Shown piece by piece: positions 1 through 64,000 of a stretch of DNA of 64,000 nucleotides; positions within the stretch are counted from its first letter, which is position 1, and each line of letters opens with the position of its first letter. Made by a program: the position numbers and the translations under genes. The notes beneath the pieces were generated by a model that was given only the letters and a program-made list of their open reading frames with translations, made no database searches and had not been told where the DNA came from. The stretch lies in IMG/VR virus record IMGVR_UViG_3300042922_001018; one strand, written 5' to 3'. Source of the stretch: a virus. Taxonomy: Duplodnaviria; Heunggongvirae; Uroviricota; Caudoviricetes.

Positions 1-10
1 CACTGGGCGC

Positions 11-733
11 ATGGACCTGTACGCCGTTCCCGAGATGACCTGGCCTAGCACGCTGCCAGCCATCGAGCCGGTCGGAACGAAGGCTGCGGTTCTCCGATTC
101 GAGGAGCGACTGCCCGACCTCATCTTGAACGAGATGCGGCTGGAAGGCATCGACATCTCGGAATCGCAGCTCGACAAGGTTCTCGCGGGCAAGGCAGCGC
201 CGGGCCTCAGCCCCGAGGATGCGCAACGGGCTGTTGCGTACGCCCGTGCAGTAGACCAGATGCTCGAATGGGTGAAGAGCGGTGGATTCGGCCTCGGGCT
301 ACAGGGTGCTCGGCAACTGAACCACGGTATCTCTGCGGCCGAAGGTGTGCTGGAGCCGGGCATCATCCGCGGTAAAGGGAGCGTGCAGGGCGGAGGCCAC
401 GTCTCCGGTCCGGGCTTCCGTTATTCGGCGCCGGAGAGCGGGGCGCGGCTCCACGAGTACCTCGAACGCCACCTGGCGCGCATCTACGATTTCCCGAACC
501 CGGTGCTCCGTGCGACGGCGATGGCCGCGTTGTTCGCGTACACTCAGCCGTTCTTCGATGGGAACAAGCGAACAGGGCGCCTCGTGATGGACTACGAGCT
601 GCTGCGTTACGGCTTCGACGGCATCATCGTTCCGGCGGAACACGAGGCGGACTACGTGGCTGCCGTCGCCAAGATGTACCGAGGCGGAGACGCTACGGCG
701 TACGTCGAGTTCCTCGTTGCGTTCATGCGCTGA
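11..733 (+). CDS. Fic/Doc-family protein (variant motif QPFFDGNKRTGR)
   Basis: Fic signature HPFxDGNGRxxR present as QPFFDGNKRTGR; typical Fic-like N-terminal helices. Confidence 0.85.
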   Translation: MDLYAVPEMTWPSTLPAIEPVGTKAAVLRFEERLPDLILNEMRLEGIDISESQLDKVLAGKAAPGLSPEDAQRAVAYARAVDQMLEWVKSGGFGLGLQGARQLNHGISAAEGVLEPGIIRGKGSVQGGGHVSGPGFRYSAPESGARLHEYLERHLARIYDFPNPVLRATAMAALFAYTQPFFDGNKRTGRLVMDYELLRYGFDGIIVPAEHEADYVAAVAKMYRGGDATAYVEFLVAFMR

Positions 734-751
734 GACGAGTACACTGGCCTC

Positions 752-940
752 ATGACTCAGGAGACCCCGGCGCCCGGCTCGAAGTGGAAGCGCAAGAAAG
801 ACGGTCGCGAGACGACCGTCAATCCCCGGCCATTGTTCGCCATCGACGGCAAGCTCCAGGTTCTCTTCGAGAAGAACGACAAGTCCTACATCCAGTGGAT
901 GACCGTGCCCGGATTCCTGCGTACACACGCTCCGGTGTAG
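752..940 (+). CDS. Small hypothetical protein (62 aa)
   Basis: -10 TACACT at 740-745, 6 nt before ATG (leaderless); beta-rich phage-like sequence. Confidence 0.65.
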   Translation: MTQETPAPGSKWKRKKDGRETTVNPRPLFAIDGKLQVLFEKNDKSYIQWMTVPGFLRTHAPV

Positions 941-1086
941 GAGGCATTCCACTGTTCGCGCGAAGAGAATCCTAGGGACCATCCCTGCGCTTGGCAGGGT
1001 CTACCTGCGTCGATGTTGTACGGCGCGATGAAGTGAGGGACACCCCTGCGCGTGCAGGGTATGTAAGACCGAACAGCGCCTCCTTG

Positions 1087-1701
1087 CTAGGCGCTCAACG
1101 CACCGGCCAACAAGGGCGAGTACGCCTTGACGATGCCGACCTGCCGCTCGAACCAACGAGTCGCCCACTCGTTACCGGCCCACACCTCGGGGAGGGCACG
1201 TGCGAGTTCCTCAGCCCGACGGGCGTCCATCATCTCGTCATACGCAGCGTCATGCGTTCCGCGCAGCTTCGCGGTCGCAGACTCGGCCGAGACCGCCGCA
1301 TCCTTCGCTGCCGACTGAGCCGACCGCAGCTTCGCGAGCAGGGCATCCGTCTTCTGAGACTGCTTCTCGTGGACGGCCGTGTTCTCCTGCTGTTCCTCCG
1401 GCGCCAGACGTTCCCATGCGTCCGCGTCCCGCTGCGCGCGAGCCTCGGCGGCATCCAGCTTCGACTGGGCGACGGCGAGCGCTTGCTCCTTCAGCAGCGT
1501 GGCGTTGTACTGCACCGCCCACGCGTTGCGCGCCTTCTGGAACACGCCAACCTTCTCAGCCCAGTGGGCATCCACGGTCTTCTTGAACTCCGTCAGCGAC
1601 TCGACGCTCAGCCGCTCGACCGGGTAGTCAGCGAAGCCCAACGAGACGAAGACGAGGGCGAGGCGAAGGTCGTCAGTGAGACGCGCGCGGTGAGTGGCCA
1701 T
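1087..1701 (-). CDS. Hypothetical coiled-coil protein
   Basis: Ala/Glu/Lys-rich heptads; start moved to ATG 1701 by TTGACA-17-TACTAT promoter. Confidence 0.7.
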   Translation of the reverse strand: MATHRARLTDDLRLALVFVSLGFADYPVERLSVESLTEFKKTVDAHWAEKVGVFQKARNAWAVQYNATLLKEQALAVAQSKLDAAEARAQRDADAWERLAPEEQQENTAVHEKQSQKTDALLAKLRSAQSAAKDAAVSAESATAKLRGTHDAAYDEMMDARRAEELARALPEVWAGNEWATRWFERQVGIVKAYSPLLAGALSA

Positions 1702-1707
1702 GTCACG

Positions 1708-1736
1708 ATAGTATCGACTAGCGGCCGTCGTGTCAA
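1708..1736 (-). promoter_or_regulatory. sigma70-type leaderless promoter
   Basis: TTGACA(1736-1731)-17-TACTAT(1713-1708)-6-ATG. Confidence 0.75.
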
Positions 1737-1742
1737 CCACGC

Positions 1743-2357
1743 TCAGGGATTCGGTCCTTCAGTGTACCCAAGTCTCTGCAACGGGGTCCGGAGGAGTCTA
1801 TCGACCGAAGATTGCAGAACCTTCTTCGGTCGGACTCTTTGAGGCCCGGTTTGTTCTGCAAAGAGCGATGCGCCGATTACAGCACGATGCTCTGACCACC
1901 TTCGTTCGTTCAGTTCCAACGCGTCGATGCTAGCAAGAGCAAAAATCTCGACGCCGAGGCTGGCGTCGCCAGTAGCGACATCCTCGTCCGTTGCAATCAT
2001 GGCCTGAGCGCTTTCAATGGACAAAAGAAGCTCACTGGTGTAGGCTTCCACCCGGCGGCGCGTATTGACCGAAAGCACGGGCCATACCGCAGCAGCGCGG
2101 TCAATCTCCAGAAGAGACCGAAACTCCTGGAGCTTCGCCGGGGCATCAGATGGGTTTTGGAGTTCTTTCAAGACGATAGAGGAACGTTCAATGTCTCGTA
2201 CCCATGCTCTCACTTCGTCGCTAGCTCGCGCACGTAAGCGTAGAGATTCGGCGTGCAGATTCGCGCGCCTGTAGCGGAGAGCTGCCCACACGGCGATAAC
2301 CATAACGAGGACGCCGACTACTGTGTCTATGGTCTCCCATTCTATGACCACCCGCAT
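1743..2357 (-). CDS. Hypothetical membrane-anchored protein
   Basis: One N-terminal TM helix (VVGVLVMVIAVWAAL) then helical domain; AT-richer codons. Confidence 0.6.
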   Translation of the reverse strand: MRVVIEWETIDTVVGVLVMVIAVWAALRYRRANLHAESLRLRARASDEVRAWVRDIERSSIVLKELQNPSDAPAKLQEFRSLLEIDRAAAVWPVLSVNTRRRVEAYTSELLLSIESAQAMIATDEDVATGDASLGVEIFALASIDALELNERRWSEHRAVIGASLFAEQTGPQRVRPKKVLQSSVDRLLRTPLQRLGYTEGPNP

Positions 2358-2418
2358 CCACCCCTATGCATCTCTCTAGACACCTTCAGCCTACCACGCT
2401 TATGATACACTGAACGGC

Positions 2419-3387
<969 letters not shown>

Positions 3388-3552
3388 GCTAACCTCTCGT
3401 TATTAACGGCGCAGCCGACGCGCTTCGACGACGATGGCGGTACCTCTCCGGCAGTCTCGGAGGGACGATGTAGCTGTTGTTTGAACGGTCCTCTACAAGG
3501 AGACCATGATGCAGACTCAACGTCACTATCTACCGCATGAGCCGCTGGCGAG

Positions 3553-5585
<2,033 letters not shown>

Positions 5586-5589
<4 letters not shown>

Positions 5590-5795
5590 GCGACAGCAGC
5601 GTATTCAAGCGGGACGCCCTGGTCCCAGAGTTCGATGGTCTGGCTCACACTCACACCGCTCTTCAGACACGCCACAGCGTAGCCCGCGGGGACGCCGCCG
5701 GACCAGAACTTCCGGAGGTGAGGCGGGAAGATGTCGGCCAAGCCGAGCATCGAGAAGACATCCTGATACTCACGGTAGGAGACGGTCGCTGCCAT
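5586..5795 (-). CDS. PxEY-tail family protein (near-minimal two-repeat member)
   Basis: GVPAGYAVACLKSGVSVSQTIELWDQGVPLEYAAVA*. Confidence 0.8.
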
Positions 5796-5804
5796 CGTGG
5801 ATTC

Positions 5805-6563
5805 CTACCGCAGTTTCTTCGCTGGTACAGCTCCCCGCATGAAGCCAGCGAGGGGAGAAGGCTTCGGAACCGTAGTCGGCGCCGGAGGCGACATGGCTTC
5901 CGCGTACTCGAACGGAACGCCCGCATCCAGCCCGGCAAGGGCAGTGTCCAGTGGGAGCTTCAGATACCTCTGCACGTCTGCGACACCGTTCTGCCGAGCA
6001 TGGGCTACAAGCCTCTTCATGGTGGCTTCGAGGTCCGCATCGGGTACTGACTTCACGGCCTCGGCGAATGCGGGAGCAGCGCGCTTGAAAACAGAGACCG
6101 CTCCAGAACGATGCGCCGCTCGAACCAGCCGGACGAATCGCTCCGAAGAGCCGTTCGAGATGTCACGGAAATGCCCGTACATCTTCGGCGACGTGAACGC
6201 TAGCCGCGTCCCGGCGAACATGCGGCGGTACGGCAACGCCCAGAGTCGGTTACCGGGGATGAAACCGCGCCAACCGTCAACGGCGTGTTGCGCATGCATC
6301 CTGAACCCGATACGCCAGAGGTCCAGGACGAAACCAAGGATGAGCAGGCCGACCGCGAATCCCAAGCCCCACAGCGCGAGCCGTTCGTTGACACGAGCTA
6401 GCCAGGAGAGAGCAGTGCTTACGCCCAGAATCCAGCCAGCAGCGTAGAACACCGACCGAATCAGTCGGGGCTGTTCCTTCCAGCCTTCGCGGAAGAGACG
6501 GAGACCGGTGACGACGAGACGGAACGGCGTGAGGGCAGCGCGCGGGTTGAGCGACAGCGACAT
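5805..6563 (-). CDS. PxEY-tail family protein, membrane-anchored
   Basis: Two TM helices; AGVPFEYAEAM plus Pro-rich tail; start moved to 6563 (TGgTAACAT -10). Confidence 0.75.
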   Translation of the reverse strand: MSLSLNPRAALTPFRLVVTGLRLFREGWKEQPRLIRSVFYAAGWILGVSTALSWLARVNERLALWGLGFAVGLLILGFVLDLWRIGFRMHAQHAVDGWRGFIPGNRLWALPYRRMFAGTRLAFTSPKMYGHFRDISNGSSERFVRLVRAAHRSGAVSVFKRAAPAFAEAVKSVPDADLEATMKRLVAHARQNGVADVQRYLKLPLDTALAGLDAGVPFEYAEAMSPPAPTTVPKPSPLAGFMRGAVPAKKLR

Positions 6564-6573
6564 ACCGGTCATG

Positions 6574-6786
6574 TTACCACACCCGCTCAGAGCGGTCCAT
6601 GCCCGGCTTCTGCCCAATGAGAGAGACCTGTTCTTTCTGCGGGCAGGCTGCTAGGATAGCCCCATGGCACGAGACATCGTAGAACGGCTGCATGGCTCCT
6701 ACCGCGACCCGGAACACGGTGTCGTCGTGGTTTCGCCTCGTCTGCTCGTCGATGCCGAGAACGAAATCAAGCGGCTCCGTCAGCAA
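6574..6786 (-). CDS. Small hypothetical protein (~70 aa)
   Basis: TTG start overlapping upstream TGA; fills the gap between family genes. Confidence 0.45.
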   Translation of the reverse strand: MLTEPLDFVLGIDEQTRRNHDDTVFRVAVGAMQPFYDVSCHGAILAACPQKEQVSLIGQKPGMDRSERVW

Positions 6787-7076
6787 GTAGCTGCGTACTC
6801 CGCCGCCACCCCAGACCTCCAGCCCTGAACCGTCGCCTGGATGGTGCCACCGGCACCGAGGCACGCTCCCGCGTATTCGACACCCACCCCGGCGTTCCAC
6901 AGAGGGAACATGTCCGCGTGGAAGAACTGCCGACCCGCTCGCGTCTTGACCGCGGTGCAGTACCCGTACTGCCAGGTGGTATCGACGCCGGGAGGGACAT
7001 CCGAGAGGGTGAACGGATAGCCGTCCACCAGCTTCGGCTGCCCGTCGGGGAGGACGGTCACGATGTCAAGGTCCAT
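6780..7076 (-). CDS. PxEY-tail family protein
   Basis: WNAGVGVEYAGAC...WRSGVAAEYAATC*. Confidence 0.75.
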   Translation of the reverse strand: MDLDIVTVLPDGQPKLVDGYPFTLSDVPPGVDTTWQYGYCTAVKTRAGRQFFHADMFPLWNAGVGVEYAGACLGAGGTIQATVQGWRSGVAAEYAATC

Positions 7077-7080
7077 GCCA

Positions 7081-7455
7081 TCAGTCCTTGTGGAAAGGGT
7101 GCAACGTCCATGCGGGCAGGTACTCGACCGGGATGCCTGTCCGCCAGCACTCGATAGCGTCGGTCGGCATCACCCCATGCGCCTTGCAGGCTTCGAGGTA
7201 CGCCTCAGGCACACCGGCCGAGTGGAGGGCTGCGATGGCTCCCACCAGTGCATCCTCACCGACGGTATCGTCCATGAACCAGTCATCGGCGAAGTGGAAC
7301 GCGATGGCCGCGTATCGAGCGGGCACTCCACGCGCGTCAAGGATGCCCAGATGCTCACCCGTCAGTCGCCCGGTTGAGAATCTCTTGTCCGCCTGCACGA
7401 CTTCATCGTATCCCAGAGCGGCCCCCGGCGCAACGCCTTCATGCTCCCCGTTCAC
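7081..7455 (-). CDS. PxEY-tail family protein
   Basis: GVPARY, GVPEAY, GIPVEY; GTG start overlaps upstream TGA. Confidence 0.75.
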   Translation of the reverse strand: MNGEHEGVAPGAALGYDEVVQADKRFSTGRLTGEHLGILDARGVPARYAAIAFHFADDWFMDDTVGEDALVGAIAALHSAGVPEAYLEACKAHGVMPTDAIECWRTGIPVEYLPAWTLHPFHKD

Positions 7456-7739
7456 GCGGTCACATACTCCAGAGGGATACCCTGCGACCACAGCTCGTGA
7501 ACTTCACTCAATGAGCGGCCGAGCCGGACGGCCTCAATCGCGTACTCCGCCGGGATGCCCCGTCGTCGAAGCAGGCGGATGTTCGGCCCGTTCACTTCCC
7601 AGAAGCACCCGGAGTCTTCAGCGTACGCCTGAGCGAACGGCGCCGCGTACGACTTCGATACCCCGCACCGCGAGAAGCTCTCCGTCAGTGTCTCGATGAG
7701 GCGCAGCCGGTCAGAACGGCCGACGTAGTCGAAGCTCAT
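7452..7739 (-). CDS. PxEY-tail family protein
   Basis: GIPAEYAI...WSQGIPLEYVTA*. Confidence 0.85.
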   Translation of the reverse strand: MSFDYVGRSDRLRLIETLTESFSRCGVSKSYAAPFAQAYAEDSGCFWEVNGPNIRLLRRRGIPAEYAIEAVRLGRSLSEVHELWSQGIPLEYVTA

Positions 7740-8014
7740 GCGGTCACATACTCCAACGGGACACCGTCAAGCCAGAGCCGGACGGTCTGCTGAGCGGTGT
7801 ATCCTGCCTGCGTCGCGTGCACCGCGTATTCGACAGGGATGCCCTTGAACTGGAGCAGCGCGAGCTGTCCGCCGGTCACCGACGCGAACGCCTCTTCGGC
7901 GTCCACAGCCGCAAGGGCGAATGCCTCGGCGAACTTCACGGAAGCGCCCGCTTCGATGAACGCCTTCTTGCGGCTCCGTACTCGGTTCTCGGTTTCTGCG
8001 AAGTCGTACTTCAT
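7736..8014 (-). CDS. PxEY-tail family protein
   Basis: GIPVEYAV...WLDGVPLEYVTA*. Confidence 0.85.
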   Translation of the reverse strand: MKYDFAETENRVRSRKKAFIEAGASVKFAEAFALAAVDAEEAFASVTGGQLALLQFKGIPVEYAVHATQAGYTAQQTVRLWLDGVPLEYVTA

Positions 8015-8262
8015 GCGGTCAGATACTCCTCAGGTACGCCATCTGTCCACATCTGGATGATGGCCTCCCCTTCATGACCCGCTTCGGAGCCAAGGACGGC
8101 GTATTCCTCGGGGACGCCTGCGTGGAACAGGGCGAAGCCCGGCAGACCTGGCGCACGGTTCATCAGACGCCACACGTATCCGATAGCCTGTTTCACTTCG
8201 AACTCTCGGCGCTCGGTTTCGTCCAGGTCGAGACCAAGACTCTCCGGCGTGTCAGTCACCAC
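8011..8262 (-). CDS. PxEY-tail family protein
   Basis: GVPEEYAV...WTDGVPEEYLTA*. Confidence 0.85.
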   Translation of the reverse strand: MVTDTPESLGLDLDETERREFEVKQAIGYVWRLMNRAPGLPGFALFHAGVPEEYAVLGSEAGHEGEAIIQMWTDGVPEEYLTA

Positions 8263-9082
8263 TCACCGCCGCGAGGTACTCCTGAGGCACGTTGTCCTTG
8301 CTCGCCGCGATGAGCGCCGAAGGCGTGATGCGGTAGTTCATCCCGGCGCGGATGTAGTCCAAGCTGACCCCAGCTTCGAACAGTGAGACGACGGTGGACG
8401 CGCGCTCATCGCCGATGGCGAACAGGGCGGTGTACGTGTCCGCCGCGTGAGCGTACTCGGCCGGGACACCCCGTTGGAATGCGAGCATGACGGACGGAAC
8501 CGAAAGGGTAACTGCGGTCTCGCGCCCTTCGCGCCAGAACTCGCGGCTGAAGGCCTGTGCATAGCCGCTCTCGACACCCTGCGACGTAACGTAGGTCGCG
8601 ATGAACCGTGGAGTGAACTCGTTGAAGCCACGCTCGGGGACCGGGCGTACGAGTGTGCCGCGGACCTTGTCCGACTCCATCTCTACGATACCGGTGAGCG
8701 ACACCGTCGAGTCATCCCAGTCGTCATCCACGAGCCACTTACCCGCTCGCTCCGGGATATCGTACGGGTCCGAGTAGTCATTCGCCGAAACGACGCACCC
8801 GTTGAAGGGGATAGTCCACCCGTACCCATTGCCGTTCCATGTGTGGAGGACACCGTGGAACTCGTACTCCTCCTCGTCGCACCAGGGGGCGTCCTCATCC
8901 GACTCGTACGGTCCGTCGTTCACACCGTCGTAGCCCGGAACCTTGTGCACGTCTTCGGTGCACTCTTGCCACCCGTTGCAGCCCACCGGGCACTCGACAT
9001 GGTTGAGGAACTCCGGCGGCTCGTTCGGGTACTTCTCCGCGTACTCCGTGTCCAGCTCCCGGATGAAAACGTGCGCACTCAT
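8252..9082 (-). CDS. PxEY-tail family protein with acidic Cys/His-rich N-terminal domain
   Basis: Start moved to ATGA overlap at 9082; HVECPVGCNGWQECTEDVH; GVPAEY...NVPQEYLAAVSGD*. Confidence 0.75.
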   Translation of the reverse strand: MSAHVFIRELDTEYAEKYPNEPPEFLNHVECPVGCNGWQECTEDVHKVPGYDGVNDGPYESDEDAPWCDEEEYEFHGVLHTWNGNGYGWTIPFNGCVVSANDYSDPYDIPERAGKWLVDDDWDDSTVSLTGIVEMESDKVRGTLVRPVPERGFNEFTPRFIATYVTSQGVESGYAQAFSREFWREGRETAVTLSVPSVMLAFQRGVPAEYAHAADTYTALFAIGDERASTVVSLFEAGVSLDYIRAGMNYRITPSALIAASKDNVPQEYLAAVSGD

Positions 9083-9897
9083 GACTCCCCCATCACCGTG
9101 ACGTATTCCAGAGCGATACCATCTCGCCACATTCGAACGGCGTCCTCCATGCTGTGCCCCGCGCGCTCGCACGCTACCGCGTACTCAGCGTCAACCCCAG
9201 CGCGCCAGAATCCTGTTGCCAGGTCACCGAGCGAACCTACCGCGAAGATTTGCGAGAGCGTCACAGCGTAGTCGATGGGCACACCGACTTCGTGGATAGC
9301 GAGAGCTTCATGCAGGGAATACTGGTGGGGTGTCCCGCCGAGCGTCGAGAAGCTGATAGGCACTTCCGAGATGAAGTCGGGTGATGCTCCGCTCCGCAGG
9401 AGTCGCTGGATGCCACCCAGGTTCGTCTCATGAAAGACGCGGATGCCGCGGTCCATGATTTTCTCAACCCGCGGCCATCCGAAGAGCAAGAAGATGTTCC
9501 ATGCGTCACGAGAAATCTGCTCCTCGCGGGACGTTGGGAAAACGCTACCGCGTCGTGCGCCGCTGTGGTTCAGACCGTTGATGTACCAGGCGAACGTGTC
9601 CAGCTCATCCGCCTGGACGCCGTACTCATGGGCGAGGCGCAAGTCTTCTTCGACCCAGATGCGCGTGTCGTGACCCTCGCCGATGCGACCGGTTCCTGCG
9701 GCGACCAAGAACTCGGCGTAGAACTCTCGCCCTGCCTGCGTGGTGCTCTTCAGGTAGGCCAGCTTGACGAAACGGTACATCTGCGCGTACGTCGGGAACA
9801 GCACCGCGGCAGCTCGATAGGCTGCGGTGCCTGGTCGAATATCCCAGACTCGTAGGCGCAGAGCAACTTCCGCGTCCGGGTGGAGGGTATTCGACAT
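9079..9897 (-). CDS. PxEY-tail family protein, HxD N-module subfamily
   Basis: HPDAEVALRLRVW...LFPTYAQM; GVPIDY, GVDAEY, GIALEY. Confidence 0.85.
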   Translation of the reverse strand: MSNTLHPDAEVALRLRVWDIRPGTAAYRAAAVLFPTYAQMYRFVKLAYLKSTTQAGREFYAEFLVAAGTGRIGEGHDTRIWVEEDLRLAHEYGVQADELDTFAWYINGLNHSGARRGSVFPTSREEQISRDAWNIFLLFGWPRVEKIMDRGIRVFHETNLGGIQRLLRSGASPDFISEVPISFSTLGGTPHQYSLHEALAIHEVGVPIDYAVTLSQIFAVGSLGDLATGFWRAGVDAEYAVACERAGHSMEDAVRMWRDGIALEYVTVMGES

Positions 9898-9903
9898 AGC
9901 CCG

Positions 9904-9932
9904 AGTCTACTCGGTGACGGCTGCCACGTCAA
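9904..9932 (-). promoter_or_regulatory. Leaderless promoter; -35 contains upstream stop codon
   Basis: TTGACG(9932-9927)-17-TAGACT(9909-9904)-6-ATG. Confidence 0.75.
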
Positions 9933-10654
9933 GCTGTGGCGAACTCCAGTGGGATGTTCTGCCGCCAGTACCCGATGATGTCCGCCACTCCGACGCCTGC
10001 TTTCTGGCAAGCGACCACGTACTCCACGGGCACACCGCTTTCGTACAGCCGGATAGCTTCAGCGACGGTCAGCAGCGACTCGTATGGGGTGAAACCGAGC
10101 GAGTCGGCACCGTAGTCGAGAGGAAGAGCCGTGCTGTACTCGACGGGTACACCATGCGCTTCCAACGCCTCGAACCCTTCAATGCCGGTATCGTCAAACA
10201 GAGTGCATCCACCCCGCTCGATGATGGTCGTCAGGTTCTCCACGCCGAGCTTGCGGCTCGCATCCCAGGCCTTCTGGAGCGCCGGGCCGTTGTCAGGGTT
10301 GGACAGCAGCTTGCACGTCCACACGTTGAGAAGGCGGATGTAACGGGCGAACAACGCGACCTCGGACGTTCTGACTTTCAGGTCGGCGCCAAGGCGTAGG
10401 TCACGCACCAAGTCGAGCTTGCCCGGCCCGGTTCCGCCACCGGGGAAGTATCGGCCAGTGCCACCGCCTTGCTTGAAGGTGGCTACGAACATGTGCCCGT
10501 ATGCGGTCCCGGCATCTCCGTAAGCTCGGTCCATGAACTCGGCCATGCTCGCGTACGTCGGGAAGAGCTTACGGGCCAAGGCGGACGCCGGGTCGAAGTG
10601 TGAGAGGTTCCAGTCTTTCAACCGCTGAGCGATTCGCTCGTCCGGGTGCGTCAT
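9929..10654 (-). CDS. PxEY-tail family protein, HxD N-module subfamily
   Basis: HPDERIAQRLKDW...LFPTYASM; GVPVEY x2, NIPLEFATA*. Confidence 0.85.
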   Translation of the reverse strand: MTHPDERIAQRLKDWNLSHFDPASALARKLFPTYASMAEFMDRAYGDAGTAYGHMFVATFKQGGGTGRYFPGGGTGPGKLDLVRDLRLGADLKVRTSEVALFARYIRLLNVWTCKLLSNPDNGPALQKAWDASRKLGVENLTTIIERGGCTLFDDTGIEGFEALEAHGVPVEYSTALPLDYGADSLGFTPYESLLTVAEAIRLYESGVPVEYVVACQKAGVGVADIIGYWRQNIPLEFATA

Positions 10655-11346
10655 GCGCCCACCGCCTCACGCGCATACTCCAACGGCACGAGGCCGTTCG
10701 CCACTTCCCGTGCGAACTCCAGCGGGATACCCGCCTCCCACATCGCGACGATGCGGTCAGTGTCCATCTCGTCTACCACGATGTCCGAGAACCCAGCCGC
10801 GTACTCGGGCGGAACGCCTCTCTCCTCCAGGAAGAGCGCCTCCTCTACATCGAATGCCTCGAAGCCGGGGATGAGCACGGGGACGACACAGATGAACCGT
10901 CCGGAGACGCCTGCGTCCAAGTATTCCGCCGCTTGCTTCCGGCAGTCCTCGTTGAACAGTGTGTACAGCCGCGGACATTCGGCCGCATTGTCCCAACCGA
11001 TGCGCTGGATGAGCTTCGCAGCATCCACGATGTCTGTCTCGCCACCAAGGTAGACGATGTCGCCGTCGAAAATGGCGCGCTGGTTCGCGAACACCATTGC
11101 TTCCACGAACTCATGCAGCGAGTCCGGGTGTTCGATACCGAGGAGCTTGGCGAGACGGATGTCTTCGACCATGCACCCGTGGAAGGAGGAAGTCTCGACC
11201 CCGGCCAGAGCGCGGGCCACGGCCTCTGCGCCGTAGGTCTTCTGAGCGTAACGCTTCGCGTCATCGAACGTCCAGGACATCTCGCCCGCAGACAGGACCG
11301 CGTCCCAGTCACGGAAGAGGTCGAACATGGGCGCGCGCTCAGGCAT
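10651..11346 (-). CDS. PxEY-tail family protein
   Basis: GVPPEY, GIPLEF, LVPLEYAREAVGA*; TTGCGA-17-TAACAT promoter. Confidence 0.85.
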   Translation of the reverse strand: MPERAPMFDLFRDWDAVLSAGEMSWTFDDAKRYAQKTYGAEAVARALAGVETSSFHGCMVEDIRLAKLLGIEHPDSLHEFVEAMVFANQRAIFDGDIVYLGGETDIVDAAKLIQRIGWDNAAECPRLYTLFNEDCRKQAAEYLDAGVSGRFICVVPVLIPGFEAFDVEEALFLEERGVPPEYAAGFSDIVVDEMDTDRIVAMWEAGIPLEFAREVANGLVPLEYAREAVGA

Positions 11347-11384
11347 GGTCTCATGTTACGCGAGAACGGCGCTACTCGCAAGTG

Positions 11385-11702
11385 CTACCGGCCAGTAAGC
11401 ACCTGGACGTACTCGATAGCGATGCCTTGCTGCCAGAGCTTCTGAATGCGGACCAGCGACACACCCATAGCCAAGCAGCTCGACAGATACCACGGCTCGA
11501 CGCCGACGCGATGGAAGTCCACGATGCCTTGCACGGTGATACCGGAGTTCTTCGTGGTCGCGCCCGCGGCGAGAACATCCTTGACGTACTCGGCGGGAAC
11601 TCCAGCTTCAATGAAGCGCGCAGCGTTCATCCGCGAACAGCCAGCCTCATCGGCGTACCGGAAGTACGCCGACTCCGCTTCGGCCTCGGACGTGAAGAGC
11701 AT
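11385..11702 (-). CDS. PxEY-tail family protein
   Basis: GVPAEY, GVEPWY, GIAIEYVQVLTGR*. Confidence 0.8.
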   Translation of the reverse strand: MLFTSEAEAESAYFRYADEAGCSRMNAARFIEAGVPAEYVKDVLAAGATTKNSGITVQGIVDFHRVGVEPWYLSSCLAMGVSLVRIQKLWQQGIAIEYVQVLTGR

Positions 11703-12037
11703 CAGCCGCGCAGGTTCACCAGGGTGAACGGGATGTCCGCGTCCACGAGCATCTCTGCGAAACGCCAGTCCGTGTTCTCGGTCAGGACGTACTTCGGGAT
11801 GAAGAAGCTCATCAGCTCTGGAACCTGAGCATGGAGGACGCCCTGCTCGAAGACACCGAACACGCCCCCGTATTCGCCGGTAGCGATGTATTCGATGGTG
11901 ACGATGTCACCGTTCTCGCGGCGACCGGCGAGAAGAATCTGACCATCCTTCCGGAGGTGCTGGACGAGGTCGATTGCTCGCACCACTCCGCGACGGCCCT
12001 GCTTCTCGACGATGCGCTTCGCTTCAAGGGTGTCCAT
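11702..12037 (-). CDS. Hypothetical protein (no family motif)
   Basis: TGgTAGGAT -10 six nt before ATG; coupled to the next gene. Confidence 0.7.
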   Translation of the reverse strand: MDTLEAKRIVEKQGRRGVVRAIDLVQHLRKDGQILLAGRRENGDIVTIEYIATGEYGGVFGVFEQGVLHAQVPELMSFFIPKYVLTENTDWRFAEMLVDADIPFTLVNLRG

Positions 12038-12086
12038 GCGCCCATCCTACCAGAGTTTCAAGTGGCCAGCAAGGCGGCAACCGTGC

Positions 12087-12590
12087 TCACATCACCACCG
12101 CGTATTCCGCCGGGATTTCACCACGGTACACAGCAAGCAGCACACCCACGTTCGGCATACCAGCCTGCTGAAGCTTCTGTGCCGTGGCTGCCGGAATCCC
12201 AGCCTGATACAGCTCGATGGCGTCCTCGTACCCGAATGAGATGAACGGTCGCATCCGAGACGCGATGTAGTTCACGTCCAACGCTTTCAGGTATTCGAGG
12301 TCTAGCCCTGCGCGAAGGACGGCGAGGAAGCCCGGCCACGCTTTGACATCTTGCTCCAACTGCTCACCGTCTAGAAGCAGTTCATACTCCCACTCCGCGA
12401 GCATGCTGAAGAAGAAGTCCTCTACCGAAGGCCGGGGGTCCATCGCCCTGTAGAACTCGGCCATCTCCTCGGCCGCGGCATCAGGAACGGACCGAGCGCG
12501 AGCGGCACGGTAGAACGCTTCGGGCGCCCGGCGCTTCCTACCCGTCAGACTGATGGGGACGGATGGCTCAGACACAGCGGAATCACCCAT
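12087..12590 (-). CDS. PxEY-tail family protein
   Basis: GLDLEY, GIPAAT, GEIPAEYAVVM*; paralogous to 12607-13059 (FFxxxxxxWEYELL). Confidence 0.8.
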   Translation of the reverse strand: MGDSAVSEPSVPISLTGRKRRAPEAFYRAARARSVPDAAAEEMAEFYRAMDPRPSVEDFFFSMLAEWEYELLLDGEQLEQDVKAWPGFLAVLRAGLDLEYLKALDVNYIASRMRPFISFGYEDAIELYQAGIPAATAQKLQQAGMPNVGVLLAVYRGEIPAEYAVVM

Positions 12591-12606
12591 GCCTCCAGCC
12601 TACCAG

Positions 12607-13059
12607 CTATCCGAGGAGCGTGGCATACTCGACGGGCACCCCGGTCAAGTACATCGTCACGATGTCCACTACGTCCGTGACGCCGTGGCGGTCCAACGCT
12701 TTCGCGTACTCCACCGGCACTCCGGCCTCGTAGAGGGTTATCACGTCTGCCGTGCCGAACCCCGGAATCGTGACGATGGTGGTGTGGCCGAGCTGCGGTT
12801 CGAGGGCCAGCGCGTATGAGGCAGGGACGCCCTGGTTCAGAACAGCGAGGTACCCCGACCAGTTCGACACCTCCTCCTTGCCGTGCAGCAGCTCGTACTC
12901 CCACTTCACGAAGGTCTGCGAGAAGAACTTGTCCACGCTGAGACCGCTGGCGAGGAAGTGCTTCTCGAACTGGGGCACGATAGCGTCCGGGATTTTCACG
13001 CGTTGCAGGGCGATGTCCCGGAAGTAGTCAACGTCGCCCACCGTCTGTCGGTCAGCCAT
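12607..13059 (-). CDS. PxEY-tail family protein
   Basis: GVPASY, GVPVEY, GVPVEYATLLG*; start moved to 13059. Confidence 0.85.
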   Translation of the reverse strand: MADRQTVGDVDYFRDIALQRVKIPDAIVPQFEKHFLASGLSVDKFFSQTFVKWEYELLHGKEEVSNWSGYLAVLNQGVPASYALALEPQLGHTTIVTIPGFGTADVITLYEAGVPVEYAKALDRHGVTDVVDIVTMYLTGVPVEYATLLG

Positions 13060-13348
13060 CGGCTGCTGCTTTCTTCCGCGCGAAGAACTCACGCCACTCA
13101 GGACTGCGGATGGGGAGCACGATGGCCCCGGCCTTGATAGCAGCTTCTCGACGACTCTTCGTCACATCGTAGTGTTCACGCGGCGTGCCCGGCTTCTGAA
13201 TCCAGGACGGCCGCATACCGATACGGAGCGCCATCTCGTCCAGTTCTTCGCGCGTGTCAGCGAACATGTGGCACCAGATACCACGGACGACGCGTGAACC
13301 GTTCGGGACATCCGCACGCATCATCATGTCATCGACGTAGACGGTCAT
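13052..13348 (-). CDS. DUF4031-family protein
   Basis: MTVYVDD...WCHMFADTREEL...IGM...WIQ...EHYDV...RREAAIKAGA pattern. Confidence 0.8.
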   Translation of the reverse strand: MTVYVDDMMMRADVPNGSRVVRGIWCHMFADTREELDEMALRIGMRPSWIQKPGTPREHYDVTKSRREAAIKAGAIVLPIRSPEWREFFARKKAAADG

Positions 13349-13352
13349 GGCA

Positions 13353-13889
13353 TCATCCTAGCATCGCCGTGAGATACTCGGCCGGGATGTCCCGCTCCCA
13401 GGCGTCCTGGAGCGCCTCGAAAGGTGCGTACGGCGCAGCCTTCACGTACTCCGCAGGAATCCCCGCCTGATGGAACTGGATGATGATGTCGTACACCTTC
13501 CGCACCTCCATCAGAGACCGCGCGTACTCAGGCGGTACACCAGCTCGCGACAAGTTGGTGACATCCAGGAACCCCAGGCTTCGAGAGTTCGCCATGTGCG
13601 AGCTGTACACGTCGATACGGCCACCGGTAAGGTAACCGATGTCGATGGGTGAGCGGACCAATGTCATGACGCCATGCACACCCGAACGAGTGAGCGGCGG
13701 GTCGCGAAGCAGCGCCCACGCGGCGCCGTCGGTCCGCCGATTGAAGTCCCACATCTCCGCAGCCTCAGCAGGGGTCATCTTCGCATCGCGGCAAGCCGCG
13801 TAGAAGGCAGCCAGTAAGCTGTTCGACGGGTCCAGGAGGAACGAACACAGCAGCCAGTTCCGGAGACCGAGCCAGAAGAACTTGTTCAC
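13353..13889 (-). CDS. PxEY-tail family protein
   Basis: GVPPEY, GIPAEY, DIPAEYLTAMLG*. Confidence 0.85.
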   Translation of the reverse strand: MNKFFWLGLRNWLLCSFLLDPSNSLLAAFYAACRDAKMTPAEAAEMWDFNRRTDGAAWALLRDPPLTRSGVHGVMTLVRSPIDIGYLTGGRIDVYSSHMANSRSLGFLDVTNLSRAGVPPEYARSLMEVRKVYDIIIQFHQAGIPAEYVKAAPYAPFEALQDAWERDIPAEYLTAMLG

Positions 13890-14419
13890 ACCGTCACCAG
13901 ATACTCACGCGGGACACCCGACACCCAGGCGGTGCTCGGGTCCATGTCAGCCCGGTTCGCAGCACGAGCATAATCGGCGGGCGTCTCCGCCTCGTACGCC
14001 GCCACGATGGTCACCGCATCAAGTTCGCGCAGCGAGCGCGCGTAGTCGTACGGTACGCCTGCGGTTGACAGCGTGATGACCTCATCCACGCTACGCCAGT
14101 TCACATCGGCGAACTGGCTGAAGCCAGACACATAGCCAGCCGAGGCGCCAAGGACCAGACCCTCGAAGATGTAGGACTCGGCCACGTTCGCCCGCGCGAG
14201 CCGCATCACATCCGCCTTGCTGCCATGGAAGAGGATGCCGGACATCGAGAGGTACGTCGGAGCGTGGTGACGCGCGCAGTATGCCCACAGCTCTGCCGTC
14301 TCGGAGGCATCCATGCCGTCGCGCGCGAACTCGCGGTACGCCGCGGCACGGCGGCTTCGCTTTTTCGGAACGCACCGCGCCCAGAAGAAGCGGGCGAGTT
14401 CAGCCGTGAATGCGGCCAT
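13886..14419 (-). CDS. PxEY-tail family protein
   Basis: GVPYDY, ETPADY, GVPREYLVTV*; N-terminus paralogous to 13353-13889. Confidence 0.8.
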   Translation of the reverse strand: MAAFTAELARFFWARCVPKKRSRRAAAYREFARDGMDASETAELWAYCARHHAPTYLSMSGILFHGSKADVMRLARANVAESYIFEGLVLGASAGYVSGFSQFADVNWRSVDEVITLSTAGVPYDYARSLRELDAVTIVAAYEAETPADYARAANRADMDPSTAWVSGVPREYLVTV

Positions 14420-14771
14420 ACCGGCCCTGGTCCCAGTTGTTCAGCGTCGGTGTGCCCTCGTGCATGCGGAGGAGCCGGATGAACTCGTAGTCGCTGGTCT
14501 CGGGGTAGATGCGCTTGTTCGGGTACAGACGCGAGACATCCATCGTCTCGCCGACCGTAGTCCGCCAGGCAACCGGCGCGGTGTCACGGTCGCCGTAGTC
14601 GTAGAACCGGCAGACGAACTCTCCGTCTTCGAGGCACAGCTTGTACGTTGTACGGTGGATGTCGTAGCCATCGACGAGTAGCCGGTCGCTCTGGTCCGCC
14701 AGGTCGCGCGGGCTGATACCGGCGGGCACACCTTCGGGACGGCTGAGGTCATCGTACTGGGCCTTATCCAT
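14400..14771 (-). CDS. Hypothetical protein (LYPNKRIYPE motif)
   Basis: Own promoter TTGACA(14806-14801)-17-TACCAT(14783-14778); high-GC codon usage. Confidence 0.7.
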   Translation of the reverse strand: MDKAQYDDLSRPEGVPAGISPRDLADQSDRLLVDGYDIHRTTYKLCLEDGEFVCRFYDYGDRDTAPVAWRTTVGETMDVSRLYPNKRIYPETSDYEFIRLLRMHEGTPTLNNWDQGRYGRIHG

Positions 14772-14821
14772 GAGGCCATGGTACCGAGCGGCCGACTCGA
14801 TGTCAAGCGAAGGTCGCTCGG

Positions 14822-15313
14822 TTAAGCGGTCGCGTACTCCAGGGGCAGGCCCGCTTCGTGAGCTGCAACTACCCGGTCAGCGTCTAGACCGGCAATCGAA
14901 CAGTCGAGCGCATAGTCGATGCTTATGCCCGATTTGTGCATCCGGATGATGTCCGCAGCTTCGAAGGATGAGATGAGGGTGGACCCGTACAGCCACCCGA
15001 CACCCGCTTCCCACAAGGCGATGATGCTCGGGCCGGGTTGCTCCGATGCGTCGGCGATGTAGAGGGCGGAGAACTGGCTCAGGTAGGCGTGCGGAACTCC
15101 GGCTGCACGCATCGAGATGTACGTGTCGATGCCTTCGCGGCCCTCATCCGAATACCGGACGATGTTGAGCGTGTAGTCGATGTCCACCCAGTCCAGCTCG
15201 GAGACATGCGACCACAGCAAGTCGATGTCGGACTGGCTCATCGCGATGCTACCGCTAGCCTCCCGGTCGAACTTCACGTACTTCGTGTTGCACTGGATTC
15301 GTCGAAACCCCAT
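14822..15313 (-). CDS. PxEY-tail family protein
   Basis: GVPHAY, GISIDY, GLPLEYATA*; start moved to TGATG overlap at 15313. Confidence 0.8.
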   Translation of the reverse strand: MGFRRIQCNTKYVKFDREASGSIAMSQSDIDLLWSHVSELDWVDIDYTLNIVRYSDEGREGIDTYISMRAAGVPHAYLSQFSALYIADASEQPGPSIIALWEAGVGWLYGSTLISSFEAADIIRMHKSGISIDYALDCSIAGLDADRVVAAHEAGLPLEYATA

Positions 15314-15900
15314 CAGACCATCTCCCGAGCGTACTCGACAGCGACGCCCTCGTTCCAGCAGCGTGCGATGGTTTCTGGCGCAGTACCACTGGTCAAGCAT
15401 TCGAGCGCGTAGCCGAGTTCGACTCCGGCGCGCGTCATCGCGACAACGCCCGCTGACGGGACGACGCGGCCGAGCTGGTGCCCCAGCGGCGCGAGCGCAT
15501 CCACGAAGTCCAACGGAACGCCACCTTCCCACATGTCCACGACATCGCGCCATCCCCAGACCTTCTCAGTCGAGTAGTCGAGGCGCGGGTCAACGCAGCA
15601 TGCCTGAATGTATACGACCGGAACACCCGCAGTCAGCATCCCTACCACGCCGTCACGTTCGGTCTTCTTGCCGACCAGGAACGAGTGGAACACCTCGCGG
15701 ACCTCCGTCGGGTCCAGGTGAGACATTGCGGCCCACAGTGGGCGCAGGTCATCGGGCGGAACCATCAGCGGCGAGGTGCGGCAGAACTCTGCGTAGGTGT
15801 AGTTTCCCTTCATCTCCTTGCCGAGACCGAGACGGTCATACAGGAAAATGCGCTCGTCGATTTCGTCGAGCGGGTCGCGGGCTAGCGACTGGTCAGGCAT
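15313..15900 (-). CDS. PxEY-tail family protein
   Basis: GVPVVY, GVPLDF, GVELGY, GVAVEYAREMV*; start moved to 15900. Confidence 0.8.
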   Translation of the reverse strand: MPDQSLARDPLDEIDERIFLYDRLGLGKEMKGNYTYAEFCRTSPLMVPPDDLRPLWAAMSHLDPTEVREVFHSFLVGKKTERDGVVGMLTAGVPVVYIQACCVDPRLDYSTEKVWGWRDVVDMWEGGVPLDFVDALAPLGHQLGRVVPSAGVVAMTRAGVELGYALECLTSGTAPETIARCWNEGVAVEYAREMV

Positions 15901-16219
15901 ATTCGACAAGCCAGTCCACGTCGTACATCCGGCTGTACTTCGCACCCAGCTCGCGGATGAGACCGAACGAGTTCATGAACACGACCGAGACACCCTCGTT
16001 CCGGCAGATGCACCAGATGAGCGTGTCGATGTACTTGTCGGTGACCTTCACCGCGCGCTTGCAGTCGATGACGAACTGGCGCCCGCGGCCGGACCGCGCA
16101 CGGGCCTGGACGGCAAGCGCGATGTTGAGCGCGCTGTTCTCGGTCAGCGCGAGCATCGGCATCTTCAGGTCGGTATCCGCGCTCGGTTCCGCATCCTTGA
16201 ACAGCTCATCGAGGTTCAC
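15893..16219 (-). CDS. Hypothetical protein, possibly STAS-like
   Basis: FVIDCKRAVKVTDKYIDTL loosely resembles a STAS-like vvlDfxgvxxissSFadel segment. Confidence 0.55.
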   Translation of the reverse strand: MNLDELFKDAEPSADTDLKMPMLALTENSALNIALAVQARARSGRGRQFVIDCKRAVKVTDKYIDTLIWCICRNEGVSVVFMNSFGLIRELGAKYSRMYDVDWLVEYA

Positions 16220-16722
16220 TGCAACGCCTCCATCATTCTGCGTCCTTCGTCCAGGTCGAAGCCGGGAGCCGTGACGGTGAACATGGTAGTGAGAAGCTGC
16301 CGCGTCGCACCGGCTCTATGGAGCGCAGCCCTGGATTCGAGTTGCTCCAGTGTATCACGGTCCAGCCGACCGGTCCGTTCTCGCAGCATCGTGAAACCCG
16401 GCATGCGGGCGGGGTGGAGGTTCACTTCGATGCTCTCGCCGCACACCATCTTCAAGATGCCCCACGCACGGTAGAAGTGCTGGACTTTCTTCTCCTCGGC
16501 CTGCTTCCGGAGGAACATCACGAGACTGTAGTCGTCGTCCGTCTTCGGCTCGTACCCGGCCTCTTCGCGCTTCCACGCCACAGCCGCAGCGAGCGCCAAG
16601 CCAATCTCATCGTCGGCCAAGTCGAGGAGGTGACTACGCAGGCGCTCCGTGTAGAGCATGGTCGCCTCATCCATGACAAGGTCGTCCATACGATGCGGTG
16701 CGACAATCACCTCGCCCATCAT
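16216..16722 (-). CDS. Hypothetical protein
   Basis: Coupled ORF within the operon; start uncertain. Confidence 0.6.
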   Translation of the reverse strand: MMGEVIVAPHRMDDLVMDEATMLYTERLRSHLLDLADDEIGLALAAAVAWKREEAGYEPKTDDDYSLVMFLRKQAEEKKVQHFYRAWGILKMVCGESIEVNLHPARMPGFTMLRERTGRLDRDTLEQLESRAALHRAGATRQLLTTMFTVTAPGFDLDEGRRMMEALQ

Positions 16723-17228
16723 CAGCCCTTGCGTGCCAGGGCGGGGAGGAGAGTCTCTGCGTACTCCAGCGGAATGGTCGGGTCGGTCGCGTCGTACAGC
16801 GCACGGAGAGTCACTGCCAGCTCGCCGCGCGCCGCCGCGCGGTACTGTCCGAGGATGGCTCGCGTTCGGCGGTCGAACTGGGTCGGCTCGAAATACACCA
16901 AGTGGCTCAGCTCGTCCTCACCGCTGACACGTCCTCGCAGGCGGTAGGCTGCGCCACTGAACACCGGGTCGTCCCAGCTCACCCGGCACGCGCGGGTCAT
17001 CAGTTCGTAGGCCGCGGCGCTGAGACCGCTGACGTAGTTTCTTACGCTCTGCTGCTCGTAGTCGTTCCACGACTGCTCTTGCCGAGCCTCCCTCAGCGCG
17101 CTGAGAATGGCCCGAAGCGTCTTCTGGAAGGCGGACTCCGCCATGGACAGGAGGAGCCGTCGTCCCTGCTCACCGAGAGCGAACGCCTCATCGGATGAGG
17201 TCAGAACGTATTCGTCACGAAAGTCCAT
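16722..17228 (-). CDS. PxEY-tail family protein, single-motif helical subfamily
   Basis: N-term DEYVLTSS; TIPLEYAETLL; TTGACA-17-TAGACT promoter. Confidence 0.8.
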   Translation of the reverse strand: MDFRDEYVLTSSDEAFALGEQGRRLLLSMAESAFQKTLRAILSALREARQEQSWNDYEQQSVRNYVSGLSAAAYELMTRACRVSWDDPVFSGAAYRLRGRVSGEDELSHLVYFEPTQFDRRTRAILGQYRAAARGELAVTLRALYDATDPTIPLEYAETLLPALARKG

Positions 17229-17234
17229 GACCGG

Positions 17235-17263
17235 AGTCTACCTCGGCCAGAACTCGCTGTCAA
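17235..17263 (-). promoter_or_regulatory. Leaderless promoter; -10 contains upstream TAG stop
   Basis: TTGACA(17263-17258)-17-TAGACT(17240-17235)-6-ATG. Confidence 0.75.
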
Positions 17264-17726
17264 TGACCTGGCGCACGTACTCCATCGGTATGTTCTCGTC
17301 GTGTGCCTTCACGGCCGCGTCGATGATGTCATCAGTGGCTCCCGCGAGAACCGCCTGATACCGGACTCGCAGCTCAGGAAGGCCCGCCTGGAATCCGCGG
17401 ACGAACGTGTACAGGCAGTCCCGAGTGTGCAGCCCCAGCATGTCATTCCAGCCGACCATCCGGTCCCCGGTGATAGCGAGCGAGAGATGCCGCCATCCGC
17501 TGTACGTCACGTCGAGGGACGACTGGACGATGCGTTCGTCGGCGGTGTCCTTGTGCTGGTGGAGCGGCTCCGTGTCCCCGAGTCGCGCCTTCTCCAGCAT
17601 GCCCTGGTACAGAATCCGCACCGCGGAACGGAACTCATCTCGCGCCATCGCGATGAGAGCACGACGGCCTTGCGACACGATGGCACGGGCCTGCATGCTC
17701 GAAGTCAGAACGTATTCGTCTTGCAT
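17238..17726 (-). CDS. PxEY-tail family protein, single-motif helical subfamily
   Basis: N-term QDEYVLTSS; NIPMEYVRQVI; start moved to 17726. Confidence 0.8.
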   Translation of the reverse strand: MQDEYVLTSSMQARAIVSQGRRALIAMARDEFRSAVRILYQGMLEKARLGDTEPLHQHKDTADERIVQSSLDVTYSGWRHLSLAITGDRMVGWNDMLGLHTRDCLYTFVRGFQAGLPELRVRYQAVLAGATDDIIDAAVKAHDENIPMEYVRQVIDSEFWPR

Positions 17727-18214
17727 CAGAACCCCCATAGGTCTTCAGTATTCGGCGCCTGTGAACTACGCACGCGCCCGTCACGCTCGAACGTCACGCC
17801 GTCCAGCATCATGTCTGCGTACTCCAGAGCCAGCCCGCACTTCGAGATGAGGTAGAGACGGGAGATGGCGGCGTACTCTTTACCGTCACCCTGAATGGCG
17901 TGGAACGCGTCGTAATGCCGCTCACCCTCACGCGGCAGCGTGTTGTCGGCGAGGGTGTCGAAGACGGAACGGTTCTCAGGCGGGCACGCCTCACGCCATT
18001 CGTCCAGCACATCTCGGACGCGGCGCCAAGCGCCAGCGCTCCGTTGAGCTTCCTCATAGTTCTGCGAGAAGAAGATATCCGGCGCTGACAAGTGCCCGTC
18101 TTCGTCGAGAGTCGTAGCCTGCTCCTCAAACAGGCCGATGCGCGCCAGACCGAACAACGCAGTCCGCAGCGCGTCGGGGGCATCACCCAGGTCGAGAGCT
18201 TCTTCAAGCCGCAT
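17726..18214 (-). CDS. PxEY-tail family protein
   Basis: CGLALEYADMMLDG. Confidence 0.7.
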   Translation of the reverse strand: MRLEEALDLGDAPDALRTALFGLARIGLFEEQATTLDEDGHLSAPDIFFSQNYEEAQRSAGAWRRVRDVLDEWREACPPENRSVFDTLADNTLPREGERHYDAFHAIQGDGKEYAAISRLYLISKCGLALEYADMMLDGVTFERDGRVRSSQAPNTEDLWGF

Positions 18215-18695
18215 TGAGAACCTCCAGGGCGTACTCCGTCGGGATGGAAGGGCCGCTCAGTTCATAGACGGTCCGGGCCAGGTCGAGGGCAGCACCGTCC
18301 TGGACGCGCTTGTAGGCGGCACGAAGTTCCGGCCCAGACGCATCAGCCCAGCCGCCGCCGGACGGGCGCATCGGCACGAGAGCCACGAATGCAGCGATGG
18401 CCGTAGAGCCGAATGCATCCTGCGGAGAGAACCCGCCACAGGCGAGAGCGATGCGCTCGATACCTCGGTCGCGGGCGCTCATCGCCTCTTCGATGTAGTG
18501 ACCGTCGTGCGGGTCTTCTCCGAGGAGGATGTCGTCGCCGGTGCTCTCCAGCACGCCTTTCGCGATACTCACAAGGAACCGCAGGCAGAACTGAATCTCC
18601 TCGGCCCCGATGATGAGAAGCGACTGCCGAGCGGTCTCCACCATCGTGGTGACTTCCGGGTCGCTCGTCAGAGCGTAGCTTTCAGGGCGGTCCAT
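18204..18695 (-). CDS. PxEY-tail family protein, single-motif helical subfamily
   Basis: ESYALTSD; SIPTEYALEVLNAA*; start moved to 18695 (TTGACG-17-TAGAGT). Confidence 0.8.
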   Translation of the reverse strand: MDRPESYALTSDPEVTTMVETARQSLLIIGAEEIQFCLRFLVSIAKGVLESTGDDILLGEDPHDGHYIEEAMSARDRGIERIALACGGFSPQDAFGSTAIAAFVALVPMRPSGGGWADASGPELRAAYKRVQDGAALDLARTVYELSGPSIPTEYALEVLNAA

Positions 18696-18697
18696 GG

Positions 18698-19072
18698 TCA
18701 CACTCTACGCAACAATGTGGCTTGCGTCAAGGTGATGAACGCTTTCTCCACGAGAAGGGCACCGTACTCGGTGGGCATCTGCATGACCTCGTTGAGCTGT
18801 CGGGTTGTCTCATAGATGACGGTACGCCGGTCTTCGTCCAACTCCGGCAGCGGAAAGTCCACGTTCTGCAACTCGGTGTGAAGGACTCGGATGGAGCCTT
18901 CTAGCTGTGTCGCAAACGGGCCGAGGAGGAACCTCGCTCGCTCCCGGACATCGTCGGCCTGCAACGGCAGACGGTACTCAGACCAGGCGCTCATGTTGCC
19001 CCACCGGTCCGGCTTCCGAAGTGAAAAGCACGTCGTGATGCTATGGAACAAGCTCACCCAGGGCGGGTTCAT
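18698..19072 (-). CDS. PxEY-tail family protein
   Basis: QMPTEYGALL; ATGA overlap start (alternative start 18994). Confidence 0.7.
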   Translation of the reverse strand: MNPPWVSLFHSITTCFSLRKPDRWGNMSAWSEYRLPLQADDVRERARFLLGPFATQLEGSIRVLHTELQNVDFPLPELDEDRRTVIYETTRQLNEVMQMPTEYGALLVEKAFITLTQATLLRRV

Positions 19073-19470
19073 GCCGCGGCCACCACCGGGCGCTTCAGCA
19101 CGATGTCACCCGCGTGACCGATGGCGACGACTCCGTACTCCGGGGTGAGCTGGATGGCCTCAACGAGCGAGAGGAGCATCAGCCGCGCCGACCCGTCGAT
19201 AGCATCGTCACGGCGCCGGACGCGCTCCTCGAACGACATCTTCAGGTCGAAGCTGGTGAGGTCCATCGCCAGGTCCATGATGGCCGAGTAGAACACGCTG
19301 TCATTCGGAATCTTCAGCGCGTCGAGAAGCCCACGCCACAGCGTATCCGCAATGGTGTCGAGGTTGTCCTGTTCCAGGTAACCGGGACCGGTCGTCTTCG
19401 TGATGCCCGCAGTCATGCGGAGCGCGTCGAGCACGAGGCTTTCTAGCCATTCGAGGTCATCCTGGTCCAT
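19069..19470 (-). CDS. PxEY-tail family protein (divergent)
   Basis: IQLTPEYGVVAI; start moved to 19470 (TTGCGC-18-TACACT). Confidence 0.65.
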   Translation of the reverse strand: MDQDDLEWLESLVLDALRMTAGITKTTGPGYLEQDNLDTIADTLWRGLLDALKIPNDSVFYSAIMDLAMDLTSFDLKMSFEERVRRRDDAIDGSARLMLLSLVEAIQLTPEYGVVAIGHAGDIVLKRPVVAAA

Positions 19471-19510
19471 GTACGGAGTGTACCCCAGGAGGCTCATCGG
19501 GCGCAAGCCC

Positions 19511-19912
19511 TCAGGCAGCGCGGTATTCCGCCCACATCTCACCGAACGGGTTCATGATGCTCTCGTCGAAGAACGATGCCCCGTATTCGATGGGCAGAGA
19601 AGCCACGGCTGAGAACTTCTCGATGGCTTCTCGGAGTCCGCCCCGCTCGACCATCTCGCGCTGCGCTGTGTATCCTTCGTCGGTCAGGAACGGCGGGGTG
19701 AGAGATTCGACGAAGCGGTCCAGGTACGACAGCATGGGGTGTCCGTCAGGCCACCCGTACTCGGCACGGAGCGCGTAGAACGCTGCATCGCGTGCCGTAC
19801 TCGCGCTCCCCAGTTCCACGAACACCTCACCGAGATGGGCTTCGAGATGCGCGCGGCTAGTCAACCTCATCGCTTCGATGAGGTGCTGTTCGGCCGTGTC
19901 GATGAAAGTCAT
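19511..19912 (-). CDS. PxEY-tail family protein
   Basis: SLPIEYGASFF. Confidence 0.7.
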   Translation of the reverse strand: MTFIDTAEQHLIEAMRLTSRAHLEAHLGEVFVELGSASTARDAAFYALRAEYGWPDGHPMLSYLDRFVESLTPPFLTDEGYTAQREMVERGGLREAIEKFSAVASLPIEYGASFFDESIMNPFGEMWAEYRAA

Positions 19913-20325
19913 GCGTTCCTCAGTTTCTCGAACGGTTCCACGATGGCGTCTAGCATGAGGTCCGCATACTCCGACGGCATCGAGAACAGCCCTTCCAGCG
20001 AGTTGAATGCCCGCCGAAGCGCGCCGCTCGCCAACAGTTCGAGCTGCGCCTCGCGCGCATTCGCAGAGACGTAATACGGGACTACTCGATGCACGAACCG
20101 GTCGATGATGCGGAAAGCGCCATCGGATGTTCCACCGTCGAGACCGAACCGGAGGTAGTCGATGGCCTCCATCTGAGCGTCCTCGATGCCCTTGAACTCG
20201 TCATCTTCGAATGACTGCATCCGGTTCATCATCTCGTAGTCCGACGCGAGATGCATCCCCTTCGCGATGTAGGAGTGGGCCTGCCGAACGTTGATGGCAG
20301 CCTGGCGCTCTTCCATCTCGTTCAC
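19909..20325 (-). CDS. PxEY-tail family protein
   Basis: SMPSEYADLML. Confidence 0.7.
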   Translation of the reverse strand: MNEMEERQAAINVRQAHSYIAKGMHLASDYEMMNRMQSFEDDEFKGIEDAQMEAIDYLRFGLDGGTSDGAFRIIDRFVHRVVPYYVSANAREAQLELLASGALRRAFNSLEGLFSMPSEYADLMLDAIVEPFEKLRNA

Positions 20326-20696
20326 TGGAGAAGGGCGGCAAGGTACTCGAACGGCATCTCTTCGCCGTTCACGGCACGGAACATGTTCAGGGTCGCGAGG
20401 TAGTCGCCGTCAGCCGCTTTCCGCGCGCGTTCCCGCACACGTTCCACCGTCAACCCTTTCTCGTAGTAGTCGGACTGGTCCACCAGCCAACGAGTGAGCA
20501 ACACCCCGAGGTGAGTCGTCGGGTCGATGCCGGTATACGCGAGCGCGATGTTCTCGGCTCGCTCGTGACGCTTGTCTACGACCGTGCACGCTTTACCGAA
20601 GGCCTGGTTCTCCCTCGTATTGAGGGAAGTCACCGGGCCTTCGAGCGATTCGACCATGGCCACGCCGCTACGCGTGACCTGCTCCGGCGTCGGCAT
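20322..20696 (-). CDS. PxEY-tail family protein
   Basis: EMPFEYLAALLQ*. Confidence 0.7.
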   Translation of the reverse strand: MPTPEQVTRSGVAMVESLEGPVTSLNTRENQAFGKACTVVDKRHERAENIALAYTGIDPTTHLGVLLTRWLVDQSDYYEKGLTVERVRERARKAADGDYLATLNMFRAVNGEEMPFEYLAALLQ

Positions 20697-20697
20697 G

Positions 20698-20943
20698 TCA
20701 GTCGCCCTGCGGGATGCCTTCGTAGATTTCCTTGCAGGTCGCGCAGACCGGGTACTTCTCCGGCGACTTGTTCGCGACCCAGACCTTGCCGCAGATGGCG
20801 GTCACCGGGACGTTGTCGAACGTCGCACGGATGATGTCTTCCTTGCGGACGTAGTGCGAGAAACGGTCGTGCTCGCCCTCGTCGGTCATCTCCTCTTCGA
20901 GGTTCTCGACCTTGTCTCGTTCCAGAGTGCTTCCCATGCTCAT
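20698..20943 (-). CDS. DUF3039-family protein (actinobacterial, putative Zn-binding)
   Basis: GEHDRFSHYVRKEDI...ICGKVWV...PEKYPVCATCKEIYE matches the DUF3039 pattern. Confidence 0.9.
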   Translation of the reverse strand: MSMGSTLERDKVENLEEEMTDEGEHDRFSHYVRKEDIIRATFDNVPVTAICGKVWVANKSPEKYPVCATCKEIYEGIPQGD

Positions 20944-20949
20944 AGACCC

Positions 20950-20978
20950 ATGGTAACACGGCGCCGCAAGCGGGTCAA
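20950..20978 (-). promoter_or_regulatory. Leaderless promoter; -35 contains upstream stop codon
   Basis: TTGACC(20978-20973)-17-TACCAT(20955-20950)-6-ATG. Confidence 0.7.
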
Positions 20979-21490
20979 GCCACCAACTCCGCGTACTCGT
21001 ACGGCATTCCGTCCCGCATCAACTCGAACCCGCGTGCCATCCCAGACGGGTGCCCAGCGAAAGCGGCGACCTGAGCAGGCGGATACGACCGGGCCAGCCT
21101 CTTCGCCTCCTCCAGCACAGACCGAGCATCCTCCGACGCCAACGCGTTCCGGCAGAGCGTCTCCATCCGCCATCCGAACGAGTCGAAGAGACGCTGACCG
21201 CGAGTCATCCTCATGAACTGTCGCCACCCGCCCAGCTCGTTCTCACAGACCAGGAAGGCAACCGCGTACTCCCGACGGTTTCGGATGAGGCGCCAGAATC
21301 CTACCGGCACGATGAACCCCGGAGCCTGGTAGGAGGAAGTGTACCTCGGCGCTCGCTGCTCACCCGCGAGCCGGATAGCCGAGCGAGCAATCGTCGTGGG
21401 CAGCATCCGGGCGCCGAAGTACACGAGCAACAGAGCAAGCAGACCGGCCATCACGCAGAGCATCCCAAGGAAGAAAGCGGCCGCAGTCAT
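20975..21490 (-). CDS. PxEY-tail family protein, membrane-anchored
   Basis: N-terminal TM helix; GMPYEYAELVA*. Confidence 0.8.
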   Translation of the reverse strand: MTAAAFFLGMLCVMAGLLALLLVYFGARMLPTTIARSAIRLAGEQRAPRYTSSYQAPGFIVPVGFWRLIRNRREYAVAFLVCENELGGWRQFMRMTRGQRLFDSFGWRMETLCRNALASEDARSVLEEAKRLARSYPPAQVAAFAGHPSGMARGFELMRDGMPYEYAELVA

Positions 21491-21519
21491 GGCTGAAGCC
21501 TACCACCGACCGCCAGTGC

Positions 21520-21993
21520 TCACAAGTCGTAAGCGACCAGGCGACCCTCGCGGTCGTAGCCGACCTGGCCGCAGTCAACCCAACCGACCCATTCCGGCAT
21601 GTCCTTGTAGACGACCGCCGTCTCTTCGACTCGCTCCATCACGAGGACATCCAGCTCCGTACCGTCCGCGCTCGTCCACGTCTCAATCGCGGCATCGGCA
21701 ATCGGAACTTCGCCGGTCTTGCCGAACTTCTCCGACCACAGCGCCTCGCGATAGTTCGCGTTCAGACCATCCTCGTCGGTAGGCACTTTCGCTACACGGT
21801 TGTCGTCGAGCAAGTAGACGGTTCTGGTGCGGCCTTCGATGGCCTCATGCTTCGCAGCGAGTTCGGAATGAAGCGCGTCGTACTTTACGAACAAGTCAGA
21901 GAACGGGTCGATGTCCACTTCCGGCGGGCTACCGACCGCTTCAGCGAAACGACCGTGTTCGTCGCGGTTCACAAGAGCTTCCGCGAACGTCAT
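21520..21993 (-). CDS. Minimal protein-kinase-like (APH/RIO-like fold) protein
   Basis: GRTRTVY loop, VAKV lysine, NYREA helix, LVMERV hinge, terminal DCGQVG...GRLVAYDL. Confidence 0.55.
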   Translation of the reverse strand: MTFAEALVNRDEHGRFAEAVGSPPEVDIDPFSDLFVKYDALHSELAAKHEAIEGRTRTVYLLDDNRVAKVPTDEDGLNANYREALWSEKFGKTGEVPIADAAIETWTSADGTELDVLVMERVEETAVVYKDMPEWVGWVDCGQVGYDREGRLVAYDL

Positions 21994-22643
21994 GCCCGGC
22001 TGTAGGCGGCAATGAAGGGTGGCACAGGGAAGACCTGCTGCGCGTACTCCAGAGCCAGACCCGATTCCAGCGCCGCAAGAGCGTCATGAACATTGAGTGC
22101 CTGGAAGAAGGGTGCGACGCCGTCCGCTCCTCGTTCACCGATGCATGCCGCCGTCCGCTCCGCGAGAGAACGGTGGTCGGTGGCGGTGGCATCCGTCACC
22201 GAGTAGTTGAACTCGCGCATGAGCGGGAAGACGAACGCGTACACGCTCCGCTGAGCGAGGCGCTGGAAATCGAGTCCGCTGAAAGCCAGGCAAGCCCGCT
22301 CTACGCCGCCACCAGGAAGGAGCGAGAGTTCATCCGCCGCTTGGAGGATAGCCACGTACAGCCACGGCTCGCGCGCTGCTATCCGGGTACTGGCCTTCGC
22401 GCTCGGCATCACCCATTCCCCAGGGCGCAAGCCAAGTTCCTTACCCGCCCGGCGGAGCCGTAGGAACAGAACCAGGCGGGGCGCGCCGCACAACACGGCA
22501 ATGAACACAACCGCGGCGATAGCGAAGAGAGACAGCGTAGTCGCGCCATCGAAGCCGAAGAGGTTCTCCAACGTGTGACCCACTACCATAGCGACCGTGA
22601 CGGCAACCGCTACGGCCGCGATGCTGATGTTGAGCTGTCGCAT
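21990..22643 (-). CDS. PxEY-tail family protein, membrane-anchored
   Basis: Two TM helices; GLALEYAQQVF; start moved to 22643. Confidence 0.75.
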   Translation of the reverse strand: MRQLNISIAAVAVAVTVAMVVGHTLENLFGFDGATTLSLFAIAAVVFIAVLCGAPRLVLFLRLRRAGKELGLRPGEWVMPSAKASTRIAAREPWLYVAILQAADELSLLPGGGVERACLAFSGLDFQRLAQRSVYAFVFPLMREFNYSVTDATATDHRSLAERTAACIGERGADGVAPFFQALNVHDALAALESGLALEYAQQVFPVPPFIAAYSRA

Positions 22644-22644
22644 G

Positions 22645-23253
22645 TCACACCGCCATCGTCTGCGCGTATTCGAGCGAGATGCCCTGCTCCAACGCGTCCA
22701 ACGCGAATGCCGGTCCCAGACGGTCGAAGTAGATGAAGGTCGTCGAGTTCCCGTGCTTCTGCGCGGCATCCATCGTGCGCGCGACGAGCGACCGGGACTC
22801 TTCCGCGGAAGCGTGCTCAATGAGCGGCAACAGCTCCCGCACGAAGGTCGTCATGTAGTCGTCGGTTGCGGCGACGAAGTTCTGACCGATGAAAGCGGGG
22901 GCAGCTTTCGTGTACATGTCGAAACCGCTGAACCGCTGCTCTTTCCCAATCGTGGCGATAGCGACGTACATCTCCGGCTCGTCACGGAGCAGAGGGCGAG
23001 TCTCACGAGTGATGTACAACTCCGGCGGCGCCATCAGAAGGCGCCTAGCCGTCGCCACAACCTGCACGTACAGGAAGTGGCGGTGCCACAACCGAGCGAT
23101 GTAGATGGAAGCCGGGACCGTAACGAGGACGCAGAACACAATGGCCCACTCTGCCCACGGCACCAGTTTCAGCGCCGCAGCGCAAGCAAGAGAAACCAGC
23201 ATGCCGACGACGATGGTGATACCCGCCGCGGCCTTACGGTGCTCGATGTCCAT
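22645..23253 (-). CDS. PxEY-tail family protein, membrane-anchored
   Basis: Two TM helices; GISLEYAQTMAV*; TAGACA-17-TACTCT promoter. Confidence 0.8.
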   Translation of the reverse strand: MDIEHRKAAAGITIVVGMLVSLACAAALKLVPWAEWAIVFCVLVTVPASIYIARLWHRHFLYVQVVATARRLLMAPPELYITRETRPLLRDEPEMYVAIATIGKEQRFSGFDMYTKAAPAFIGQNFVAATDDYMTTFVRELLPLIEHASAEESRSLVARTMDAAQKHGNSTTFIYFDRLGPAFALDALEQGISLEYAQTMAV

Positions 23254-23313
23254 GACGCCAGAGTAACACCTGGCAGCGCGGCTGTCTACCTCGTCAGTAA
23301 GACGGACGGAGCG

Positions 23314-23685
23314 TCACTTCAAGATGGGTTCGCCGCGCTTGCGCAGCTCGCGGTCGTGGCGTTCCTCAGCCTGAGCAGTGAGGCCCGACTCGGGGATGCC
23401 CGCAGCAACCGCGGCATCTGTCAGCGGACCGAGGATGTGCCCGCCCACGAACTCGGGGAATCCCGCCTGCACGATACGGTCACGCAGGTCCACGAATGCG
23501 CGGAGTGCCGACTCTTCCGAGTACGTTACGGTCTGCGGAGTGCTCTTCACGACGCGGTGCTCCAAGAACCCGTGCACCCGGCGAGACTTCACCAGCAGCA
23601 GGGTCAGGTCGAACGCCAGCTTCCCCTGCGCGTTGCGCTCGCGGTCCACCTTCAACGCGAAGGACCGGCGAGCGACGAACGTCAT
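23314..23685 (-). CDS. Hypothetical protein
   Basis: ATGA overlap start at 23685 (MTFVARRSF). Confidence 0.6.
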   Translation of the reverse strand: MTFVARRSFALKVDRERNAQGKLAFDLTLLLVKSRRVHGFLEHRVVKSTPQTVTYSEESALRAFVDLRDRIVQAGFPEFVGGHILGPLTDAAVAAGIPESGLTAQAEERHDRELRKRGEPILK

Positions 23686-24089
23686 CGGTCGGTCTCCTTC
23701 TCGCCGTACACCATCTCGGAGTACGTCTTCGGGGCAACGGCCGGGGCGAAGATGCGACCACGCGGAGGAATCAGACCCGCCTTGCGGCGCATGTCCTCCG
23801 TGGTGATTGCCGACCACAGTCGGATGTAGCCCTCGTCATACGTTCGCCGAGCGGCGAACAGCGCGCGCAGCGAGATGTAGACCGGGATGACGGACAGCAT
23901 CGTCATCGCGCTCGCAGCCCAGAGCATCGCGTCCACGTAGCCGTCCTGACCAGACATGGTGATGTCATGGCTCGTGGCGTACGTCAGCGCTTCGCGCGCG
24001 ATGGTACCGCCCAGGAGGAGGAAGAGGAGAGTGACGACAACCCAGCGGGAGGCCCGGCGGACGTGTTCGAACGACTTCGGTTCTGGCAT
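23682..24089 (-). CDS. Hypothetical two-TM membrane protein
   Basis: Start 24089 (MPEPKSF), six nt after TATACT -10; two hydrophobic segments. Confidence 0.65.
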   Translation of the reverse strand: MPEPKSFEHVRRASRWVVVTLLFLLLGGTIAREALTYATSHDITMSGQDGYVDAMLWAASAMTMLSVIPVYISLRALFAARRTYDEGYIRLWSAITTEDMRRKAGLIPPRGRIFAPAVAPKTYSEMVYGEKETDR

Positions 24090-24127
24090 GCCGCCAGTAT
24101 AGCACCGGTCCCGCGGAGCGCGGGCAG

Positions 24128-24313
24128 TTACTTCGCCGTGGGCGCGCCAGCCTTGCGACCAGCCTTCATCAGCGCGCCGAGAGCGACGACCACGATGAGC
24201 ACCGGGCCGATGACCATGGCGACGTTGATGAGACCCACGATGACGAACGCAGCGCCGACCGCGAGGAGCAGAAGGAGCAGAAGGCCGATGGCGAAAGCGG
24301 GAGACCAGTTCAT
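24128..24313 (-). CDS. Small two-TM membrane protein (61 aa)
   Basis: Highly hydrophobic with basic tail; TTGACA-18-TACCAT promoter. Confidence 0.65.
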   Translation of the reverse strand: MNWSPAFAIGLLLLLLLAVGAAFVIVGLINVAMVIGPVLIVVVALGALMKAGRKAGAPTAK

Positions 24314-24346
24314 GTATCCTATGGTACTCCCTCCCCTCCGCCCATG

Positions 24347-24736
24347 TCAACTCATCAGTTCACGCGCGTATTCTTCTGGCAACACGGCAAGGTCCGCCCA
24401 TCGAGCCACAGCCGTATGGAAGTCCTCAGACGCTATCCATCCGTGCAGCCGGGAAGCTTGACCGCGAAGGTATTCACGGGTGGCATCCCTGTCCATCCGC
24501 TGATTGAATGTGGAGCCGAGCTTGGCGCGGATGTCTTCGGCGACCGGATGTCCCTCGGTTGCTCCGACCGCTTCGATGAGGACAAGCACCGCGATGTCGT
24601 TCGCTTCCGCTCTCATCAACCGGTCGTTCTCCATGCCCATGTACGACCGGTTGGGGCTTTCCCACCATGCACGGTACGCCATCCGGTACAGCGCATCGAA
24701 CAGCTCGACAGCCTCCGTCACGTCAGGGGCCGACAC
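24347..24736 (-). CDS. PxEY-tail family protein, AVGAxxxHPV triplet
   Basis: AVGATEGHPVAEDIR; VLPEEYARELMS*. Confidence 0.8.
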   Translation of the reverse strand: MSAPDVTEAVELFDALYRMAYRAWWESPNRSYMGMENDRLMRAEANDIAVLVLIEAVGATEGHPVAEDIRAKLGSTFNQRMDRDATREYLRGQASRLHGWIASEDFHTAVARWADLAVLPEEYARELMS

Positions 24737-25106
24737 GGACCATCAGCTCCCCTGCGTATTCAGCAGGCAGCTTTGCCAGCTCGGTCCATCGCTCTACGGC
24801 CTCGTCGAAGCCCGGCGAAATCAGCCATCCCCGGATGTTCTGCGCCTGCCTCCACGCGTTCGTCGTGTCTGACCCCAGCGCGAAAGCGCGGCCGAGACGG
24901 GCGTGGATGGCGGCAGAAACCGGGTGCCCATTCTCGGCGCCGACTGCCCACGCGAGTGCCGCGGTCGCCTGTCCGCCTGCCTTCACCCGAAGCTGATAGG
25001 CCAGGTCCGCGTCCATGCCGGACAGGCCTTCTTCACGGGCAGACCGCGCAGACTGGTAGACAGCCAGGAGCGCCTCAACCGCCCGGCGCGCTTCCTCGTT
25101 CACCAC
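24723..25106 (-). CDS. PxEY-tail family protein, AVGAxxxHPV triplet
   Basis: AVGAENGHPVSAAIH; KLPAEYAGELM. Confidence 0.8.
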   Translation of the reverse strand: MVNEEARRAVEALLAVYQSARSAREEGLSGMDADLAYQLRVKAGGQATAALAWAVGAENGHPVSAAIHARLGRAFALGSDTTNAWRQAQNIRGWLISPGFDEAVERWTELAKLPAEYAGELMVRVGP

Positions 25107-25474
25107 GTCAGCTCCCGCGCATACTCAGCCGGAATCTTCGCCAGCTCGGTCCATCTTGCGACTGCTTCGCGGAAGTAGACGGTCTTCAGCCAAGCCTCCA
25201 ACGTGCGTGCCCTATCCCATGCGTAAGTGGTGTGCTCGGGGATAACGAAGATGGTGCCGAACCGCTCGCGAATCTCTTCGGCTACCGGGTGGTCAACCGA
25301 TGCGCCAACCGCCGAGATGAGGGCGAGCACACCCAGGCTGTTCGTGTCTAGCCGGGCAGCGAACCGGTCCTGCACCCGGCGGTGGTTCGCGTCCAGCTTC
25401 GCGCTGGAAAAGACGGAAGCGAAGATGCTGAGGGCATTCTCCACGTCGCCGTCCAACTCGGCTACACCGGTCAC
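25100..25474 (-). CDS. PxEY-tail family protein, AVGAxxxHPV triplet
   Basis: AVGASVDHPVAEEIR; KIPAEYARELTW*. Confidence 0.8.
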   Translation of the reverse strand: MTGVAELDGDVENALSIFASVFSSAKLDANHRRVQDRFAARLDTNSLGVLALISAVGASVDHPVAEEIRERFGTIFVIPEHTTYAWDRARTLEAWLKTVYFREAVARWTELAKIPAEYARELTW

Positions 25475-25995
25475 CGCAAGAAGTCCTCGATGGCGGAAAT
25501 GTGCTCGGGAAGCAGACCGACCTTCTCGTACGGCGCGATGACCAGCATCTCGACGAAGTTCTTCGCGGCAGCGGCTTTACCGAGGTCACCCCACGTGTCA
25601 CCGAAGTCGTTCTCGTCCTCCAGCATGTCGTCGAGCCACACGACCTTGCGGTTCTCCGCAGCCCAGCCCGGCAGCGCATCCTCGACAGCATCCAGCTTCC
25701 ACCAGATAGCGCGGGCCGACCCGTAGTTCGGGTCCGGAACCGCTTCCAGCTCCCGGCCGAAGTAACGAGCGAACGCTGCATTCGCATCAGGCGTTGTCCA
25801 GCTCGTGTGGAGCAGCAGGACAGAGTCGGTATCCTCGGCGATGCGCACAAGGTCAGCGATGCGTTCCGTCAAGATGACGACATCCCCGAAACCTGACACT
25901 TCATCGACGGCGAACTCGCCGACCACACGGTCATGCGGGGCAGGGGCGAACGGAGCGATGACTCCGTCGATGTCGATGAGGATGACTCCGGGCAT
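25471..25995 (-). CDS. HAD-superfamily phosphatase (HAD-SAK / RNA-repair-associated type)
   Basis: Motif I LIDIDGV, motif II HTSW, conserved WK, motif IV VWLDD. Confidence 0.75.
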   Translation of the reverse strand: MPGVILIDIDGVIAPFAPAPHDRVVGEFAVDEVSGFGDVVILTERIADLVRIAEDTDSVLLLHTSWTTPDANAAFARYFGRELEAVPDPNYGSARAIWWKLDAVEDALPGWAAENRKVVWLDDMLEDENDFGDTWGDLGKAAAAKNFVEMLVIAPYEKVGLLPEHISAIEDFLR

Positions 25996-26004
25996 GGCCT
26001 TAGC

Positions 26005-26778
26005 CTACCATCCCGGCACCTCATCCGAACCGAACGTGGCCTGGATGTACTCGTCCGGCATTCCGCTGCGGAGCGCCTCCAGGGCGTGCTCCGGGTTCTT
26101 CGTGATGGCCCAGATTTGCAGGAGACGACCCAACGGCAGACCCTCCTGCGTTGCGACGACCGCCGTGTACGTCCAGTCACCGACGCTCCCGAAAGCAGCA
26201 AGTGACTGTACGGCAGCATACCGCTCAGGAACGCTGATGTCCTCCAGCAGCGAGAGCAGGTTCTTGAACCGCGGGTACTTCTGCTGGAGGAAGTACAGTG
26301 CCAGGTCGGGACACGTATTGCGCGGCGGGGTAAGAGTCGGGTCGAACTTCGGGTAGCTCTGGTTCAGACCCGGCGCAATCCAGTCGGTCTGCGCACCGTA
26401 CACCGCGAGTCGAGCAGCGCCAGCGACCTGACTGAACGAGCGAACCTGAATGATGTCTTCGAGACCACGAGCCATCCCGAAAAGCGAATGCAGGATGTGG
26501 TCAGGTCCGCGTTCATCCGAAGCGTGCGTGACCAGCGACCCCATGCCGATGCCGTCCCACCCGTCGAACAACGCCGGGTCCATCTCGTAACCGCGCGCCA
26601 AGGCGACGATGATGTCGGCGACTCCGTCTTCGTTCGCATCCGGACGCGGCTTGAACGAACCGTACTCCGGCGTCGGCGCGATGCGGGAAGCGAGTTCAGC
26701 GGGAACCAGACCGTCGAGAGACCCCGGTCTGAAACGGAGGACGGAGAGCGCTGTGCGGCCCTTGACACTGATACCCAT
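26005..26778 (-). CDS. PxEY-tail family protein (paralogue of 26980-27798)
   Basis: AGAARLAV and EGLPLG shared; GMPDEYIQATFG. Confidence 0.8.
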   Translation of the reverse strand: MGISVKGRTALSVLRFRPGSLDGLVPAELASRIAPTPEYGSFKPRPDANEDGVADIIVALARGYEMDPALFDGWDGIGMGSLVTHASDERGPDHILHSLFGMARGLEDIIQVRSFSQVAGAARLAVYGAQTDWIAPGLNQSYPKFDPTLTPPRNTCPDLALYFLQQKYPRFKNLLSLLEDISVPERYAAVQSLAAFGSVGDWTYTAVVATQEGLPLGRLLQIWAITKNPEHALEALRSGMPDEYIQATFGSDEVPGW

Positions 26779-26785
26779 AGGTCAC

Positions 26786-26845
26786 AGGCTACCGGTCGGG
26801 CCTACGGTTGTCAAGGTTGACGCGTGGTCCCCGGCGCTGTAGGAT
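26786..26845. promoter_or_regulatory. Back-to-back divergent leaderless promoters
   Basis: Minus TTGACA(26814-26809)-17-TAGCCT(26791-26786); plus TTGACG(26817-26822)-17-TAGGAT(26840-26845). Confidence 0.75.
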
Positions 26846-26851
26846 GGCACC

Positions 26852-26986
26852 ATGAGCAACCTCACCGGCAAGATGCGAGTCACCTACCCGGACGGCCGTA
26901 TCGCCATCTGGAAGTACAGCATGACGGCCATGTGCAACGTCATCCTCAACGGCCTCACCTACGAACTCGAAGGCCGCGATTACTGA
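26852..26986 (+). CDS. Small protein (44 aa) not in ORF track
   Basis: MSNLTGKMRVTYPDGRIAIWKYSMTAMCNVILNGLTYELEGRDY*; consensus promoter six nt upstream; GC3-rich codons. Confidence 0.7.
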   Translation: MSNLTGKMRVTYPDGRIAIWKYSMTAMCNVILNGLTYELEGRDY

Positions 26987-27798
26987 CGCGGCCTCGCGCT
27001 GAGCAGCTCCAGGTACTCGTCCGGAACACGGTTCCGTACAGCATCGAGCACAAGGTCTGTCTCTCCGGGAACCAGGCTCCAGACGCGGAAGCACTCGCCC
27101 AACGGCAGCCCCTCGCGCTCGGCGCGGACCATCAACGCCGCGACGTAGCCGATGGTCATGGCATTCGAGTGGCGCGACCCATGCAACCGCTGGAGCGACG
27201 CGTGAAGCACCTCGGTGTCCACATCGTCAATCAGCTCGATGAGCGGAACGAACTGCGGGTAGGACGCGAAAAGCAACGCCTTCCGAACGGTCAGACTCAC
27301 ATCGAGAGCGGGAGCCATTCCAGCCGAGAACTTCGCGCCGAATCCTGCGTTTGGGATGTCGGAGGCACGAGTCTCCTTGACAGCTAGTCGCGCCGCGCCC
27401 GCCAGCTCGCGCAGGTCTCGCATCCCAACGACCTCTGCAAGCTCCGGGTCCAGACCGAACAGCGGAACGGCTACCGGATAGCCACCCACCTGGATTGCGT
27501 GGTCCACCAAGCTCATGAACCCGGTGCCGGACCAAGAGGTGAACAGAGCTTCGTTCTTCTGATGACCATGGACGATACCGGCAGCGATGTCCCACGAGAG
27601 AGTCTCATGCGACACCCCGCCCGTGGTGGACGGGTACAGATAGCCGGTCGAGCTATCCGAGCAGATGCGCTGCACGAGCGCGCTCGGAAGCTTCCCCTCG
27701 AAGTGCTCGACGTTCAACGCCTTGTACTCACGGAGTGCTCGGTATGCCTTCGAGCCGGGAGGGTTGCTCGCGCCAGGCGTCTGCGCCGGATGAACCAT
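26980..27798 (-). CDS. PxEY-tail family protein (paralogue of 26005-26778)
   Basis: AGAARLAV, EGLPLG; RVPDEYLELL; start uncertain. Confidence 0.8.
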   Translation of the reverse strand: MVHPAQTPGASNPPGSKAYRALREYKALNVEHFEGKLPSALVQRICSDSSTGYLYPSTTGGVSHETLSWDIAAGIVHGHQKNEALFTSWSGTGFMSLVDHAIQVGGYPVAVPLFGLDPELAEVVGMRDLRELAGAARLAVKETRASDIPNAGFGAKFSAGMAPALDVSLTVRKALLFASYPQFVPLIELIDDVDTEVLHASLQRLHGSRHSNAMTIGYVAALMVRAEREGLPLGECFRVWSLVPGETDLVLDAVRNRVPDEYLELLSARPRQ

Positions 27799-27833
27799 TG
27801 ACAACCTCTCAGCCCTCTGTTACCGTGAACCTA

Positions 27834-27871
27834 GCGGCGCCGGAGCGGATGTAGAAACCCTCCGGCGCCGC
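27834..27871. terminator. Intergenic GC-rich hairpin, probable terminator
   Basis: 12-bp perfect arms GCGGCGCCGGAG/CTCCGGCGCCGC, 14-nt loop, no clear U-tract. Confidence 0.5.
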
Positions 27872-27905
27872 CATCCAATACCCTATCAGCCGATACACTC
27901 GCCTG

Positions 27906-28448
27906 TCAAATCGCAGCCGCGTACTCTGGCGCCACACCAGCGCGGATACCCGCGCTCGCCGCGTACACGTCACCGACCACTCGGAGATAAGCAGCGCCGC
28001 CGAGAACGTCATCTTCGATGATGTCCAAGAACTCGTTCACGCCCTCTGGACCGTTCATCCGGCCGGTAGAAGCGAGCGCCTCTATCAGGGCGGTCAGCTC
28101 CACAACGCTCCGTCGCCGGTACTTGCGGCGGTGATAGACCACGTGTGCCGCCCATGACTCCAGCGACTCATTCCGCGAGTAATCAGTGTTCCGCAGGAAC
28201 GCCCGATGCACGGACCGGACAAGAGCAACACCTAGACGCGGAGCGCTCCCCACATGGAACGAGAAGATACGGTAGTCCGCGAACGCGCCAGCGGCGCGGT
28301 GCAGGATGTTCGCGACACGCACCTCCGCCGGGTCAGCACCGAAGGCTCGCAAGATGAGAAGCCGTTGGATGTTTGGAAACATGGCCAGCAGAATCAGGAT
28401 GCTCGCAGTCAGGCTGCCGCACAGCCACGCGAACTCGACGAGGTTCAT
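27906..28448 (-). CDS. PxEY-tail family protein, membrane-anchored
   Basis: N-terminal TM; GVAPEYAAAI*. Confidence 0.75.
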   Translation of the reverse strand: MNLVEFAWLCGSLTASILILLAMFPNIQRLLILRAFGADPAEVRVANILHRAAGAFADYRIFSFHVGSAPRLGVALVRSVHRAFLRNTDYSRNESLESWAAHVVYHRRKYRRRSVVELTALIEALASTGRMNGPEGVNEFLDIIEDDVLGGAAYLRVVGDVYAASAGIRAGVAPEYAAAI

Positions 28449-29089
28449 CGAGCGGCCTGCACGTATTCCAGAGGCACGCCCGAGCGCACCGCGACCAGTG
28501 CCATCGAAGAGTTCTTCGCAGTCGCGAGGAACGAGATAGCGGTCGAAGCATCCACCGCCTCGAAGACGCTCCGAAGCTCCGCCGGGTCATCCTCATCCGG
28601 ATAGCTGAGAACAGCTTCCGTCAGCAGCACACGCTGTTCGGGAGCCAGTGAATCCCAGACGTGCGCCTCAGTGAGAGCCTTCGCCTTCCGCGTGAGCAGT
28701 TGGACTATGGGCGTGTCCTTCGGGAGGATATCGAACCGGCTGTTCACCTCGCTGAACGCAATCAGCATGGACGGCGTCTTCCGAGCAATCTCGAAGAACG
28801 GGGTCCACATTCCACCCAGCATTTGCCGGGCCTGGAGAACAGAACCACCGTGCGCTCGTGCCTGACGAGTCACCCACCGCACCATCCGCTTACGGTCCCA
28901 CGCGCGGTATCCGAACTGCGCCGCCACCCCGCAGACAGCCGCGATAATGTATGGCACGAAGGACGCCCACCCCGGCTCTAAGTCGAGTACGAGGCGGGTC
29001 GGCACGGAAACGAGGACGTAGGTCACGACGAAAGTGATACCGGCGCCCAGTGTCCGCTTGCGCTCAACAGTCCAGAACGGCTTCCTCAT
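28445..29089 (-). CDS. PxEY-tail family protein, membrane-anchored
   Basis: Two TM; GVPLEYVQAAR*. Confidence 0.8.
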   Translation of the reverse strand: MRKPFWTVERKRTLGAGITFVVTYVLVSVPTRLVLDLEPGWASFVPYIIAAVCGVAAQFGYRAWDRKRMVRWVTRQARAHGGSVLQARQMLGGMWTPFFEIARKTPSMLIAFSEVNSRFDILPKDTPIVQLLTRKAKALTEAHVWDSLAPEQRVLLTEAVLSYPDEDDPAELRSVFEAVDASTAISFLATAKNSSMALVAVRSGVPLEYVQAAR

Positions 29090-29613
29090 AGTGCCCCAGC
29101 ATACTCGGGTGGGATGCCTTCGCGCAACGCCAGCAGTGACTTCTCGATGTCCACAGTCGCCCGGAGGTACGCCGTCATCTCCTGGACCGGTGTCCCGTCG
29201 AGTATCGCGCGGGCAACGGCATCTCGCAGCTCGAACGTGTACCGGACGAGTCCCGCTTCCAGGAACGCATCAACGAACTCGTCAATCGCATTTTCCTTCG
29301 CGTCGCCTTCAAGACCGGAGTCGAGAATCAGATGGCGTCCCAGCTCGCCCGCGTTTCCCAGCCCGTCCCCAGCCTGCCGGTACCCTTCGATGATGGCATC
29401 CGTGAGACCGATACGATTGCCGATGAGCAGCGAGCCACGCGCCGCCACTCGAAGACCCCAGGCGGACTCGGCCATTCTCATCAGCGATGCTGCGAGGCTT
29501 CGCTCGGAATCCCGGCGCCGCTTCGCGGAACGCGCCACTGAGATGATGCTCGCCAGCAGGACGGCAACCGAGAGCGTTACCAAGAGAGCGCCTAGGGTAT
29601 CCATGACGGTCAC
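29086..29613 (-). CDS. PxEY-tail family protein, membrane-anchored
   Basis: One TM; GIPPEYAGAL*. Confidence 0.8.
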   Translation of the reverse strand: MTVMDTLGALLVTLSVAVLLASIISVARSAKRRRDSERSLAASLMRMAESAWGLRVAARGSLLIGNRIGLTDAIIEGYRQAGDGLGNAGELGRHLILDSGLEGDAKENAIDEFVDAFLEAGLVRYTFELRDAVARAILDGTPVQEMTAYLRATVDIEKSLLALREGIPPEYAGAL

Positions 29614-30260
29614 GCGAGCGCTTTCGCGTAGTCCAACGCTACGCCATCATGAAGCATCTGCGTGGCGAAGCGCACCGACTTCAGCTCACGAAGGTAGGCG
29701 ATGACCTCTTCCGGGGTGTTGTGCCCGTCGCGCACCAAGAAAAGCAGCTCTGTCGTCAACTGGTCCTGGACATCTCCCACCGACTGCCCGAACGCGTACA
29801 CGAAATCGTCCAGACGGTCCCCGAAAAGGACCGCGGCGTCCGTCGGCGTCAGTAGATTGCTCGCGATGCGCGAGTACACTTTCACGGACTCTTCCCGCGC
29901 CCGGAACACGCACCGGAAGATAGCTGCGGCTACAGCCGGGTTTCGCTTCCTGTGCGAGTGGGGGACGATGACATCGAAGTCGTAAAAGCTCAGGCGCACA
30001 AGCTGGTCAGCGTGGAGACCACTACGCTTTCCGAACAGCCACACCGAGAAGTAGTCCGAGTTCGTCAGGGTAAGCCCACACCCAGCTCCAGCTAGACCGG
30101 TGACGATAATGAGCGGGAGCAGGACCAGCACGGTGGCGATAGTGGACCCCGAGCTTGCCCCGAAGAAGAGCAGCACGAAGACCGTCGAGACGAAGCCCGC
30201 CACACCCAACACGCCCAGGAGAACGCCGACAGCGGCAATGGCCCGCGGCGAAATCAGCAT
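29610..30260 (-). CDS. PxEY-tail family protein, membrane-anchored
   Basis: Two TM; GVALDYAKALA*; TTGACG-18-TACACT promoter. Confidence 0.8.
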   Translation of the reverse strand: MLISPRAIAAVGVLLGVLGVAGFVSTVFVLLFFGASSGSTIATVLVLLPLIIVTGLAGAGCGLTLTNSDYFSVWLFGKRSGLHADQLVRLSFYDFDVIVPHSHRKRNPAVAAAIFRCVFRAREESVKVYSRIASNLLTPTDAAVLFGDRLDDFVYAFGQSVGDVQDQLTTELLFLVRDGHNTPEEVIAYLRELKSVRFATQMLHDGVALDYAKALA

Positions 30261-30292
30261 AAGCTGAGTGTACTACGACACGCTCACGGCCG

Positions 30293-30748
30293 TCAAGCCG
30301 GAGCGCCCGGCTCGAATGGCAGGTCGCGGCGCTCGTACCACTTCGCGATGGTGCCGTTGAGCTGCTCCAGAGTGATTTCGTGGACAGCGCGCTCGCCGTC
30401 CTTCCACACCCAGACCACGAGCGGCTGGTGGTCCTGGTACTTCTGGACCTGCTTGTTCCAGGCCGGGTCGAAGACGAGGATGCTCAGGCAACCGGGGAGA
30501 CGGCTGAAGCCGCGCAGCGTAATCTGCTGTCCCTGCGTCGGCTCTGAGAGCTGGAGGGAACCATCTGGCTGCCGGTTCGCGGGCTTGAACTCGAACAGGA
30601 TGAACCGGTTCGTCTTCGCATCATGGAAGACACCGTCGAGGTCAGCGGGGCGCTTGACCTCGGGCACCCCCGGAGGCCGGAACCAGGACGTGAACCGTCC
30701 CATGCCCAGCTTTGCGTAACTCTCGTTCCTGTATCCTGCTCCAGCCAT
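30293..30748 (-). CDS. Probable PD-(D/E)xK nuclease-superfamily protein
   Basis: PADLDGVF...FILFEFKP followed by helix with GQ, typical D...ExK arrangement. Confidence 0.6.
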   Translation of the reverse strand: MAGAGYRNESYAKLGMGRFTSWFRPPGVPEVKRPADLDGVFHDAKTNRFILFEFKPANRQPDGSLQLSEPTQGQQITLRGFSRLPGCLSILVFDPAWNKQVQKYQDHQPLVVWVWKDGERAVHEITLEQLNGTIAKWYERRDLPFEPGAPA

Positions 30749-30785
30749 GGCCTGAGTCTACCATCGGTTTTCTGGAACGAACTGG

Positions 30786-31847
30786 TCAGCGATTCCCGAT
30801 GAACAACGGGTCACCCGCGGCCACTGGACGGTTCGAACATGAGGTGACGACAGTGCCCTCGGCGTACGGGAGCTGCGTGAGGCACTCTGGAAGAAGCTCC
30901 CCGGTTCCGGGGACAGTGGCCGACGTGACACGAGGGAACAGCGACTCAGTCCGCAGCTCCCAGCCGCCGTCCACTTCGACGGCTTCACCCGTGGCTCGGG
31001 GGAAAGCGTGCGGTAGGTCCAACGCGCAGACGCGGAATGAGCTGGGAGCATCCGGAGACGCACTGTTCGTGGACACGAGCACACCGACAAGGTCTCGGTA
31101 GTAGCCTTCACCGCGCTCGAAGTACCAGTCGTCTGAGAACCCGTACCCCTGGCTCACGATGTAATCGACCTGCGCGCGATTCGCGTACGCTTCGGGGAAG
31201 CCGTCCACCGACCCGCCCGCCATCCGAATGCGCCAGCGCGCGTCCGGCACTGTAGCGCTCACAGTCACCGTAGCGCAGGCGCGTGTCAACCCGGCAATCT
31301 CCCACTCGACCGACTCGATACGCGCAGTCTCGAAGTCCGGATGCATGTTGAAGACGGTCTGCTCCGGCGCATCGCCTGCAAGAGTGAACCGCGTGTAGAA
31401 TCCGCCCTTCCCCTGCGCGTCCAGAAGGTTCGAGACCAGTTCCCATACCGAGACCCCTGAAGGCAGCGGAGGAACCCCGGATACGTTGTACGTGTAGATG
31501 TTCTCCACCGCCACTTCGACCGGTTCCGGCGCCGTACTGGCGTTCATGAAGAAGCTGCCCGATTCGGACTCGGCTAGCGCCGCCCACCCGTCTTCCGAAG
31601 TCACAACTGACACGGACTCTGAAGAGGACTGCTGATACTCTCCGTTTGCGATGAACGCAGAGTTCTGCTCGCTGGCAACTGTCCGCAGCTCGGCAGTCAC
31701 ATCCGAGTCTTGCGCAGCAGCCGTCGCGTTCTGCCACGCCCAGAAACCCGCGAGTACCAGGGCGACTACCGCGAGTATGGCTCCGACCCAGACAAGCTCA
31801 TGGTCGTACCATCTTTCGTCTTCCGGCTCAATGTCTTCAGTGCTCAT
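30786..31847 (-). CDS. Membrane-anchored extracytoplasmic protein with type IV pilin-like N-terminal helix
   Basis: ELVWVGAILAVVALV...AQDSDVTAELRTVASEQ...NGEY resembles a pilin alpha1 helix; no G|F cleavage site. Confidence 0.5.
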   Translation of the reverse strand: MSTEDIEPEDERWYDHELVWVGAILAVVALVLAGFWAWQNATAAAQDSDVTAELRTVASEQNSAFIANGEYQQSSSESVSVVTSEDGWAALAESESGSFFMNASTAPEPVEVAVENIYTYNVSGVPPLPSGVSVWELVSNLLDAQGKGGFYTRFTLAGDAPEQTVFNMHPDFETARIESVEWEIAGLTRACATVTVSATVPDARWRIRMAGGSVDGFPEAYANRAQVDYIVSQGYGFSDDWYFERGEGYYRDLVGVLVSTNSASPDAPSSFRVCALDLPHAFPRATGEAVEVDGGWELRTESLFPRVTSATVPGTGELLPECLTQLPYAEGTVVTSCSNRPVAAGDPLFIGNR

Positions 31848-32209
31848 CCCGACGCCGCCAAGACGTATTCCAGACTGACACCATCACGGTGGTAGCCGAT
31901 GACATCATCCGTTTTGAACCCTGCTTCGAGCAACGGCAGCGCGAACGATACTGGGACACCGGCCAGATGGAGGGAGATGACGCCGTCGTATTCTCCCGCC
32001 CAGATGCCGTACGCTTTGACATCTTCGATACGCAGCCCGCGGTCCCAATAATGGCGAATGACGAGGGCCGGATAGAACCGGAGTGCATGGACGTACGATG
32101 CTGGGACACCAGCTACGTAAAGCATCGCTATCTCGTCGTCTCCCCGTTTCCCGCTCTCAGCGATGTAATCGACGGGGACGCCGAAACTCTCGCACTCGGG
32201 GAACTCCAT
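31844..32209 (-). CDS. PxEY-tail family protein made almost entirely of ~5 repeats
   Basis: GVPVDY, GVPASY, GLRIED, GVPVSF, GVSLEY; start moved to 32209. Confidence 0.8.
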   Translation of the reverse strand: MEFPECESFGVPVDYIAESGKRGDDEIAMLYVAGVPASYVHALRFYPALVIRHYWDRGLRIEDVKAYGIWAGEYDGVISLHLAGVPVSFALPLLEAGFKTDDVIGYHRDGVSLEYVLAASG

Positions 32210-32225
32210 GACCACAGTCTACCCC

Positions 32226-32270
32226 AGAAAATCGAAGGCCCGCCGGGCGATTTGCACGGCGGGCCTTCGA
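32226..32270 (-). terminator. Rho-independent terminator (minus strand)
   Basis: 14-bp arms 32232-32245/32257-32270 followed on the minus strand by TTTTCT. Confidence 0.7.
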
Positions 32271-32379
32271 ACCCAGTCTTTGCCTTCTCGCGTCACTGGG
32301 CGAGCGCTCAATGGACCGACTCTCTAACGGTTGGGCAAGAACGAGCATACCACACTCTGCGCGTGATGCGTAACGCTTC

Positions 32380-33048
32380 TCAGCGGTCGCTGTCCAATGC
32401 TGAAGCATATTCGTCAGGCCAGTCCTCAGCCGCGGCATGTTCTAGAGTCACCGGGTCGATGAGACCCAAGGCATTCAGGCGGATGACCTCTTTCACCGTG
32501 ACAGAAGAGCCGGTCAGTCTTCGGTACGCCAGATGCACGAAGAGGTGGGAGAGGTTGCCGTCATACTCGGCGTCGTACTTCTCAATGAGGACTTCCAGCG
32601 GGGATTTCTTCCGGTTCAGCAGCGCTGAATACACATTCACGTCTGGGGAGATGTCGAGAACGTCCCGTAGCACCTCGATTTCGAAGAGAGACCCAGTACG
32701 GGACGATAGGTAGGCCGCAAGGCGCTCAGGGGTCGCATCGGGCGACGTAGCACCCCGAGCAGCGGCATCCACGATTTCCATACCTGCGGGAGGCAGCCCC
32801 GCCAGGATAGCGAGGTCAGAGGGACTCTCGCCCGTCTGCTTGATGCTCCGGACGAACTCGCTCTGGTTACGGAGGAACCCATTCGCCCAGGCGACCGTGT
32901 ACACTTCGATACCCTCGAACGGAGACTCGCGCTGCGAAACGAGGTATTCCCTCACGTCTCTGTCAAGAACCGCCGTCTGAAACGCCGTAGCATCCCCGCG
33001 TGCCAACGTCTCTAAGGCGAGGGATTGGTCGTACGGCCGGATGGGCAT
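32380..33048 (-). CDS. PxEY-tail family protein (divergent)
   Basis: DWPDEYASAL; TAGACT -10 built on upstream TAG stop. Confidence 0.65.
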   Translation of the reverse strand: MPIRPYDQSLALETLARGDATAFQTAVLDRDVREYLVSQRESPFEGIEVYTVAWANGFLRNQSEFVRSIKQTGESPSDLAILAGLPPAGMEIVDAAARGATSPDATPERLAAYLSSRTGSLFEIEVLRDVLDISPDVNVYSALLNRKKSPLEVLIEKYDAEYDGNLSHLFVHLAYRRLTGSSVTVKEVIRLNALGLIDPVTLEHAAAEDWPDEYASALDSDR

Positions 33049-33057
33049 GACATCAGT

Positions 33058-33645
33058 CTAGAGCAAGACCATGTACTCAGCGGGTACGCCAGCAGTCAAT
33101 GCGCCGGGCGCAATACGGCCACCTGTGACCTGAGCATATGCGCGGAACTCATCTACCGATATTCCCAGGGTCCGCGCCTCAACCGCTGCCGGAATGGTCA
33201 ACGTGATGAAATCGTCCAGGGACAATCCGGCAGCGGTCTCGACCGCAGCCTTGCCCCACTCGCCGGGGTTCCGCATCAATGTCAGCAAGGCGACAGCGAC
33301 GATGAGAGGCACCTGGACCTGCGTGTCCATCCGACGGATGTACCGGACCACTTTCTTACGCGAGACCAGGACTCTCCCGGCCAGAAGTTCCAACGTCGGT
33401 ATGCCCGCGCGTTCCGCTTCAAGCCACTCGGGCAGGTCGAACAAGAACATGGCTGGGTCTCTGTCCGGCGCCGAAGGGGGAAGAGCTTCAGGCCATCCTT
33501 GTGCAGCAGTCCAGCCGAGATTCCCCGCTCGCAGCTCAAACCGCGGTGCGGGTACGGGGTAGGCCCGACGGAGGCGCTTGAAGGCGAGGTCATGTATACC
33601 CGCTCGTGCCCAAGCCGACACGCCTGCCGCAAACCCGCCCTTCAT
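33058..33645 (-). CDS. PxEY-tail family protein
   Basis: GIPTLE, GISVDEF, GVPAEYMVLL*. Confidence 0.7.
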   Translation of the reverse strand: MKGGFAAGVSAWARAGIHDLAFKRLRRAYPVPAPRFELRAGNLGWTAAQGWPEALPPSAPDRDPAMFLFDLPEWLEAERAGIPTLELLAGRVLVSRKKVVRYIRRMDTQVQVPLIVAVALLTLMRNPGEWGKAAVETAAGLSLDDFITLTIPAAVEARTLGISVDEFRAYAQVTGGRIAPGALTAGVPAEYMVLL

Positions 33646-34439
33646 CGGCCGACAGCCCCGAGATACTCCAGCGGGAGACTATTCTTCGAGCCGTTCACGA
33701 TGAGTTCGATGTCCTGGATGCCCGCGCAGATGGCAGACGCCGCATACACTGCCTCGGCGCCATGCAGCATCGCTTCGATGACCAGTTCCTCGCCATCGAA
33801 ATCCAGGCGTCGCAACAGAAGCGGCGGGATTCCACCAGCCAGATAGATGTCCGCGTACCGCAGCATCGTCACTCGTCCGCACACGGCACGCAAGAAGTTA
33901 CGTCCCGGCGTCGGGATGGTGAGGTGCTGCTCCCGCGCCCAGTCGAAGTGGTTGTAACTCAGCACGTCGCCCAGCTCCAGCGGCCTTCCACGGAATTCGT
34001 AGAGTCGCCGGAGGATGTTGGGGTCCGCGCTCTTCAGCATGAACTTCATCAGCAGGGACTTCTCAGCAGAAGCATCCTTCTGCCCGCCCTTGTCCTCCGC
34101 GTCGAACCACTCGTCGAACTCCACCGGGAACTCGAAGAGCATGTGGTGGACGGTAGTGCCACGCGCCGCAGCTTCCTCACCGAAGAACTCCTGAGCCATG
34201 CGGTAGTTGTCGTAGATGCGGCCCGGTTCCCAGTTGACGGTAGCGAACAGCTTCTCGAACAGCTCCGGTTGCCGCTTCACCGACGCCTTCCAGGCCCGGT
34301 AGTAGATGTACTGCGCTTCACGCTGGAAGCCAGCGCTCTCATTCGCGAGGGACCGAAGCTCACCCGTAACGAAATGCGGAAGCTCCGGTGTAATCGGCGC
34401 AGCGTCCGACGGCAACAGAGGTAGCTTCACGCGGTCCAT
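33642..34439 (-). CDS. PxEY-tail family protein
   Basis: GGIPPLL...SLPLEYLGAVGR*; TTGACA-18-TACGAT promoter. Confidence 0.75.
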   Translation of the reverse strand: MDRVKLPLLPSDAAPITPELPHFVTGELRSLANESAGFQREAQYIYYRAWKASVKRQPELFEKLFATVNWEPGRIYDNYRMAQEFFGEEAAARGTTVHHMLFEFPVEFDEWFDAEDKGGQKDASAEKSLLMKFMLKSADPNILRRLYEFRGRPLELGDVLSYNHFDWAREQHLTIPTPGRNFLRAVCGRVTMLRYADIYLAGGIPPLLLRRLDFDGEELVIEAMLHGAEAVYAASAICAGIQDIELIVNGSKNSLPLEYLGAVGR

Positions 34440-34471
34440 ACGTCCATCGTACCGATGTCAGGGTGCAGATG

Positions 34472-35254
34472 TCAAGGCAGCATGGCAGACAGGTACTCCG
34501 GCGTCACGCCGTTCTTGTAACCCGCCATGACCATGTCCACGTTCCGCGCCCCGCCGAGGACGGCGGGGACCGCGTACGTCACCGGGACACCCAAGAAGGA
34601 TGCCTCCGTGACCAGCTCGTACATCTCCTCGCGGCTTGCATGACCCGCGTCACCCTCCAGCGCCATCACCGACCGAGCAGGTACGCCCGCGCGCATCAAT
34701 GCGTACCCCTTATCGCTCTTCGTGACGTAGCGCACCAGACGGCGGGCATCAGGCGAACTGGGTGCGTTGACCGTGTGATAGCGAACGACGTTACGTGTGG
34801 TCGGCCAAGGCGCCGTCAACGGTTCGCCCTTCGCCGCGTGCAAGTCCTCGACCATCTCGATGGGAACTCCGACGTACGCAAGCATCTTCGCGAAATCGAC
34901 CACCGAGTCCATCCGGAAAGCCGCGAAGTGGCGCTCGTCTACGTTGAACAGCACGGACGCGATAGCCACATCAGAGCCGAGCTTCCGCCGGAAGAAAGCA
35001 AGCACCGCGGCATCATGCTTCGGCAGCCGCTCACCGCTCGCAGGCAGGCCGACGTTCTCACCCAGCTCCAGGAACAGCTCAGGCACCCGCTCGTACGCAG
35101 CCAGCCACTCGATAGCCATGAACGAAGACATGCGCGCCTCGTTGCGCCCCGCCTCAGGCGTGAAGTCGTTGACCATACCGTTGAGGTACCGGACCAAAAC
35201 CTCCGGCGCGCCGGAACCCGAGAAGTTCCCCGGCGGCAAGGAAGAGAGACTCAC
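34472..35254 (-). CDS. PxEY-tail family protein
   Basis: GVPIEM, GVPARS, GVPVTY, GVTPEYLSAMLP*; start moved to GTGA overlap. Confidence 0.75.
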   Translation of the reverse strand: MSLSSLPPGNFSGSGAPEVLVRYLNGMVNDFTPEAGRNEARMSSFMAIEWLAAYERVPELFLELGENVGLPASGERLPKHDAAVLAFFRRKLGSDVAIASVLFNVDERHFAAFRMDSVVDFAKMLAYVGVPIEMVEDLHAAKGEPLTAPWPTTRNVVRYHTVNAPSSPDARRLVRYVTKSDKGYALMRAGVPARSVMALEGDAGHASREEMYELVTEASFLGVPVTYAVPAVLGGARNVDMVMAGYKNGVTPEYLSAMLP

Positions 35255-36018
35255 ACCGCACCTCGCGCGCACTCGAAAGCGTACTCCGGCGCCATCCCCT
35301 CGCACAGCAGCTCAACCGCAACCTTGAACTGCGTGCTCTCGAAACCGGAATGCGCCAGCAACCGCAACAGCGAGTCATCGAGGAACCCGCGCGCGTAGCC
35401 CGCCGTCAGCTCCTCGATGTGGAGCGACCATCCGGGCGTCTCGACGTGTTCACGGCTCATCTTCGGAGAAATCGAGAGGACGTGTGCGACATGCTGGATG
35501 CGGATGTCCTCGGTGTTCACTCGGCCCTGCGATGCGCGCAGAATGCCGCGAAGACGCGGCTTCCCCATCTGGTCTACCGCGAAGATGTCCTCAGGCTGGA
35601 CATTCGCCCAGCGGACAGCCCACGTGTAGTCCGTGAACTCGCCGTTCAAGTCCTCATCGAAGAAGTTGAACGCGGCTTCCTGCTCCAGCGTTGCGCCCGT
35701 CATCAGGCGGAACGGCGATGTCCCCGCCCGACGAGCGACCTGTTCGACAGCGGCCGAAATCATCTCGGCACGCGTCTTCGAGTCGTATCGCGCCTCGTCA
35801 TACATTCCGTTCTCCTCGAACGGGATGAGAGCAGCGTTCAGCTCTGCGTGATGGGCAACGTACAGGCGACCCAGCGGCGAGCTTCCGATGTCCGTGTCGT
35901 AGAAGACGCGGCTGAACAGGTCGGAGAAGAGTCCAGGCTGAAGCTCCCGACGACTGACCGGCACGCACAGCTCATCCTCCGTCGCGAGGTACTCCTTGAA
36001 ACGAGAGTTCATGCCCAT
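35251..36018 (-). CDS. PxEY-tail family protein
   Basis: GMAPEYAFEC; start moved to 36018 (TTGACA-17-TATCCT); the ORF-track extension to 36507 is spurious. Confidence 0.75.
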   Translation of the reverse strand: MGMNSRFKEYLATEDELCVPVSRRELQPGLFSDLFSRVFYDTDIGSSPLGRLYVAHHAELNAALIPFEENGMYDEARYDSKTRAEMISAAVEQVARRAGTSPFRLMTGATLEQEAAFNFFDEDLNGEFTDYTWAVRWANVQPEDIFAVDQMGKPRLRGILRASQGRVNTEDIRIQHVAHVLSISPKMSREHVETPGWSLHIEELTAGYARGFLDDSLLRLLAHSGFESTQFKVAVELLCEGMAPEYAFECARGAV

Positions 36019-36081
36019 GCGGCAAGGATACGTGATGCTTGACTCCGTGTCAACCCGGCAGACCCATGGTAGGGTGTACGC

Positions 36082-36633
36082 ATGGAACCATACGCCCTCG
36101 ACCTGTTCTCCGGCGAGAACCTCCCAGCTTTCATCTGGGGTGTCGGCATCTTCGTCGCCATCAGCGCAGTCGGAACCCTCGGCTTCTTCGTCCTCGGCCG
36201 ACGTGACTTCCTCACCTGGCTGAACCTCATCGTCTGCGTCGCCGTCGGCGGTCTCATCGGGTGGGGCGTCGCCAAAGACACCGTTGCGGCAAACACCAAC
36301 GACGCTCGCATCGCGAACCTCATCGAGCAGACCTCCGACATCTACGGCGTCGAGCTGACTGAAGAACAAGCCGAAGACCTCAGACCTCCCGTCGGCCAGC
36401 CGCTCTCCAGCTACGAGGAGTTCGGCAGCACGACCATCGAGTTCATGGACGGCGTGATTCCTGTGGTCCTCGTCTGGGGCGAAGGCAACCTCTTCTACGC
36501 GGTCCAAGACACGCCAAACTCTCTGCCCACGCTGGAGCAGATGGCCGAGCAGGAAGAGCAGCCCACCGAGACCCCGCTCCCTGAAGACTCGGTTCCCGCC
36601 GACTCCGTCCCGGAGGAGACTCCCGCACCGTAG
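36082..36633 (+). CDS. Two-TM membrane protein with Pro/Glu-rich tail
   Basis: Two hydrophobic helices; TGgTAGGGT extended -10 at 36067-36075; very high GC3. Confidence 0.75.
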   Translation: MEPYALDLFSGENLPAFIWGVGIFVAISAVGTLGFFVLGRRDFLTWLNLIVCVAVGGLIGWGVAKDTVAANTNDARIANLIEQTSDIYGVELTEEQAEDLRPPVGQPLSSYEEFGSTTIEFMDGVIPVVLVWGEGNLFYAVQDTPNSLPTLEQMAEQEEQPTETPLPEDSVPADSVPEETPAP

Positions 36634-36636
36634 TTC

Positions 36637-36685
36637 GATACGACTGAGGCCCAGGGTTGACAGCCCTGGGCCTCAGTCGTATCCT
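36637..36685 (+). promoter_or_regulatory. Perfect 20-bp inverted repeat carrying a sigma70 promoter (-35 in the loop)
   Basis: Arms 36637-36656/36664-36683; loop TTGACAG; TTGACA-17-TATCCT-6-ATG(36692). Confidence 0.8.
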
Positions 36686-36691
36686 GGACTC

Positions 36692-37396
36692 ATGGGACAC
36701 GCAACCGCTTCTATCTACCTCGCCGCCTCCGACCTCGTAAGCACCCGCCCGAACGACATCCTCCACGCCGGAATCGCGGAGTGGAGCGACACGCTGTCGG
36801 ACCGTCACGACAGCCCCGAACCCGGCTATGTGACCATGCGCGAGCTGAACTCTCGCGAAGCGGCCGGTTACTCCATCGGCCCCGACGACGTGCACAGCGG
36901 CGCTTCCGTCGTCGTCCCGGTCACCACGTCCACCATCACGAAGACGCGCAACGTGAAGCACACGGTCACGGCCGAAGAACTCAAACTCCTCCGACGCGGC
37001 GTCGTCTACCCGTACTTCGACAAGCAGACCTTCGGTCCGCACGTCACCAAAATCGAGGTCGTCGCCCTGCCCAAGGTGCGCGCACCCAAGGCAGAAGCCA
37101 CCGAAGGCGCGTCCGTCACCAAGTACGTGGTCATCGGCGCCGGAAGCGTCTACGCGACGGGCAACACCCAGGCGGAGGCGCGAGCGAAGGCCATCGAACT
37201 GATGAAGAACAAGGAGAACATCAGCTCGCTGAGCATCGAGGCTCGCATCACCCGCGCAGACGGCAACCCGGCGCTCGTCCGCATCACGCGGCCCGAACCG
37301 GAGACATCGACCGTGACGCTCCGTGTCAAGACTGTCGAACCGAAGCCCGGTGCCAAGACTGAAGGCTATCTCGTCGCCTTCAGCTACCACTGCTGA
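36692..37396 (+). CDS. Hypothetical protein (234 aa)
   Basis: Strong GC3 bias, own promoter, followed by a terminator. Confidence 0.75.
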   Translation: MGHATASIYLAASDLVSTRPNDILHAGIAEWSDTLSDRHDSPEPGYVTMRELNSREAAGYSIGPDDVHSGASVVVPVTTSTITKTRNVKHTVTAEELKLLRRGVVYPYFDKQTFGPHVTKIEVVALPKVRAPKAEATEGASVTKYVVIGAGSVYATGNTQAEARAKAIELMKNKENISSLSIEARITRADGNPALVRITRPEPETSTVTLRVKTVEPKPGAKTEGYLVAFSYHC

Positions 37397-37398
37397 CC

Positions 37399-37446
37399 TA
37401 AACGAGGAGCGCCCCGCCAGAAGCCTGGCGGGGCGCTCCTCGTTTA
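37399..37446. terminator. Bidirectional terminator between convergent genes
   Basis: 22-bp perfect arms TAAACGAGGAGCGCCCCGCCAG/CTGGCGGGGCGCTCCTCGTTTA, 4-nt loop. Confidence 0.85.
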
Positions 37447-37875
37447 CTTCGGGGGAAGCGAGGTCCAGGACTTGACGGTTTCGAGTTCGTTCGTCTCCGA
37501 GTTGTAGCGGACCAGAACCCTGTTCCCGTCAGCGTCGGTGCCCAACGCCGGGGAATCGACGCCGAAGTCAGAGCTATCGCCCTTGTCGAACGTAATCCCG
37601 TAGACGCGCTCCGCCTCACGCTTCAGAATCTCATCGGGGTTGAAAGCGGACTCCCATACCAGCATCTCAACCAGGATGGTAACGCCACCGATAAGGATGG
37701 CCGCGATGAGAGCGCCACCCATCCGCTTGAAGAAGTCGGCTCCAGTTCGGTGAGCACCGTCCGACTCATCGCGAAATACGAAGAGCACGATGCCACCGAT
37801 GAGCACCGTCAACACTATCATCGCGATAGGGCCGTACACCGGGACGAACTCGCGCGCATCCGAAAGGTCAATCAT
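37444..37875 (-). CDS. Two-TM membrane protein
   Basis: Start moved to 37875 (MIDLSD); two TM then AERVYGITF. Confidence 0.7.
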   Translation of the reverse strand: MIDLSDAREFVPVYGPIAMIVLTVLIGGIVLFVFRDESDGAHRTGADFFKRMGGALIAAILIGGVTILVEMLVWESAFNPDEILKREAERVYGITFDKGDSSDFGVDSPALGTDADGNRVLVRYNSETNELETVKSWTSLPPK

Positions 37876-38575
37876 CCGACACCTCCGCGAACACAGCGCG
37901 TGCCAGTTCCAACGGGATGCCTTGCTGGAGCGCAGCAAGAGCCGCGGTCGGCCCCAGGTCGTTCATGTACGTCACGATGCCGTCCACGTCGCCGCCTTCC
38001 TGAAGCAGGGCGGCATACGCTTTCAGCTCCGCTGTCAACTGCGTTCCCGAGGTCGGTACGATGCTCTTCTCTACCAGAGCTGCGAAGTACCCGCTGAGAA
38101 CCTCGGCCACCGCATCGAGGTCATGGCCCGGCTCCTCGTCCAGGAACTGAAGCCGCTCCTCCAGCTTCTTCGCGGCATCCCTGCTGCTCACTGCGCGCCA
38201 GAGATTATGGTCCGCAGCATTCATGACGCGCGTGAACGCTCCCTGCCGCGTGATGCGTGCCGTGACGAGGGCAGCATACGGGAACTCGATGTCACCCAGT
38301 TTCTTCCCACCCCGCTGGAACGGAAGAAGCGGCGCCATGTCCTGTTGGAGCGAGCGAGCCTCTGCATCGAAGGAGGCAGGCGCGCCTACCTTCTTCAGCC
38401 ATTTCATCGGCCCGAAGAGCTTGCGTGAGGAGAAGATGATGAGCGAGGCCGAGAAGATGCCGGAGCCAACAACCGTCCAGCTCCCGGTGTAGAAACCGAC
38501 GCCGACCATCACAGCCATCGTGAACAGCCCGAACACAAAGAGGTTGCGGATGGACCGATAGTCCTTCGGCATCAT
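37868..38575 (-). CDS. PxEY-tail family protein, membrane-anchored (EL variant)
   Basis: Two TM; QQGIPLELARAVF. Confidence 0.75.
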   Translation of the reverse strand: MMPKDYRSIRNLFVFGLFTMAVMVGVGFYTGSWTVVGSGIFSASLIIFSSRKLFGPMKWLKKVGAPASFDAEARSLQQDMAPLLPFQRGGKKLGDIEFPYAALVTARITRQGAFTRVMNAADHNLWRAVSSRDAAKKLEERLQFLDEEPGHDLDAVAEVLSGYFAALVEKSIVPTSGTQLTAELKAYAALLQEGGDVDGIVTYMNDLGPTAALAALQQGIPLELARAVFAEVSDD

Positions 38576-39201
38576 CTCATCGCCTCCATGTATTCCAGCG
38601 GAACTCCCGCTTCCAGACCCTTCTCCAGATACGAAACGCCGAACTTCTGGATGTAGAAGACCATTGTATGCACATCCGTGCCCGAGCGCAAGGCGCCGAC
38701 AATATGCTTCATCCCGACGACCTTCGCTATAGCGCAGTCAGTCGTGTTCATCCAGCCGCCGCCCTGATGCTGGAACGCGCGCAGCAGCTCAAACAGCTCG
38801 AAGATGTCCGCCCCGCCCGCATCGCCGTATGCCTCGGCTACCCACGCAGCGGCCGGGAATCCTTCCTTCGCGCCGTCCGCACGGCGGATAGCGAAACGCT
38901 GAGAGGTCAGGAACAGCAGCGGGTGTGAAGTCCGCCACTTCCGCTTCGACGCGGCTATGGCGTTGAGCGCCTCCTCATCCTTCGGAAGGTGATGCCACGA
39001 CAGCCAGACTCGTGTCGGTATCCGCCAGGCGGACAGGAAGAAAGCTGCGGCGAGCACGAGGCCGAGAAGACCGAAGCCCAGGTTCACGGTACCCGACTCA
39101 ACATCAGCGCCCGTGAACCCGACAACCGTCATCATCAGGGTTGGGCCAAAGATGATGACGAAGCTGACGATGCCCAGCGCCCACAGCCGCGAAGACTTCA
39201 T
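38572..39201 (-). CDS. PxEY-tail family protein, membrane-anchored
   Basis: Two TM; GVPLEYMEAMR*; start moved to 39201. Confidence 0.8.
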   Translation of the reverse strand: MKSSRLWALGIVSFVIIFGPTLMMTVVGFTGADVESGTVNLGFGLLGLVLAAAFFLSAWRIPTRVWLSWHHLPKDEEALNAIAASKRKWRTSHPLLFLTSQRFAIRRADGAKEGFPAAAWVAEAYGDAGGADIFELFELLRAFQHQGGGWMNTTDCAIAKVVGMKHIVGALRSGTDVHTMVFYIQKFGVSYLEKGLEAGVPLEYMEAMR

Positions 39202-39821
39202 CAGCGAACCGCGTACTCGACGGGGACGCCGTTCTCCAGTGCGTCCAAAGCCGCGCCCGGTGGCACCTGTTCGAGATAGGCGATGATGGTATCGCGCTCC
39301 ACGCCCGCCTCGCGGAGTCGGACGATACGTGTCAGCCAATCGCGCAGGCTTGCAGGGGCCGGACGCCAGTTCTGGCGAGTGCGACCGTACATGGCCTGGA
39401 AGTAGTAGCGAGTGTCTTCGCCAAGAGCGACAGCATCGCTGCCTTGAAGGGCGAGCAACAGCTCCGCCAAATCGGAATCCGCCATGTATCCGTGGCCGTC
39501 ATGACGGTAGAACCTGATGACCGCCAGCGTTGACGGAACATCCCGGAGCTGCCGCATACGGAGATGCTTGCCCAACTTCCGAAAGATGTCCGCGTACTTT
39601 CGATTCACACCATGACGGCGCAGCCACCACACCACCGTCCACTTCGGCCAACGGTCACGGATGATGTGCCAGACCAGAGTGAACACGATGAACGTAGCGA
39701 CCAGCGCAATGGGCACAGCCCACCAGCCGAGGATGAGGTACGTCGCCGTGGAAAGTACAGCTCCCGTGACGAGGTAGGTGATAACCGCAGCGAAGCCCGC
39801 CCGGTTGTTCGGCTTAGCCAT
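39201..39821 (-). CDS. PxEY-tail family protein, membrane-anchored
   Basis: Two TM; GVPVEYAVR*; start moved to 39821. Confidence 0.8.
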   Translation of the reverse strand: MAKPNNRAGFAAVITYLVTGAVLSTATYLILGWWAVPIALVATFIVFTLVWHIIRDRWPKWTVVWWLRRHGVNRKYADIFRKLGKHLRMRQLRDVPSTLAVIRFYRHDGHGYMADSDLAELLLALQGSDAVALGEDTRYYFQAMYGRTRQNWRPAPASLRDWLTRIVRLREAGVERDTIIAYLEQVPPGAALDALENGVPVEYAVR

Positions 39822-40146
39822 CGAGCTTGACGCCCTGGTTCTCCGCCCACCCCTGGTTGCTGAGCACGTCATCCACGAGTGCCGCAGTCAGCGCGGGCTT
39901 CGGGTCGAAATCACCGTAGAGAGCCTCGCCCTCGACAGCTTTCTGGAGAAGGGGCAGAAGCGCCTCGTGCCTTGTGCGCACCGACGCCGGGAGCGTCGCC
40001 ATCTCCAGGTCTCGCTGGAGATTCTGAGCGACATGAGCAGCGAGCGAACGCAGCATGTAGATTTCGTCCACCGCGACGCTGATAGCCGACGGCTCGTGAG
40101 CACCGAACGAAGCGCGGTAGGAGACTTTCGCAGGAGAGACTGACAT
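39814..40146 (-). CDS. Hypothetical protein
   Basis: TTGACA-17-TACGAT promoter puts start at 40146. Confidence 0.65.
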   Translation of the reverse strand: MSVSPAKVSYRASFGAHEPSAISVAVDEIYMLRSLAAHVAQNLQRDLEMATLPASVRTRHEALLPLLQKAVEGEALYGDFDPKPALTAALVDDVLSNQGWAENQGVKLDG

Positions 40147-40178
40147 ACCGCTCATCGTAACCGCTTCACCGGCTCATG

Positions 40179-40748
40179 TCAAGGAGCACCGAGCTGAAGC
40201 GCATACTCCAGCGGGATGCCTGACCTCCATGCGTCGATAACCGCGGGTGTCTGCACCCGGCCGCGGAGAAGCGGAACTGCGTAGTCGGGAGGAACCCCTT
40301 CGCGCTGAAGCAGAATGACGTTCCCGACGGTCACTTTCAGGGCCAAACCGTCTACCTGACCGTAGCCGATGTCCACGCCCTCATCGTAGAAACGGAGGAC
40401 AGTGTTCGGTGTCCAGCGGTGCATAGCAATCGCGTATCCGGCAGGGACTCCCGCCTGATAGAAAGCCGCGAAGACAGCCACATCGCGAGCGCGCTCCAGC
40501 TTCACAGCCCGACGCAGCTCCCCGACGTACTTGCGCGGCACACCGGCTTCCACCAGGCTTCGGTGGATTTCCGCGGTCTCCTTGTACTGGAACGCGTACC
40601 AGCCTAGAGCTTCGACCCACGCATACGCTTCGTCGTACGTCAGCCGAGCAAGACGCGGGAACTCGACCGCTCTCCGGATGTATGACGGTGACGGCGCCCC
40701 ACCACCGATGGAAGGAACCAGCCGCTCGTAGTCAGTCCGGTCCATCAT
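40179..40748 (-). CDS. PxEY-tail family protein (5 repeats)
   Basis: GVPRKY, GVPAGY, GVDIGY, GVPPDY, GIPLEYALQLGAP*. Confidence 0.85.
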   Translation of the reverse strand: MMDRTDYERLVPSIGGGAPSPSYIRRAVEFPRLARLTYDEAYAWVEALGWYAFQYKETAEIHRSLVEAGVPRKYVGELRRAVKLERARDVAVFAAFYQAGVPAGYAIAMHRWTPNTVLRFYDEGVDIGYGQVDGLALKVTVGNVILLQREGVPPDYAVPLLRGRVQTPAVIDAWRSGIPLEYALQLGAP

Positions 40749-41296
40749 GCGAGGTCGTCTCTACCCGCAACCATCGGCGCAGCGTATTCCGCCTCGATGC
40801 CGGAACGCCACATCTCAATGATGGTGTGGGCCGGGATGTTCGGTCCGCTGTAATCTCCGAACACTGCCGCAGCGTACTCAGCAGGAACACCGGCATCGAA
40901 CATGAGCCGGACCTTCCCGAAAGCAGGCATGGAAGGCCGAGTCTCATCCGTCCGCCCAAGCTTCCGAGGGAGGAACGCTCGCGCCCAAGGCGCAGCCGTG
41001 TCCGCATCCGTACTCAAGTTCAAGGGGTAGCTCAGTAGCCCTTGAATCGGCTGACCAATGCGCGTGCGAACGTTCAGGTCGGCCGACACTGCCATGCGGA
41101 GGTCGCGGCCGGGGGAGTCGGTTTCGGAAACGAAACCGTAGTAGCGGAGAAACGCTTCCGGGTCTGAGAAGAGAGCGCGAACACGAGCTTCGTGCCCTGG
41201 TCTCGCAGGGTCATGAGCGAACCGCTTCATCGCCGCCTCGTACAGCCCCTTCGCGTCATTCGCGTCGAGAAGCAAGTAGATGGCGGCAGCGGTCAC
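40745..41296 (-). CDS. PxEY-tail family protein
   Basis: GVPAEY, GIEAEYAAPMV. Confidence 0.8.
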   Translation of the reverse strand: MTAAAIYLLLDANDAKGLYEAAMKRFAHDPARPGHEARVRALFSDPEAFLRYYGFVSETDSPGRDLRMAVSADLNVRTRIGQPIQGLLSYPLNLSTDADTAAPWARAFLPRKLGRTDETRPSMPAFGKVRLMFDAGVPAEYAAAVFGDYSGPNIPAHTIIEMWRSGIEAEYAAPMVAGRDDLA

Positions 41297-41655
41297 AAGC
41301 CGAGCTTCTCCTTCAGCGCGAGGTAGGTCACCATGTCGCGCTCCCGCTCGGTCGGCTCGAACAGAGCGCTCTTCGGCATCTTCAGGTAACGCGCCGAGCC
41401 GGGGCCACGGTCGTTGTCGGTGAACTCGCGGATGCTGATGTCGTCGGACTTGTCGTCGAAGACCGACGCGCGGTCAACGGTGAACGAGACGAACCCGCCG
41501 CCACGCTTCACCCGTTCATCGACATCGAAGTTCTCCGCCGCGAGGATGAACGTCTTGAAGCGTTCGAGAACGAAGTCGAGGAACCGCTCCGTCTCCTGGT
41601 ACGCCTCCTTCGCGCGGTCGAAATCCGAAGCGGTGAACTCCTGTGCCTGTGCCAT
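41293..41655 (-). CDS. Hypothetical phage-like protein
   Basis: Start moved to 41655 (TTGACG-18-TACGAT); ends YLALKEKLGL. Confidence 0.7.
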   Translation of the reverse strand: MAQAQEFTASDFDRAKEAYQETERFLDFVLERFKTFILAAENFDVDERVKRGGGFVSFTVDRASVFDDKSDDISIREFTDNDRGPGSARYLKMPKSALFEPTERERDMVTYLALKEKLGL

Positions 41656-41695
41656 GAGTCCATCGTACACCTGAAGGCCGTCCACCGTCAAGCGG

Positions 41696-42424
41696 TCAGA
41701 GCACCTCGGCAATGTAGTCCACTGGGATACCCTCGCGGTAAGCCGCCAGCAGCTTCCAGATGGGGAGCATCGGGAACTTCATGACCAGGAAGATGGCCTC
41801 CTGCGGTGGCACGCCGTTAGCAAGCATGGCACCGTACCGTTGACGTGCGCCCTCAGACGTGTGCTTGAAGCGCATGTTCGAGCGGTCACGGGTCACCCAC
41901 GCGAACGCCTCCGCTGTCCCGAAGCCCGGCTGGAGGAGGGCGACCACCTGAAGCCGGTGCTCCGCAGGAAGCTCTTCTAGCTCAGCAACGGACGGTCGAA
42001 ATGCGTACAGCGGAGCAAGCAGCAGGGAGACCGGGCGAGCAACCGTGCCGCGCCTTGCGGTCTCCTCGTACTCGCTGAGACCGAACATCTCGAAGACCGA
42101 ATCGAACTTCGTGTTGAGGGCCGTAACGATGTTCTCCTGCGCCGCGCGCACGCCACCCAGACTATGCAGCGACTCATCCGGCTTCTCATCAGGGATGAGC
42201 GGGTCCAACTCACCGTGGTGGGTACTCCAGAAATCGAACCACATCGCTGCGGTCTCCATCTGAAGAACGGGGAGCGTTGACTTCCCGTCGTAGAAGGAAC
42301 AGAAGCTCCGAAACAGCGAGCTACGCTCCGCCGCTGGATACTCGGCGGGAGCCTCACGGATGATGTGCTCCAGCATCGGGGTCGTCTCGAACTTCGGAAG
42401 TTCGTGAGCCGCAATGGGCATCAC
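41696..42424 (-). CDS. PxEY-tail family protein (paralogue of 50643-51371)
   Basis: FETTPML, LYAFRPSV, GVPPQE, GIPVDYIAEVL*. Confidence 0.8.
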   Translation of the reverse strand: MMPIAAHELPKFETTPMLEHIIREAPAEYPAAERSSLFRSFCSFYDGKSTLPVLQMETAAMWFDFWSTHHGELDPLIPDEKPDESLHSLGGVRAAQENIVTALNTKFDSVFEMFGLSEYEETARRGTVARPVSLLLAPLYAFRPSVAELEELPAEHRLQVVALLQPGFGTAEAFAWVTRDRSNMRFKHTSEGARQRYGAMLANGVPPQEAIFLVMKFPMLPIWKLLAAYREGIPVDYIAEVL

Positions 42425-42753
42425 ATCACCGTCGCGAACTCAGCGGGGATGTTCTCGTCCCAGAGGTCCGCGATGTCGTAGACGGTCAGGTCTCGACGGT
42501 CCGTGAACTGGAGAGCGTAAGACGGGTCCACATTCCGGCGCCACAGGATGACGATGTCGAACGCGTTGCGGTCCTGGCCGTACGCGAGTGCGTACTCCGG
42601 TGCGACCTTGTCCTCGAACAGGACGCCGATGAGAGTGGCCGAGAAGTCCGCGGGGAACGCGGCCGTGTACTCTCCGGGGACACCATGCACCTTCCGCGGC
42701 GCCGAACTGGTGGGCGTGCGGAAGCGGCGGTTGGTTCTCACGCTCTGGTCCAT
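42421..42753 (-). CDS. PxEY-tail family protein
   Basis: GVPGEY, KVAPEY, NVDPSY, NIPAEFATVM*; start moved to 42753. Confidence 0.75.
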   Translation of the reverse strand: MDQSVRTNRRFRTPTSSAPRKVHGVPGEYTAAFPADFSATLIGVLFEDKVAPEYALAYGQDRNAFDIVILWRRNVDPSYALQFTDRRDLTVYDIADLWDENIPAEFATVM

Positions 42754-42807
42754 GAGGCCAGAGTACATCAGAACTCGAAGCGTGTCTACTCGCTAGTCGC
42801 GAATACG

Positions 42808-43374
42808 TTATTCGCTAGGCGAAAGACGCGTCAGGTTCACCGTGTACGACGGGTCGCGGCCCTCCTGGGGCGGCTGCACCAAAAGCTGCGCTTCCCAGAC
42901 CTCGTTCGAGAACTTCACCGAGCGCAGCCCCGGAGCCAGTTCCTCGTCCGCGATGAGCTTCCACTCGGCGAACGAGAACTGCTCCACCAGCGTGTCGAAC
43001 GCGGCCTGGTCCCCAGAGAACAAGAACTGGTACTTAGAATCCTCGAAGTGCCAGAGCGCGCCACGGAGGTGCGCGTTCACCTGCACCGGGACACCATACG
43101 GGTAGCCCTGAGGAACGCCGTTGAGGACATCGAATGTCCCGTTCGGCTGAGACTTGCGCGCATCCGGGAAGACCTGCGCGGTCTCCGGAGTCAAGACGAC
43201 ATACCCTTCGGCCGGGAGAGTCAGAGCCGGAGACGGTGTCTCGACGACCTCAGCAGAAGCCGCGTTCGGCGCCGAATCCGAAATCATCGGCGGCACGATG
43301 ATAGAAGCCGCAGCCGAAGCAGCGAGAAGCAGCGTAGCGCCCGCAGCGAGAAAACCAGTCTGAACCTTGCCCAT
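42808..43374 (-). CDS. Secreted or membrane-anchored hypothetical protein
   Basis: N-terminal signal/anchor (GFLAAGATLLLAASAAASIIV); TGgTAGACT -10. Confidence 0.7.
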   Translation of the reverse strand: MGKVQTGFLAAGATLLLAASAAASIIVPPMISDSAPNAASAEVVETPSPALTLPAEGYVVLTPETAQVFPDARKSQPNGTFDVLNGVPQGYPYGVPVQVNAHLRGALWHFEDSKYQFLFSGDQAAFDTLVEQFSFAEWKLIADEELAPGLRSVKFSNEVWEAQLLVQPPQEGRDPSYTVNLTRLSPSE

Positions 43375-43398
43375 AGGGGTGAGTCTACCAGACGTTTT

Positions 43399-43959
43399 TC
43401 AGAACGAAGGCGCCCCGAGAAGACTCGCGAACTCCAGCGGCATGCTGTCCAGATGCGCCGCCACGATGATGTCTGCGGGCACGCCTGCGAACACCAGAGG
43501 AGCGGCGTAACCGGCTGGTACGAAGTCGTCGTTCTCGACGAGGTCGCTGAGAATGACGAAAGTCTGCGGGCCGTATGCACTCCCCACCGCGGGCAACTCG
43601 ATGATGTACTCCAGGGCGTCCGGGTCGAAATCCGTCATGCGCCAGAGCTTCGCCCTCGCAAAGAACGCCGAGAGCTTCGTCACCGTCTCGCCCGGCTCCA
43701 GCTCAACTACGCTCGTGTACCGCTCCAAGTCGGCATGGTAGAACGCCGCGCGCATCGCAGCGGCAAGTGCCTCATCGCTCGCCTGCGCCAACGGGAAGTA
43801 CCGGTCGAACAGCTCGCGGTCGCTCAGTTCCTCCTCATCGAGTTGAGAGGGGAACAGGAATCGCGTCCGCCACATCCCAGGCCCAGAGGATGCTCGCCGT
43901 TCGGAAGCCTTACGGCGGTTCAGGATGGCTCGGCGCTCAGCGCGAGGGATGTCGGACAT
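43399..43959 (-). CDS. PxEY-tail family protein
   Basis: FVPAGY, GVPADI, SMPLEFASLLG. Confidence 0.75.
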   Translation of the reverse strand: MSDIPRAERRAILNRRKASERRASSGPGMWRTRFLFPSQLDEEELSDRELFDRYFPLAQASDEALAAAMRAAFYHADLERYTSVVELEPGETVTKLSAFFARAKLWRMTDFDPDALEYIIELPAVGSAYGPQTFVILSDLVENDDFVPAGYAAPLVFAGVPADIIVAAHLDSMPLEFASLLGAPSF

Positions 43960-43968
43960 CGGACTCTC

Positions 43969-44736
43969 CTACAAGGTCTCACGTTCATAGTACGCGGCGA
44001 GGTACTCGAAAGGGATACCTTCGGAGGCCATTCGGATGACATCCGCAGCTTTCAGCTTCAGCTTCAGCCCGCCAGCGAGGTACTCCGCGCTCACATCGGC
44101 GTCATGGGCATCGCCCAGCAGCTTCGCGTATGCGATGGTCGCGAAAATGCCCTTCTGCGGTGAGATGGCTGCGGAGACTTCTGCCGGGTATCCAGCGGGG
44201 ACACCGCGGCTCCAGAAAGTCGCCACCGCCGAAGCGAGATTCTGCTCTCCCAGCGTCGTGATGTACTCGAAAGTGATGTCCGGGTCAATCACCGAGATGG
44301 TAGACAAATGGAACAGGAACTTCTCGTTCACGGCTGTCTCCGGAGTCAGCGCGAAGATGAACTCCTCCGGGATGAGGACGACAGCCCGTCGGACGTTGGC
44401 CATGTGCTTGTGGTGCCAGTTCTCTACCGAGTACCGGTGCTTGATGAGGTCCATGTAGCACCCAAGCTTCAAGATGTTCTCGTCGGTGACATCACCGTCG
44501 AACCAGCTCATCTCCTCGATGGCGACCATCACCGGTTCCCAGTCCTCCGTCCATAGACCGGCCCCGGATGAGACCGCCTCGTCGAGCGCTTCGAGAACGT
44601 CACGGTCATCAACACGCCGACGGTAGACGCAGTCGAGGAAAGCGGAGAACGAGTCCCAGCCTACGGTGTCGAAGACCGGCGTCATGTTCGAGCAGCCCAG
44701 CTCCTCCAGGAACCATTCGACTTTCGCGTTCGTCAC
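43969..44736 (-). CDS. PxEY-tail family protein
   Basis: GVPAGY, DVSAEY, GIPFEYLAAYY; start moved to GTGA overlap. Confidence 0.8.
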   Translation of the reverse strand: MTNAKVEWFLEELGCSNMTPVFDTVGWDSFSAFLDCVYRRRVDDRDVLEALDEAVSSGAGLWTEDWEPVMVAIEEMSWFDGDVTDENILKLGCYMDLIKHRYSVENWHHKHMANVRRAVVLIPEEFIFALTPETAVNEKFLFHLSTISVIDPDITFEYITTLGEQNLASAVATFWSRGVPAGYPAEVSAAISPQKGIFATIAYAKLLGDAHDADVSAEYLAGGLKLKLKAADVIRMASEGIPFEYLAAYYERETL

Positions 44737-45677
44737 GATGTCACCTCCAGAAGATACTCGGACGCGATACCGTCGGCGTGCGCTCGGATGACCACCGAAG
44801 TTGCCACGCCCCAGCCGACAGAGCGTGCGTAGTTTCCCGGCACTCCCGCTTGATACAGTTCGATGATGTCCGCCGCCGTACGACCAGCGCAGACGTACGC
44901 GTAATCGGCCGGGACACCCTCCGCGTGCAGCGCGAGAATGAACCAAGCGCTCAGGTCGATGTCTTCGGCCAGCTCAGTGCTCAGCCTCGCGAAAGGCGCA
45001 CCAATCGTCTCCGCCGAGATGTCCGTGGATGGAGCGGCAGTCCGGCTGTGGTCGTACCGGAGAGACTCCAGGTACGCGCACGCTGTCGCGACACGGCTGG
45101 CGTAGAAGCCGTGGACCCCTGCCACATGCAGCTCGCGCAGCGACGCTGCGTTCATCGGGGACACCTCGCGGCTCAGGCCGAGGGAGACGACACGCACGAA
45201 ATCGACAGGCAGCTTGTACGAGATGAGGCACCGGTACACATGGTTCCGGTCATCGGCGTTCGTGATGCGGTACGAGTCGAAAGCGCGAAGCTGGTCCGTA
45301 TCCAGCGCGCTGACTCGGTCGTACGTCTTCCACACCTGGGTCGAGTCGGCCGACTGAAGGAGGAGAGGGTCGGCGTCGAGGAAGTAGTGCAGGAATACCG
45401 CGAGATGCGAAGCGCTGATGTTCAAGAGCTTCGCCTCGGCCACCCGGTGAAGGATGTAGGCGAGACTCTGAACGGCGTCTTCGGTCTCATACCGCGCACG
45501 AAGCTGCCCGGTAGAGATGTCCGGGCCGATTTGGTCAGAGTAGTCCTCGAAGATGGTCAGGAAGAAGGACGTGAACTCGTCCCAGCTCGTGAAGAGCTGC
45601 TGAGCCGCAAGCCGCGCATAGTGACCGGCTTCCCACTCGTCGAGAACCCGTTCAACACGGACATCCTGATGACCCAT
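44733..45677 (-). CDS. PxEY-tail family protein, HxD N-module subfamily
   Basis: HQDVRVERVLDEW...LFTSWDEF; GVPADY, GVPGNY, GIASEYLLEV. Confidence 0.85.
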   Translation of the reverse strand: MGHQDVRVERVLDEWEAGHYARLAAQQLFTSWDEFTSFFLTIFEDYSDQIGPDISTGQLRARYETEDAVQSLAYILHRVAEAKLLNISASHLAVFLHYFLDADPLLLQSADSTQVWKTYDRVSALDTDQLRAFDSYRITNADDRNHVYRCLISYKLPVDFVRVVSLGLSREVSPMNAASLRELHVAGVHGFYASRVATACAYLESLRYDHSRTAAPSTDISAETIGAPFARLSTELAEDIDLSAWFILALHAEGVPADYAYVCAGRTAADIIELYQAGVPGNYARSVGWGVATSVVIRAHADGIASEYLLEVTS

Positions 45678-45709
45678 CCTGTCACGCTACCACAAAACCG
45701 CGTCCGGCG

Positions 45710-46633
45710 CTACCCGGCAAGCTCGCACAGGTACTCGGCAGCGATGCCGTCGGCATGCCCCTGAAGAACATGCCGAGTTCGGAGGGCTTCGCCCACCGCT
45801 TCGACGTACGCGCCGGGTACACCGGCCTCATACAGTTTCACGATGTCTGCCACCGTCCGACCGGCGCACGCGACCGCGTACTCCGCCGGTACCAGTTCCA
45901 TGTGCAGCGCAGCGATGTACCACGTGGCTGTCATGGAAGACTGCGTGTCCCCGAGCGCCAGATGCAACCGTCGGTACAGCGAGCCGATGGACTGCGTCGA
46001 AGGTAGCAGATGTGACCGCCCCTTCGTCGGCTGCTGGATAGACGGGGCGACAGTCACCGCGTAGTTCGCTGGTACTCCCAGGGACCAGAGATGCTTCACA
46101 GCCACCGGATACAAGCCTGGCATGAACGAGATGTCTCGCACGTAATCAAACGGGAGCCTGTGCTGCGAGAACATCTGCTCCACGTTCCACAGGTCGCGGC
46201 TGTCCATGATGTCGTACGAGTCGAAGACAGCGAGCTGGTCTGTGGAAAAGTACCGCAGCTTCTCCCACAGCGGAGCAATGTCCCGAGCCGCGTCGGCATC
46301 CGCCAGCTTCTCAGAACTGAGGAACGTCATCGCGCGAAACACTGCTGCGATACGGTGACGGTCTTCGCTCAGGGCGCCGCCGGACTCCTGAGCGAACGTC
46401 AGAAGGTCCATCGTGTACAGGTGACTGTCTGAGTCGTCGTAGAAGCTTCGGAGAACGCCCTTCTGAACATCGAGCGATACGACGATGGAGACGGGAGTGT
46501 TCGAGAACACCTGAACGAAGAACTCAGCGAACTCTGCCCAGTCGTCGAAGAGCCGACCGGCGGCGAGTCGGGCAGAACGCCCCGCGCCAAGAGAGGTGAG
46601 AGTTCGCTCCACCAGAGCGTCCGGATGACCCAT
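45710..46633 (-). CDS. PxEY-tail family protein, HxD N-module subfamily (tandem paralogue of previous)
   Basis: HPDALVERTL...LFDDWAEF; LVPAEY, GVPGAY, GIAAEYLCELAG*. Confidence 0.85.
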   Translation of the reverse strand: MGHPDALVERTLTSLGAGRSARLAAGRLFDDWAEFAEFFVQVFSNTPVSIVVSLDVQKGVLRSFYDDSDSHLYTMDLLTFAQESGGALSEDRHRIAAVFRAMTFLSSEKLADADAARDIAPLWEKLRYFSTDQLAVFDSYDIMDSRDLWNVEQMFSQHRLPFDYVRDISFMPGLYPVAVKHLWSLGVPANYAVTVAPSIQQPTKGRSHLLPSTQSIGSLYRRLHLALGDTQSSMTATWYIAALHMELVPAEYAVACAGRTVADIVKLYEAGVPGAYVEAVGEALRTRHVLQGHADGIAAEYLCELAG

Positions 46634-46689
46634 GGCGCCACCCTACCACGGACGTTGACACGCGTCCAGTTCCGCGTTACAGTGGTGCC

Positions 46690-46845
46690 ATGTCAGACTT
46701 CGAACGGACCGTCCGGATGTTAGCTCACCTGTTGCGCCCCGGCCACCGGCTGATGCGTTGCATCGACAACGGGATGCGCCGCTGGTATTCGGACCGCATC
46801 GGCCGCGTCTACCCCTGCGCATGCGGGAAGCGCTTCTACGCCTGA
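46690..46845 (+). CDS. Small putative Zn-binding protein (51 aa) not in ORF track
   Basis: TTGACA(46655-60)-17-TACAGT-6-ATG; GHRLMRC...YPCACGKRFY. Confidence 0.65.
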   Translation: MSDFERTVRMLAHLLRPGHRLMRCIDNGMRRWYSDRIGRVYPCACGKRFYA

Positions 46846-46851
46846 GCCTCG

Positions 46852-47583
46852 TCAGATGAGGGGGAACGCATCGTCGCCGCCCAGCTCCCGCAGTTCCGCG
46901 ACAGTCATTCCCAGCCGGAAGCCCGTGATGATGGGTTCGTACCGTCGGATACCTGCGCCCCATGCGGTCTCTAGAAACAGCGGGTTCACTTCCGCTTCGA
47001 TAGCGTGGACGAAGTCGTCTGTGCTCACGTTGTGCTTCCGCGCCACGGGGATGAGGTCACGCGAATCCCAGAGGACATCGAGGCCACGGCTCGGGTTGGT
47101 GCCGAAGACTACCTCGACCGCTGCCCACTCCGCCATGTAGGAGTAGAGAGCGCGTCCCTCCTCGCTCGAAGGTGAGAACGCAGGGACATCGGACGAAGCT
47201 CGGGGTACGAAGATACGGCGGTACAACGAGTCGAAGTGGTCGTGAACTGCGAGCAGGTACGCCTGGTCAAGAGCGCGGCCGGTCAACCCCAGACTGTCGA
47301 TGCGAGAACAGACAGAAGACGAGATGTTAAAGAGCAGCTCGGGCGAGAGGAACCGTAGCTCGTCATCCAGGTCCAGCTCCGCGCGCAGAAGGCGCCAGAG
47401 GCAGAACCTCGCTTCATCCCGGACCGACTCGATGAACATGTCGAGTCGCTGGTCCAGGGCAGCTATGCCTTCTTCGAGGATAGCAGCGTCCGGGTCGAAG
47501 ATGCTCTCCTCTGCGACGGCAGAGTAACGGGTCGCCCACCGCGTGAAGGCGGCACGATAGTCCCGCTCGGCGAACCCGTTCAT
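46852..47583 (-). CDS. Divergent PxEY-tail-like protein
   Basis: Repeat-like C-terminus (NVSTDDF, EVNPLFL, GMTVAEL); start moved to 47583 (TAAGAT -10). Confidence 0.6.
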   Translation of the reverse strand: MNGFAERDYRAAFTRWATRYSAVAEESIFDPDAAILEEGIAALDQRLDMFIESVRDEARFCLWRLLRAELDLDDELRFLSPELLFNISSSVCSRIDSLGLTGRALDQAYLLAVHDHFDSLYRRIFVPRASSDVPAFSPSSEEGRALYSYMAEWAAVEVVFGTNPSRGLDVLWDSRDLIPVARKHNVSTDDFVHAIEAEVNPLFLETAWGAGIRRYEPIITGFRLGMTVAELRELGGDDAFPLI

Positions 47584-47622
47584 AGCGCCCATCTTACTGC
47601 ATGGTCGGGCGATGACCGATGT

Positions 47623-47638
47623 TCGAACACGTGTTCGA
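47623..47638. promoter_or_regulatory. LexA (SOS) box, perfect
   Basis: TCGAAC-ACGT-GTTCGA matches actinobacterial consensus TCGAAC-N4-GTTCGA. Confidence 0.8.
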
Positions 47639-47657
47639 ATGTAAGGGTCGAGCTTAT

Positions 47658-47673
47658 TCGAACGTGTGTTCGA
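47658..47673. promoter_or_regulatory. LexA (SOS) box, perfect
   Basis: TCGAAC-GTGT-GTTCGA. Confidence 0.8.
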
Positions 47674-47678
47674 ATAGT

Positions 47679-48134
47679 TCAGTCCTGAGCGGAAATGAGG
47701 TACTCGACGGAGATGCCGTGTCTCGCGCCTTCGGCGATGACCTTCGGGTCGGTAACTCCCGCTCCGAGGCATGCCTCCAGATACTCCGGCGAGCAGTCTG
47801 CTTCTACGAGAGGCCAGATGTTCATGTTCTTCCGGCTGCGCAGAACCTTCAGCATGTCACGGGTCTCGGGCGTGCCACCCTGAACAAGCCATCGGGCAAG
47901 AAGCTCCATCGACGTGGAGCCGAACAGCTTGCCCTTCTCGATGCACACGCGAAGGTCAACGAACGCGAGGTTGCCCTCCACCGCGCGTACCGTCTCCAGC
48001 ACATCTTCGACCGGAACCGTGTCAACGATGCCGATGTCGAAGCCGGGAGCGGGTTCCGTGTTGGGGACTGCCAGGTTTTCCTGCACAGCCCGGCGGAGGC
48101 GGTCGCGGAAGCGGGAATCAGCGTCGTCAGACAT
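47679..48134 (-). CDS. PxEY-tail family protein
   Basis: DCSPEY...GISVEYLISAQD*; TTGACA-18-TATGCT promoter puts start at 48134. Confidence 0.8.
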   Translation of the reverse strand: MSDDADSRFRDRLRRAVQENLAVPNTEPAPGFDIGIVDTVPVEDVLETVRAVEGNLAFVDLRVCIEKGKLFGSTSMELLARWLVQGGTPETRDMLKVLRSRKNMNIWPLVEADCSPEYLEACLGAGVTDPKVIAEGARHGISVEYLISAQD

Positions 48135-48186
48135 GGCACTAAGCATACAGTATCGAACGGCAGACTGTCAAGAACGCCCCTCAGGT

Positions 48187-48202
48187 TCGAACATCGGTTC
48201 GA
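48187..48202. promoter_or_regulatory. LexA (SOS) box, perfect
   Basis: TCGAAC-ATCG-GTTCGA, 15 nt beyond the -35 of the 48134 gene. Confidence 0.75.
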
Positions 48203-48302
48203 ACAGACTATCTGCGTCCCGAAACGGTCGTTCTGGGGCAAAACGGACGCGGACAGCACTTCGATACGCGGACGAGTGTCCATCCATCGAGTGTTCATAG
48301 CT

Positions 48303-48362
48303 TTTCGGTAGACCGAAAACAGGCGTTGGAGACGCTCTGGACGCAGTTTCGGTGCACCGAAA
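48303..48362. promoter_or_regulatory. Palindromic sites TTTCGG-N4-CCGAAA (copies 1 and 2)
   Basis: 48303-48318 and 48347-48362, 44 bp apart. Confidence 0.65.
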
Positions 48363-48364
48363 AC

Positions 48365-48443
48365 AGAAAACCCCTGGTCAGAGCGGAAAAGAGGGTCTCG
48401 AAGGCTGTGTCCCGGATTTTCCTCCTGTGACCAGGGGTTTTCT
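48365..48443. repeat. 16-bp perfect inverted repeat, 47-nt spacer
   Basis: AGAAAACCCCTGGTCA (48365-80) / TGACCAGGGGTTTTCT (48428-43). Confidence 0.8.
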
Positions 48444-48720
48444 TCAGAGTGAGCTTGCCTGCGTCCCGGCCGGACACAGAGTCTGGGAAAATCCTGGGAA
48501 CGGGTGATTCCAGTGGGTGACTGGCGAAACCCGCGGATTTATGCGGGAAAATGACCCTCCCCTACTACTACTTACTCTTCAAATTAGGTAAGAATTAGAT
48601 AGATAGAGGGAGTGCGTCACTGCGTCCCGAATGAAACGCGGGTCATACGCAATCGGTCTTTATTGTGTATAACCAAAGGGAAGCCCTAGTAGGGGGTGTT
48701 CCCCAGGGATACAGCCGCGA

Positions 48721-48736
48721 TTTCGGTTCACCGAAA
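48721..48736. promoter_or_regulatory. Palindromic site TTTCGG-N4-CCGAAA (copy 3)
   Basis: TTTCGG-TTCA-CCGAAA. Confidence 0.65.
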
Positions 48737-48768
48737 AGTCGTCGAGTCGAAACCGCTGCGTTCGAACA

Positions 48769-49263
48769 TTAGAACGGAGCGGCCCTCGGCGTCTCCTTGT
48801 CCAGCAGAGCGAGCGCGTACTCCAGTGGGGCGCCCGTTTCAGAGAGCAAACGGCCGAGTTTCGGCATCGAATACCCCTCGAACACAAGCGTATGGATTTC
48901 GCGTTCAGTGAGACCGGCTCCTTTCAGAGCAGGCATTGCTCGAACGCTCGCGCAAAGGTCTTCTACGGAGTCACCCCACATCGGCGAGTACGCCGTCCTG
49001 ATGTCCAAGTCGAATCCGGAGTCAGCCCAGGCTCGCATCAGTTGCAGCAGCGGCTCCGGCAGTCGGTCGAGATTCTCGGGCTGGTCCTTGCCCCGCCTCT
49101 TCAGTGCGTCCGCTGCGCTGGGGACGACCGGCGGCAGCATCCGGGCGAGGCGGTCCAGCGCCCACAGGTTCCGGCGGGTTCCACGTGCACGGAGCGTATC
49201 AGGGTCATCTTCACCGAAAGCTGCGGCGTAGACCTTCCAGGCCGGTGTCTCGTTCCTCATCAT
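48769..49263 (-). CDS. PxEY-tail family protein, WxxSG(F/Y)D subfamily
   Basis: RAWADSGFDL; GAPLEYALALL; ATGA overlap start. Confidence 0.8.
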   Translation of the reverse strand: MMRNETPAWKVYAAAFGEDDPDTLRARGTRRNLWALDRLARMLPPVVPSAADALKRRGKDQPENLDRLPEPLLQLMRAWADSGFDLDIRTAYSPMWGDSVEDLCASVRAMPALKGAGLTEREIHTLVFEGYSMPKLGRLLSETGAPLEYALALLDKETPRAAPF

Positions 49264-49736
49264 GCCCACCGCTGCGGAGTCGAAGTTCTGTTCGAATGAC
49301 GCAGGCGGAGTGCGGCTAACTTTCGAAGACTTGTACTATCGGGAATGACTGCCCAGAGATACTCCAACGGCAAGTCAGGTTCGTTCCTGATTGCATGGCC
49401 CAGGGCAGTCGCAGCTTGATACGCGGGACCGTCGTAGGCGAAGAAGCTGAACGTCGAATCCTGAAAACCCATTGCGCGCAGCGTAGGAGCCGCACGCAGA
49501 AGAACCAGGACATCTGCTGGCCCGTCCGCGTATTCGAAGACGGCTTGCCCGGCACCCATCAGCAAAAGCGGGTCATAGCTGCTCTGACGCCATGCATCCA
49601 GGAGAGCGAGAAGCTCGGTGTCTTCGATGAGGCGAGCGGCCGTTTCCGGGTCGTCGCAGTCGTACAGCTCCTCTGCACGGTTGCCGATGTGATAGCTGGC
49701 TGCCGTCACGAACGCGGACAATGGGTGGTCTGACAT
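49260..49736 (-). CDS. PxEY-tail family protein, WxxSG(F/Y)D subfamily, with extended tail
   Basis: Start 49736 (MSDHPLS); DAWRQSSYDPL; DLPLEYLWAV plus ~29 aa extension. Confidence 0.75.
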   Translation of the reverse strand: MSDHPLSAFVTAASYHIGNRAEELYDCDDPETAARLIEDTELLALLDAWRQSSYDPLLLMGAGQAVFEYADGPADVLVLLRAAPTLRAMGFQDSTFSFFAYDGPAYQAATALGHAIRNEPDLPLEYLWAVIPDSTSLRKLAALRLRHSNRTSTPQRWA

Positions 49737-49742
49737 AGCAGT

Positions 49743-49758
49743 TTTCGGCACACCGAAA
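49743..49758. promoter_or_regulatory. Palindromic site TTTCGG-N4-CCGAAA (copy 4)
   Basis: TTTCGG-CACA-CCGAAA, six nt upstream of the 49736 start. Confidence 0.6.
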
Positions 49759-49785
49759 AGCTGGGAGAACGCTGATTTCGAGATG

Positions 49786-50277
49786 TCATGCATCGAACAT
49801 GGCCTCCGCATACTCAATGTCCACACCGTTTGACCACAGACGCAGGATGGTTCGTACCCCGGCGCCGTGCCGTGCGAGCCTTCCCGCGTACCAGCCAGGA
49901 ACCTTCGCCCGGCCCAGCATCTTGAAGCCGTACGACGAGAACCGGTCGGATGCGAAAAGGTCATCGAAGCGTGACCAGGCGTCCAGTTCGAGGGCAGGGT
50001 ACCCTTCCGCAACAACAGCCATGCACAGGTAGGGCCGCAGGCTGAACCAGTCGTCTGTTGCGAACCCGCGGCGCTGCCCTGCCGTGATAATCGGGCGCTG
50101 GCTCTGCTCGTATGGAACAAGCCGAAACCCGAAGGCTTCGAGGTATCGGATAGCGTCGGCGGGCACATCGAACACACGAGCGACCTCATCGTGTTCGTCT
50201 TCCGACACAATCGGCTGAAGGTAGTTCCGTAGACGCAAGCGGCGGAGCTGCTCCAGAGCTTCAGTCGCCTCAGGCAT
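49786..50277 (-). CDS. PxEY-tail family protein
   Basis: GYPALE, KVPGWY, GVDIEYAEAMFDA*. Confidence 0.8.
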   Translation of the reverse strand: MPEATEALEQLRRLRLRNYLQPIVSEDEHDEVARVFDVPADAIRYLEAFGFRLVPYEQSQRPIITAGQRRGFATDDWFSLRPYLCMAVVAEGYPALELDAWSRFDDLFASDRFSSYGFKMLGRAKVPGWYAGRLARHGAGVRTILRLWSNGVDIEYAEAMFDA

Positions 50278-50653
50278 CGACCACCGCCAGGTATTCGGTG
50301 TCGATGCCGATTCTGGCAGTCAGCTCGGCGAGGGTCGCGTCTGGACAGCGTGCCACCAGCCGGTCTGCTTCTTCGCGAGATGCACCGTTGAACTCCAGCG
50401 CACCCGCGAGGAGGAACGGCCGGATGCGGATGTAGTCGTCGGCGCCTTCCCGCTTGGCTACTACTGGCAGGATGATGAGGTAGGTGGGAACCGGTCGCCA
50501 CACGAGACCGAGGAAGCTCCGTTCGGCCAGGTAGGCGAATACTGCGGTGTTCGACCCGTAGGCCTCGAAGAAGGCACCCAGTTCATCGAACCGGATGCTC
50601 TGCTCGATGGTTGCCTTCAGCCGCCAGTATCGGCCCTTCGCGTCATCGTCCAT
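50270..50653 (-). CDS. PxEY-tail family protein
   Basis: GIDTEYLAVVDA*; start moved to 50653. Confidence 0.7.
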   Translation of the reverse strand: MDDDAKGRYWRLKATIEQSIRFDELGAFFEAYGSNTAVFAYLAERSFLGLVWRPVPTYLIILPVVAKREGADDYIRIRPFLLAGALEFNGASREEADRLVARCPDATLAELTARIGIDTEYLAVVDA

Positions 50654-51371
50654 CAGCCGCGTCCAGGTAGTCTTCGGGGACGCCGACGCGGGACAGAAGG
50701 TCGGAGATGCTGAGGAACGAGTACCGCGCGAGCAGCCGGGCCGATTCTTCCAGCGGGACGCCCTGATGCTCCAGAAGCACGGCATTCCGAAGCATCCGTT
50801 CCTGGCTGCCACCGCCGCCGCGACGCTTCCACGCGAGGAGTGCCGGAAGCATTGCGTTCGCGACACGCAACGGAACGAATCCGTCGATGAGCCGGAGCGC
50901 GCGGAGTCGTTCTTTCACGCCGGGGATGGCGGCAACGTCTTCAACGCTCGGCCGGTAGGTGTACAGGCGCGCGAGTGCGTGCATTCGGGTGAGAGGCGCG
51001 TAGGTGTCCGGCGTCAGGAGCGGCATGTACTCTTCGAGACCGAGGAAATGGTAGACGGTGGGGTAGAACGTGTCGAAGGCAGCGCCTAGCTCAGACTTCA
51101 GCTCGCGCTTGTCAAGTTCGTCACGTCGCGGCGGCATGCGGAGCGTCTGGTCAACCTTCTCGTGGTCACGAATCCATACGTCAGCCCAGATGCGGCTCGA
51201 AGACTCCCGGTTCACGACCGAGTGAGTGTCCACATCGGACACCAGGGCCAAGGTCTTCGCAAGAGGCGACGTTTCGAAAACCGGGAAGATGTGGGGAGCT
51301 GCGTGCGCCACGTTCTCCTCGAAGGAGTACGCGTTCACGGGGATGACGGTGAACTCAGTAGCCAGAGTCAT
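50643..51371 (-). CDS. PxEY-tail family protein (paralogue of 41696-42424)
   Basis: FETSPLA, LYTYRPSV, GVPLEE, GVPEDYLDAA; start moved to 51371. Confidence 0.8.
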   Translation of the reverse strand: MTLATEFTVIPVNAYSFEENVAHAAPHIFPVFETSPLAKTLALVSDVDTHSVVNRESSSRIWADVWIRDHEKVDQTLRMPPRRDELDKRELKSELGAAFDTFYPTVYHFLGLEEYMPLLTPDTYAPLTRMHALARLYTYRPSVEDVAAIPGVKERLRALRLIDGFVPLRVANAMLPALLAWKRRGGGGSQERMLRNAVLLEHQGVPLEESARLLARYSFLSISDLLSRVGVPEDYLDAADGR

Positions 51372-51873
51372 CGTCCGCTTTCTTCTCCCCGATGATGCTG
51401 GAGAGGTACTCGATGGCGATGCCGTTCTCGGCACCGTAGATGACCTGCTGCCAAGAGAACCCCATTCGGATGCCTTCGACGATGTACTCCGGCGGGACGC
51501 TCATCTTCATGCACTTCAGAAGGCACGAGGCTTCTACCCGACCTTCCGCGCTATGAGGAGCGTGCATGAGAGCGGACACCGCGGGGTAGTACGCGGGGAA
51601 CTTCTTGTGCCACTTCGTTGCCGCCCAGTGCCCGACCGCGTAGTCGAGGGAGTTGTTGTACCGCTGCTCCTTCGTGAACCACCCGTAGACGACGGACTCG
51701 GTCAGGCCGGTTGCTTCCGCGAGACCCTCGATGATGTCGTCTTCGCCCATCCCGCGGTTCCAGAGAGCGGTCTGCTCCTCGATGCGGAACCTGCGGATGA
51801 AGTCCTGGTAGTGCGGCGTCCGCTTGAACTCACCGGTACGCCCGCCCGGCCAGTAGTCGGAGACGAGGTTCAT
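51355..51873 (-). CDS. PxEY-tail family protein with putative HTH
   Basis: LAEATGLTESVVYGW; SVPPEY, GIAIEYLSSI; TTGACG-17-TAGGCT promoter. Confidence 0.8.
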   Translation of the reverse strand: MNLVSDYWPGGRTGEFKRTPHYQDFIRRFRIEEQTALWNRGMGEDDIIEGLAEATGLTESVVYGWFTKEQRYNNSLDYAVGHWAATKWHKKFPAYYPAVSALMHAPHSAEGRVEASCLLKCMKMSVPPEYIVEGIRMGFSWQQVIYGAENGIAIEYLSSIIGEKKADDDSGY

Positions 51874-51904
51874 ACGCCCAGCCTACCGGTTGAACAGCCT
51901 CGCG

Positions 51905-52630
51905 TCAAGTGGGCTTCAGCATTGCGAGGAGATACTCCGGGTCGATGCCGTCCTTCCACCCGCGTACGACATCCTCACCAGCAAGCCACGGCGCCGTCAC
52001 CGTTGCGTATTCCAGCGGTACCTCGTTCTCCCAGCACTCGACAATCTTGTGATGCCCGCATTGAGCGCCGCCCGGTTGTACGTTCGTCTTCCACAGGGCC
52101 AGTGCATAGTCGAGCGACATCCCGCAGGTCCAGTAGATTTCGACCCACTCCGGCTGGTTGCTCATGTGAGCCAGGATTTGCGTCCAGCTTGCCGGGATAC
52201 CCCTGTTCTGGAACTGCCAGATGATGTCGGTCTTGTAGCTCCAGTTCGCTTCGATGGCGTATTCGGCCGTGATGCCGTATCGGAAGCATCCAGCAATCTG
52301 CGCGGCGCCGCGGATGGGGTTCCGCTTCTCTCGAATCGTCCGGACATACGCCATCGGAATGTTCTCTTTCCGGTAGACGCTGAGAGCGTTGAGAACGTGC
52401 GTGTCGAACGGCGGCTTCATGAAGTCGTCAGCCTGGACCACTTCCAGCCACGACAACAGTTCGCCGGGGTCCATATCGTAGTACCCCGGTATCTCCAGTG
52501 CCGTGTAGTCGCCGGGGTACTTGTCACCGAGGAACGCTTCCAACTCCGCGAGGAACCGTTCCGGGTCGTGCTCGGCGAAGCGCGCTCTCGACCTCGCGGG
52601 GAGCAGTTTCAGGAGGGTAGCGGCTTTCAT
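51905..52630 (-). CDS. PxEY-tail family protein (6 repeats)
   Basis: NIPMAY, GITAEY, GIPASW, GMSLDY, EVPLEY, GIDPEY; start moved to 52630. Confidence 0.85.
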   Translation of the reverse strand: MKAATLLKLLPARSRARFAEHDPERFLAELEAFLGDKYPGDYTALEIPGYYDMDPGELLSWLEVVQADDFMKPPFDTHVLNALSVYRKENIPMAYVRTIREKRNPIRGAAQIAGCFRYGITAEYAIEANWSYKTDIIWQFQNRGIPASWTQILAHMSNQPEWVEIYWTCGMSLDYALALWKTNVQPGGAQCGHHKIVECWENEVPLEYATVTAPWLAGEDVVRGWKDGIDPEYLLAMLKPT

Positions 52631-53148
52631 CAGCTCACGGCCAGAGCGAACTCGGGCGGGAGACCAGCGCGCCATGCTTCGATGGTGTTCTCGACCGTGT
52701 ATCCGGCATCGAGAAGCAGCTTCGCGTACCGGTGCTCTACGCCTTCCCGATGGAGCATGATGAGGACGAACGGGAACTCACTCGGCCGGGTGCCCGGCGT
52801 GACGAACTCGTATGACACTCCGGCGGTTGCGAGCCGGAGGATGTTCCCAGGAATCTCCATCTGACTCGCTCGCACATACTGCGGGAGAACACCCGCGAGA
52901 TACAGGTCGCGGATACCGCGGGCGCCCTCAACAGGGTGAAGGGTACCTTTCCATGCGGAACTCAGCTCTTCGACGTATGTGCGGGGAACTCCGGCAGCCA
53001 GGTACAGCCTGATGGTGCGGATGGTCGTCGGAAGGTCGTCTTCGTACTTCGTCCCGCATGCGATTCGCCACTGGTAGGCATCGAACGGCGGGAGGCCGGT
53101 CTCTTTGGCGATGTGCTGCACGCTGAAGTTATCCAGTAACCCGCTCAC
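52630..53148 (-). CDS. PxEY-tail family protein (5 repeats)
   Basis: GVPRTY, GVLPQY, GVSYEF, GVEHRY, GLPPEFALAVS*. Confidence 0.8.
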   Translation of the reverse strand: MSGLLDNFSVQHIAKETGLPPFDAYQWRIACGTKYEDDLPTTIRTIRLYLAAGVPRTYVEELSSAWKGTLHPVEGARGIRDLYLAGVLPQYVRASQMEIPGNILRLATAGVSYEFVTPGTRPSEFPFVLIMLHREGVEHRYAKLLLDAGYTVENTIEAWRAGLPPEFALAVS

Positions 53149-53624
53149 AGCAGAACCCCGAGGTACTCGTACGGGACGCTCTTGTGGAGCTTGATGGTCT
53201 CCGCCGCACTCAGGCGGTAGGTCACGCACAGGGCAGCGTACCCGGCTTCCACGCCCGCGGCGTAGACCTCAATCGGGTAGACCATCTCGTCAATGTGGAG
53301 CCGGACCCACTGTGGGATGCGACCGCGCTCGATGAGCAACCCGTCATGGAATGCGGTCGCCCACTCGCCGGGGATGCCTGCGTTGTACAGCGCGTCGATG
53401 TCTTCGAAGTTGTATCCCCTAGACCCGGCGCTGTCCTCCCACGGAACCTGAGCTGCGTACTCGGTGGGGACGTTGGTCTTCGCCAGGTACTCTGCGTTCA
53501 GGAGGCGGTAGCTGCTGTGGCGGCGCTGGACACCGTAGCTGTCTGTCTCCTTTCCGAAAACCGCGTCTGCGTAGACCGTGGCTGCCGGGTCGTATTTGGG
53601 GGTCGTTCCCACGATGTTAGACAT
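53145..53624 (-). CDS. PxEY-tail family protein
   Basis: NVPTEY, GIPGEW, GVEAGY, SVPYEYLGVLL*; start moved to 53624. Confidence 0.8.
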   Translation of the reverse strand: MSNIVGTTPKYDPAATVYADAVFGKETDSYGVQRRHSSYRLLNAEYLAKTNVPTEYAAQVPWEDSAGSRGYNFEDIDALYNAGIPGEWATAFHDGLLIERGRIPQWVRLHIDEMVYPIEVYAAGVEAGYAALCVTYRLSAAETIKLHKSVPYEYLGVLL

Positions 53625-54441
53625 GGGAGGCCACCATGAACTCGGAGACGATTCCCTCATCGTGATACCGAAGAACACCCTCGGCGTCGAGACCCGCGTT
53701 GCATCCGGCGAGGGCATAATCCAAGGGGACGCCCTCCCGGTGAAGGAGGTTGACGATACTCGGGTCGGAGGCACCGAACGAGCGGTGGAGCTTGATGGCA
53801 TAGTCGGCGGGGACTCCGTTCTCGCCGAATGAGATGATGTGAGCGGTGTCGAACCCGCGCAGACGCCAGGCGTACTTGCCGGAAACGTTCGCCTTCACGA
53901 GACTCTCCGCTTCGGCTTCGTCCCAGAAACGAGGTTCACTCGCGATGTGGAGGTGTCGAGCCATCTTCGCGGGGACGCCGCGGAGGCGGAAGCGCTCGAC
54001 GACGGAGAACACGGTACTCGCGTCGCTGGCGTTTCCCAGGTACCCGTCGGCCATTGCCGAAAGCGCATAGTCGGCGTCGATGAGCGTGAACGCACGGAAG
54101 ACGCGACGCGCTTCATCGGTCGTGAGATGGAAGCCAGCGTAGCGGTACGCGCGCACCAGCCGGATGAACATGGCAACGCGCGGAACCATCGACTTTCGCT
54201 CGGCGAGCATGTAGTCCCCGAGAAGCCGGTTGGAGAGGGCAAGGATGAAGGCGAAATCCATCAAGTCTCCGTAGCGGCCCTCTTCGAGCGCACGATGGTC
54301 GGCGCCGATGATGCCGAAGAACCCGGTGAACTCCTCCCAGGTTTGGAACATCACGCGTGCGGCGCTTGCCGAGCTACTCGTGGGGGACACTTCCCACGCC
54401 AACAGCGTATCGCTGATGCCGGGTGAGATGTGCATGTCCAT
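53617..54441 (-). CDS. PxEY-tail family protein, HxD N-module subfamily (divergent)
   Basis: LLAW...AARVMFQTWEEF; GVPADY, GVPLDY, GIVSEF; TTGCGC-17-TACCAT. Confidence 0.8.
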   Translation of the reverse strand: MDMHISPGISDTLLAWEVSPTSSSASAARVMFQTWEEFTGFFGIIGADHRALEEGRYGDLMDFAFILALSNRLLGDYMLAERKSMVPRVAMFIRLVRAYRYAGFHLTTDEARRVFRAFTLIDADYALSAMADGYLGNASDASTVFSVVERFRLRGVPAKMARHLHIASEPRFWDEAEAESLVKANVSGKYAWRLRGFDTAHIISFGENGVPADYAIKLHRSFGASDPSIVNLLHREGVPLDYALAGCNAGLDAEGVLRYHDEGIVSEFMVASHV

Positions 54442-54478
54442 GCGACCATGGTACAGGCTTGCGGCTTCCGGCGCAAGC

Positions 54479-55183
54479 TCAGAGCGTCGCGGCGTATTCC
54501 ACAGGGATACCTTCGCGCCAGAACCGCACAGTCTCCTCGGGGGAGATACCGGCCGAGAGGTATCCGTGCGCCTCTTCCGCCGGGATGCCTTCAGCGGCTA
54601 GGTACTTCATCCCCTTGCCATCGGCAACTCCGCACAACACCATGAACATCTGCGCCGGTACACCATCAGTGTGCGCATGGACGATGTTGAAAAGGTTGTT
54701 CTGGATGAAGTTCTGGAGAAGTGTGCTGTCATCCTCCTGCAACTGAGGAAGGTCCAGCGCATGAAGATACTCGGTGGGGAGATGTCGTGCGAGACGCGAG
54801 ATTTCTCGGACCTCATCAGCGAAGAGAGTGCCCGCTTCGAACTGCGCGAATGCTTCTTCGGCTCGGTCCTTCAGCACGAGATACTCTCGATACGCTCCGG
54901 CGAGCGCAACGCGTTCGTGACGGTCTTCTTTCCGATGGGCGAGGGTCAGCCTGAAGAAACTGGCGAGGCTCGCGCGGAACCAAGGGTTCGAGCTGAGGGT
55001 GGCGGACGCCATCGTCACGAGGGTGTTCAGAGCTTCGCGCTCCTCGGAAGGCGTAATGCCCGCCTGCTCGAAGAACGTGTTCAGTGCGCGCGCATTCGGG
55101 AACGTGCTGAGGCCCGCTTTCATCAGCAGCCCGTTCGCGTCGGTGCCTTCGATGATGCCGTTGAGGCGCCGCTTCAGCGTCAT
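54479..55183 (-). CDS. PxEY-tail family protein
   Basis: GVPAQM, GIPAEE, GIPVEYAATL*. Confidence 0.8.
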   Translation of the reverse strand: MTLKRRLNGIIEGTDANGLLMKAGLSTFPNARALNTFFEQAGITPSEEREALNTLVTMASATLSSNPWFRASLASFFRLTLAHRKEDRHERVALAGAYREYLVLKDRAEEAFAQFEAGTLFADEVREISRLARHLPTEYLHALDLPQLQEDDSTLLQNFIQNNLFNIVHAHTDGVPAQMFMVLCGVADGKGMKYLAAEGIPAEEAHGYLSAGISPEETVRFWREGIPVEYAATL

Positions 55184-55971
55184 CGCGCGGCCCCCGAAAC
55201 TGGGAGCGCGTACTCTAGCGGGATGCCGCTGTGGTGAAGGCGAATGGTCGCGCTCGGGTCAATACCCGCTTCCTTACACCCAAGCGCGAAGGCGGAGGGC
55301 ACCTCGTGGATGTTCCAGAGGATATTGAAGACATCGCTCTCTGTCCAGAACCCGCTGATGTACTCAGCAGGGACGCCCTCGTCGAAGAGTGTCCTGATGT
55401 AGCTGCCGTTCCATCTCAGGTAGCTGACATCTCGATGGTCCTGGTCCTCCAGCAGGGACGCGATGTAGTCGGTGGGGATGTCGCTCTGGTACAGTCCCGC
55501 CCGGTAACTGTAGATTTCCAACGTCAGAAAGTGGTTTGGCTTGAATATTGCCATCATGTCGGCATACGGGATGTCGTAGAAGTACCGAACGAACCGCCGC
55601 GCGTCTTCCGCGGAATGGTCTTCGCGGAAGACATGCTCGATGAGGTCTCCTTGTGCGTAGTCGCATGACCACCCGTGGATGAGGAACGCAGCGGATTCCA
55701 GGTTCCACCGCTCGGCACGGAGGTATTCGAGAGCTTCCAGCGTCTTGACGGCGTCGAAGCTTACGGGACCGAACAGCTTCACATCCACGATGTACCGGTG
55801 CACATTGATGGGGATGCTGCCCGGAAGCATCATCTGGAAGAACGCTTGCATCTCCTCCAACGTGCCGAACAGGCGACGGGCTGCGGAAGTCGCCGGAGTC
55901 TTTCGGTCCTGGCCCCAGGCGCGGAGACACGCGTCAATACCACGGTCACGGTGGAGACGCCTGCGGAACAT
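55180..55971 (-). CDS. PxEY-tail family protein, HxD N-module subfamily
   Basis: HRDRGIDACLRAW...LFGTLEEM; DIPTDY, GVPAEY, GIPLEY; TTGACA-18-TACCCT. Confidence 0.85.
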   Translation of the reverse strand: MFRRRLHRDRGIDACLRAWGQDRKTPATSAARRLFGTLEEMQAFFQMMLPGSIPINVHRYIVDVKLFGPVSFDAVKTLEALEYLRAERWNLESAAFLIHGWSCDYAQGDLIEHVFREDHSAEDARRFVRYFYDIPYADMMAIFKPNHFLTLEIYSYRAGLYQSDIPTDYIASLLEDQDHRDVSYLRWNGSYIRTLFDEGVPAEYISGFWTESDVFNILWNIHEVPSAFALGCKEAGIDPSATIRLHHSGIPLEYALPVSGAAR

Positions 55972-56003
55972 GGGTTCAGGGTATCAGCGAGGACCGGGCC
56001 GTG

Positions 56004-56444
56004 TCAAACGGCGAGCGCGTATTCGACGGGTATACCTTCGTCGAGCGCAGTGGCTATGCCGGTGAACGTCCGGCCGTTGCGGATAAGGTCCACGAGCGAG
56101 GCGTTGTCGAACCCAGCAGCCTTCAGGCGGGGTACTGCTTCCAGCTCGCGAAGCCTCTGTCCGGTGTTGCCGAACCCTTCGAAGAGCGTCCCTGCGTCAC
56201 CGAAGATGATGTCCGCGTACCCGGTTGCTTTCCACGCGTCCGCGAAGGCCGCAATCGCTGGCGGCAGTTCACGTTCACCATAGTACGAAATGACCATCAG
56301 CCTCATCAGGTCCATCGGACGGACGAACATTCCGATGGCCGAGTAGAACACGGTGAACGAGATGTGGTCGATGAGGCTCAGCGGGACTCCGAGGCGGTAG
56401 GCGATGTTCGCCTTCTCCTGCTCATCGTCGTCGCCTTCATTCAC
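56004..56444 (-). CDS. PxEY-tail family protein, WxxSG(F/Y)D subfamily
   Basis: DAWKATGYADI; GIPVEYALAV*. Confidence 0.8.
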   Translation of the reverse strand: MNEGDDDEQEKANIAYRLGVPLSLIDHISFTVFYSAIGMFVRPMDLMRLMVISYYGERELPPAIAAFADAWKATGYADIIFGDAGTLFEGFGNTGQRLRELEAVPRLKAAGFDNASLVDLIRNGRTFTGIATALDEGIPVEYALAV

Positions 56445-56461
56445 AGCAACATCCTATCGGT

Positions 56462-56971
56462 TCATCGCTTCGCCGTCAAGTCGAGAGCGGCGATGATGTA
56501 TTCGGGGTCGATGCCGTCGCGGGTCATCTGCCCGACCCGGATGATTGTGTCTGCGTCTTCGGGCATTCCAACGCCCAGCCGCGAGATGAGGGCGTAGCCT
56601 CGGTACGCTTCTTCCGCTTCTTCCGGCTCTGCTTCTCGCAGCCGGGCGGAGACCAGGGTGTTCGCCCACGCCTTCTTCAGGATGACCTCGTCCATGTCCA
56701 GTGTCCGCCAGAACGCGCCGAAGGCTTTCGCACCGGGCGTCGGAGCGTTCCCGTTCTCGCGGATTGTCCGGGCTTCGTGGTCGTCTATCCACGGGCGACT
56801 GGCTGCGATGAGCTGGTCGCGAGTGTAGGAGTATCGCGCGACTTCGTTCGGCTCGATGTCGTAGTACGCCAGCGCGCGGTCGAGCCGGGCCTGGTCCATG
56901 AGTATGGGCTTCATCACCTCGATGAGTGCGCGCCCGGCATCTCCTAGACTGTTGGCAGACCAGTCACTCAT
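56462..56971 (-). CDS. PxEY-tail family protein, FGxFW subfamily
   Basis: AKAFGAFWRTL; GIDPEYIIAAL; start moved to 56971. Confidence 0.75.
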   Translation of the reverse strand: MSDWSANSLGDAGRALIEVMKPILMDQARLDRALAYYDIEPNEVARYSYTRDQLIAASRPWIDDHEARTIRENGNAPTPGAKAFGAFWRTLDMDEVILKKAWANTLVSARLREAEPEEAEEAYRGYALISRLGVGMPEDADTIIRVGQMTRDGIDPEYIIAALDLTAKR

Positions 56972-57530
56972 GGAAGTCCTCGTCAATCAGTTCCAGATAG
57001 TCCGGCGACATGCCGGACCGGATGAGAGCGAGATACTCTTCTCCTCGGCCTAGGGCCGCTACCCGCCCAGCGACGCGCGGACGGACACCGAGTTCGTGCA
57101 GTTCCTTCCCCTGCCGCAGCCGAGGCTTCCACACGGATACGTCATACGAGGTCGGCTCCCACCCATCCGGCCCGTACTGATGCTGGTCCCATGTGCCGCT
57201 GAAGCGAGCTGCCCCTGCGATAGTCGCCGATAGGGCGATGCTTCTCCAGAATATGCCGAAGGAGAGCGAAGCATGTGACGGCGCGACCTCTTGCCCGTTG
57301 TAGCAGGCGGTTGCCACTTCAACGGCTTCCCCGGCGCCGGTCCACATCGAGCTGACAAGCATGACGCTGTTCACGAACGATGCACCGGTCCACCCGGAGG
57401 AGTCTATCTCTGAATCGCGGATGCCGTAGTGCCGAAGAACCGCCGCGTTGCTATCGTCGTTCAGGATGTAAGACTGAGGGTCCGTGGCATCCCAGAGTAT
57501 GCCGATGAGTTCCCGTAGCAGGGTGTGCAT
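56964..57530 (-). CDS. PxEY-tail family protein, FGxFW subfamily
   Basis: SLSFGIFWRSI; GMSPDYLELI. Confidence 0.75.
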   Translation of the reverse strand: MHTLLRELIGILWDATDPQSYILNDDSNAAVLRHYGIRDSEIDSSGWTGASFVNSVMLVSSMWTGAGEAVEVATACYNGQEVAPSHASLSFGIFWRSIALSATIAGAARFSGTWDQHQYGPDGWEPTSYDVSVWKPRLRQGKELHELGVRPRVAGRVAALGRGEEYLALIRSGMSPDYLELIDEDFHE

Positions 57531-58003
57531 CAGCCGAGCGCTCCGGCCAGCTCAGGGTCAATACCGCGGTGGATGGCGTGCATGGCCCAGAATCCGCCTT
57601 CGTTCCAGGACACGCAGATTTGCGAAGTGGTGTACTGCCCTGATGTGTACAGCTCATACGCGGCGGGGATGGCTTCGGTGAGCGGCTCGATGGGCTGATA
57701 GGTCTGGTCCCACTTCCCCATTGTCCATCGGATGTCGTAGAAGAAGTCGGCTGCCGCCCAGGCGTCGATGAATGCGCGGACCTCGGCGGTCGTGTAGAGG
57801 TAGTCTCCGACGTGCTTCTCTGCCATCTGGCTTGCGCGTACCGGCGCGTATGCGCAAGCCGTCCGACCGTTGAGCACATCGGCCATGCCCACGTAGAGGT
57901 CTAGACCGTCGGTGCGGCCGTAACGAGCGTGCAGACTCCGGATTGTTTCTGCGCGCTGGGCATCTTCACCGTAGACACGGTCGAACACATCCGGGCGCTC
58001 CAT
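57530..58003 (-). CDS. PxEY-tail family protein (EL variant)
   Basis: AIPAAY...GIDPELAGALG*; start moved to 58003. Confidence 0.7.
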   Translation of the reverse strand: MERPDVFDRVYGEDAQRAETIRSLHARYGRTDGLDLYVGMADVLNGRTACAYAPVRASQMAEKHVGDYLYTTAEVRAFIDAWAAADFFYDIRWTMGKWDQTYQPIEPLTEAIPAAYELYTSGQYTTSQICVSWNEGGFWAMHAIHRGIDPELAGALG

Positions 58004-58022
58004 GGTCACATCTTACCATCGC

Positions 58023-58559
58023 TCAGACGGCAAGTCCCAGGTACGCGCCCGCGTACTCGGACGGCATCGCCTCGATGCCGGAGCCGTGCTGGCTCAGCAG
58101 CCCCGGTTCTTGCAACGCTGCGAGGAGAACGGCGTCTTCGACGCCTGCGAGGTGCAGGCGGTACGCTGTCCGGTAGTCGGACTTCGCTTCTTCGTCGTCT
58201 CGAACATCTGTTCGAAACTGCATGTAGTTCTCGGCGGCGAGAATGATGAGCGGCCAGTGGTTCAGCTCGGCCCAGAACTGTCCGAATGCCGCGCGCTCCG
58301 CATTCACGTCTTTCTTCTTGAAGGCTGGGTCGAACAAATCTTCCATGAAGAAGATGGCATCGTCGAAGCCGGTCCACGGGACCATCGCGGTGGCAACCGC
58401 ATAGTACGGCTTCTGATGGAGCTTCACCTCATGGTCCGGGTAGCTTCTGAGGAGAGACCATGTGCGGAAGTACAAGTCCGCGTCGGAAATCTTGATGCCG
58501 CGCCGCCCATGAGAGTAGATGGCGTCGCCGAGAATCCGCATGTACAGGACGCTGTTCAT
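58023..58559 (-). CDS. PxEY-tail family protein, FGxFW subfamily
   Basis: RAAFGQFWAEL; AMPSEYAGAYL; ATGA overlap start 58559. Confidence 0.75.
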   Translation of the reverse strand: MNSVLYMRILGDAIYSHGRRGIKISDADLYFRTWSLLRSYPDHEVKLHQKPYYAVATAMVPWTGFDDAIFFMEDLFDPAFKKKDVNAERAAFGQFWAELNHWPLIILAAENYMQFRTDVRDDEEAKSDYRTAYRLHLAGVEDAVLLAALQEPGLLSQHGSGIEAMPSEYAGAYLGLAV

Positions 58560-59323
58560 GCCAGCTCCCGCGCGAACTCTAGCGGGATGTTCGTCTGGTG
58601 GAGTTCGACGATGCGAGCAATCCCGAGGTGGGCGAGCGGGTGGGCGTACTCGGGCGGGACGCCTCGGCGGTAGAGGGCGGATGCTGCCGTAGCCCAAGTC
58701 TCGGAGTCAACTCTCAGCGGCAGCACATCTCGTGCGTATTCTGCGGGCACGCCTTGTTCGAAGAGGTGCATGACGGCTTGCTTGCTGTAACCGCGAGATT
58801 CTCCGCGTGCGTCCGGGTTGTAGAGCGGTATGGTCCCGGCGTAGGTGGCTGGGATGCCCGCCGTGTGGAAATCCAAGAGCAGGAAACTCATGCTCGGCGT
58901 GAGCTGACGGCGTGAAGCATCGAGGTACTCGTGGACATACTCCAGAGGGATGTCTGAGTATCGGTGTGCTGAGTTCGCGGCCGGATACACTCGTCCGTAC
59001 GAATCCGTAGCTTCACGGAGCAGGACAACAGCGACGCTGACGATTCGGCTCATGTCTGTTGAGCCGTCGAACTTAGTCTTCACGCCCTTCAGACCGACGA
59101 GATACTCAGCCAGGTCGCATTGCACCGCAAGTGCGCGCGGATGGTCGAAGATGTGGTCTCGTTGAATGAAGTCCCGGATACCAGAGTGGCGGGTGACGGC
59201 AGCGAAGAACTCCATGAGAGACTCCCACGTGTCGAATGTGCAGGCGCCTCCGGTCACGTCTTCGTCGTACTGCAAGTCCCAGGCCTGGAGCAGCGTGCGA
59301 ACGCGCGCGTCGGGATGTCTCAT
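58556..59323 (-). CDS. PxEY-tail family protein, HxD N-module subfamily
   Basis: HPDARVRTLLQAW...FDTWESL; DIPLEY, GIPATY, GVPAEY, GVPPEY, NIPLEF. Confidence 0.85.
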   Translation of the reverse strand: MRHPDARVRTLLQAWDLQYDEDVTGGACTFDTWESLMEFFAAVTRHSGIRDFIQRDHIFDHPRALAVQCDLAEYLVGLKGVKTKFDGSTDMSRIVSVAVVLLREATDSYGRVYPAANSAHRYSDIPLEYVHEYLDASRRQLTPSMSFLLLDFHTAGIPATYAGTIPLYNPDARGESRGYSKQAVMHLFEQGVPAEYARDVLPLRVDSETWATAASALYRRGVPPEYAHPLAHLGIARIVELHQTNIPLEFARELA

Positions 59324-59379
59324 CGGACCGCTCCGGAGGCAGGGGTCATCGCGGGAAGGCGACGGCCGAAGATGCTCAC
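59320..59379 (-). CDS. Leaderless 19-codon upstream ORF
   Basis: TTGACA(59414-09)-17-TACGCT(59391-86)-6-GTG; MSIFGRRLPAMTPASGAVR*, stop overlaps next ATG. Confidence 0.45.
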   Translation of the reverse strand: MSIFGRRLPAMTPASGAVR

Positions 59380-59410
59380 GGCCCCAGCGTACAACGCGAA
59401 GCGGCTGATG

Positions 59411-60172
59411 TCAATGTCCGGACATCGCGGCGGCGAACTCGGGCGGGATGCCCGCACGGAAGAACTTGATGGTGTCTGCGAGTCCGCATTGTTCGATGAC
59501 CGAACGGGCGTAGTGAGCGTCCACCCCAGCTCGGTACAGTCCGGCGGTCGTGAAGGCGCTGAAGTTGTCGTTGTCCAGAGTCGGTTCGAGCGGGACGACT
59601 GCCGCAGCGTAGTCGGCCGGGATGTCTCGGTCTCGAAGCAGCTTCACGGACTCGATGGTGTAGCCCAGTGGCGCCGGAGAGAACGGGTACCGCAGGGGCA
59701 ATGTTCCCAGGTATGAGGCGGGGATGTTGTGCTCGATAGCGCTGCGCAACATCTCGATGACACCACGGCCGCGGAGGCGCGAGCGCTGTGCGTCGATGAA
59801 CTCGTGCAAGTAGTCAGCGGGAAGGTTGAAGGACCGGTTGAAGGCGGCGTAGTCAGTGGAGATGGTGTCGCCACCGTAGCCGTACCGCATGGCTGCCGCA
59901 GCGTGAGAGACGTGACCATCGGCGCGGAGCCGGTGGAGGGCTGCCAGAGCCGCGGCGGCGTCGTAGTTCACCGGCTCGCCGGTCAGCGGATGCTGGAATG
60001 TCTGCACTCGCTGCGTGAAGTCTCGCAACCCGGTCTCCCGCGTGGCGTCACGGAAGAACGTCATCATCTCGTCGTAACTGTGCAGCTCGAAGGAGCCTTG
60101 GAGGGCTTCCTTGTGCGTGCGTAGACCCCAGCCACGCAGCAGCGTGTCGATTCGCTTGTCCGTGTGTCTCAC
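59411..60172 (-). CDS. PxEY-tail family protein, HxD N-module subfamily
   Basis: HTDKRIDTLLRGW...SYDEMMTFF; NLPADY, NIPASY, DIPADY, GVDAHY, GIPPEF; GTGA overlap start. Confidence 0.85.
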   Translation of the reverse strand: MRHTDKRIDTLLRGWGLRTHKEALQGSFELHSYDEMMTFFRDATRETGLRDFTQRVQTFQHPLTGEPVNYDAAAALAALHRLRADGHVSHAAAAMRYGYGGDTISTDYAAFNRSFNLPADYLHEFIDAQRSRLRGRGVIEMLRSAIEHNIPASYLGTLPLRYPFSPAPLGYTIESVKLLRDRDIPADYAAAVVPLEPTLDNDNFSAFTTAGLYRAGVDAHYARSVIEQCGLADTIKFFRAGIPPEFAAAMSGH

Positions 60173-60780
60173 CCGAACACCTCGATGGCGTACTCTGCGG
60201 GCAAGTTCGACTGGTACATCTTGACGATGGCGTCGGCGCTTGCACCGCTCGCCGCGACCGCGCTCGCGTATTGTGCGGGAACACCGGCTCGGTAGAGGAC
60301 GGCCATCTCGGCTGGTGTGTAGCCGCGCGGAGTCTGGTACGCCTGGTCCCATGGGACAGCACTTGCGTATTCGAAGGGAACGCGATACCGGTAGATGTTG
60401 GTGGTTGCTTCCACCGTGTGCCAGTTACTCACGGCGGTGGGGTACAGCTCGATGGCCCTGACAATGTACTCCACGGGGAGTGAGCAGAGCAGCTCGAAGC
60501 TCGGTGACCAATACGAGACGTAGGACTTCGGTGTCCGCTCGTGTCGGATGCAGGCGGTTGCGTGCCTACGCCAACGGCTGAACTCGCGCGCGATGACTTT
60601 CAGCGTCTCCAAGCGTTCGAGAACATCGACGATGTCAACGCGACTCGTGGGGTCGGCGCCACACTCGGAGACGAAAGCTTCCAGGTCGGCGTACGTCGAG
60701 AAGTAGGCTTCGGCCGTCCATCTCACGGGGGCGGGTTCACGCTGGAGGAACTCAGCCCGTTCATCATCGTGGACGCTCAC
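60169..60780 (-). CDS. PxEY-tail family protein
   Basis: SLPVEY, RVPFEY, GVPAQY, NLPAEYAIEVFG*. Confidence 0.8.
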   Translation of the reverse strand: MSVHDDERAEFLQREPAPVRWTAEAYFSTYADLEAFVSECGADPTSRVDIVDVLERLETLKVIAREFSRWRRHATACIRHERTPKSYVSYWSPSFELLCSLPVEYIVRAIELYPTAVSNWHTVEATTNIYRYRVPFEYASAVPWDQAYQTPRGYTPAEMAVLYRAGVPAQYASAVAASGASADAIVKMYQSNLPAEYAIEVFG

Positions 60781-61343
60781 TGTGACTCTCCCAGCGTCGC
60801 GCGGATGTACTCTTCGGGCACGCCATCGAGCAGCATCTCGCACGCTTCGGCGGACCGGCCCGGAGCGATGTAGAAAGACCACTGGATGAGTCCCCGGTCG
60901 AGGCCGCGCGCGACGAACTCGGCGATGCGGTGAGTGTCTCGCTCGATGAGCCGGTAATCGCCTAGTCGGTCAGCGATGAGTTCGGGGTAGTGCAGGACGA
61001 GAGGGTCGTAGCCCGTGTTCGCCCAGTGCTCAGCGAAGCGTAGCGCGCCGAGTTGGGCCTTCATCGAAAGCTGCCAGTGCTGCACGAGCTGGCCGTTCAC
61101 TAGGACCATCGGGGAGCCTTCAACGCCGACGGCGAGTGTGGCGTTGATGTCCGACCAGTGCACCAGGGTCCGCAGGACCGACATGTACGGGGTGCCCTTG
61201 CCGTATGGTTCTGACGGTTCGATGCCGATGGCAGCACAGATGTCTTCAAGAACGCGACGGTTGTGATGCCACGTGGTTTCGCCGTCCCATCGGACGCGAG
61301 CGGCGCGGATGCGCTTCTGCTCGTACCACGCGAGACGGACCAT
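60777..61343 (-). CDS. PxEY-tail family protein, WxxSG(F/Y)D subfamily
   Basis: EHWANTGYDPL; GVPEEYIRATLG; TTGACG-18-TAGACT promoter. Confidence 0.8.
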   Translation of the reverse strand: MVRLAWYEQKRIRAARVRWDGETTWHHNRRVLEDICAAIGIEPSEPYGKGTPYMSVLRTLVHWSDINATLAVGVEGSPMVLVNGQLVQHWQLSMKAQLGALRFAEHWANTGYDPLVLHYPELIADRLGDYRLIERDTHRIAEFVARGLDRGLIQWSFYIAPGRSAEACEMLLDGVPEEYIRATLGESQ

Positions 61344-61375
61344 GGCGTTAGTCTAGCGGGTCTGCGCTGTTCGCG

Positions 61376-62149
61376 TCAAGCCCGTGCGTACTCCAGCGGG
61401 ATGTCGTTCTTCCAGTACCGTGCGATGTCACGGCCGCGGGCACCGTCGCCGAGGAGTGCGAGCATGTAGTCCCAGCCGACCTTTGCGTCGTGGAGGTCGC
61501 GGATGTCGAGAGTCGTCTGCTTCGTACCCGGCTTGCTGTGACCGAGGACAGTTTGGGCGAAGGATGGCGCGATGTTCCTTTTTGCGAGCGAGCGGAACTG
61601 ATGCGCGGTCAGTGTCCATTCCGGATATCGGGATGCGCGAGCGTACTCGTCGGCATGCTCGGGAGACATCCCCATCTGGTGCGCGTCGAGGATACTGCTG
61701 AGGTACTCCCGGCTCGGCGCCGAAGTCTGGTTCTCTGCACTCGTTCGGAGGTACTTCAGGGTCACCTTCTGGTCGAGCATCCGATTCCAGAGTTCGTGAA
61801 CCGGTTCGTAGTAGGAAGGGTTCCAGTTGAAAATGACCGCAAGCAGCCGGGCGAACAGCGAGCGCTGCTTGCGGGTGATGTCCAGCTCGGCGGCGAACTC
61901 GGTCGCGATGGCGAAATCGGTACGGAACGAACGGTTCAGCAGGATGCTGTGTTCGTCCATCGGTCCTGCTAGCGGGTTGATGGCTCGCAGGATGCTGCGG
62001 TAGAACGAGAGTATCTCCGAGCGTGTGGTCCCGAGGACGGAGAGCCTCTCCCAGTCGTAGTGGATGGGGCGTTTGACGAGGTTCTTGATGACCCACGGGT
62101 CGAAGATGCTCGGGTCCGGCGGTTCGATACTCATGGTGGCGCGCATCAT
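61376..62149 (-). CDS. PxEY-tail family protein
   Basis: GMSPEH, NIAPSF, KVGWDY, DIPLEYARA*; ATGA overlap start. Confidence 0.8.
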   Translation of the reverse strand: MMRATMSIEPPDPSIFDPWVIKNLVKRPIHYDWERLSVLGTTRSEILSFYRSILRAINPLAGPMDEHSILLNRSFRTDFAIATEFAAELDITRKQRSLFARLLAVIFNWNPSYYEPVHELWNRMLDQKVTLKYLRTSAENQTSAPSREYLSSILDAHQMGMSPEHADEYARASRYPEWTLTAHQFRSLAKRNIAPSFAQTVLGHSKPGTKQTTLDIRDLHDAKVGWDYMLALLGDGARGRDIARYWKNDIPLEYARA

Positions 62150-62706
62150 GCCTCCAACGCGGTGATGTACTCGATGGCGAAACCGCTGCGGTACATGTCG
62201 GTGTACTGCCTGGTCCGCTTCAACCGAGCGTCGAGGGTCTGTCGTCCACGAGGTGAGTCGTGTCCGGATGGCAGACCGTTGTAGAGCAACGCCGCGGTCT
62301 CTTCGGGGGACATTCCCGCTTCGAGGAACGGGCGGAGCTTGTTTCCGGGGATGGGGAGCCGTGACTGTCCGGATGCAACGCTGCCGGGGATGAAAACGCG
62401 CGCCCATGCGGCGGCGACAGTGTAAGGCTGCCGAAGGTAGTAGGCGAAGAAGACGAGGTCTCGGAGCGACTGATACTTCGTCGTCCACTCGCGGAGCACC
62501 CAGTAGCCGCTGTCATAGACATGGAACTGCCAGACTTCACCGTCGCCGCCTTCGCAGAGTGAGAAATACCTCCCGAGGAGAGCGTAGCTACCCTTGAAGA
62601 TGTCGGCGTATCCGTGGACTCGCATGACAGACTTCGTCCCAGTCAGTTCGCGGATGATGGAGTACGCGCTCTTGTCGCACGTCACATACTCATCGACATA
62701 GTCCAT
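62146..62706 (-). CDS. PxEY-tail family protein
   Basis: GMSPEE...GFAIEYITALEA*; TTGACA-18-TAGACT promoter. Confidence 0.75.
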   Translation of the reverse strand: MDYVDEYVTCDKSAYSIIRELTGTKSVMRVHGYADIFKGSYALLGRYFSLCEGGDGEVWQFHVYDSGYWVLREWTTKYQSLRDLVFFAYYLRQPYTVAAAWARVFIPGSVASGQSRLPIPGNKLRPFLEAGMSPEETAALLYNGLPSGHDSPRGRQTLDARLKRTRQYTDMYRSGFAIEYITALEA

Positions 62707-62738
62707 GGACTCAGTCTAGAGTCGGCATGGTCTCGATG

Positions 62739-63590
62739 TCAAGCCAGAAGGTACTCCAGCGGGATGCCGTCGGAGTACGCGGCGATGATGCGTTCGATGG
62801 TGAGCTGTTCGTCTTCTGGCGTCTCCCGCTGCCGAATAGCCTGGTCCGCGTCCGCGACGTAGTTCGCATCGACGCCGTTCTGGTACATCTCCACGATGAG
62901 GTGCGCGTTCGAGTACAGCTTGCCGGTGATGCATGAACTGAGCGTGTTGGCATACGCCGTCGGGACGCCGCCCTGGTGCAGCGTTTTCAGTGCCTCCGCG
63001 GTGAAACCTCCGAGGCCGATTCGCGCGTTCGTTACCACATCCGCGGAGCCGATGTAGTCGGCCGGTACTCCTGAGGCTAGGGCATCCTGGGCCAGCCGGA
63101 CGATGTTGCCATCATCGAGGCGATGGCGCCGGAAGACCGCTCGGCTCGCTGGAACGCCGTGGTTCAGGATGAACGATACCGGTTCGACGAGCTGCCCTTC
63201 GTCCGGGGTGTAACCGGTGTACCGGCCGACGATGTTGAAGTACACCGCTACCGCTTCCGCTATTTCAGGGGTCGGACGCTCTTGTGCGCTCCGGCTCAAC
63301 GGTCCAGGTGCGTGCATGGCTGCTTTCGGCCGGAGCGCACCGGGGACGCCCGCCAATGTGGTCAGCATCAGCATTCCGCCGCCCTTCGCTTCGACACCTT
63401 TCCGCGCGGTACCGTCGTGGAGCATCTGAAGGGCTAGGTTCTCGCCGTGACCTTCGAACATCATTTCGAAGTACCGGTAGAACTGGTCCCAGTTCTTAAA
63501 GGCATCTGCCACCCAGACTGCTGTACCGCTGCCCGGCATGACGTTCCAACGTTCGAGCATCCGTTCGATGCGCTGGTCTCGGTGAATCAT
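62739..63590 (-). CDS. PxEY-tail family protein, HxD N-module subfamily
   Basis: HRDQRIERMLERW...FKNWDQF; GVPADY, GVPTAY, GVDANY, GIPLEYLLA*. Confidence 0.85.
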   Translation of the reverse strand: MIHRDQRIERMLERWNVMPGSGTAVWVADAFKNWDQFYRYFEMMFEGHGENLALQMLHDGTARKGVEAKGGGMLMLTTLAGVPGALRPKAAMHAPGPLSRSAQERPTPEIAEAVAVYFNIVGRYTGYTPDEGQLVEPVSFILNHGVPASRAVFRRHRLDDGNIVRLAQDALASGVPADYIGSADVVTNARIGLGGFTAEALKTLHQGGVPTAYANTLSSCITGKLYSNAHLIVEMYQNGVDANYVADADQAIRQRETPEDEQLTIERIIAAYSDGIPLEYLLA

Positions 63591-64000
63591 GCGACGAGGT
63601 ATTCGGCTGGGATGCCTTCGGTGAAGGCGGCGAGTACGGCATCGAAGGGGAGCCGGTCGATGAGGTCGAGGTCTCCGACGACCATTGCGTTGTTCACGGT
63701 CATCAGGTACTCGGCGGGGACACCCATCTCGTAGACACGGATGAGCTTCTGGGCCTGTGAACCGACACCACCGAGGTGGCAGGCCACGAGTGACCGGGCA
63801 TATTCGACGGGCACACCGGCTCGTTCGATAATGGCGATGTCCTGCGGCTTGTATCCGCCGTGTCCGTACTCCTTGGCCACCTCATAGGTGAACGGGATGT
63901 CCCGAATGAACTCGGGTGAGGCTCCGGCGTCGAGCGCCTGTGTCGCCTGGATGCGGATGCCGGACTCCAGGATGTCATGGGTCTGGGAGATGGTGCGGAG
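63587..64000 (-). CDS. PxEY-tail family protein, 5'-partial (runs off window)
   Basis: Frame open to 64000; GASPEF, GVPVEY, GVPAEY, GIPAEYLVA*. Confidence 0.85.
   Translation of the reverse strand, partial: LRTISQTHDILESGIRIQATQALDAGASPEFIRDIPFTYEVAKEYGHGGYKPQDIAIIERAGVPVEYARSLVACHLGGVGSQAQKLIRVYEMGVPAEYLMTVNNAMVVGDLDLIDRLPFDAVLAAFTEGIPAEYLVA

Follow-up and report, generated by a model that had tools for sequence, protein, structure and literature searches.

Most of a 60-kb stretch within a 450-kb element encodes proteins that have only a small C-terminal module in common, and the question raised by this locus is what such a module does on proteins that are anchored in a membrane as well as on soluble ones. 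The setting is a giant mobile element from soil, actinobacterial, with a host that is probably an actinobacterium. We analyzed one stretch of DNA of 64,000 nucleotides, referred to here as the window. The initial annotation held that about 11 membrane-anchored proteins and a set of soluble ones end in the same tag, and that the anchored proteins consist of one or two N-terminal transmembrane (TM) helices, basic residues, a helical body, and the tag. All 11 genes were confirmed, a profile of the tag unit matches each C-terminus, and the architecture was borne out in 11/11. The same helical C-terminal module is found on ∼70 soluble neighbors. With coordinates refined, the 11 genes, all on the minus strand, are as follows.

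5805..6572, minus strand: TM member, 255 aa; two hydrophobic helices, the weaker one near aa 40-60 and the other near aa 65-83, ahead of a basic body; unit GVPFEYA at aa 208-224, followed by a tail rich in Pro; the 225-aa orthologue (L004:13130-13807) has two TM helices and the tag but no such tail.
20975..21490, minus strand: TM member, 171 aa; one helix, aa 5-23, after an uncharged 4-aa stub; unit aa 156-167 (GMPYEYA); orthologue L008:9397-9951, 32% identity across the C-terminal 114 aa.
21990..22643, minus strand: TM member, 217 aa; hairpin aa 4-22 and 36-54, acidic 13-aa outer loop, 5 Lys/Arg past the second helix; unit aa 184-201 (GLALEYA), then a 16-aa tail.
22645..23253, minus strand: TM member, 202 aa; hairpin aa 10-28 and 37-55; unit aa 180-197 (GISLEYA); orthologue L008:8782-9396, 41% identity over the full length, TM helices and tag retained.
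27906..28448, minus strand: TM member, 180 aa; one helix, aa 6-24, after an acidic stub; unit aa 161-177 (GVAPEYA).
28445..29089, minus strand: TM member, 214 aa; basic N-terminal stub (5 Lys/Arg), hairpin aa 17-35 and 42-60, acidic 6-aa loop, 6 Lys/Arg past the second helix; unit aa 196-210 (GVPLEYV).
29086..29604, minus strand: TM member, 172 aa from an ATG start; one helix, then RSAKRRRD; C-terminal unit GIPPEYA.
29610..30260, minus strand: TM member, 216 aa; hairpin aa 13-31 and 41-59; unit aa 199-212 (GVALDYA); orthologue L008:4167-4817, 216 aa, 45% identity.
37868..38575, minus strand: TM member, 235 aa; helix aa 12-30 and a weaker helix at about aa 33-50, then RKLFGPMKWLKK; unit aa 208-225 (variant GIPLELA), acidic tail; orthologue L010:6726-7409, 52% identity, variant motif and acidic tail retained.
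38572..39201, minus strand: TM member, 209 aa; hairpin aa 9-27 and 41-59, acidic 13-aa loop; unit aa 190-205 (GVPLEYM); the counterpart (L010:6544-6729) is a 61-aa protein without a TM helix in which only the last 54 aa survive.
39201..39821, minus strand: TM member, 206 aa; hairpin aa 13-31 and 36-54, 4-aa loop, 5 Lys/Arg past the second helix; unit aa 186-204 (GVPVEYA); orthologue L010:5927-6547, 44% identity.

Independent gene calls back five of these 11 models and full-length orthologues in a related 88-kb element back six. The metagenome pipeline calls proteins of 171, 217, and 202 aa for 20975, 21990, and 22645, and identical database proteins exist for 38572 (209 aa), 21990 (217 aa), and 29086 (172 aa); a GTG start in place of ATG would move the start of this minus-strand gene (29086) to 29613. 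The genes lie in the blocks that had been claimed (20975-23253, 27906-30260, and 37868-39821). We note that the first block additionally contains a soluble untagged gene (21520-21993) and that 27906..28448 overlaps the next gene by 4 nt.

The tag was considered as a free peptide, and this was rejected; it is the last unit of a 26-29-residue helical-hairpin repeat that is predicted to be folded. The repeat unit, a helix, G-[IV]-P-x-E-Y, and a second helix, is undescribed and uncurated. An HMM of the unit built from the window scores 7.8-17.3 bits at the extreme C-terminus of 11/11 TM members and finds one terminal unit in each, versus 2-5 units per soluble member. The TM members appear to carry, ahead of the canonical unit, a degenerate one (G..xxhhxYL) that goes unscored by this HMM and aligns to the first unit of the canonical double unit, whose period is 26 aa. 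The G, P, E, and Y are invariant across >150 units. Three tags are degenerate (GISLEY in 22645, GLALEY in 21990, and GIPLEL in 37868), the Y-to-L change in the last being present in its orthologue too, and 5805 and 21990 have extra tails beyond the tag. The pattern [IVLM][PA]x[ED][YF] ends 66 of 97 gene products, where shuffled sequences give 1.6 expected and a maximum of 6; a looser pattern ends 79 versus 7.5 expected.

Profile-profile comparison with hhalign aligned the TM family to the small double-unit proteins over 37 columns at 84% probability, pairing the G..xxhhxYL helix with their first GVPxEYA unit. The TM family resembles one soluble subfamily only at the C-terminal end (22 columns, 58% probability), and a comparison with another soluble subfamily gave no reliable match (16% probability). 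On these comparisons, the module is common to the subfamilies, and their bodies are without detected similarity. Neither module nor bodies gave a named match in Pfam, PHROGs, NCBIfam, PADLOC, PDB sequences, or fold searches. An AF2 model of the double-unit protein at 7736-8014 consists of short packed helices (pLDDT 93.9), and that of the TM member at 39201-39821 is all-helical (mean pLDDT 79.6) with a C-terminal module at pLDDT 86-92; in these models, helices of 4-10 residues lie on either side of each G-h-P turn. At the DNA level, repetition is limited to the 21-27 nt encoding the motif, and because third positions vary there, conservation acts on the protein.

On which side of the membrane does the module lie? 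Topology was predicted from Kyte-Doolittle hydropathy (19-residue window) and the positive-inside rule. A single N-terminal hydrophobic helix was found in 20975, 27906, and 29086 and two in 21990, 22645, 28445, 29610, 38572, and 39201; in 5805 and 37868, a weaker second segment falls under the 1.5 threshold and was assigned as a helix by reading the sequence. The anchors are thus of two types, one helix (n = 3) or a hairpin with an outer loop of 4-13 residues (n = 8). Within 15 residues past the last helix, there are 0-6 Lys/Arg per protein, ∼33 in total for the 10 genes scored directly; 37868 was left out of this sum, its charge being read past the weaker second helix. In the stubs and loops predicted to face outward, each of 4-13 aa, we counted 1 Lys/Arg and 9 Asp/Glu overall. 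The single-helix members have N-terminal stubs (MTAA, MNLVE, and MDTLG) without Lys/Arg and 2-6 Lys/Arg past the helix, and in these three proteins, we found neither the basic n-region of a Sec signal peptide nor a lipobox Cys in register. The earlier proposal that the tag is cytoplasmic by the positive-inside rule is therefore supported by the charge bias in 11/11. With outer loops of just 4-13 residues, almost nothing would be exposed outside the cell. The nearby untagged membrane proteins (42808-43374, 37444-37875, 36082-36633 on the plus strand, and 30786-31847) are acidic or neutral in their C-terminal parts, a composition that weakly suggests that their bulk lies outside; the tagged membrane proteins are those whose large C-terminal part sits on the basic, inner side. 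The median pI is 5.2 for soluble tagged proteins versus 8.8 for the cytoplasmic parts of the TM members.

Homologous repeats elsewhere bear on this assignment. The window's 47-column double-unit profile matches the tails of M56 proteases and lipoproteins with E values of 1e-20 to 1e-30 and 6-13 matched stretches. Among the 150 best HMM matches, 31 have a lipobox leader, and in 24 M56-like ones the array follows the last TM helix, with 105 Lys/Arg on the protease side versus 52 on the tail side; Pfam confirms M56 on four of the matches (P0012, P0014, P0020, and P0031). Pfam gave no match, M56 included, on any TM member of the window, so that what they share with M56 proteins is the repeat only. 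Going by these relatives, the GVPxEY repeat is not intrinsically cytoplasmic and is extracytoplasmic in other phyla, in lipoproteins and in BlaR1/M56 sensor-protease tails. One could accordingly picture the anchors here as signal-anchor or signal sequences that display the module outside the cell, as the homologous arrays are. However, we regard this as barely credible: the Lys/Arg bias sets the C-terminal side inside in 11/11, the eight hairpins would require both basic flanks outside, the uncharged or acidic stubs of the single-helix members and the up to 6 Lys/Arg directly past the helix would block Sec export with no lipobox present, and the ∼70 soluble members have no leader of any kind. 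The 11 small proteins are probably held in the membrane by their one or two N-terminal helices, with the end-module facing the cell interior.

Comparison with related elements shows which part of these proteins is kept. In the syntenic 88-kb element, TM helices and tag are retained in six orthologues at 32-52% identity, and conservation across orthologue pairs is 52% in the last 40 aa, 44% in the body, and 35% in the anchor. This element also encodes a 70-aa protein (L008:4814-5026) that is only TM helix, basic stretch, and unit, and a third element has a further TM and tag member (L007:5284-5853). Gene content varies, with four TM genes here versus one plus the 70-aa mini-protein there, and 21520 and 21990 have no counterpart in the related element. 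Beyond the tag, the TM members are weakly alike in places (21990 and 22645 share 29% identity across 164 aa, and 5805-21990 and 37868-39201 are further weakly related pairs).

These observations cut both ways for an explanation without a shared partner, in which the module is a stable helical C-terminal cap inherited in fast-evolving tandem paralogues, and the TM members gained hydrophobic N-termini and have functions of their own, for example, as small membrane modulators. The tandem arrangement with some 4-nt overlaps, the weak relatedness among TM members, the shifting gene content, and the confinement of DNA repetition to the motif with its varied third positions would all fit. So would the rate of tagging, which by the looser pattern is about equal for membrane proteins (11/16) and all genes (68/82) and by which the TM subset may play no role beyond that of the other tagged proteins. 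However, the module stays recognizable on subfamilies whose bodies are without detected similarity, it is the best-conserved segment of the orthologue pairs, and four invariant residues in >150 units exceed the needs of a cap. The module also persists alone in the 61-aa protein and with little more than an anchor in the 70-aa one, which points to a function of its own. We therefore judge the inherited cap unlikely, if still deserving of attention.

The reading to which we lean, at slightly short of an even chance, is that of a cytoplasm-facing putative binding module tethered to the membrane through the TM members. A two-unit repeat of ∼40-45 aa, degenerate plus canonical, would close a ∼100-aa helical cytoplasmic body placed behind a minimal anchor, either one N-out/C-in helix or a short-loop hairpin. 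The TM members would thereby present at the inner membrane face the module that ∼70 acidic soluble neighbors present in the cytosol. The module would be a domain that binds either a common partner or fellow members of the family, and the TM proteins would localize that binding to the membrane. Our computations show the architecture, the identity of the repeat, its conservation, and a predicted topology and fold; binding and its target we infer. Docking, oligomerization, and the tethering of a lattice are all plausible. Since the repeat is used outside the cytoplasm in other phyla, any ligand must be generic or different here.

Would a cytoplasmic module speak against an injection signal, as the initial annotation argued? 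This argument did not hold. The Legionella type IVB system exports ∼80 transmembrane effectors that have short periplasmic loops and need their C-terminal signal to be displayed toward the cytoplasm (PMC11602083); a C-in topology with short outer loops is their architecture as well, and topology therefore does not discriminate. The terminal module might then be an address label that some machine of the element, for transfer, secretion, or loading, reads in the cytoplasm; the family would be a library of cargo or effectors whose membrane members are first inserted C-in and later extracted, like the Legionella transmembrane effectors. Variable N-terminal parts joined to a conserved extreme C-terminus in ∼70/97 genes resemble effector repertoires, and every TM member is predicted C-in with outer loops of 4-13 aa. 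Folded C-terminal signal domains are known (XVIPCD in Xanthomonas T4SS effectors and BID in Bartonella) and count for such a label; most type IV signals, however, are not folded. In addition, no secretion or coupling ATPase is found within the 64-kb window, the 2-5 unit copies inside one protein would be superfluous for a signal, and the homologous arrays sit on lipoproteins and M56 tails that are already exported. We consider the label distinctly unlikely. A bolder version, which we rate as quite improbable, would make the GVPxEY module the cytoplasm-read handle of a library of >100 proteins, soluble and C-in membrane proteins with minimal outer loops, that a machine of the element loads, exports, or assembles; this would be an actinobacterial counterpart of two-step type IV transmembrane-effector export or a lattice that the TM members nucleate beneath the membrane.

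Returning to the membrane-tethered binding module, the TM subset gives the first spatial constraint on the GVPxEY module, placing it on the cytoplasmic side, directly at the membrane, in the studied element. The 61-aa and 70-aa proteins are natural minimal forms and thus ready reagents for structure and interaction studies. The ligand of the unit, once found, would annotate hundreds of proteins (795 profile hits), and if the module is instead an address label, actinobacterial mobile DNA would contain a cargo system that is both new and large.

Among known systems, SHOCT offers a parallel in that it is a short bihelical module, mostly C-terminal, on many unrelated proteins, including membrane-anchored ones. 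Its proposed role is oligomerization or complex assembly at the inner membrane face (PMC3581485, PMC11237479). For SHOCT-like domains, which are short, bihelical, and borne by disparate proteins, a role in assembling complexes beneath the membrane has been suggested (Ravi et al. 2024, PMC11237479). First experiments by the authors of the oligomerization proposal did not support it (Eberhardt et al. 2013, PMC3581485). SHOCT (PF09851) and DUF1707 gave no match in 10 TM members at E up to 1 or in 24 double units at E up to 10. The motif differs, and the GVPxEY module forms true tandem repeats and has relatives outside the cytoplasm; the likeness is an analogy of use and not membership. Legionella Dot/Icm substrates likewise carry one C-terminal element on soluble and inner-membrane proteins (Malmsheimer et al. 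2024, PMC11602083), and the TM members resemble the Dot/Icm transmembrane effectors in their predicted C-in topology and short outer loops. Unlike in that system, the 64-kb window holds no secretion system and the host is probably an actinobacterium, and in place of the disordered tail signals of type IV substrates, there is a folded repeat with internal copies. In motif, spacing, and C-terminal position, the module matches the uncurated 28-29-residue repeats DLIRLRxxGV[TSP]xEY..AGY of Peptidase_M56 BlaR1-like tails, which are also carried by lipoproteins of ∼350-470 aa such as the Planctomycetota MAG protein MBN2581710.1. Those long arrays run to 5-13 units, usually show T or S in place of the P of the studied element, and follow a lipobox leader or the last M56 helix, which makes them extracytoplasmic; the TM members here, in contrast, carry one or two units, predicted cytoplasmic, on a bare anchor with no protease or known domain.

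All 11 minus-strand genes that the initial annotation had named as membrane proteins ending in the tag (the C-terminal G-[IV]-P-x-E-Y motif) were recovered in our gene models, some of them also as pipeline calls or identical database proteins. We call them the TM members and name them by lower coordinate: 5805, 20975, 21990, 22645, 27906, 28445, 29086, 29610, 37868, 38572, and 39201. The metagenome pipeline starts agree with the models for 20975 (171 aa), 21990 (217 aa), and 22645 (202 aa), and database proteins are identical to the models of 38572 (209 aa), 21990 (217 aa), and 29086 (172 aa from ATG). Consecutive TM genes share 4 nt at 28445-28448, 29086-29089, and 38572-38575, as well as at 29610-29613 with the GTG start of 29086, and 39201 shares 1 nt with the adjoining TM gene. 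These overlaps suggest translational coupling within the blocks 27906-30260 and 37868-39821.

Topology was read from hydropathy and the positive-inside rule rather than from a dedicated topology predictor. Hydropathy gives a single N-terminal helix in 20975, 27906, and 29086 and a helical hairpin in the other eight, with a weaker second helix in 5805 and 37868. The outward stubs or loops span 4-13 residues and hold in total 1 Lys/Arg and 9 Asp/Glu; about 33 Lys/Arg fall in the 15-residue stretches after the last helix. In the single-helix proteins, the N-stubs are uncharged or acidic and carry no lipobox, and a basic cluster directly follows the helix, which argues for N-out/C-in anchors. A cleavable signal peptide or a lipoprotein was rejected for these three because a basic n-region is missing and the basic cluster lies after the helix. 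Likewise, AlphaFold2 draws one long helix (7-69) in 39201, which we set aside since the 44 hydrophobic residues, basic on both flanks, fit a hairpin. The body and the tag are predicted to be cytoplasmic in 11/11 TM members, and the Lys/Arg bias supports the cytoplasmic placement that the initial annotation had proposed. A reversed topology, with the C-terminal module outside the cell, is contradicted by the charge bias in every one of the 11 and is very improbable.

The window has 62% GC and carries nearly all of its genes on the minus strand. It belongs to a JGI metagenome contig of 450,372 bp (3300042934, Ga0456364_0000048). Three soil-metagenome DNA runs, which may be its source, contain the stretch, and no RNA data for it were found among the listed sequencing runs. 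Using third-position GC and start-codon overlap, we modelled 97 minus-strand genes. The pattern [IVLM][PA]x[ED][YF] occurs within 40 residues of the C-terminus in 66 of the 97 proteins, against 1.6 expected from shuffled proteins, and a looser pattern in 79, against 7.5 expected; this excess establishes the tagged family as real and as dominant in the window. Membrane proteins carry the tag at about the frequency of all genes in the window. Charge differs between the two classes: tagged soluble proteins have an acidic median pI of 5.2 (pI >7 in 3 of 57), and most TM members have a basic cytoplasmic part (median pI 8.8; pI >7 in 7 of 11). Amid the paralogues lie five recognisable genes, all syntenic in a related element:

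2-733 (+), Fic-like protein
3553-5568 (-), NAD-dependent DNA ligase
13052-13348 (-), DUF4031
20698-20943 (-), DUF3039
25471-25995 (-), HAD_SAK_2 domain protein

Comparison of the untagged neighbours with Pfam and PHROGs yielded no more than HAD_SAK_2 and a single PHROG whose function is unknown. In a 322-aa ORF at 2419-3387 (+), about 30 aspartates follow one another without a break; the frame that overlaps them reads as poly-Met.

The tag belongs to the last copy of a repeat unit, a predicted helical hairpin of 26-29 residues. An HMM of this unit (19 positions, built from the window) finds 2-5 copies in the majority of soluble members; each TM member has a single copy, at its extreme end. The canonical double unit comprises 47 residues with a period of 26 residues, and the neighbouring protein 40179 bears four units. 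Ahead of their canonical unit, the TM members share a conserved segment, G..xxhhxYL......AL.AL.., which profile-profile comparison matches to unit one of small double-unit proteins (84% probability, 37 columns) but which the unit HMM does not score; the TM members thus probably end in one degenerate and one canonical unit. Compared with two other soluble subfamilies, the TM family gave one match confined to the C-terminal end (22 columns, 58% probability) and, for the other, no reliable match. By these comparisons, the module formed by the terminal unit(s) appears common to subfamilies whose bodies have no detected similarity. AlphaFold2 models the double-unit protein 7736-8014 as short packed helices (pLDDT 93.9) and 39201 as all-helical (mean pLDDT 79.6, module 86-92). 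In the nucleotide sequence, recurrence is limited to the 21-27 nt that encode the motif, and their third positions vary; this places the conservation in the protein, and a DNA-level cassette repeat was dropped. A WXG100/T7SS-like signal was also dropped, as the W-x-x-G...EY likeness is superficial and YxxxD/E is missing.

Searches of the TM members and repeat units against Pfam, PHROGs, NCBIfam, and PADLOC returned no match to module or body, and a sequence profile search of the PDB found no chain bearing the repeat. Foldseek (PDB, AFDB) and VIA-align wide gave nothing significant or standing out (best Z 5.8; designed alpha/alpha toroids at E ~1). In word-based searches, neither 22645 nor the alignment of all 11 members matched anything beyond proteins of the same element, a search for longer homologues of a five-unit soluble member found none, and ESM Atlas look-alikes for 28445 and the protein at 30293 were weak leads only.

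Five other membrane proteins of the window lack the tag:

42808-43374 (-), resembles a Sec signal-peptide protein; C-terminal part acidic or neutral
37444-37875 (-), C-terminal part acidic or neutral
36082-36633 (+), C-terminal part acidic or neutral
30786-31847 (-), C-terminal part acidic or neutral
24128-24313 (-), bare 61-residue hairpin, conserved in the related element

The larger part of the first four may, on weak indications, face outward. With these read in that way and the fifth a bare hairpin, the tag in this window accompanies a cytoplasmic C-terminal domain.

Orthologues of six TM members, with anchor and tag, occur on a syntenic contig of 88 kb that derives from another sample (loci L004, L008, and L010):

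5805, anchor and tag kept
20975, 32% identity over the C-terminal 114 aa
22645, 41% identity
29610, 45% identity
37868, 52% identity, with a variant GIPLEL motif and acidic tail retained
39201, 44% identity

Across all six pairs taken together, the last 40 residues are 52% identical, the body 44%, and the anchor 35%. These data indicate selection on the anchor-plus-module design. In place of 27906, 28445, and 29086, the relative encodes a 70-aa protein (L008:4814-5026) consisting of an N-out helix, a basic stretch, and one unit only, and another single-helix member, whose module is likewise of the TM type, occurs in a third element. The final 54 aa of 38572-39201 correspond to a 61-aa protein of the relative (L010:6544-6729) that is the two-unit module alone, so the module can stand by itself. 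The tandem paralogues and the variable gene content between elements would suit a helical cap passed on by descent and sharing no partner; against this, no part is conserved better than the module, which also persists on its own, and we consider such a cap somewhat unlikely. Between its orthologues of 22645 and 20975, the relative lacks counterparts of both 21990 and the untagged 157-aa protein at 21520-21993 (-), which weakly matches phrog_4301, a family of unknown function; 21520-22643 looks like a local insertion or duplication. Directly upstream of the second TM block, an untagged 151-aa protein (30293-30748, -) is 93% identical to its orthologue, against 40-65% for its neighbours; it has no family match, and its ESM Atlas leads are weak and phage-like.

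An exhaustive search with the double-unit profile matched 795 proteins at E <=1e-3 and 263 at <=1e-10. Among the best 150 of the 795, 31 have an N-terminal lipobox leader, 21 another leader or anchor, and 24 resemble polytopic BlaR1/M56 proteins, their array following the last helix; the 74 without a leader are mostly small proteins of the same element family. The lipoprotein and M56-like relatives carry the same unit, mostly with T or S replacing P. Pfam confirmed Peptidase_M56 on the profile matches tested, and 'blaR1' and a Planctomycetota MAG protein are among the source names. In BlaR1 the protease lies inside and the C-terminal domain outside. Around the last helix of the M56 matches, Lys/Arg number 105 towards the protease and 52 towards the tail; these counts fit this topology, so the repeat is not restricted to the cytoplasm. 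Many relatives of the lipoprotein class (P0008, P0013, P0018, P0093, and others) show C-x-[TR]-[RK]-Y-[VI]-Y-V directly after the lipobox Cys and an uncharacterised N-terminal domain of about 200 aa ahead of the array.

Since the unit is a folded repeat, occurs in internal copies, and has relatives on already-exported proteins, we tentatively favor, at a little under even chances, a putative binding module that faces the cytoplasm and is tethered at the membrane. An address label for a transfer or secretion machine would fit both the topology and the pattern of variable N-terminal and conserved C-terminal parts, but no such machine is visible within the 64-kb window, and we regard this reading as unlikely. 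Its topology does not count against it: the initial annotation had held that a cytoplasmic tag argues against an injection signal, which is not borne out by the transmembrane effectors of the Legionella type IVB system. These insert into the inner membrane first, require their C-terminal signal on the cytoplasmic side, and have short periplasmic loops (Malmsheimer et al. 2024, PMC11602083), the same design as the TM members, with a cytoplasmic C-terminal element and short outer loops. For the membrane-tethered binding module that we favor, SHOCT-like domains, which have no sequence relation to it, would be the nearest described analogue in use.
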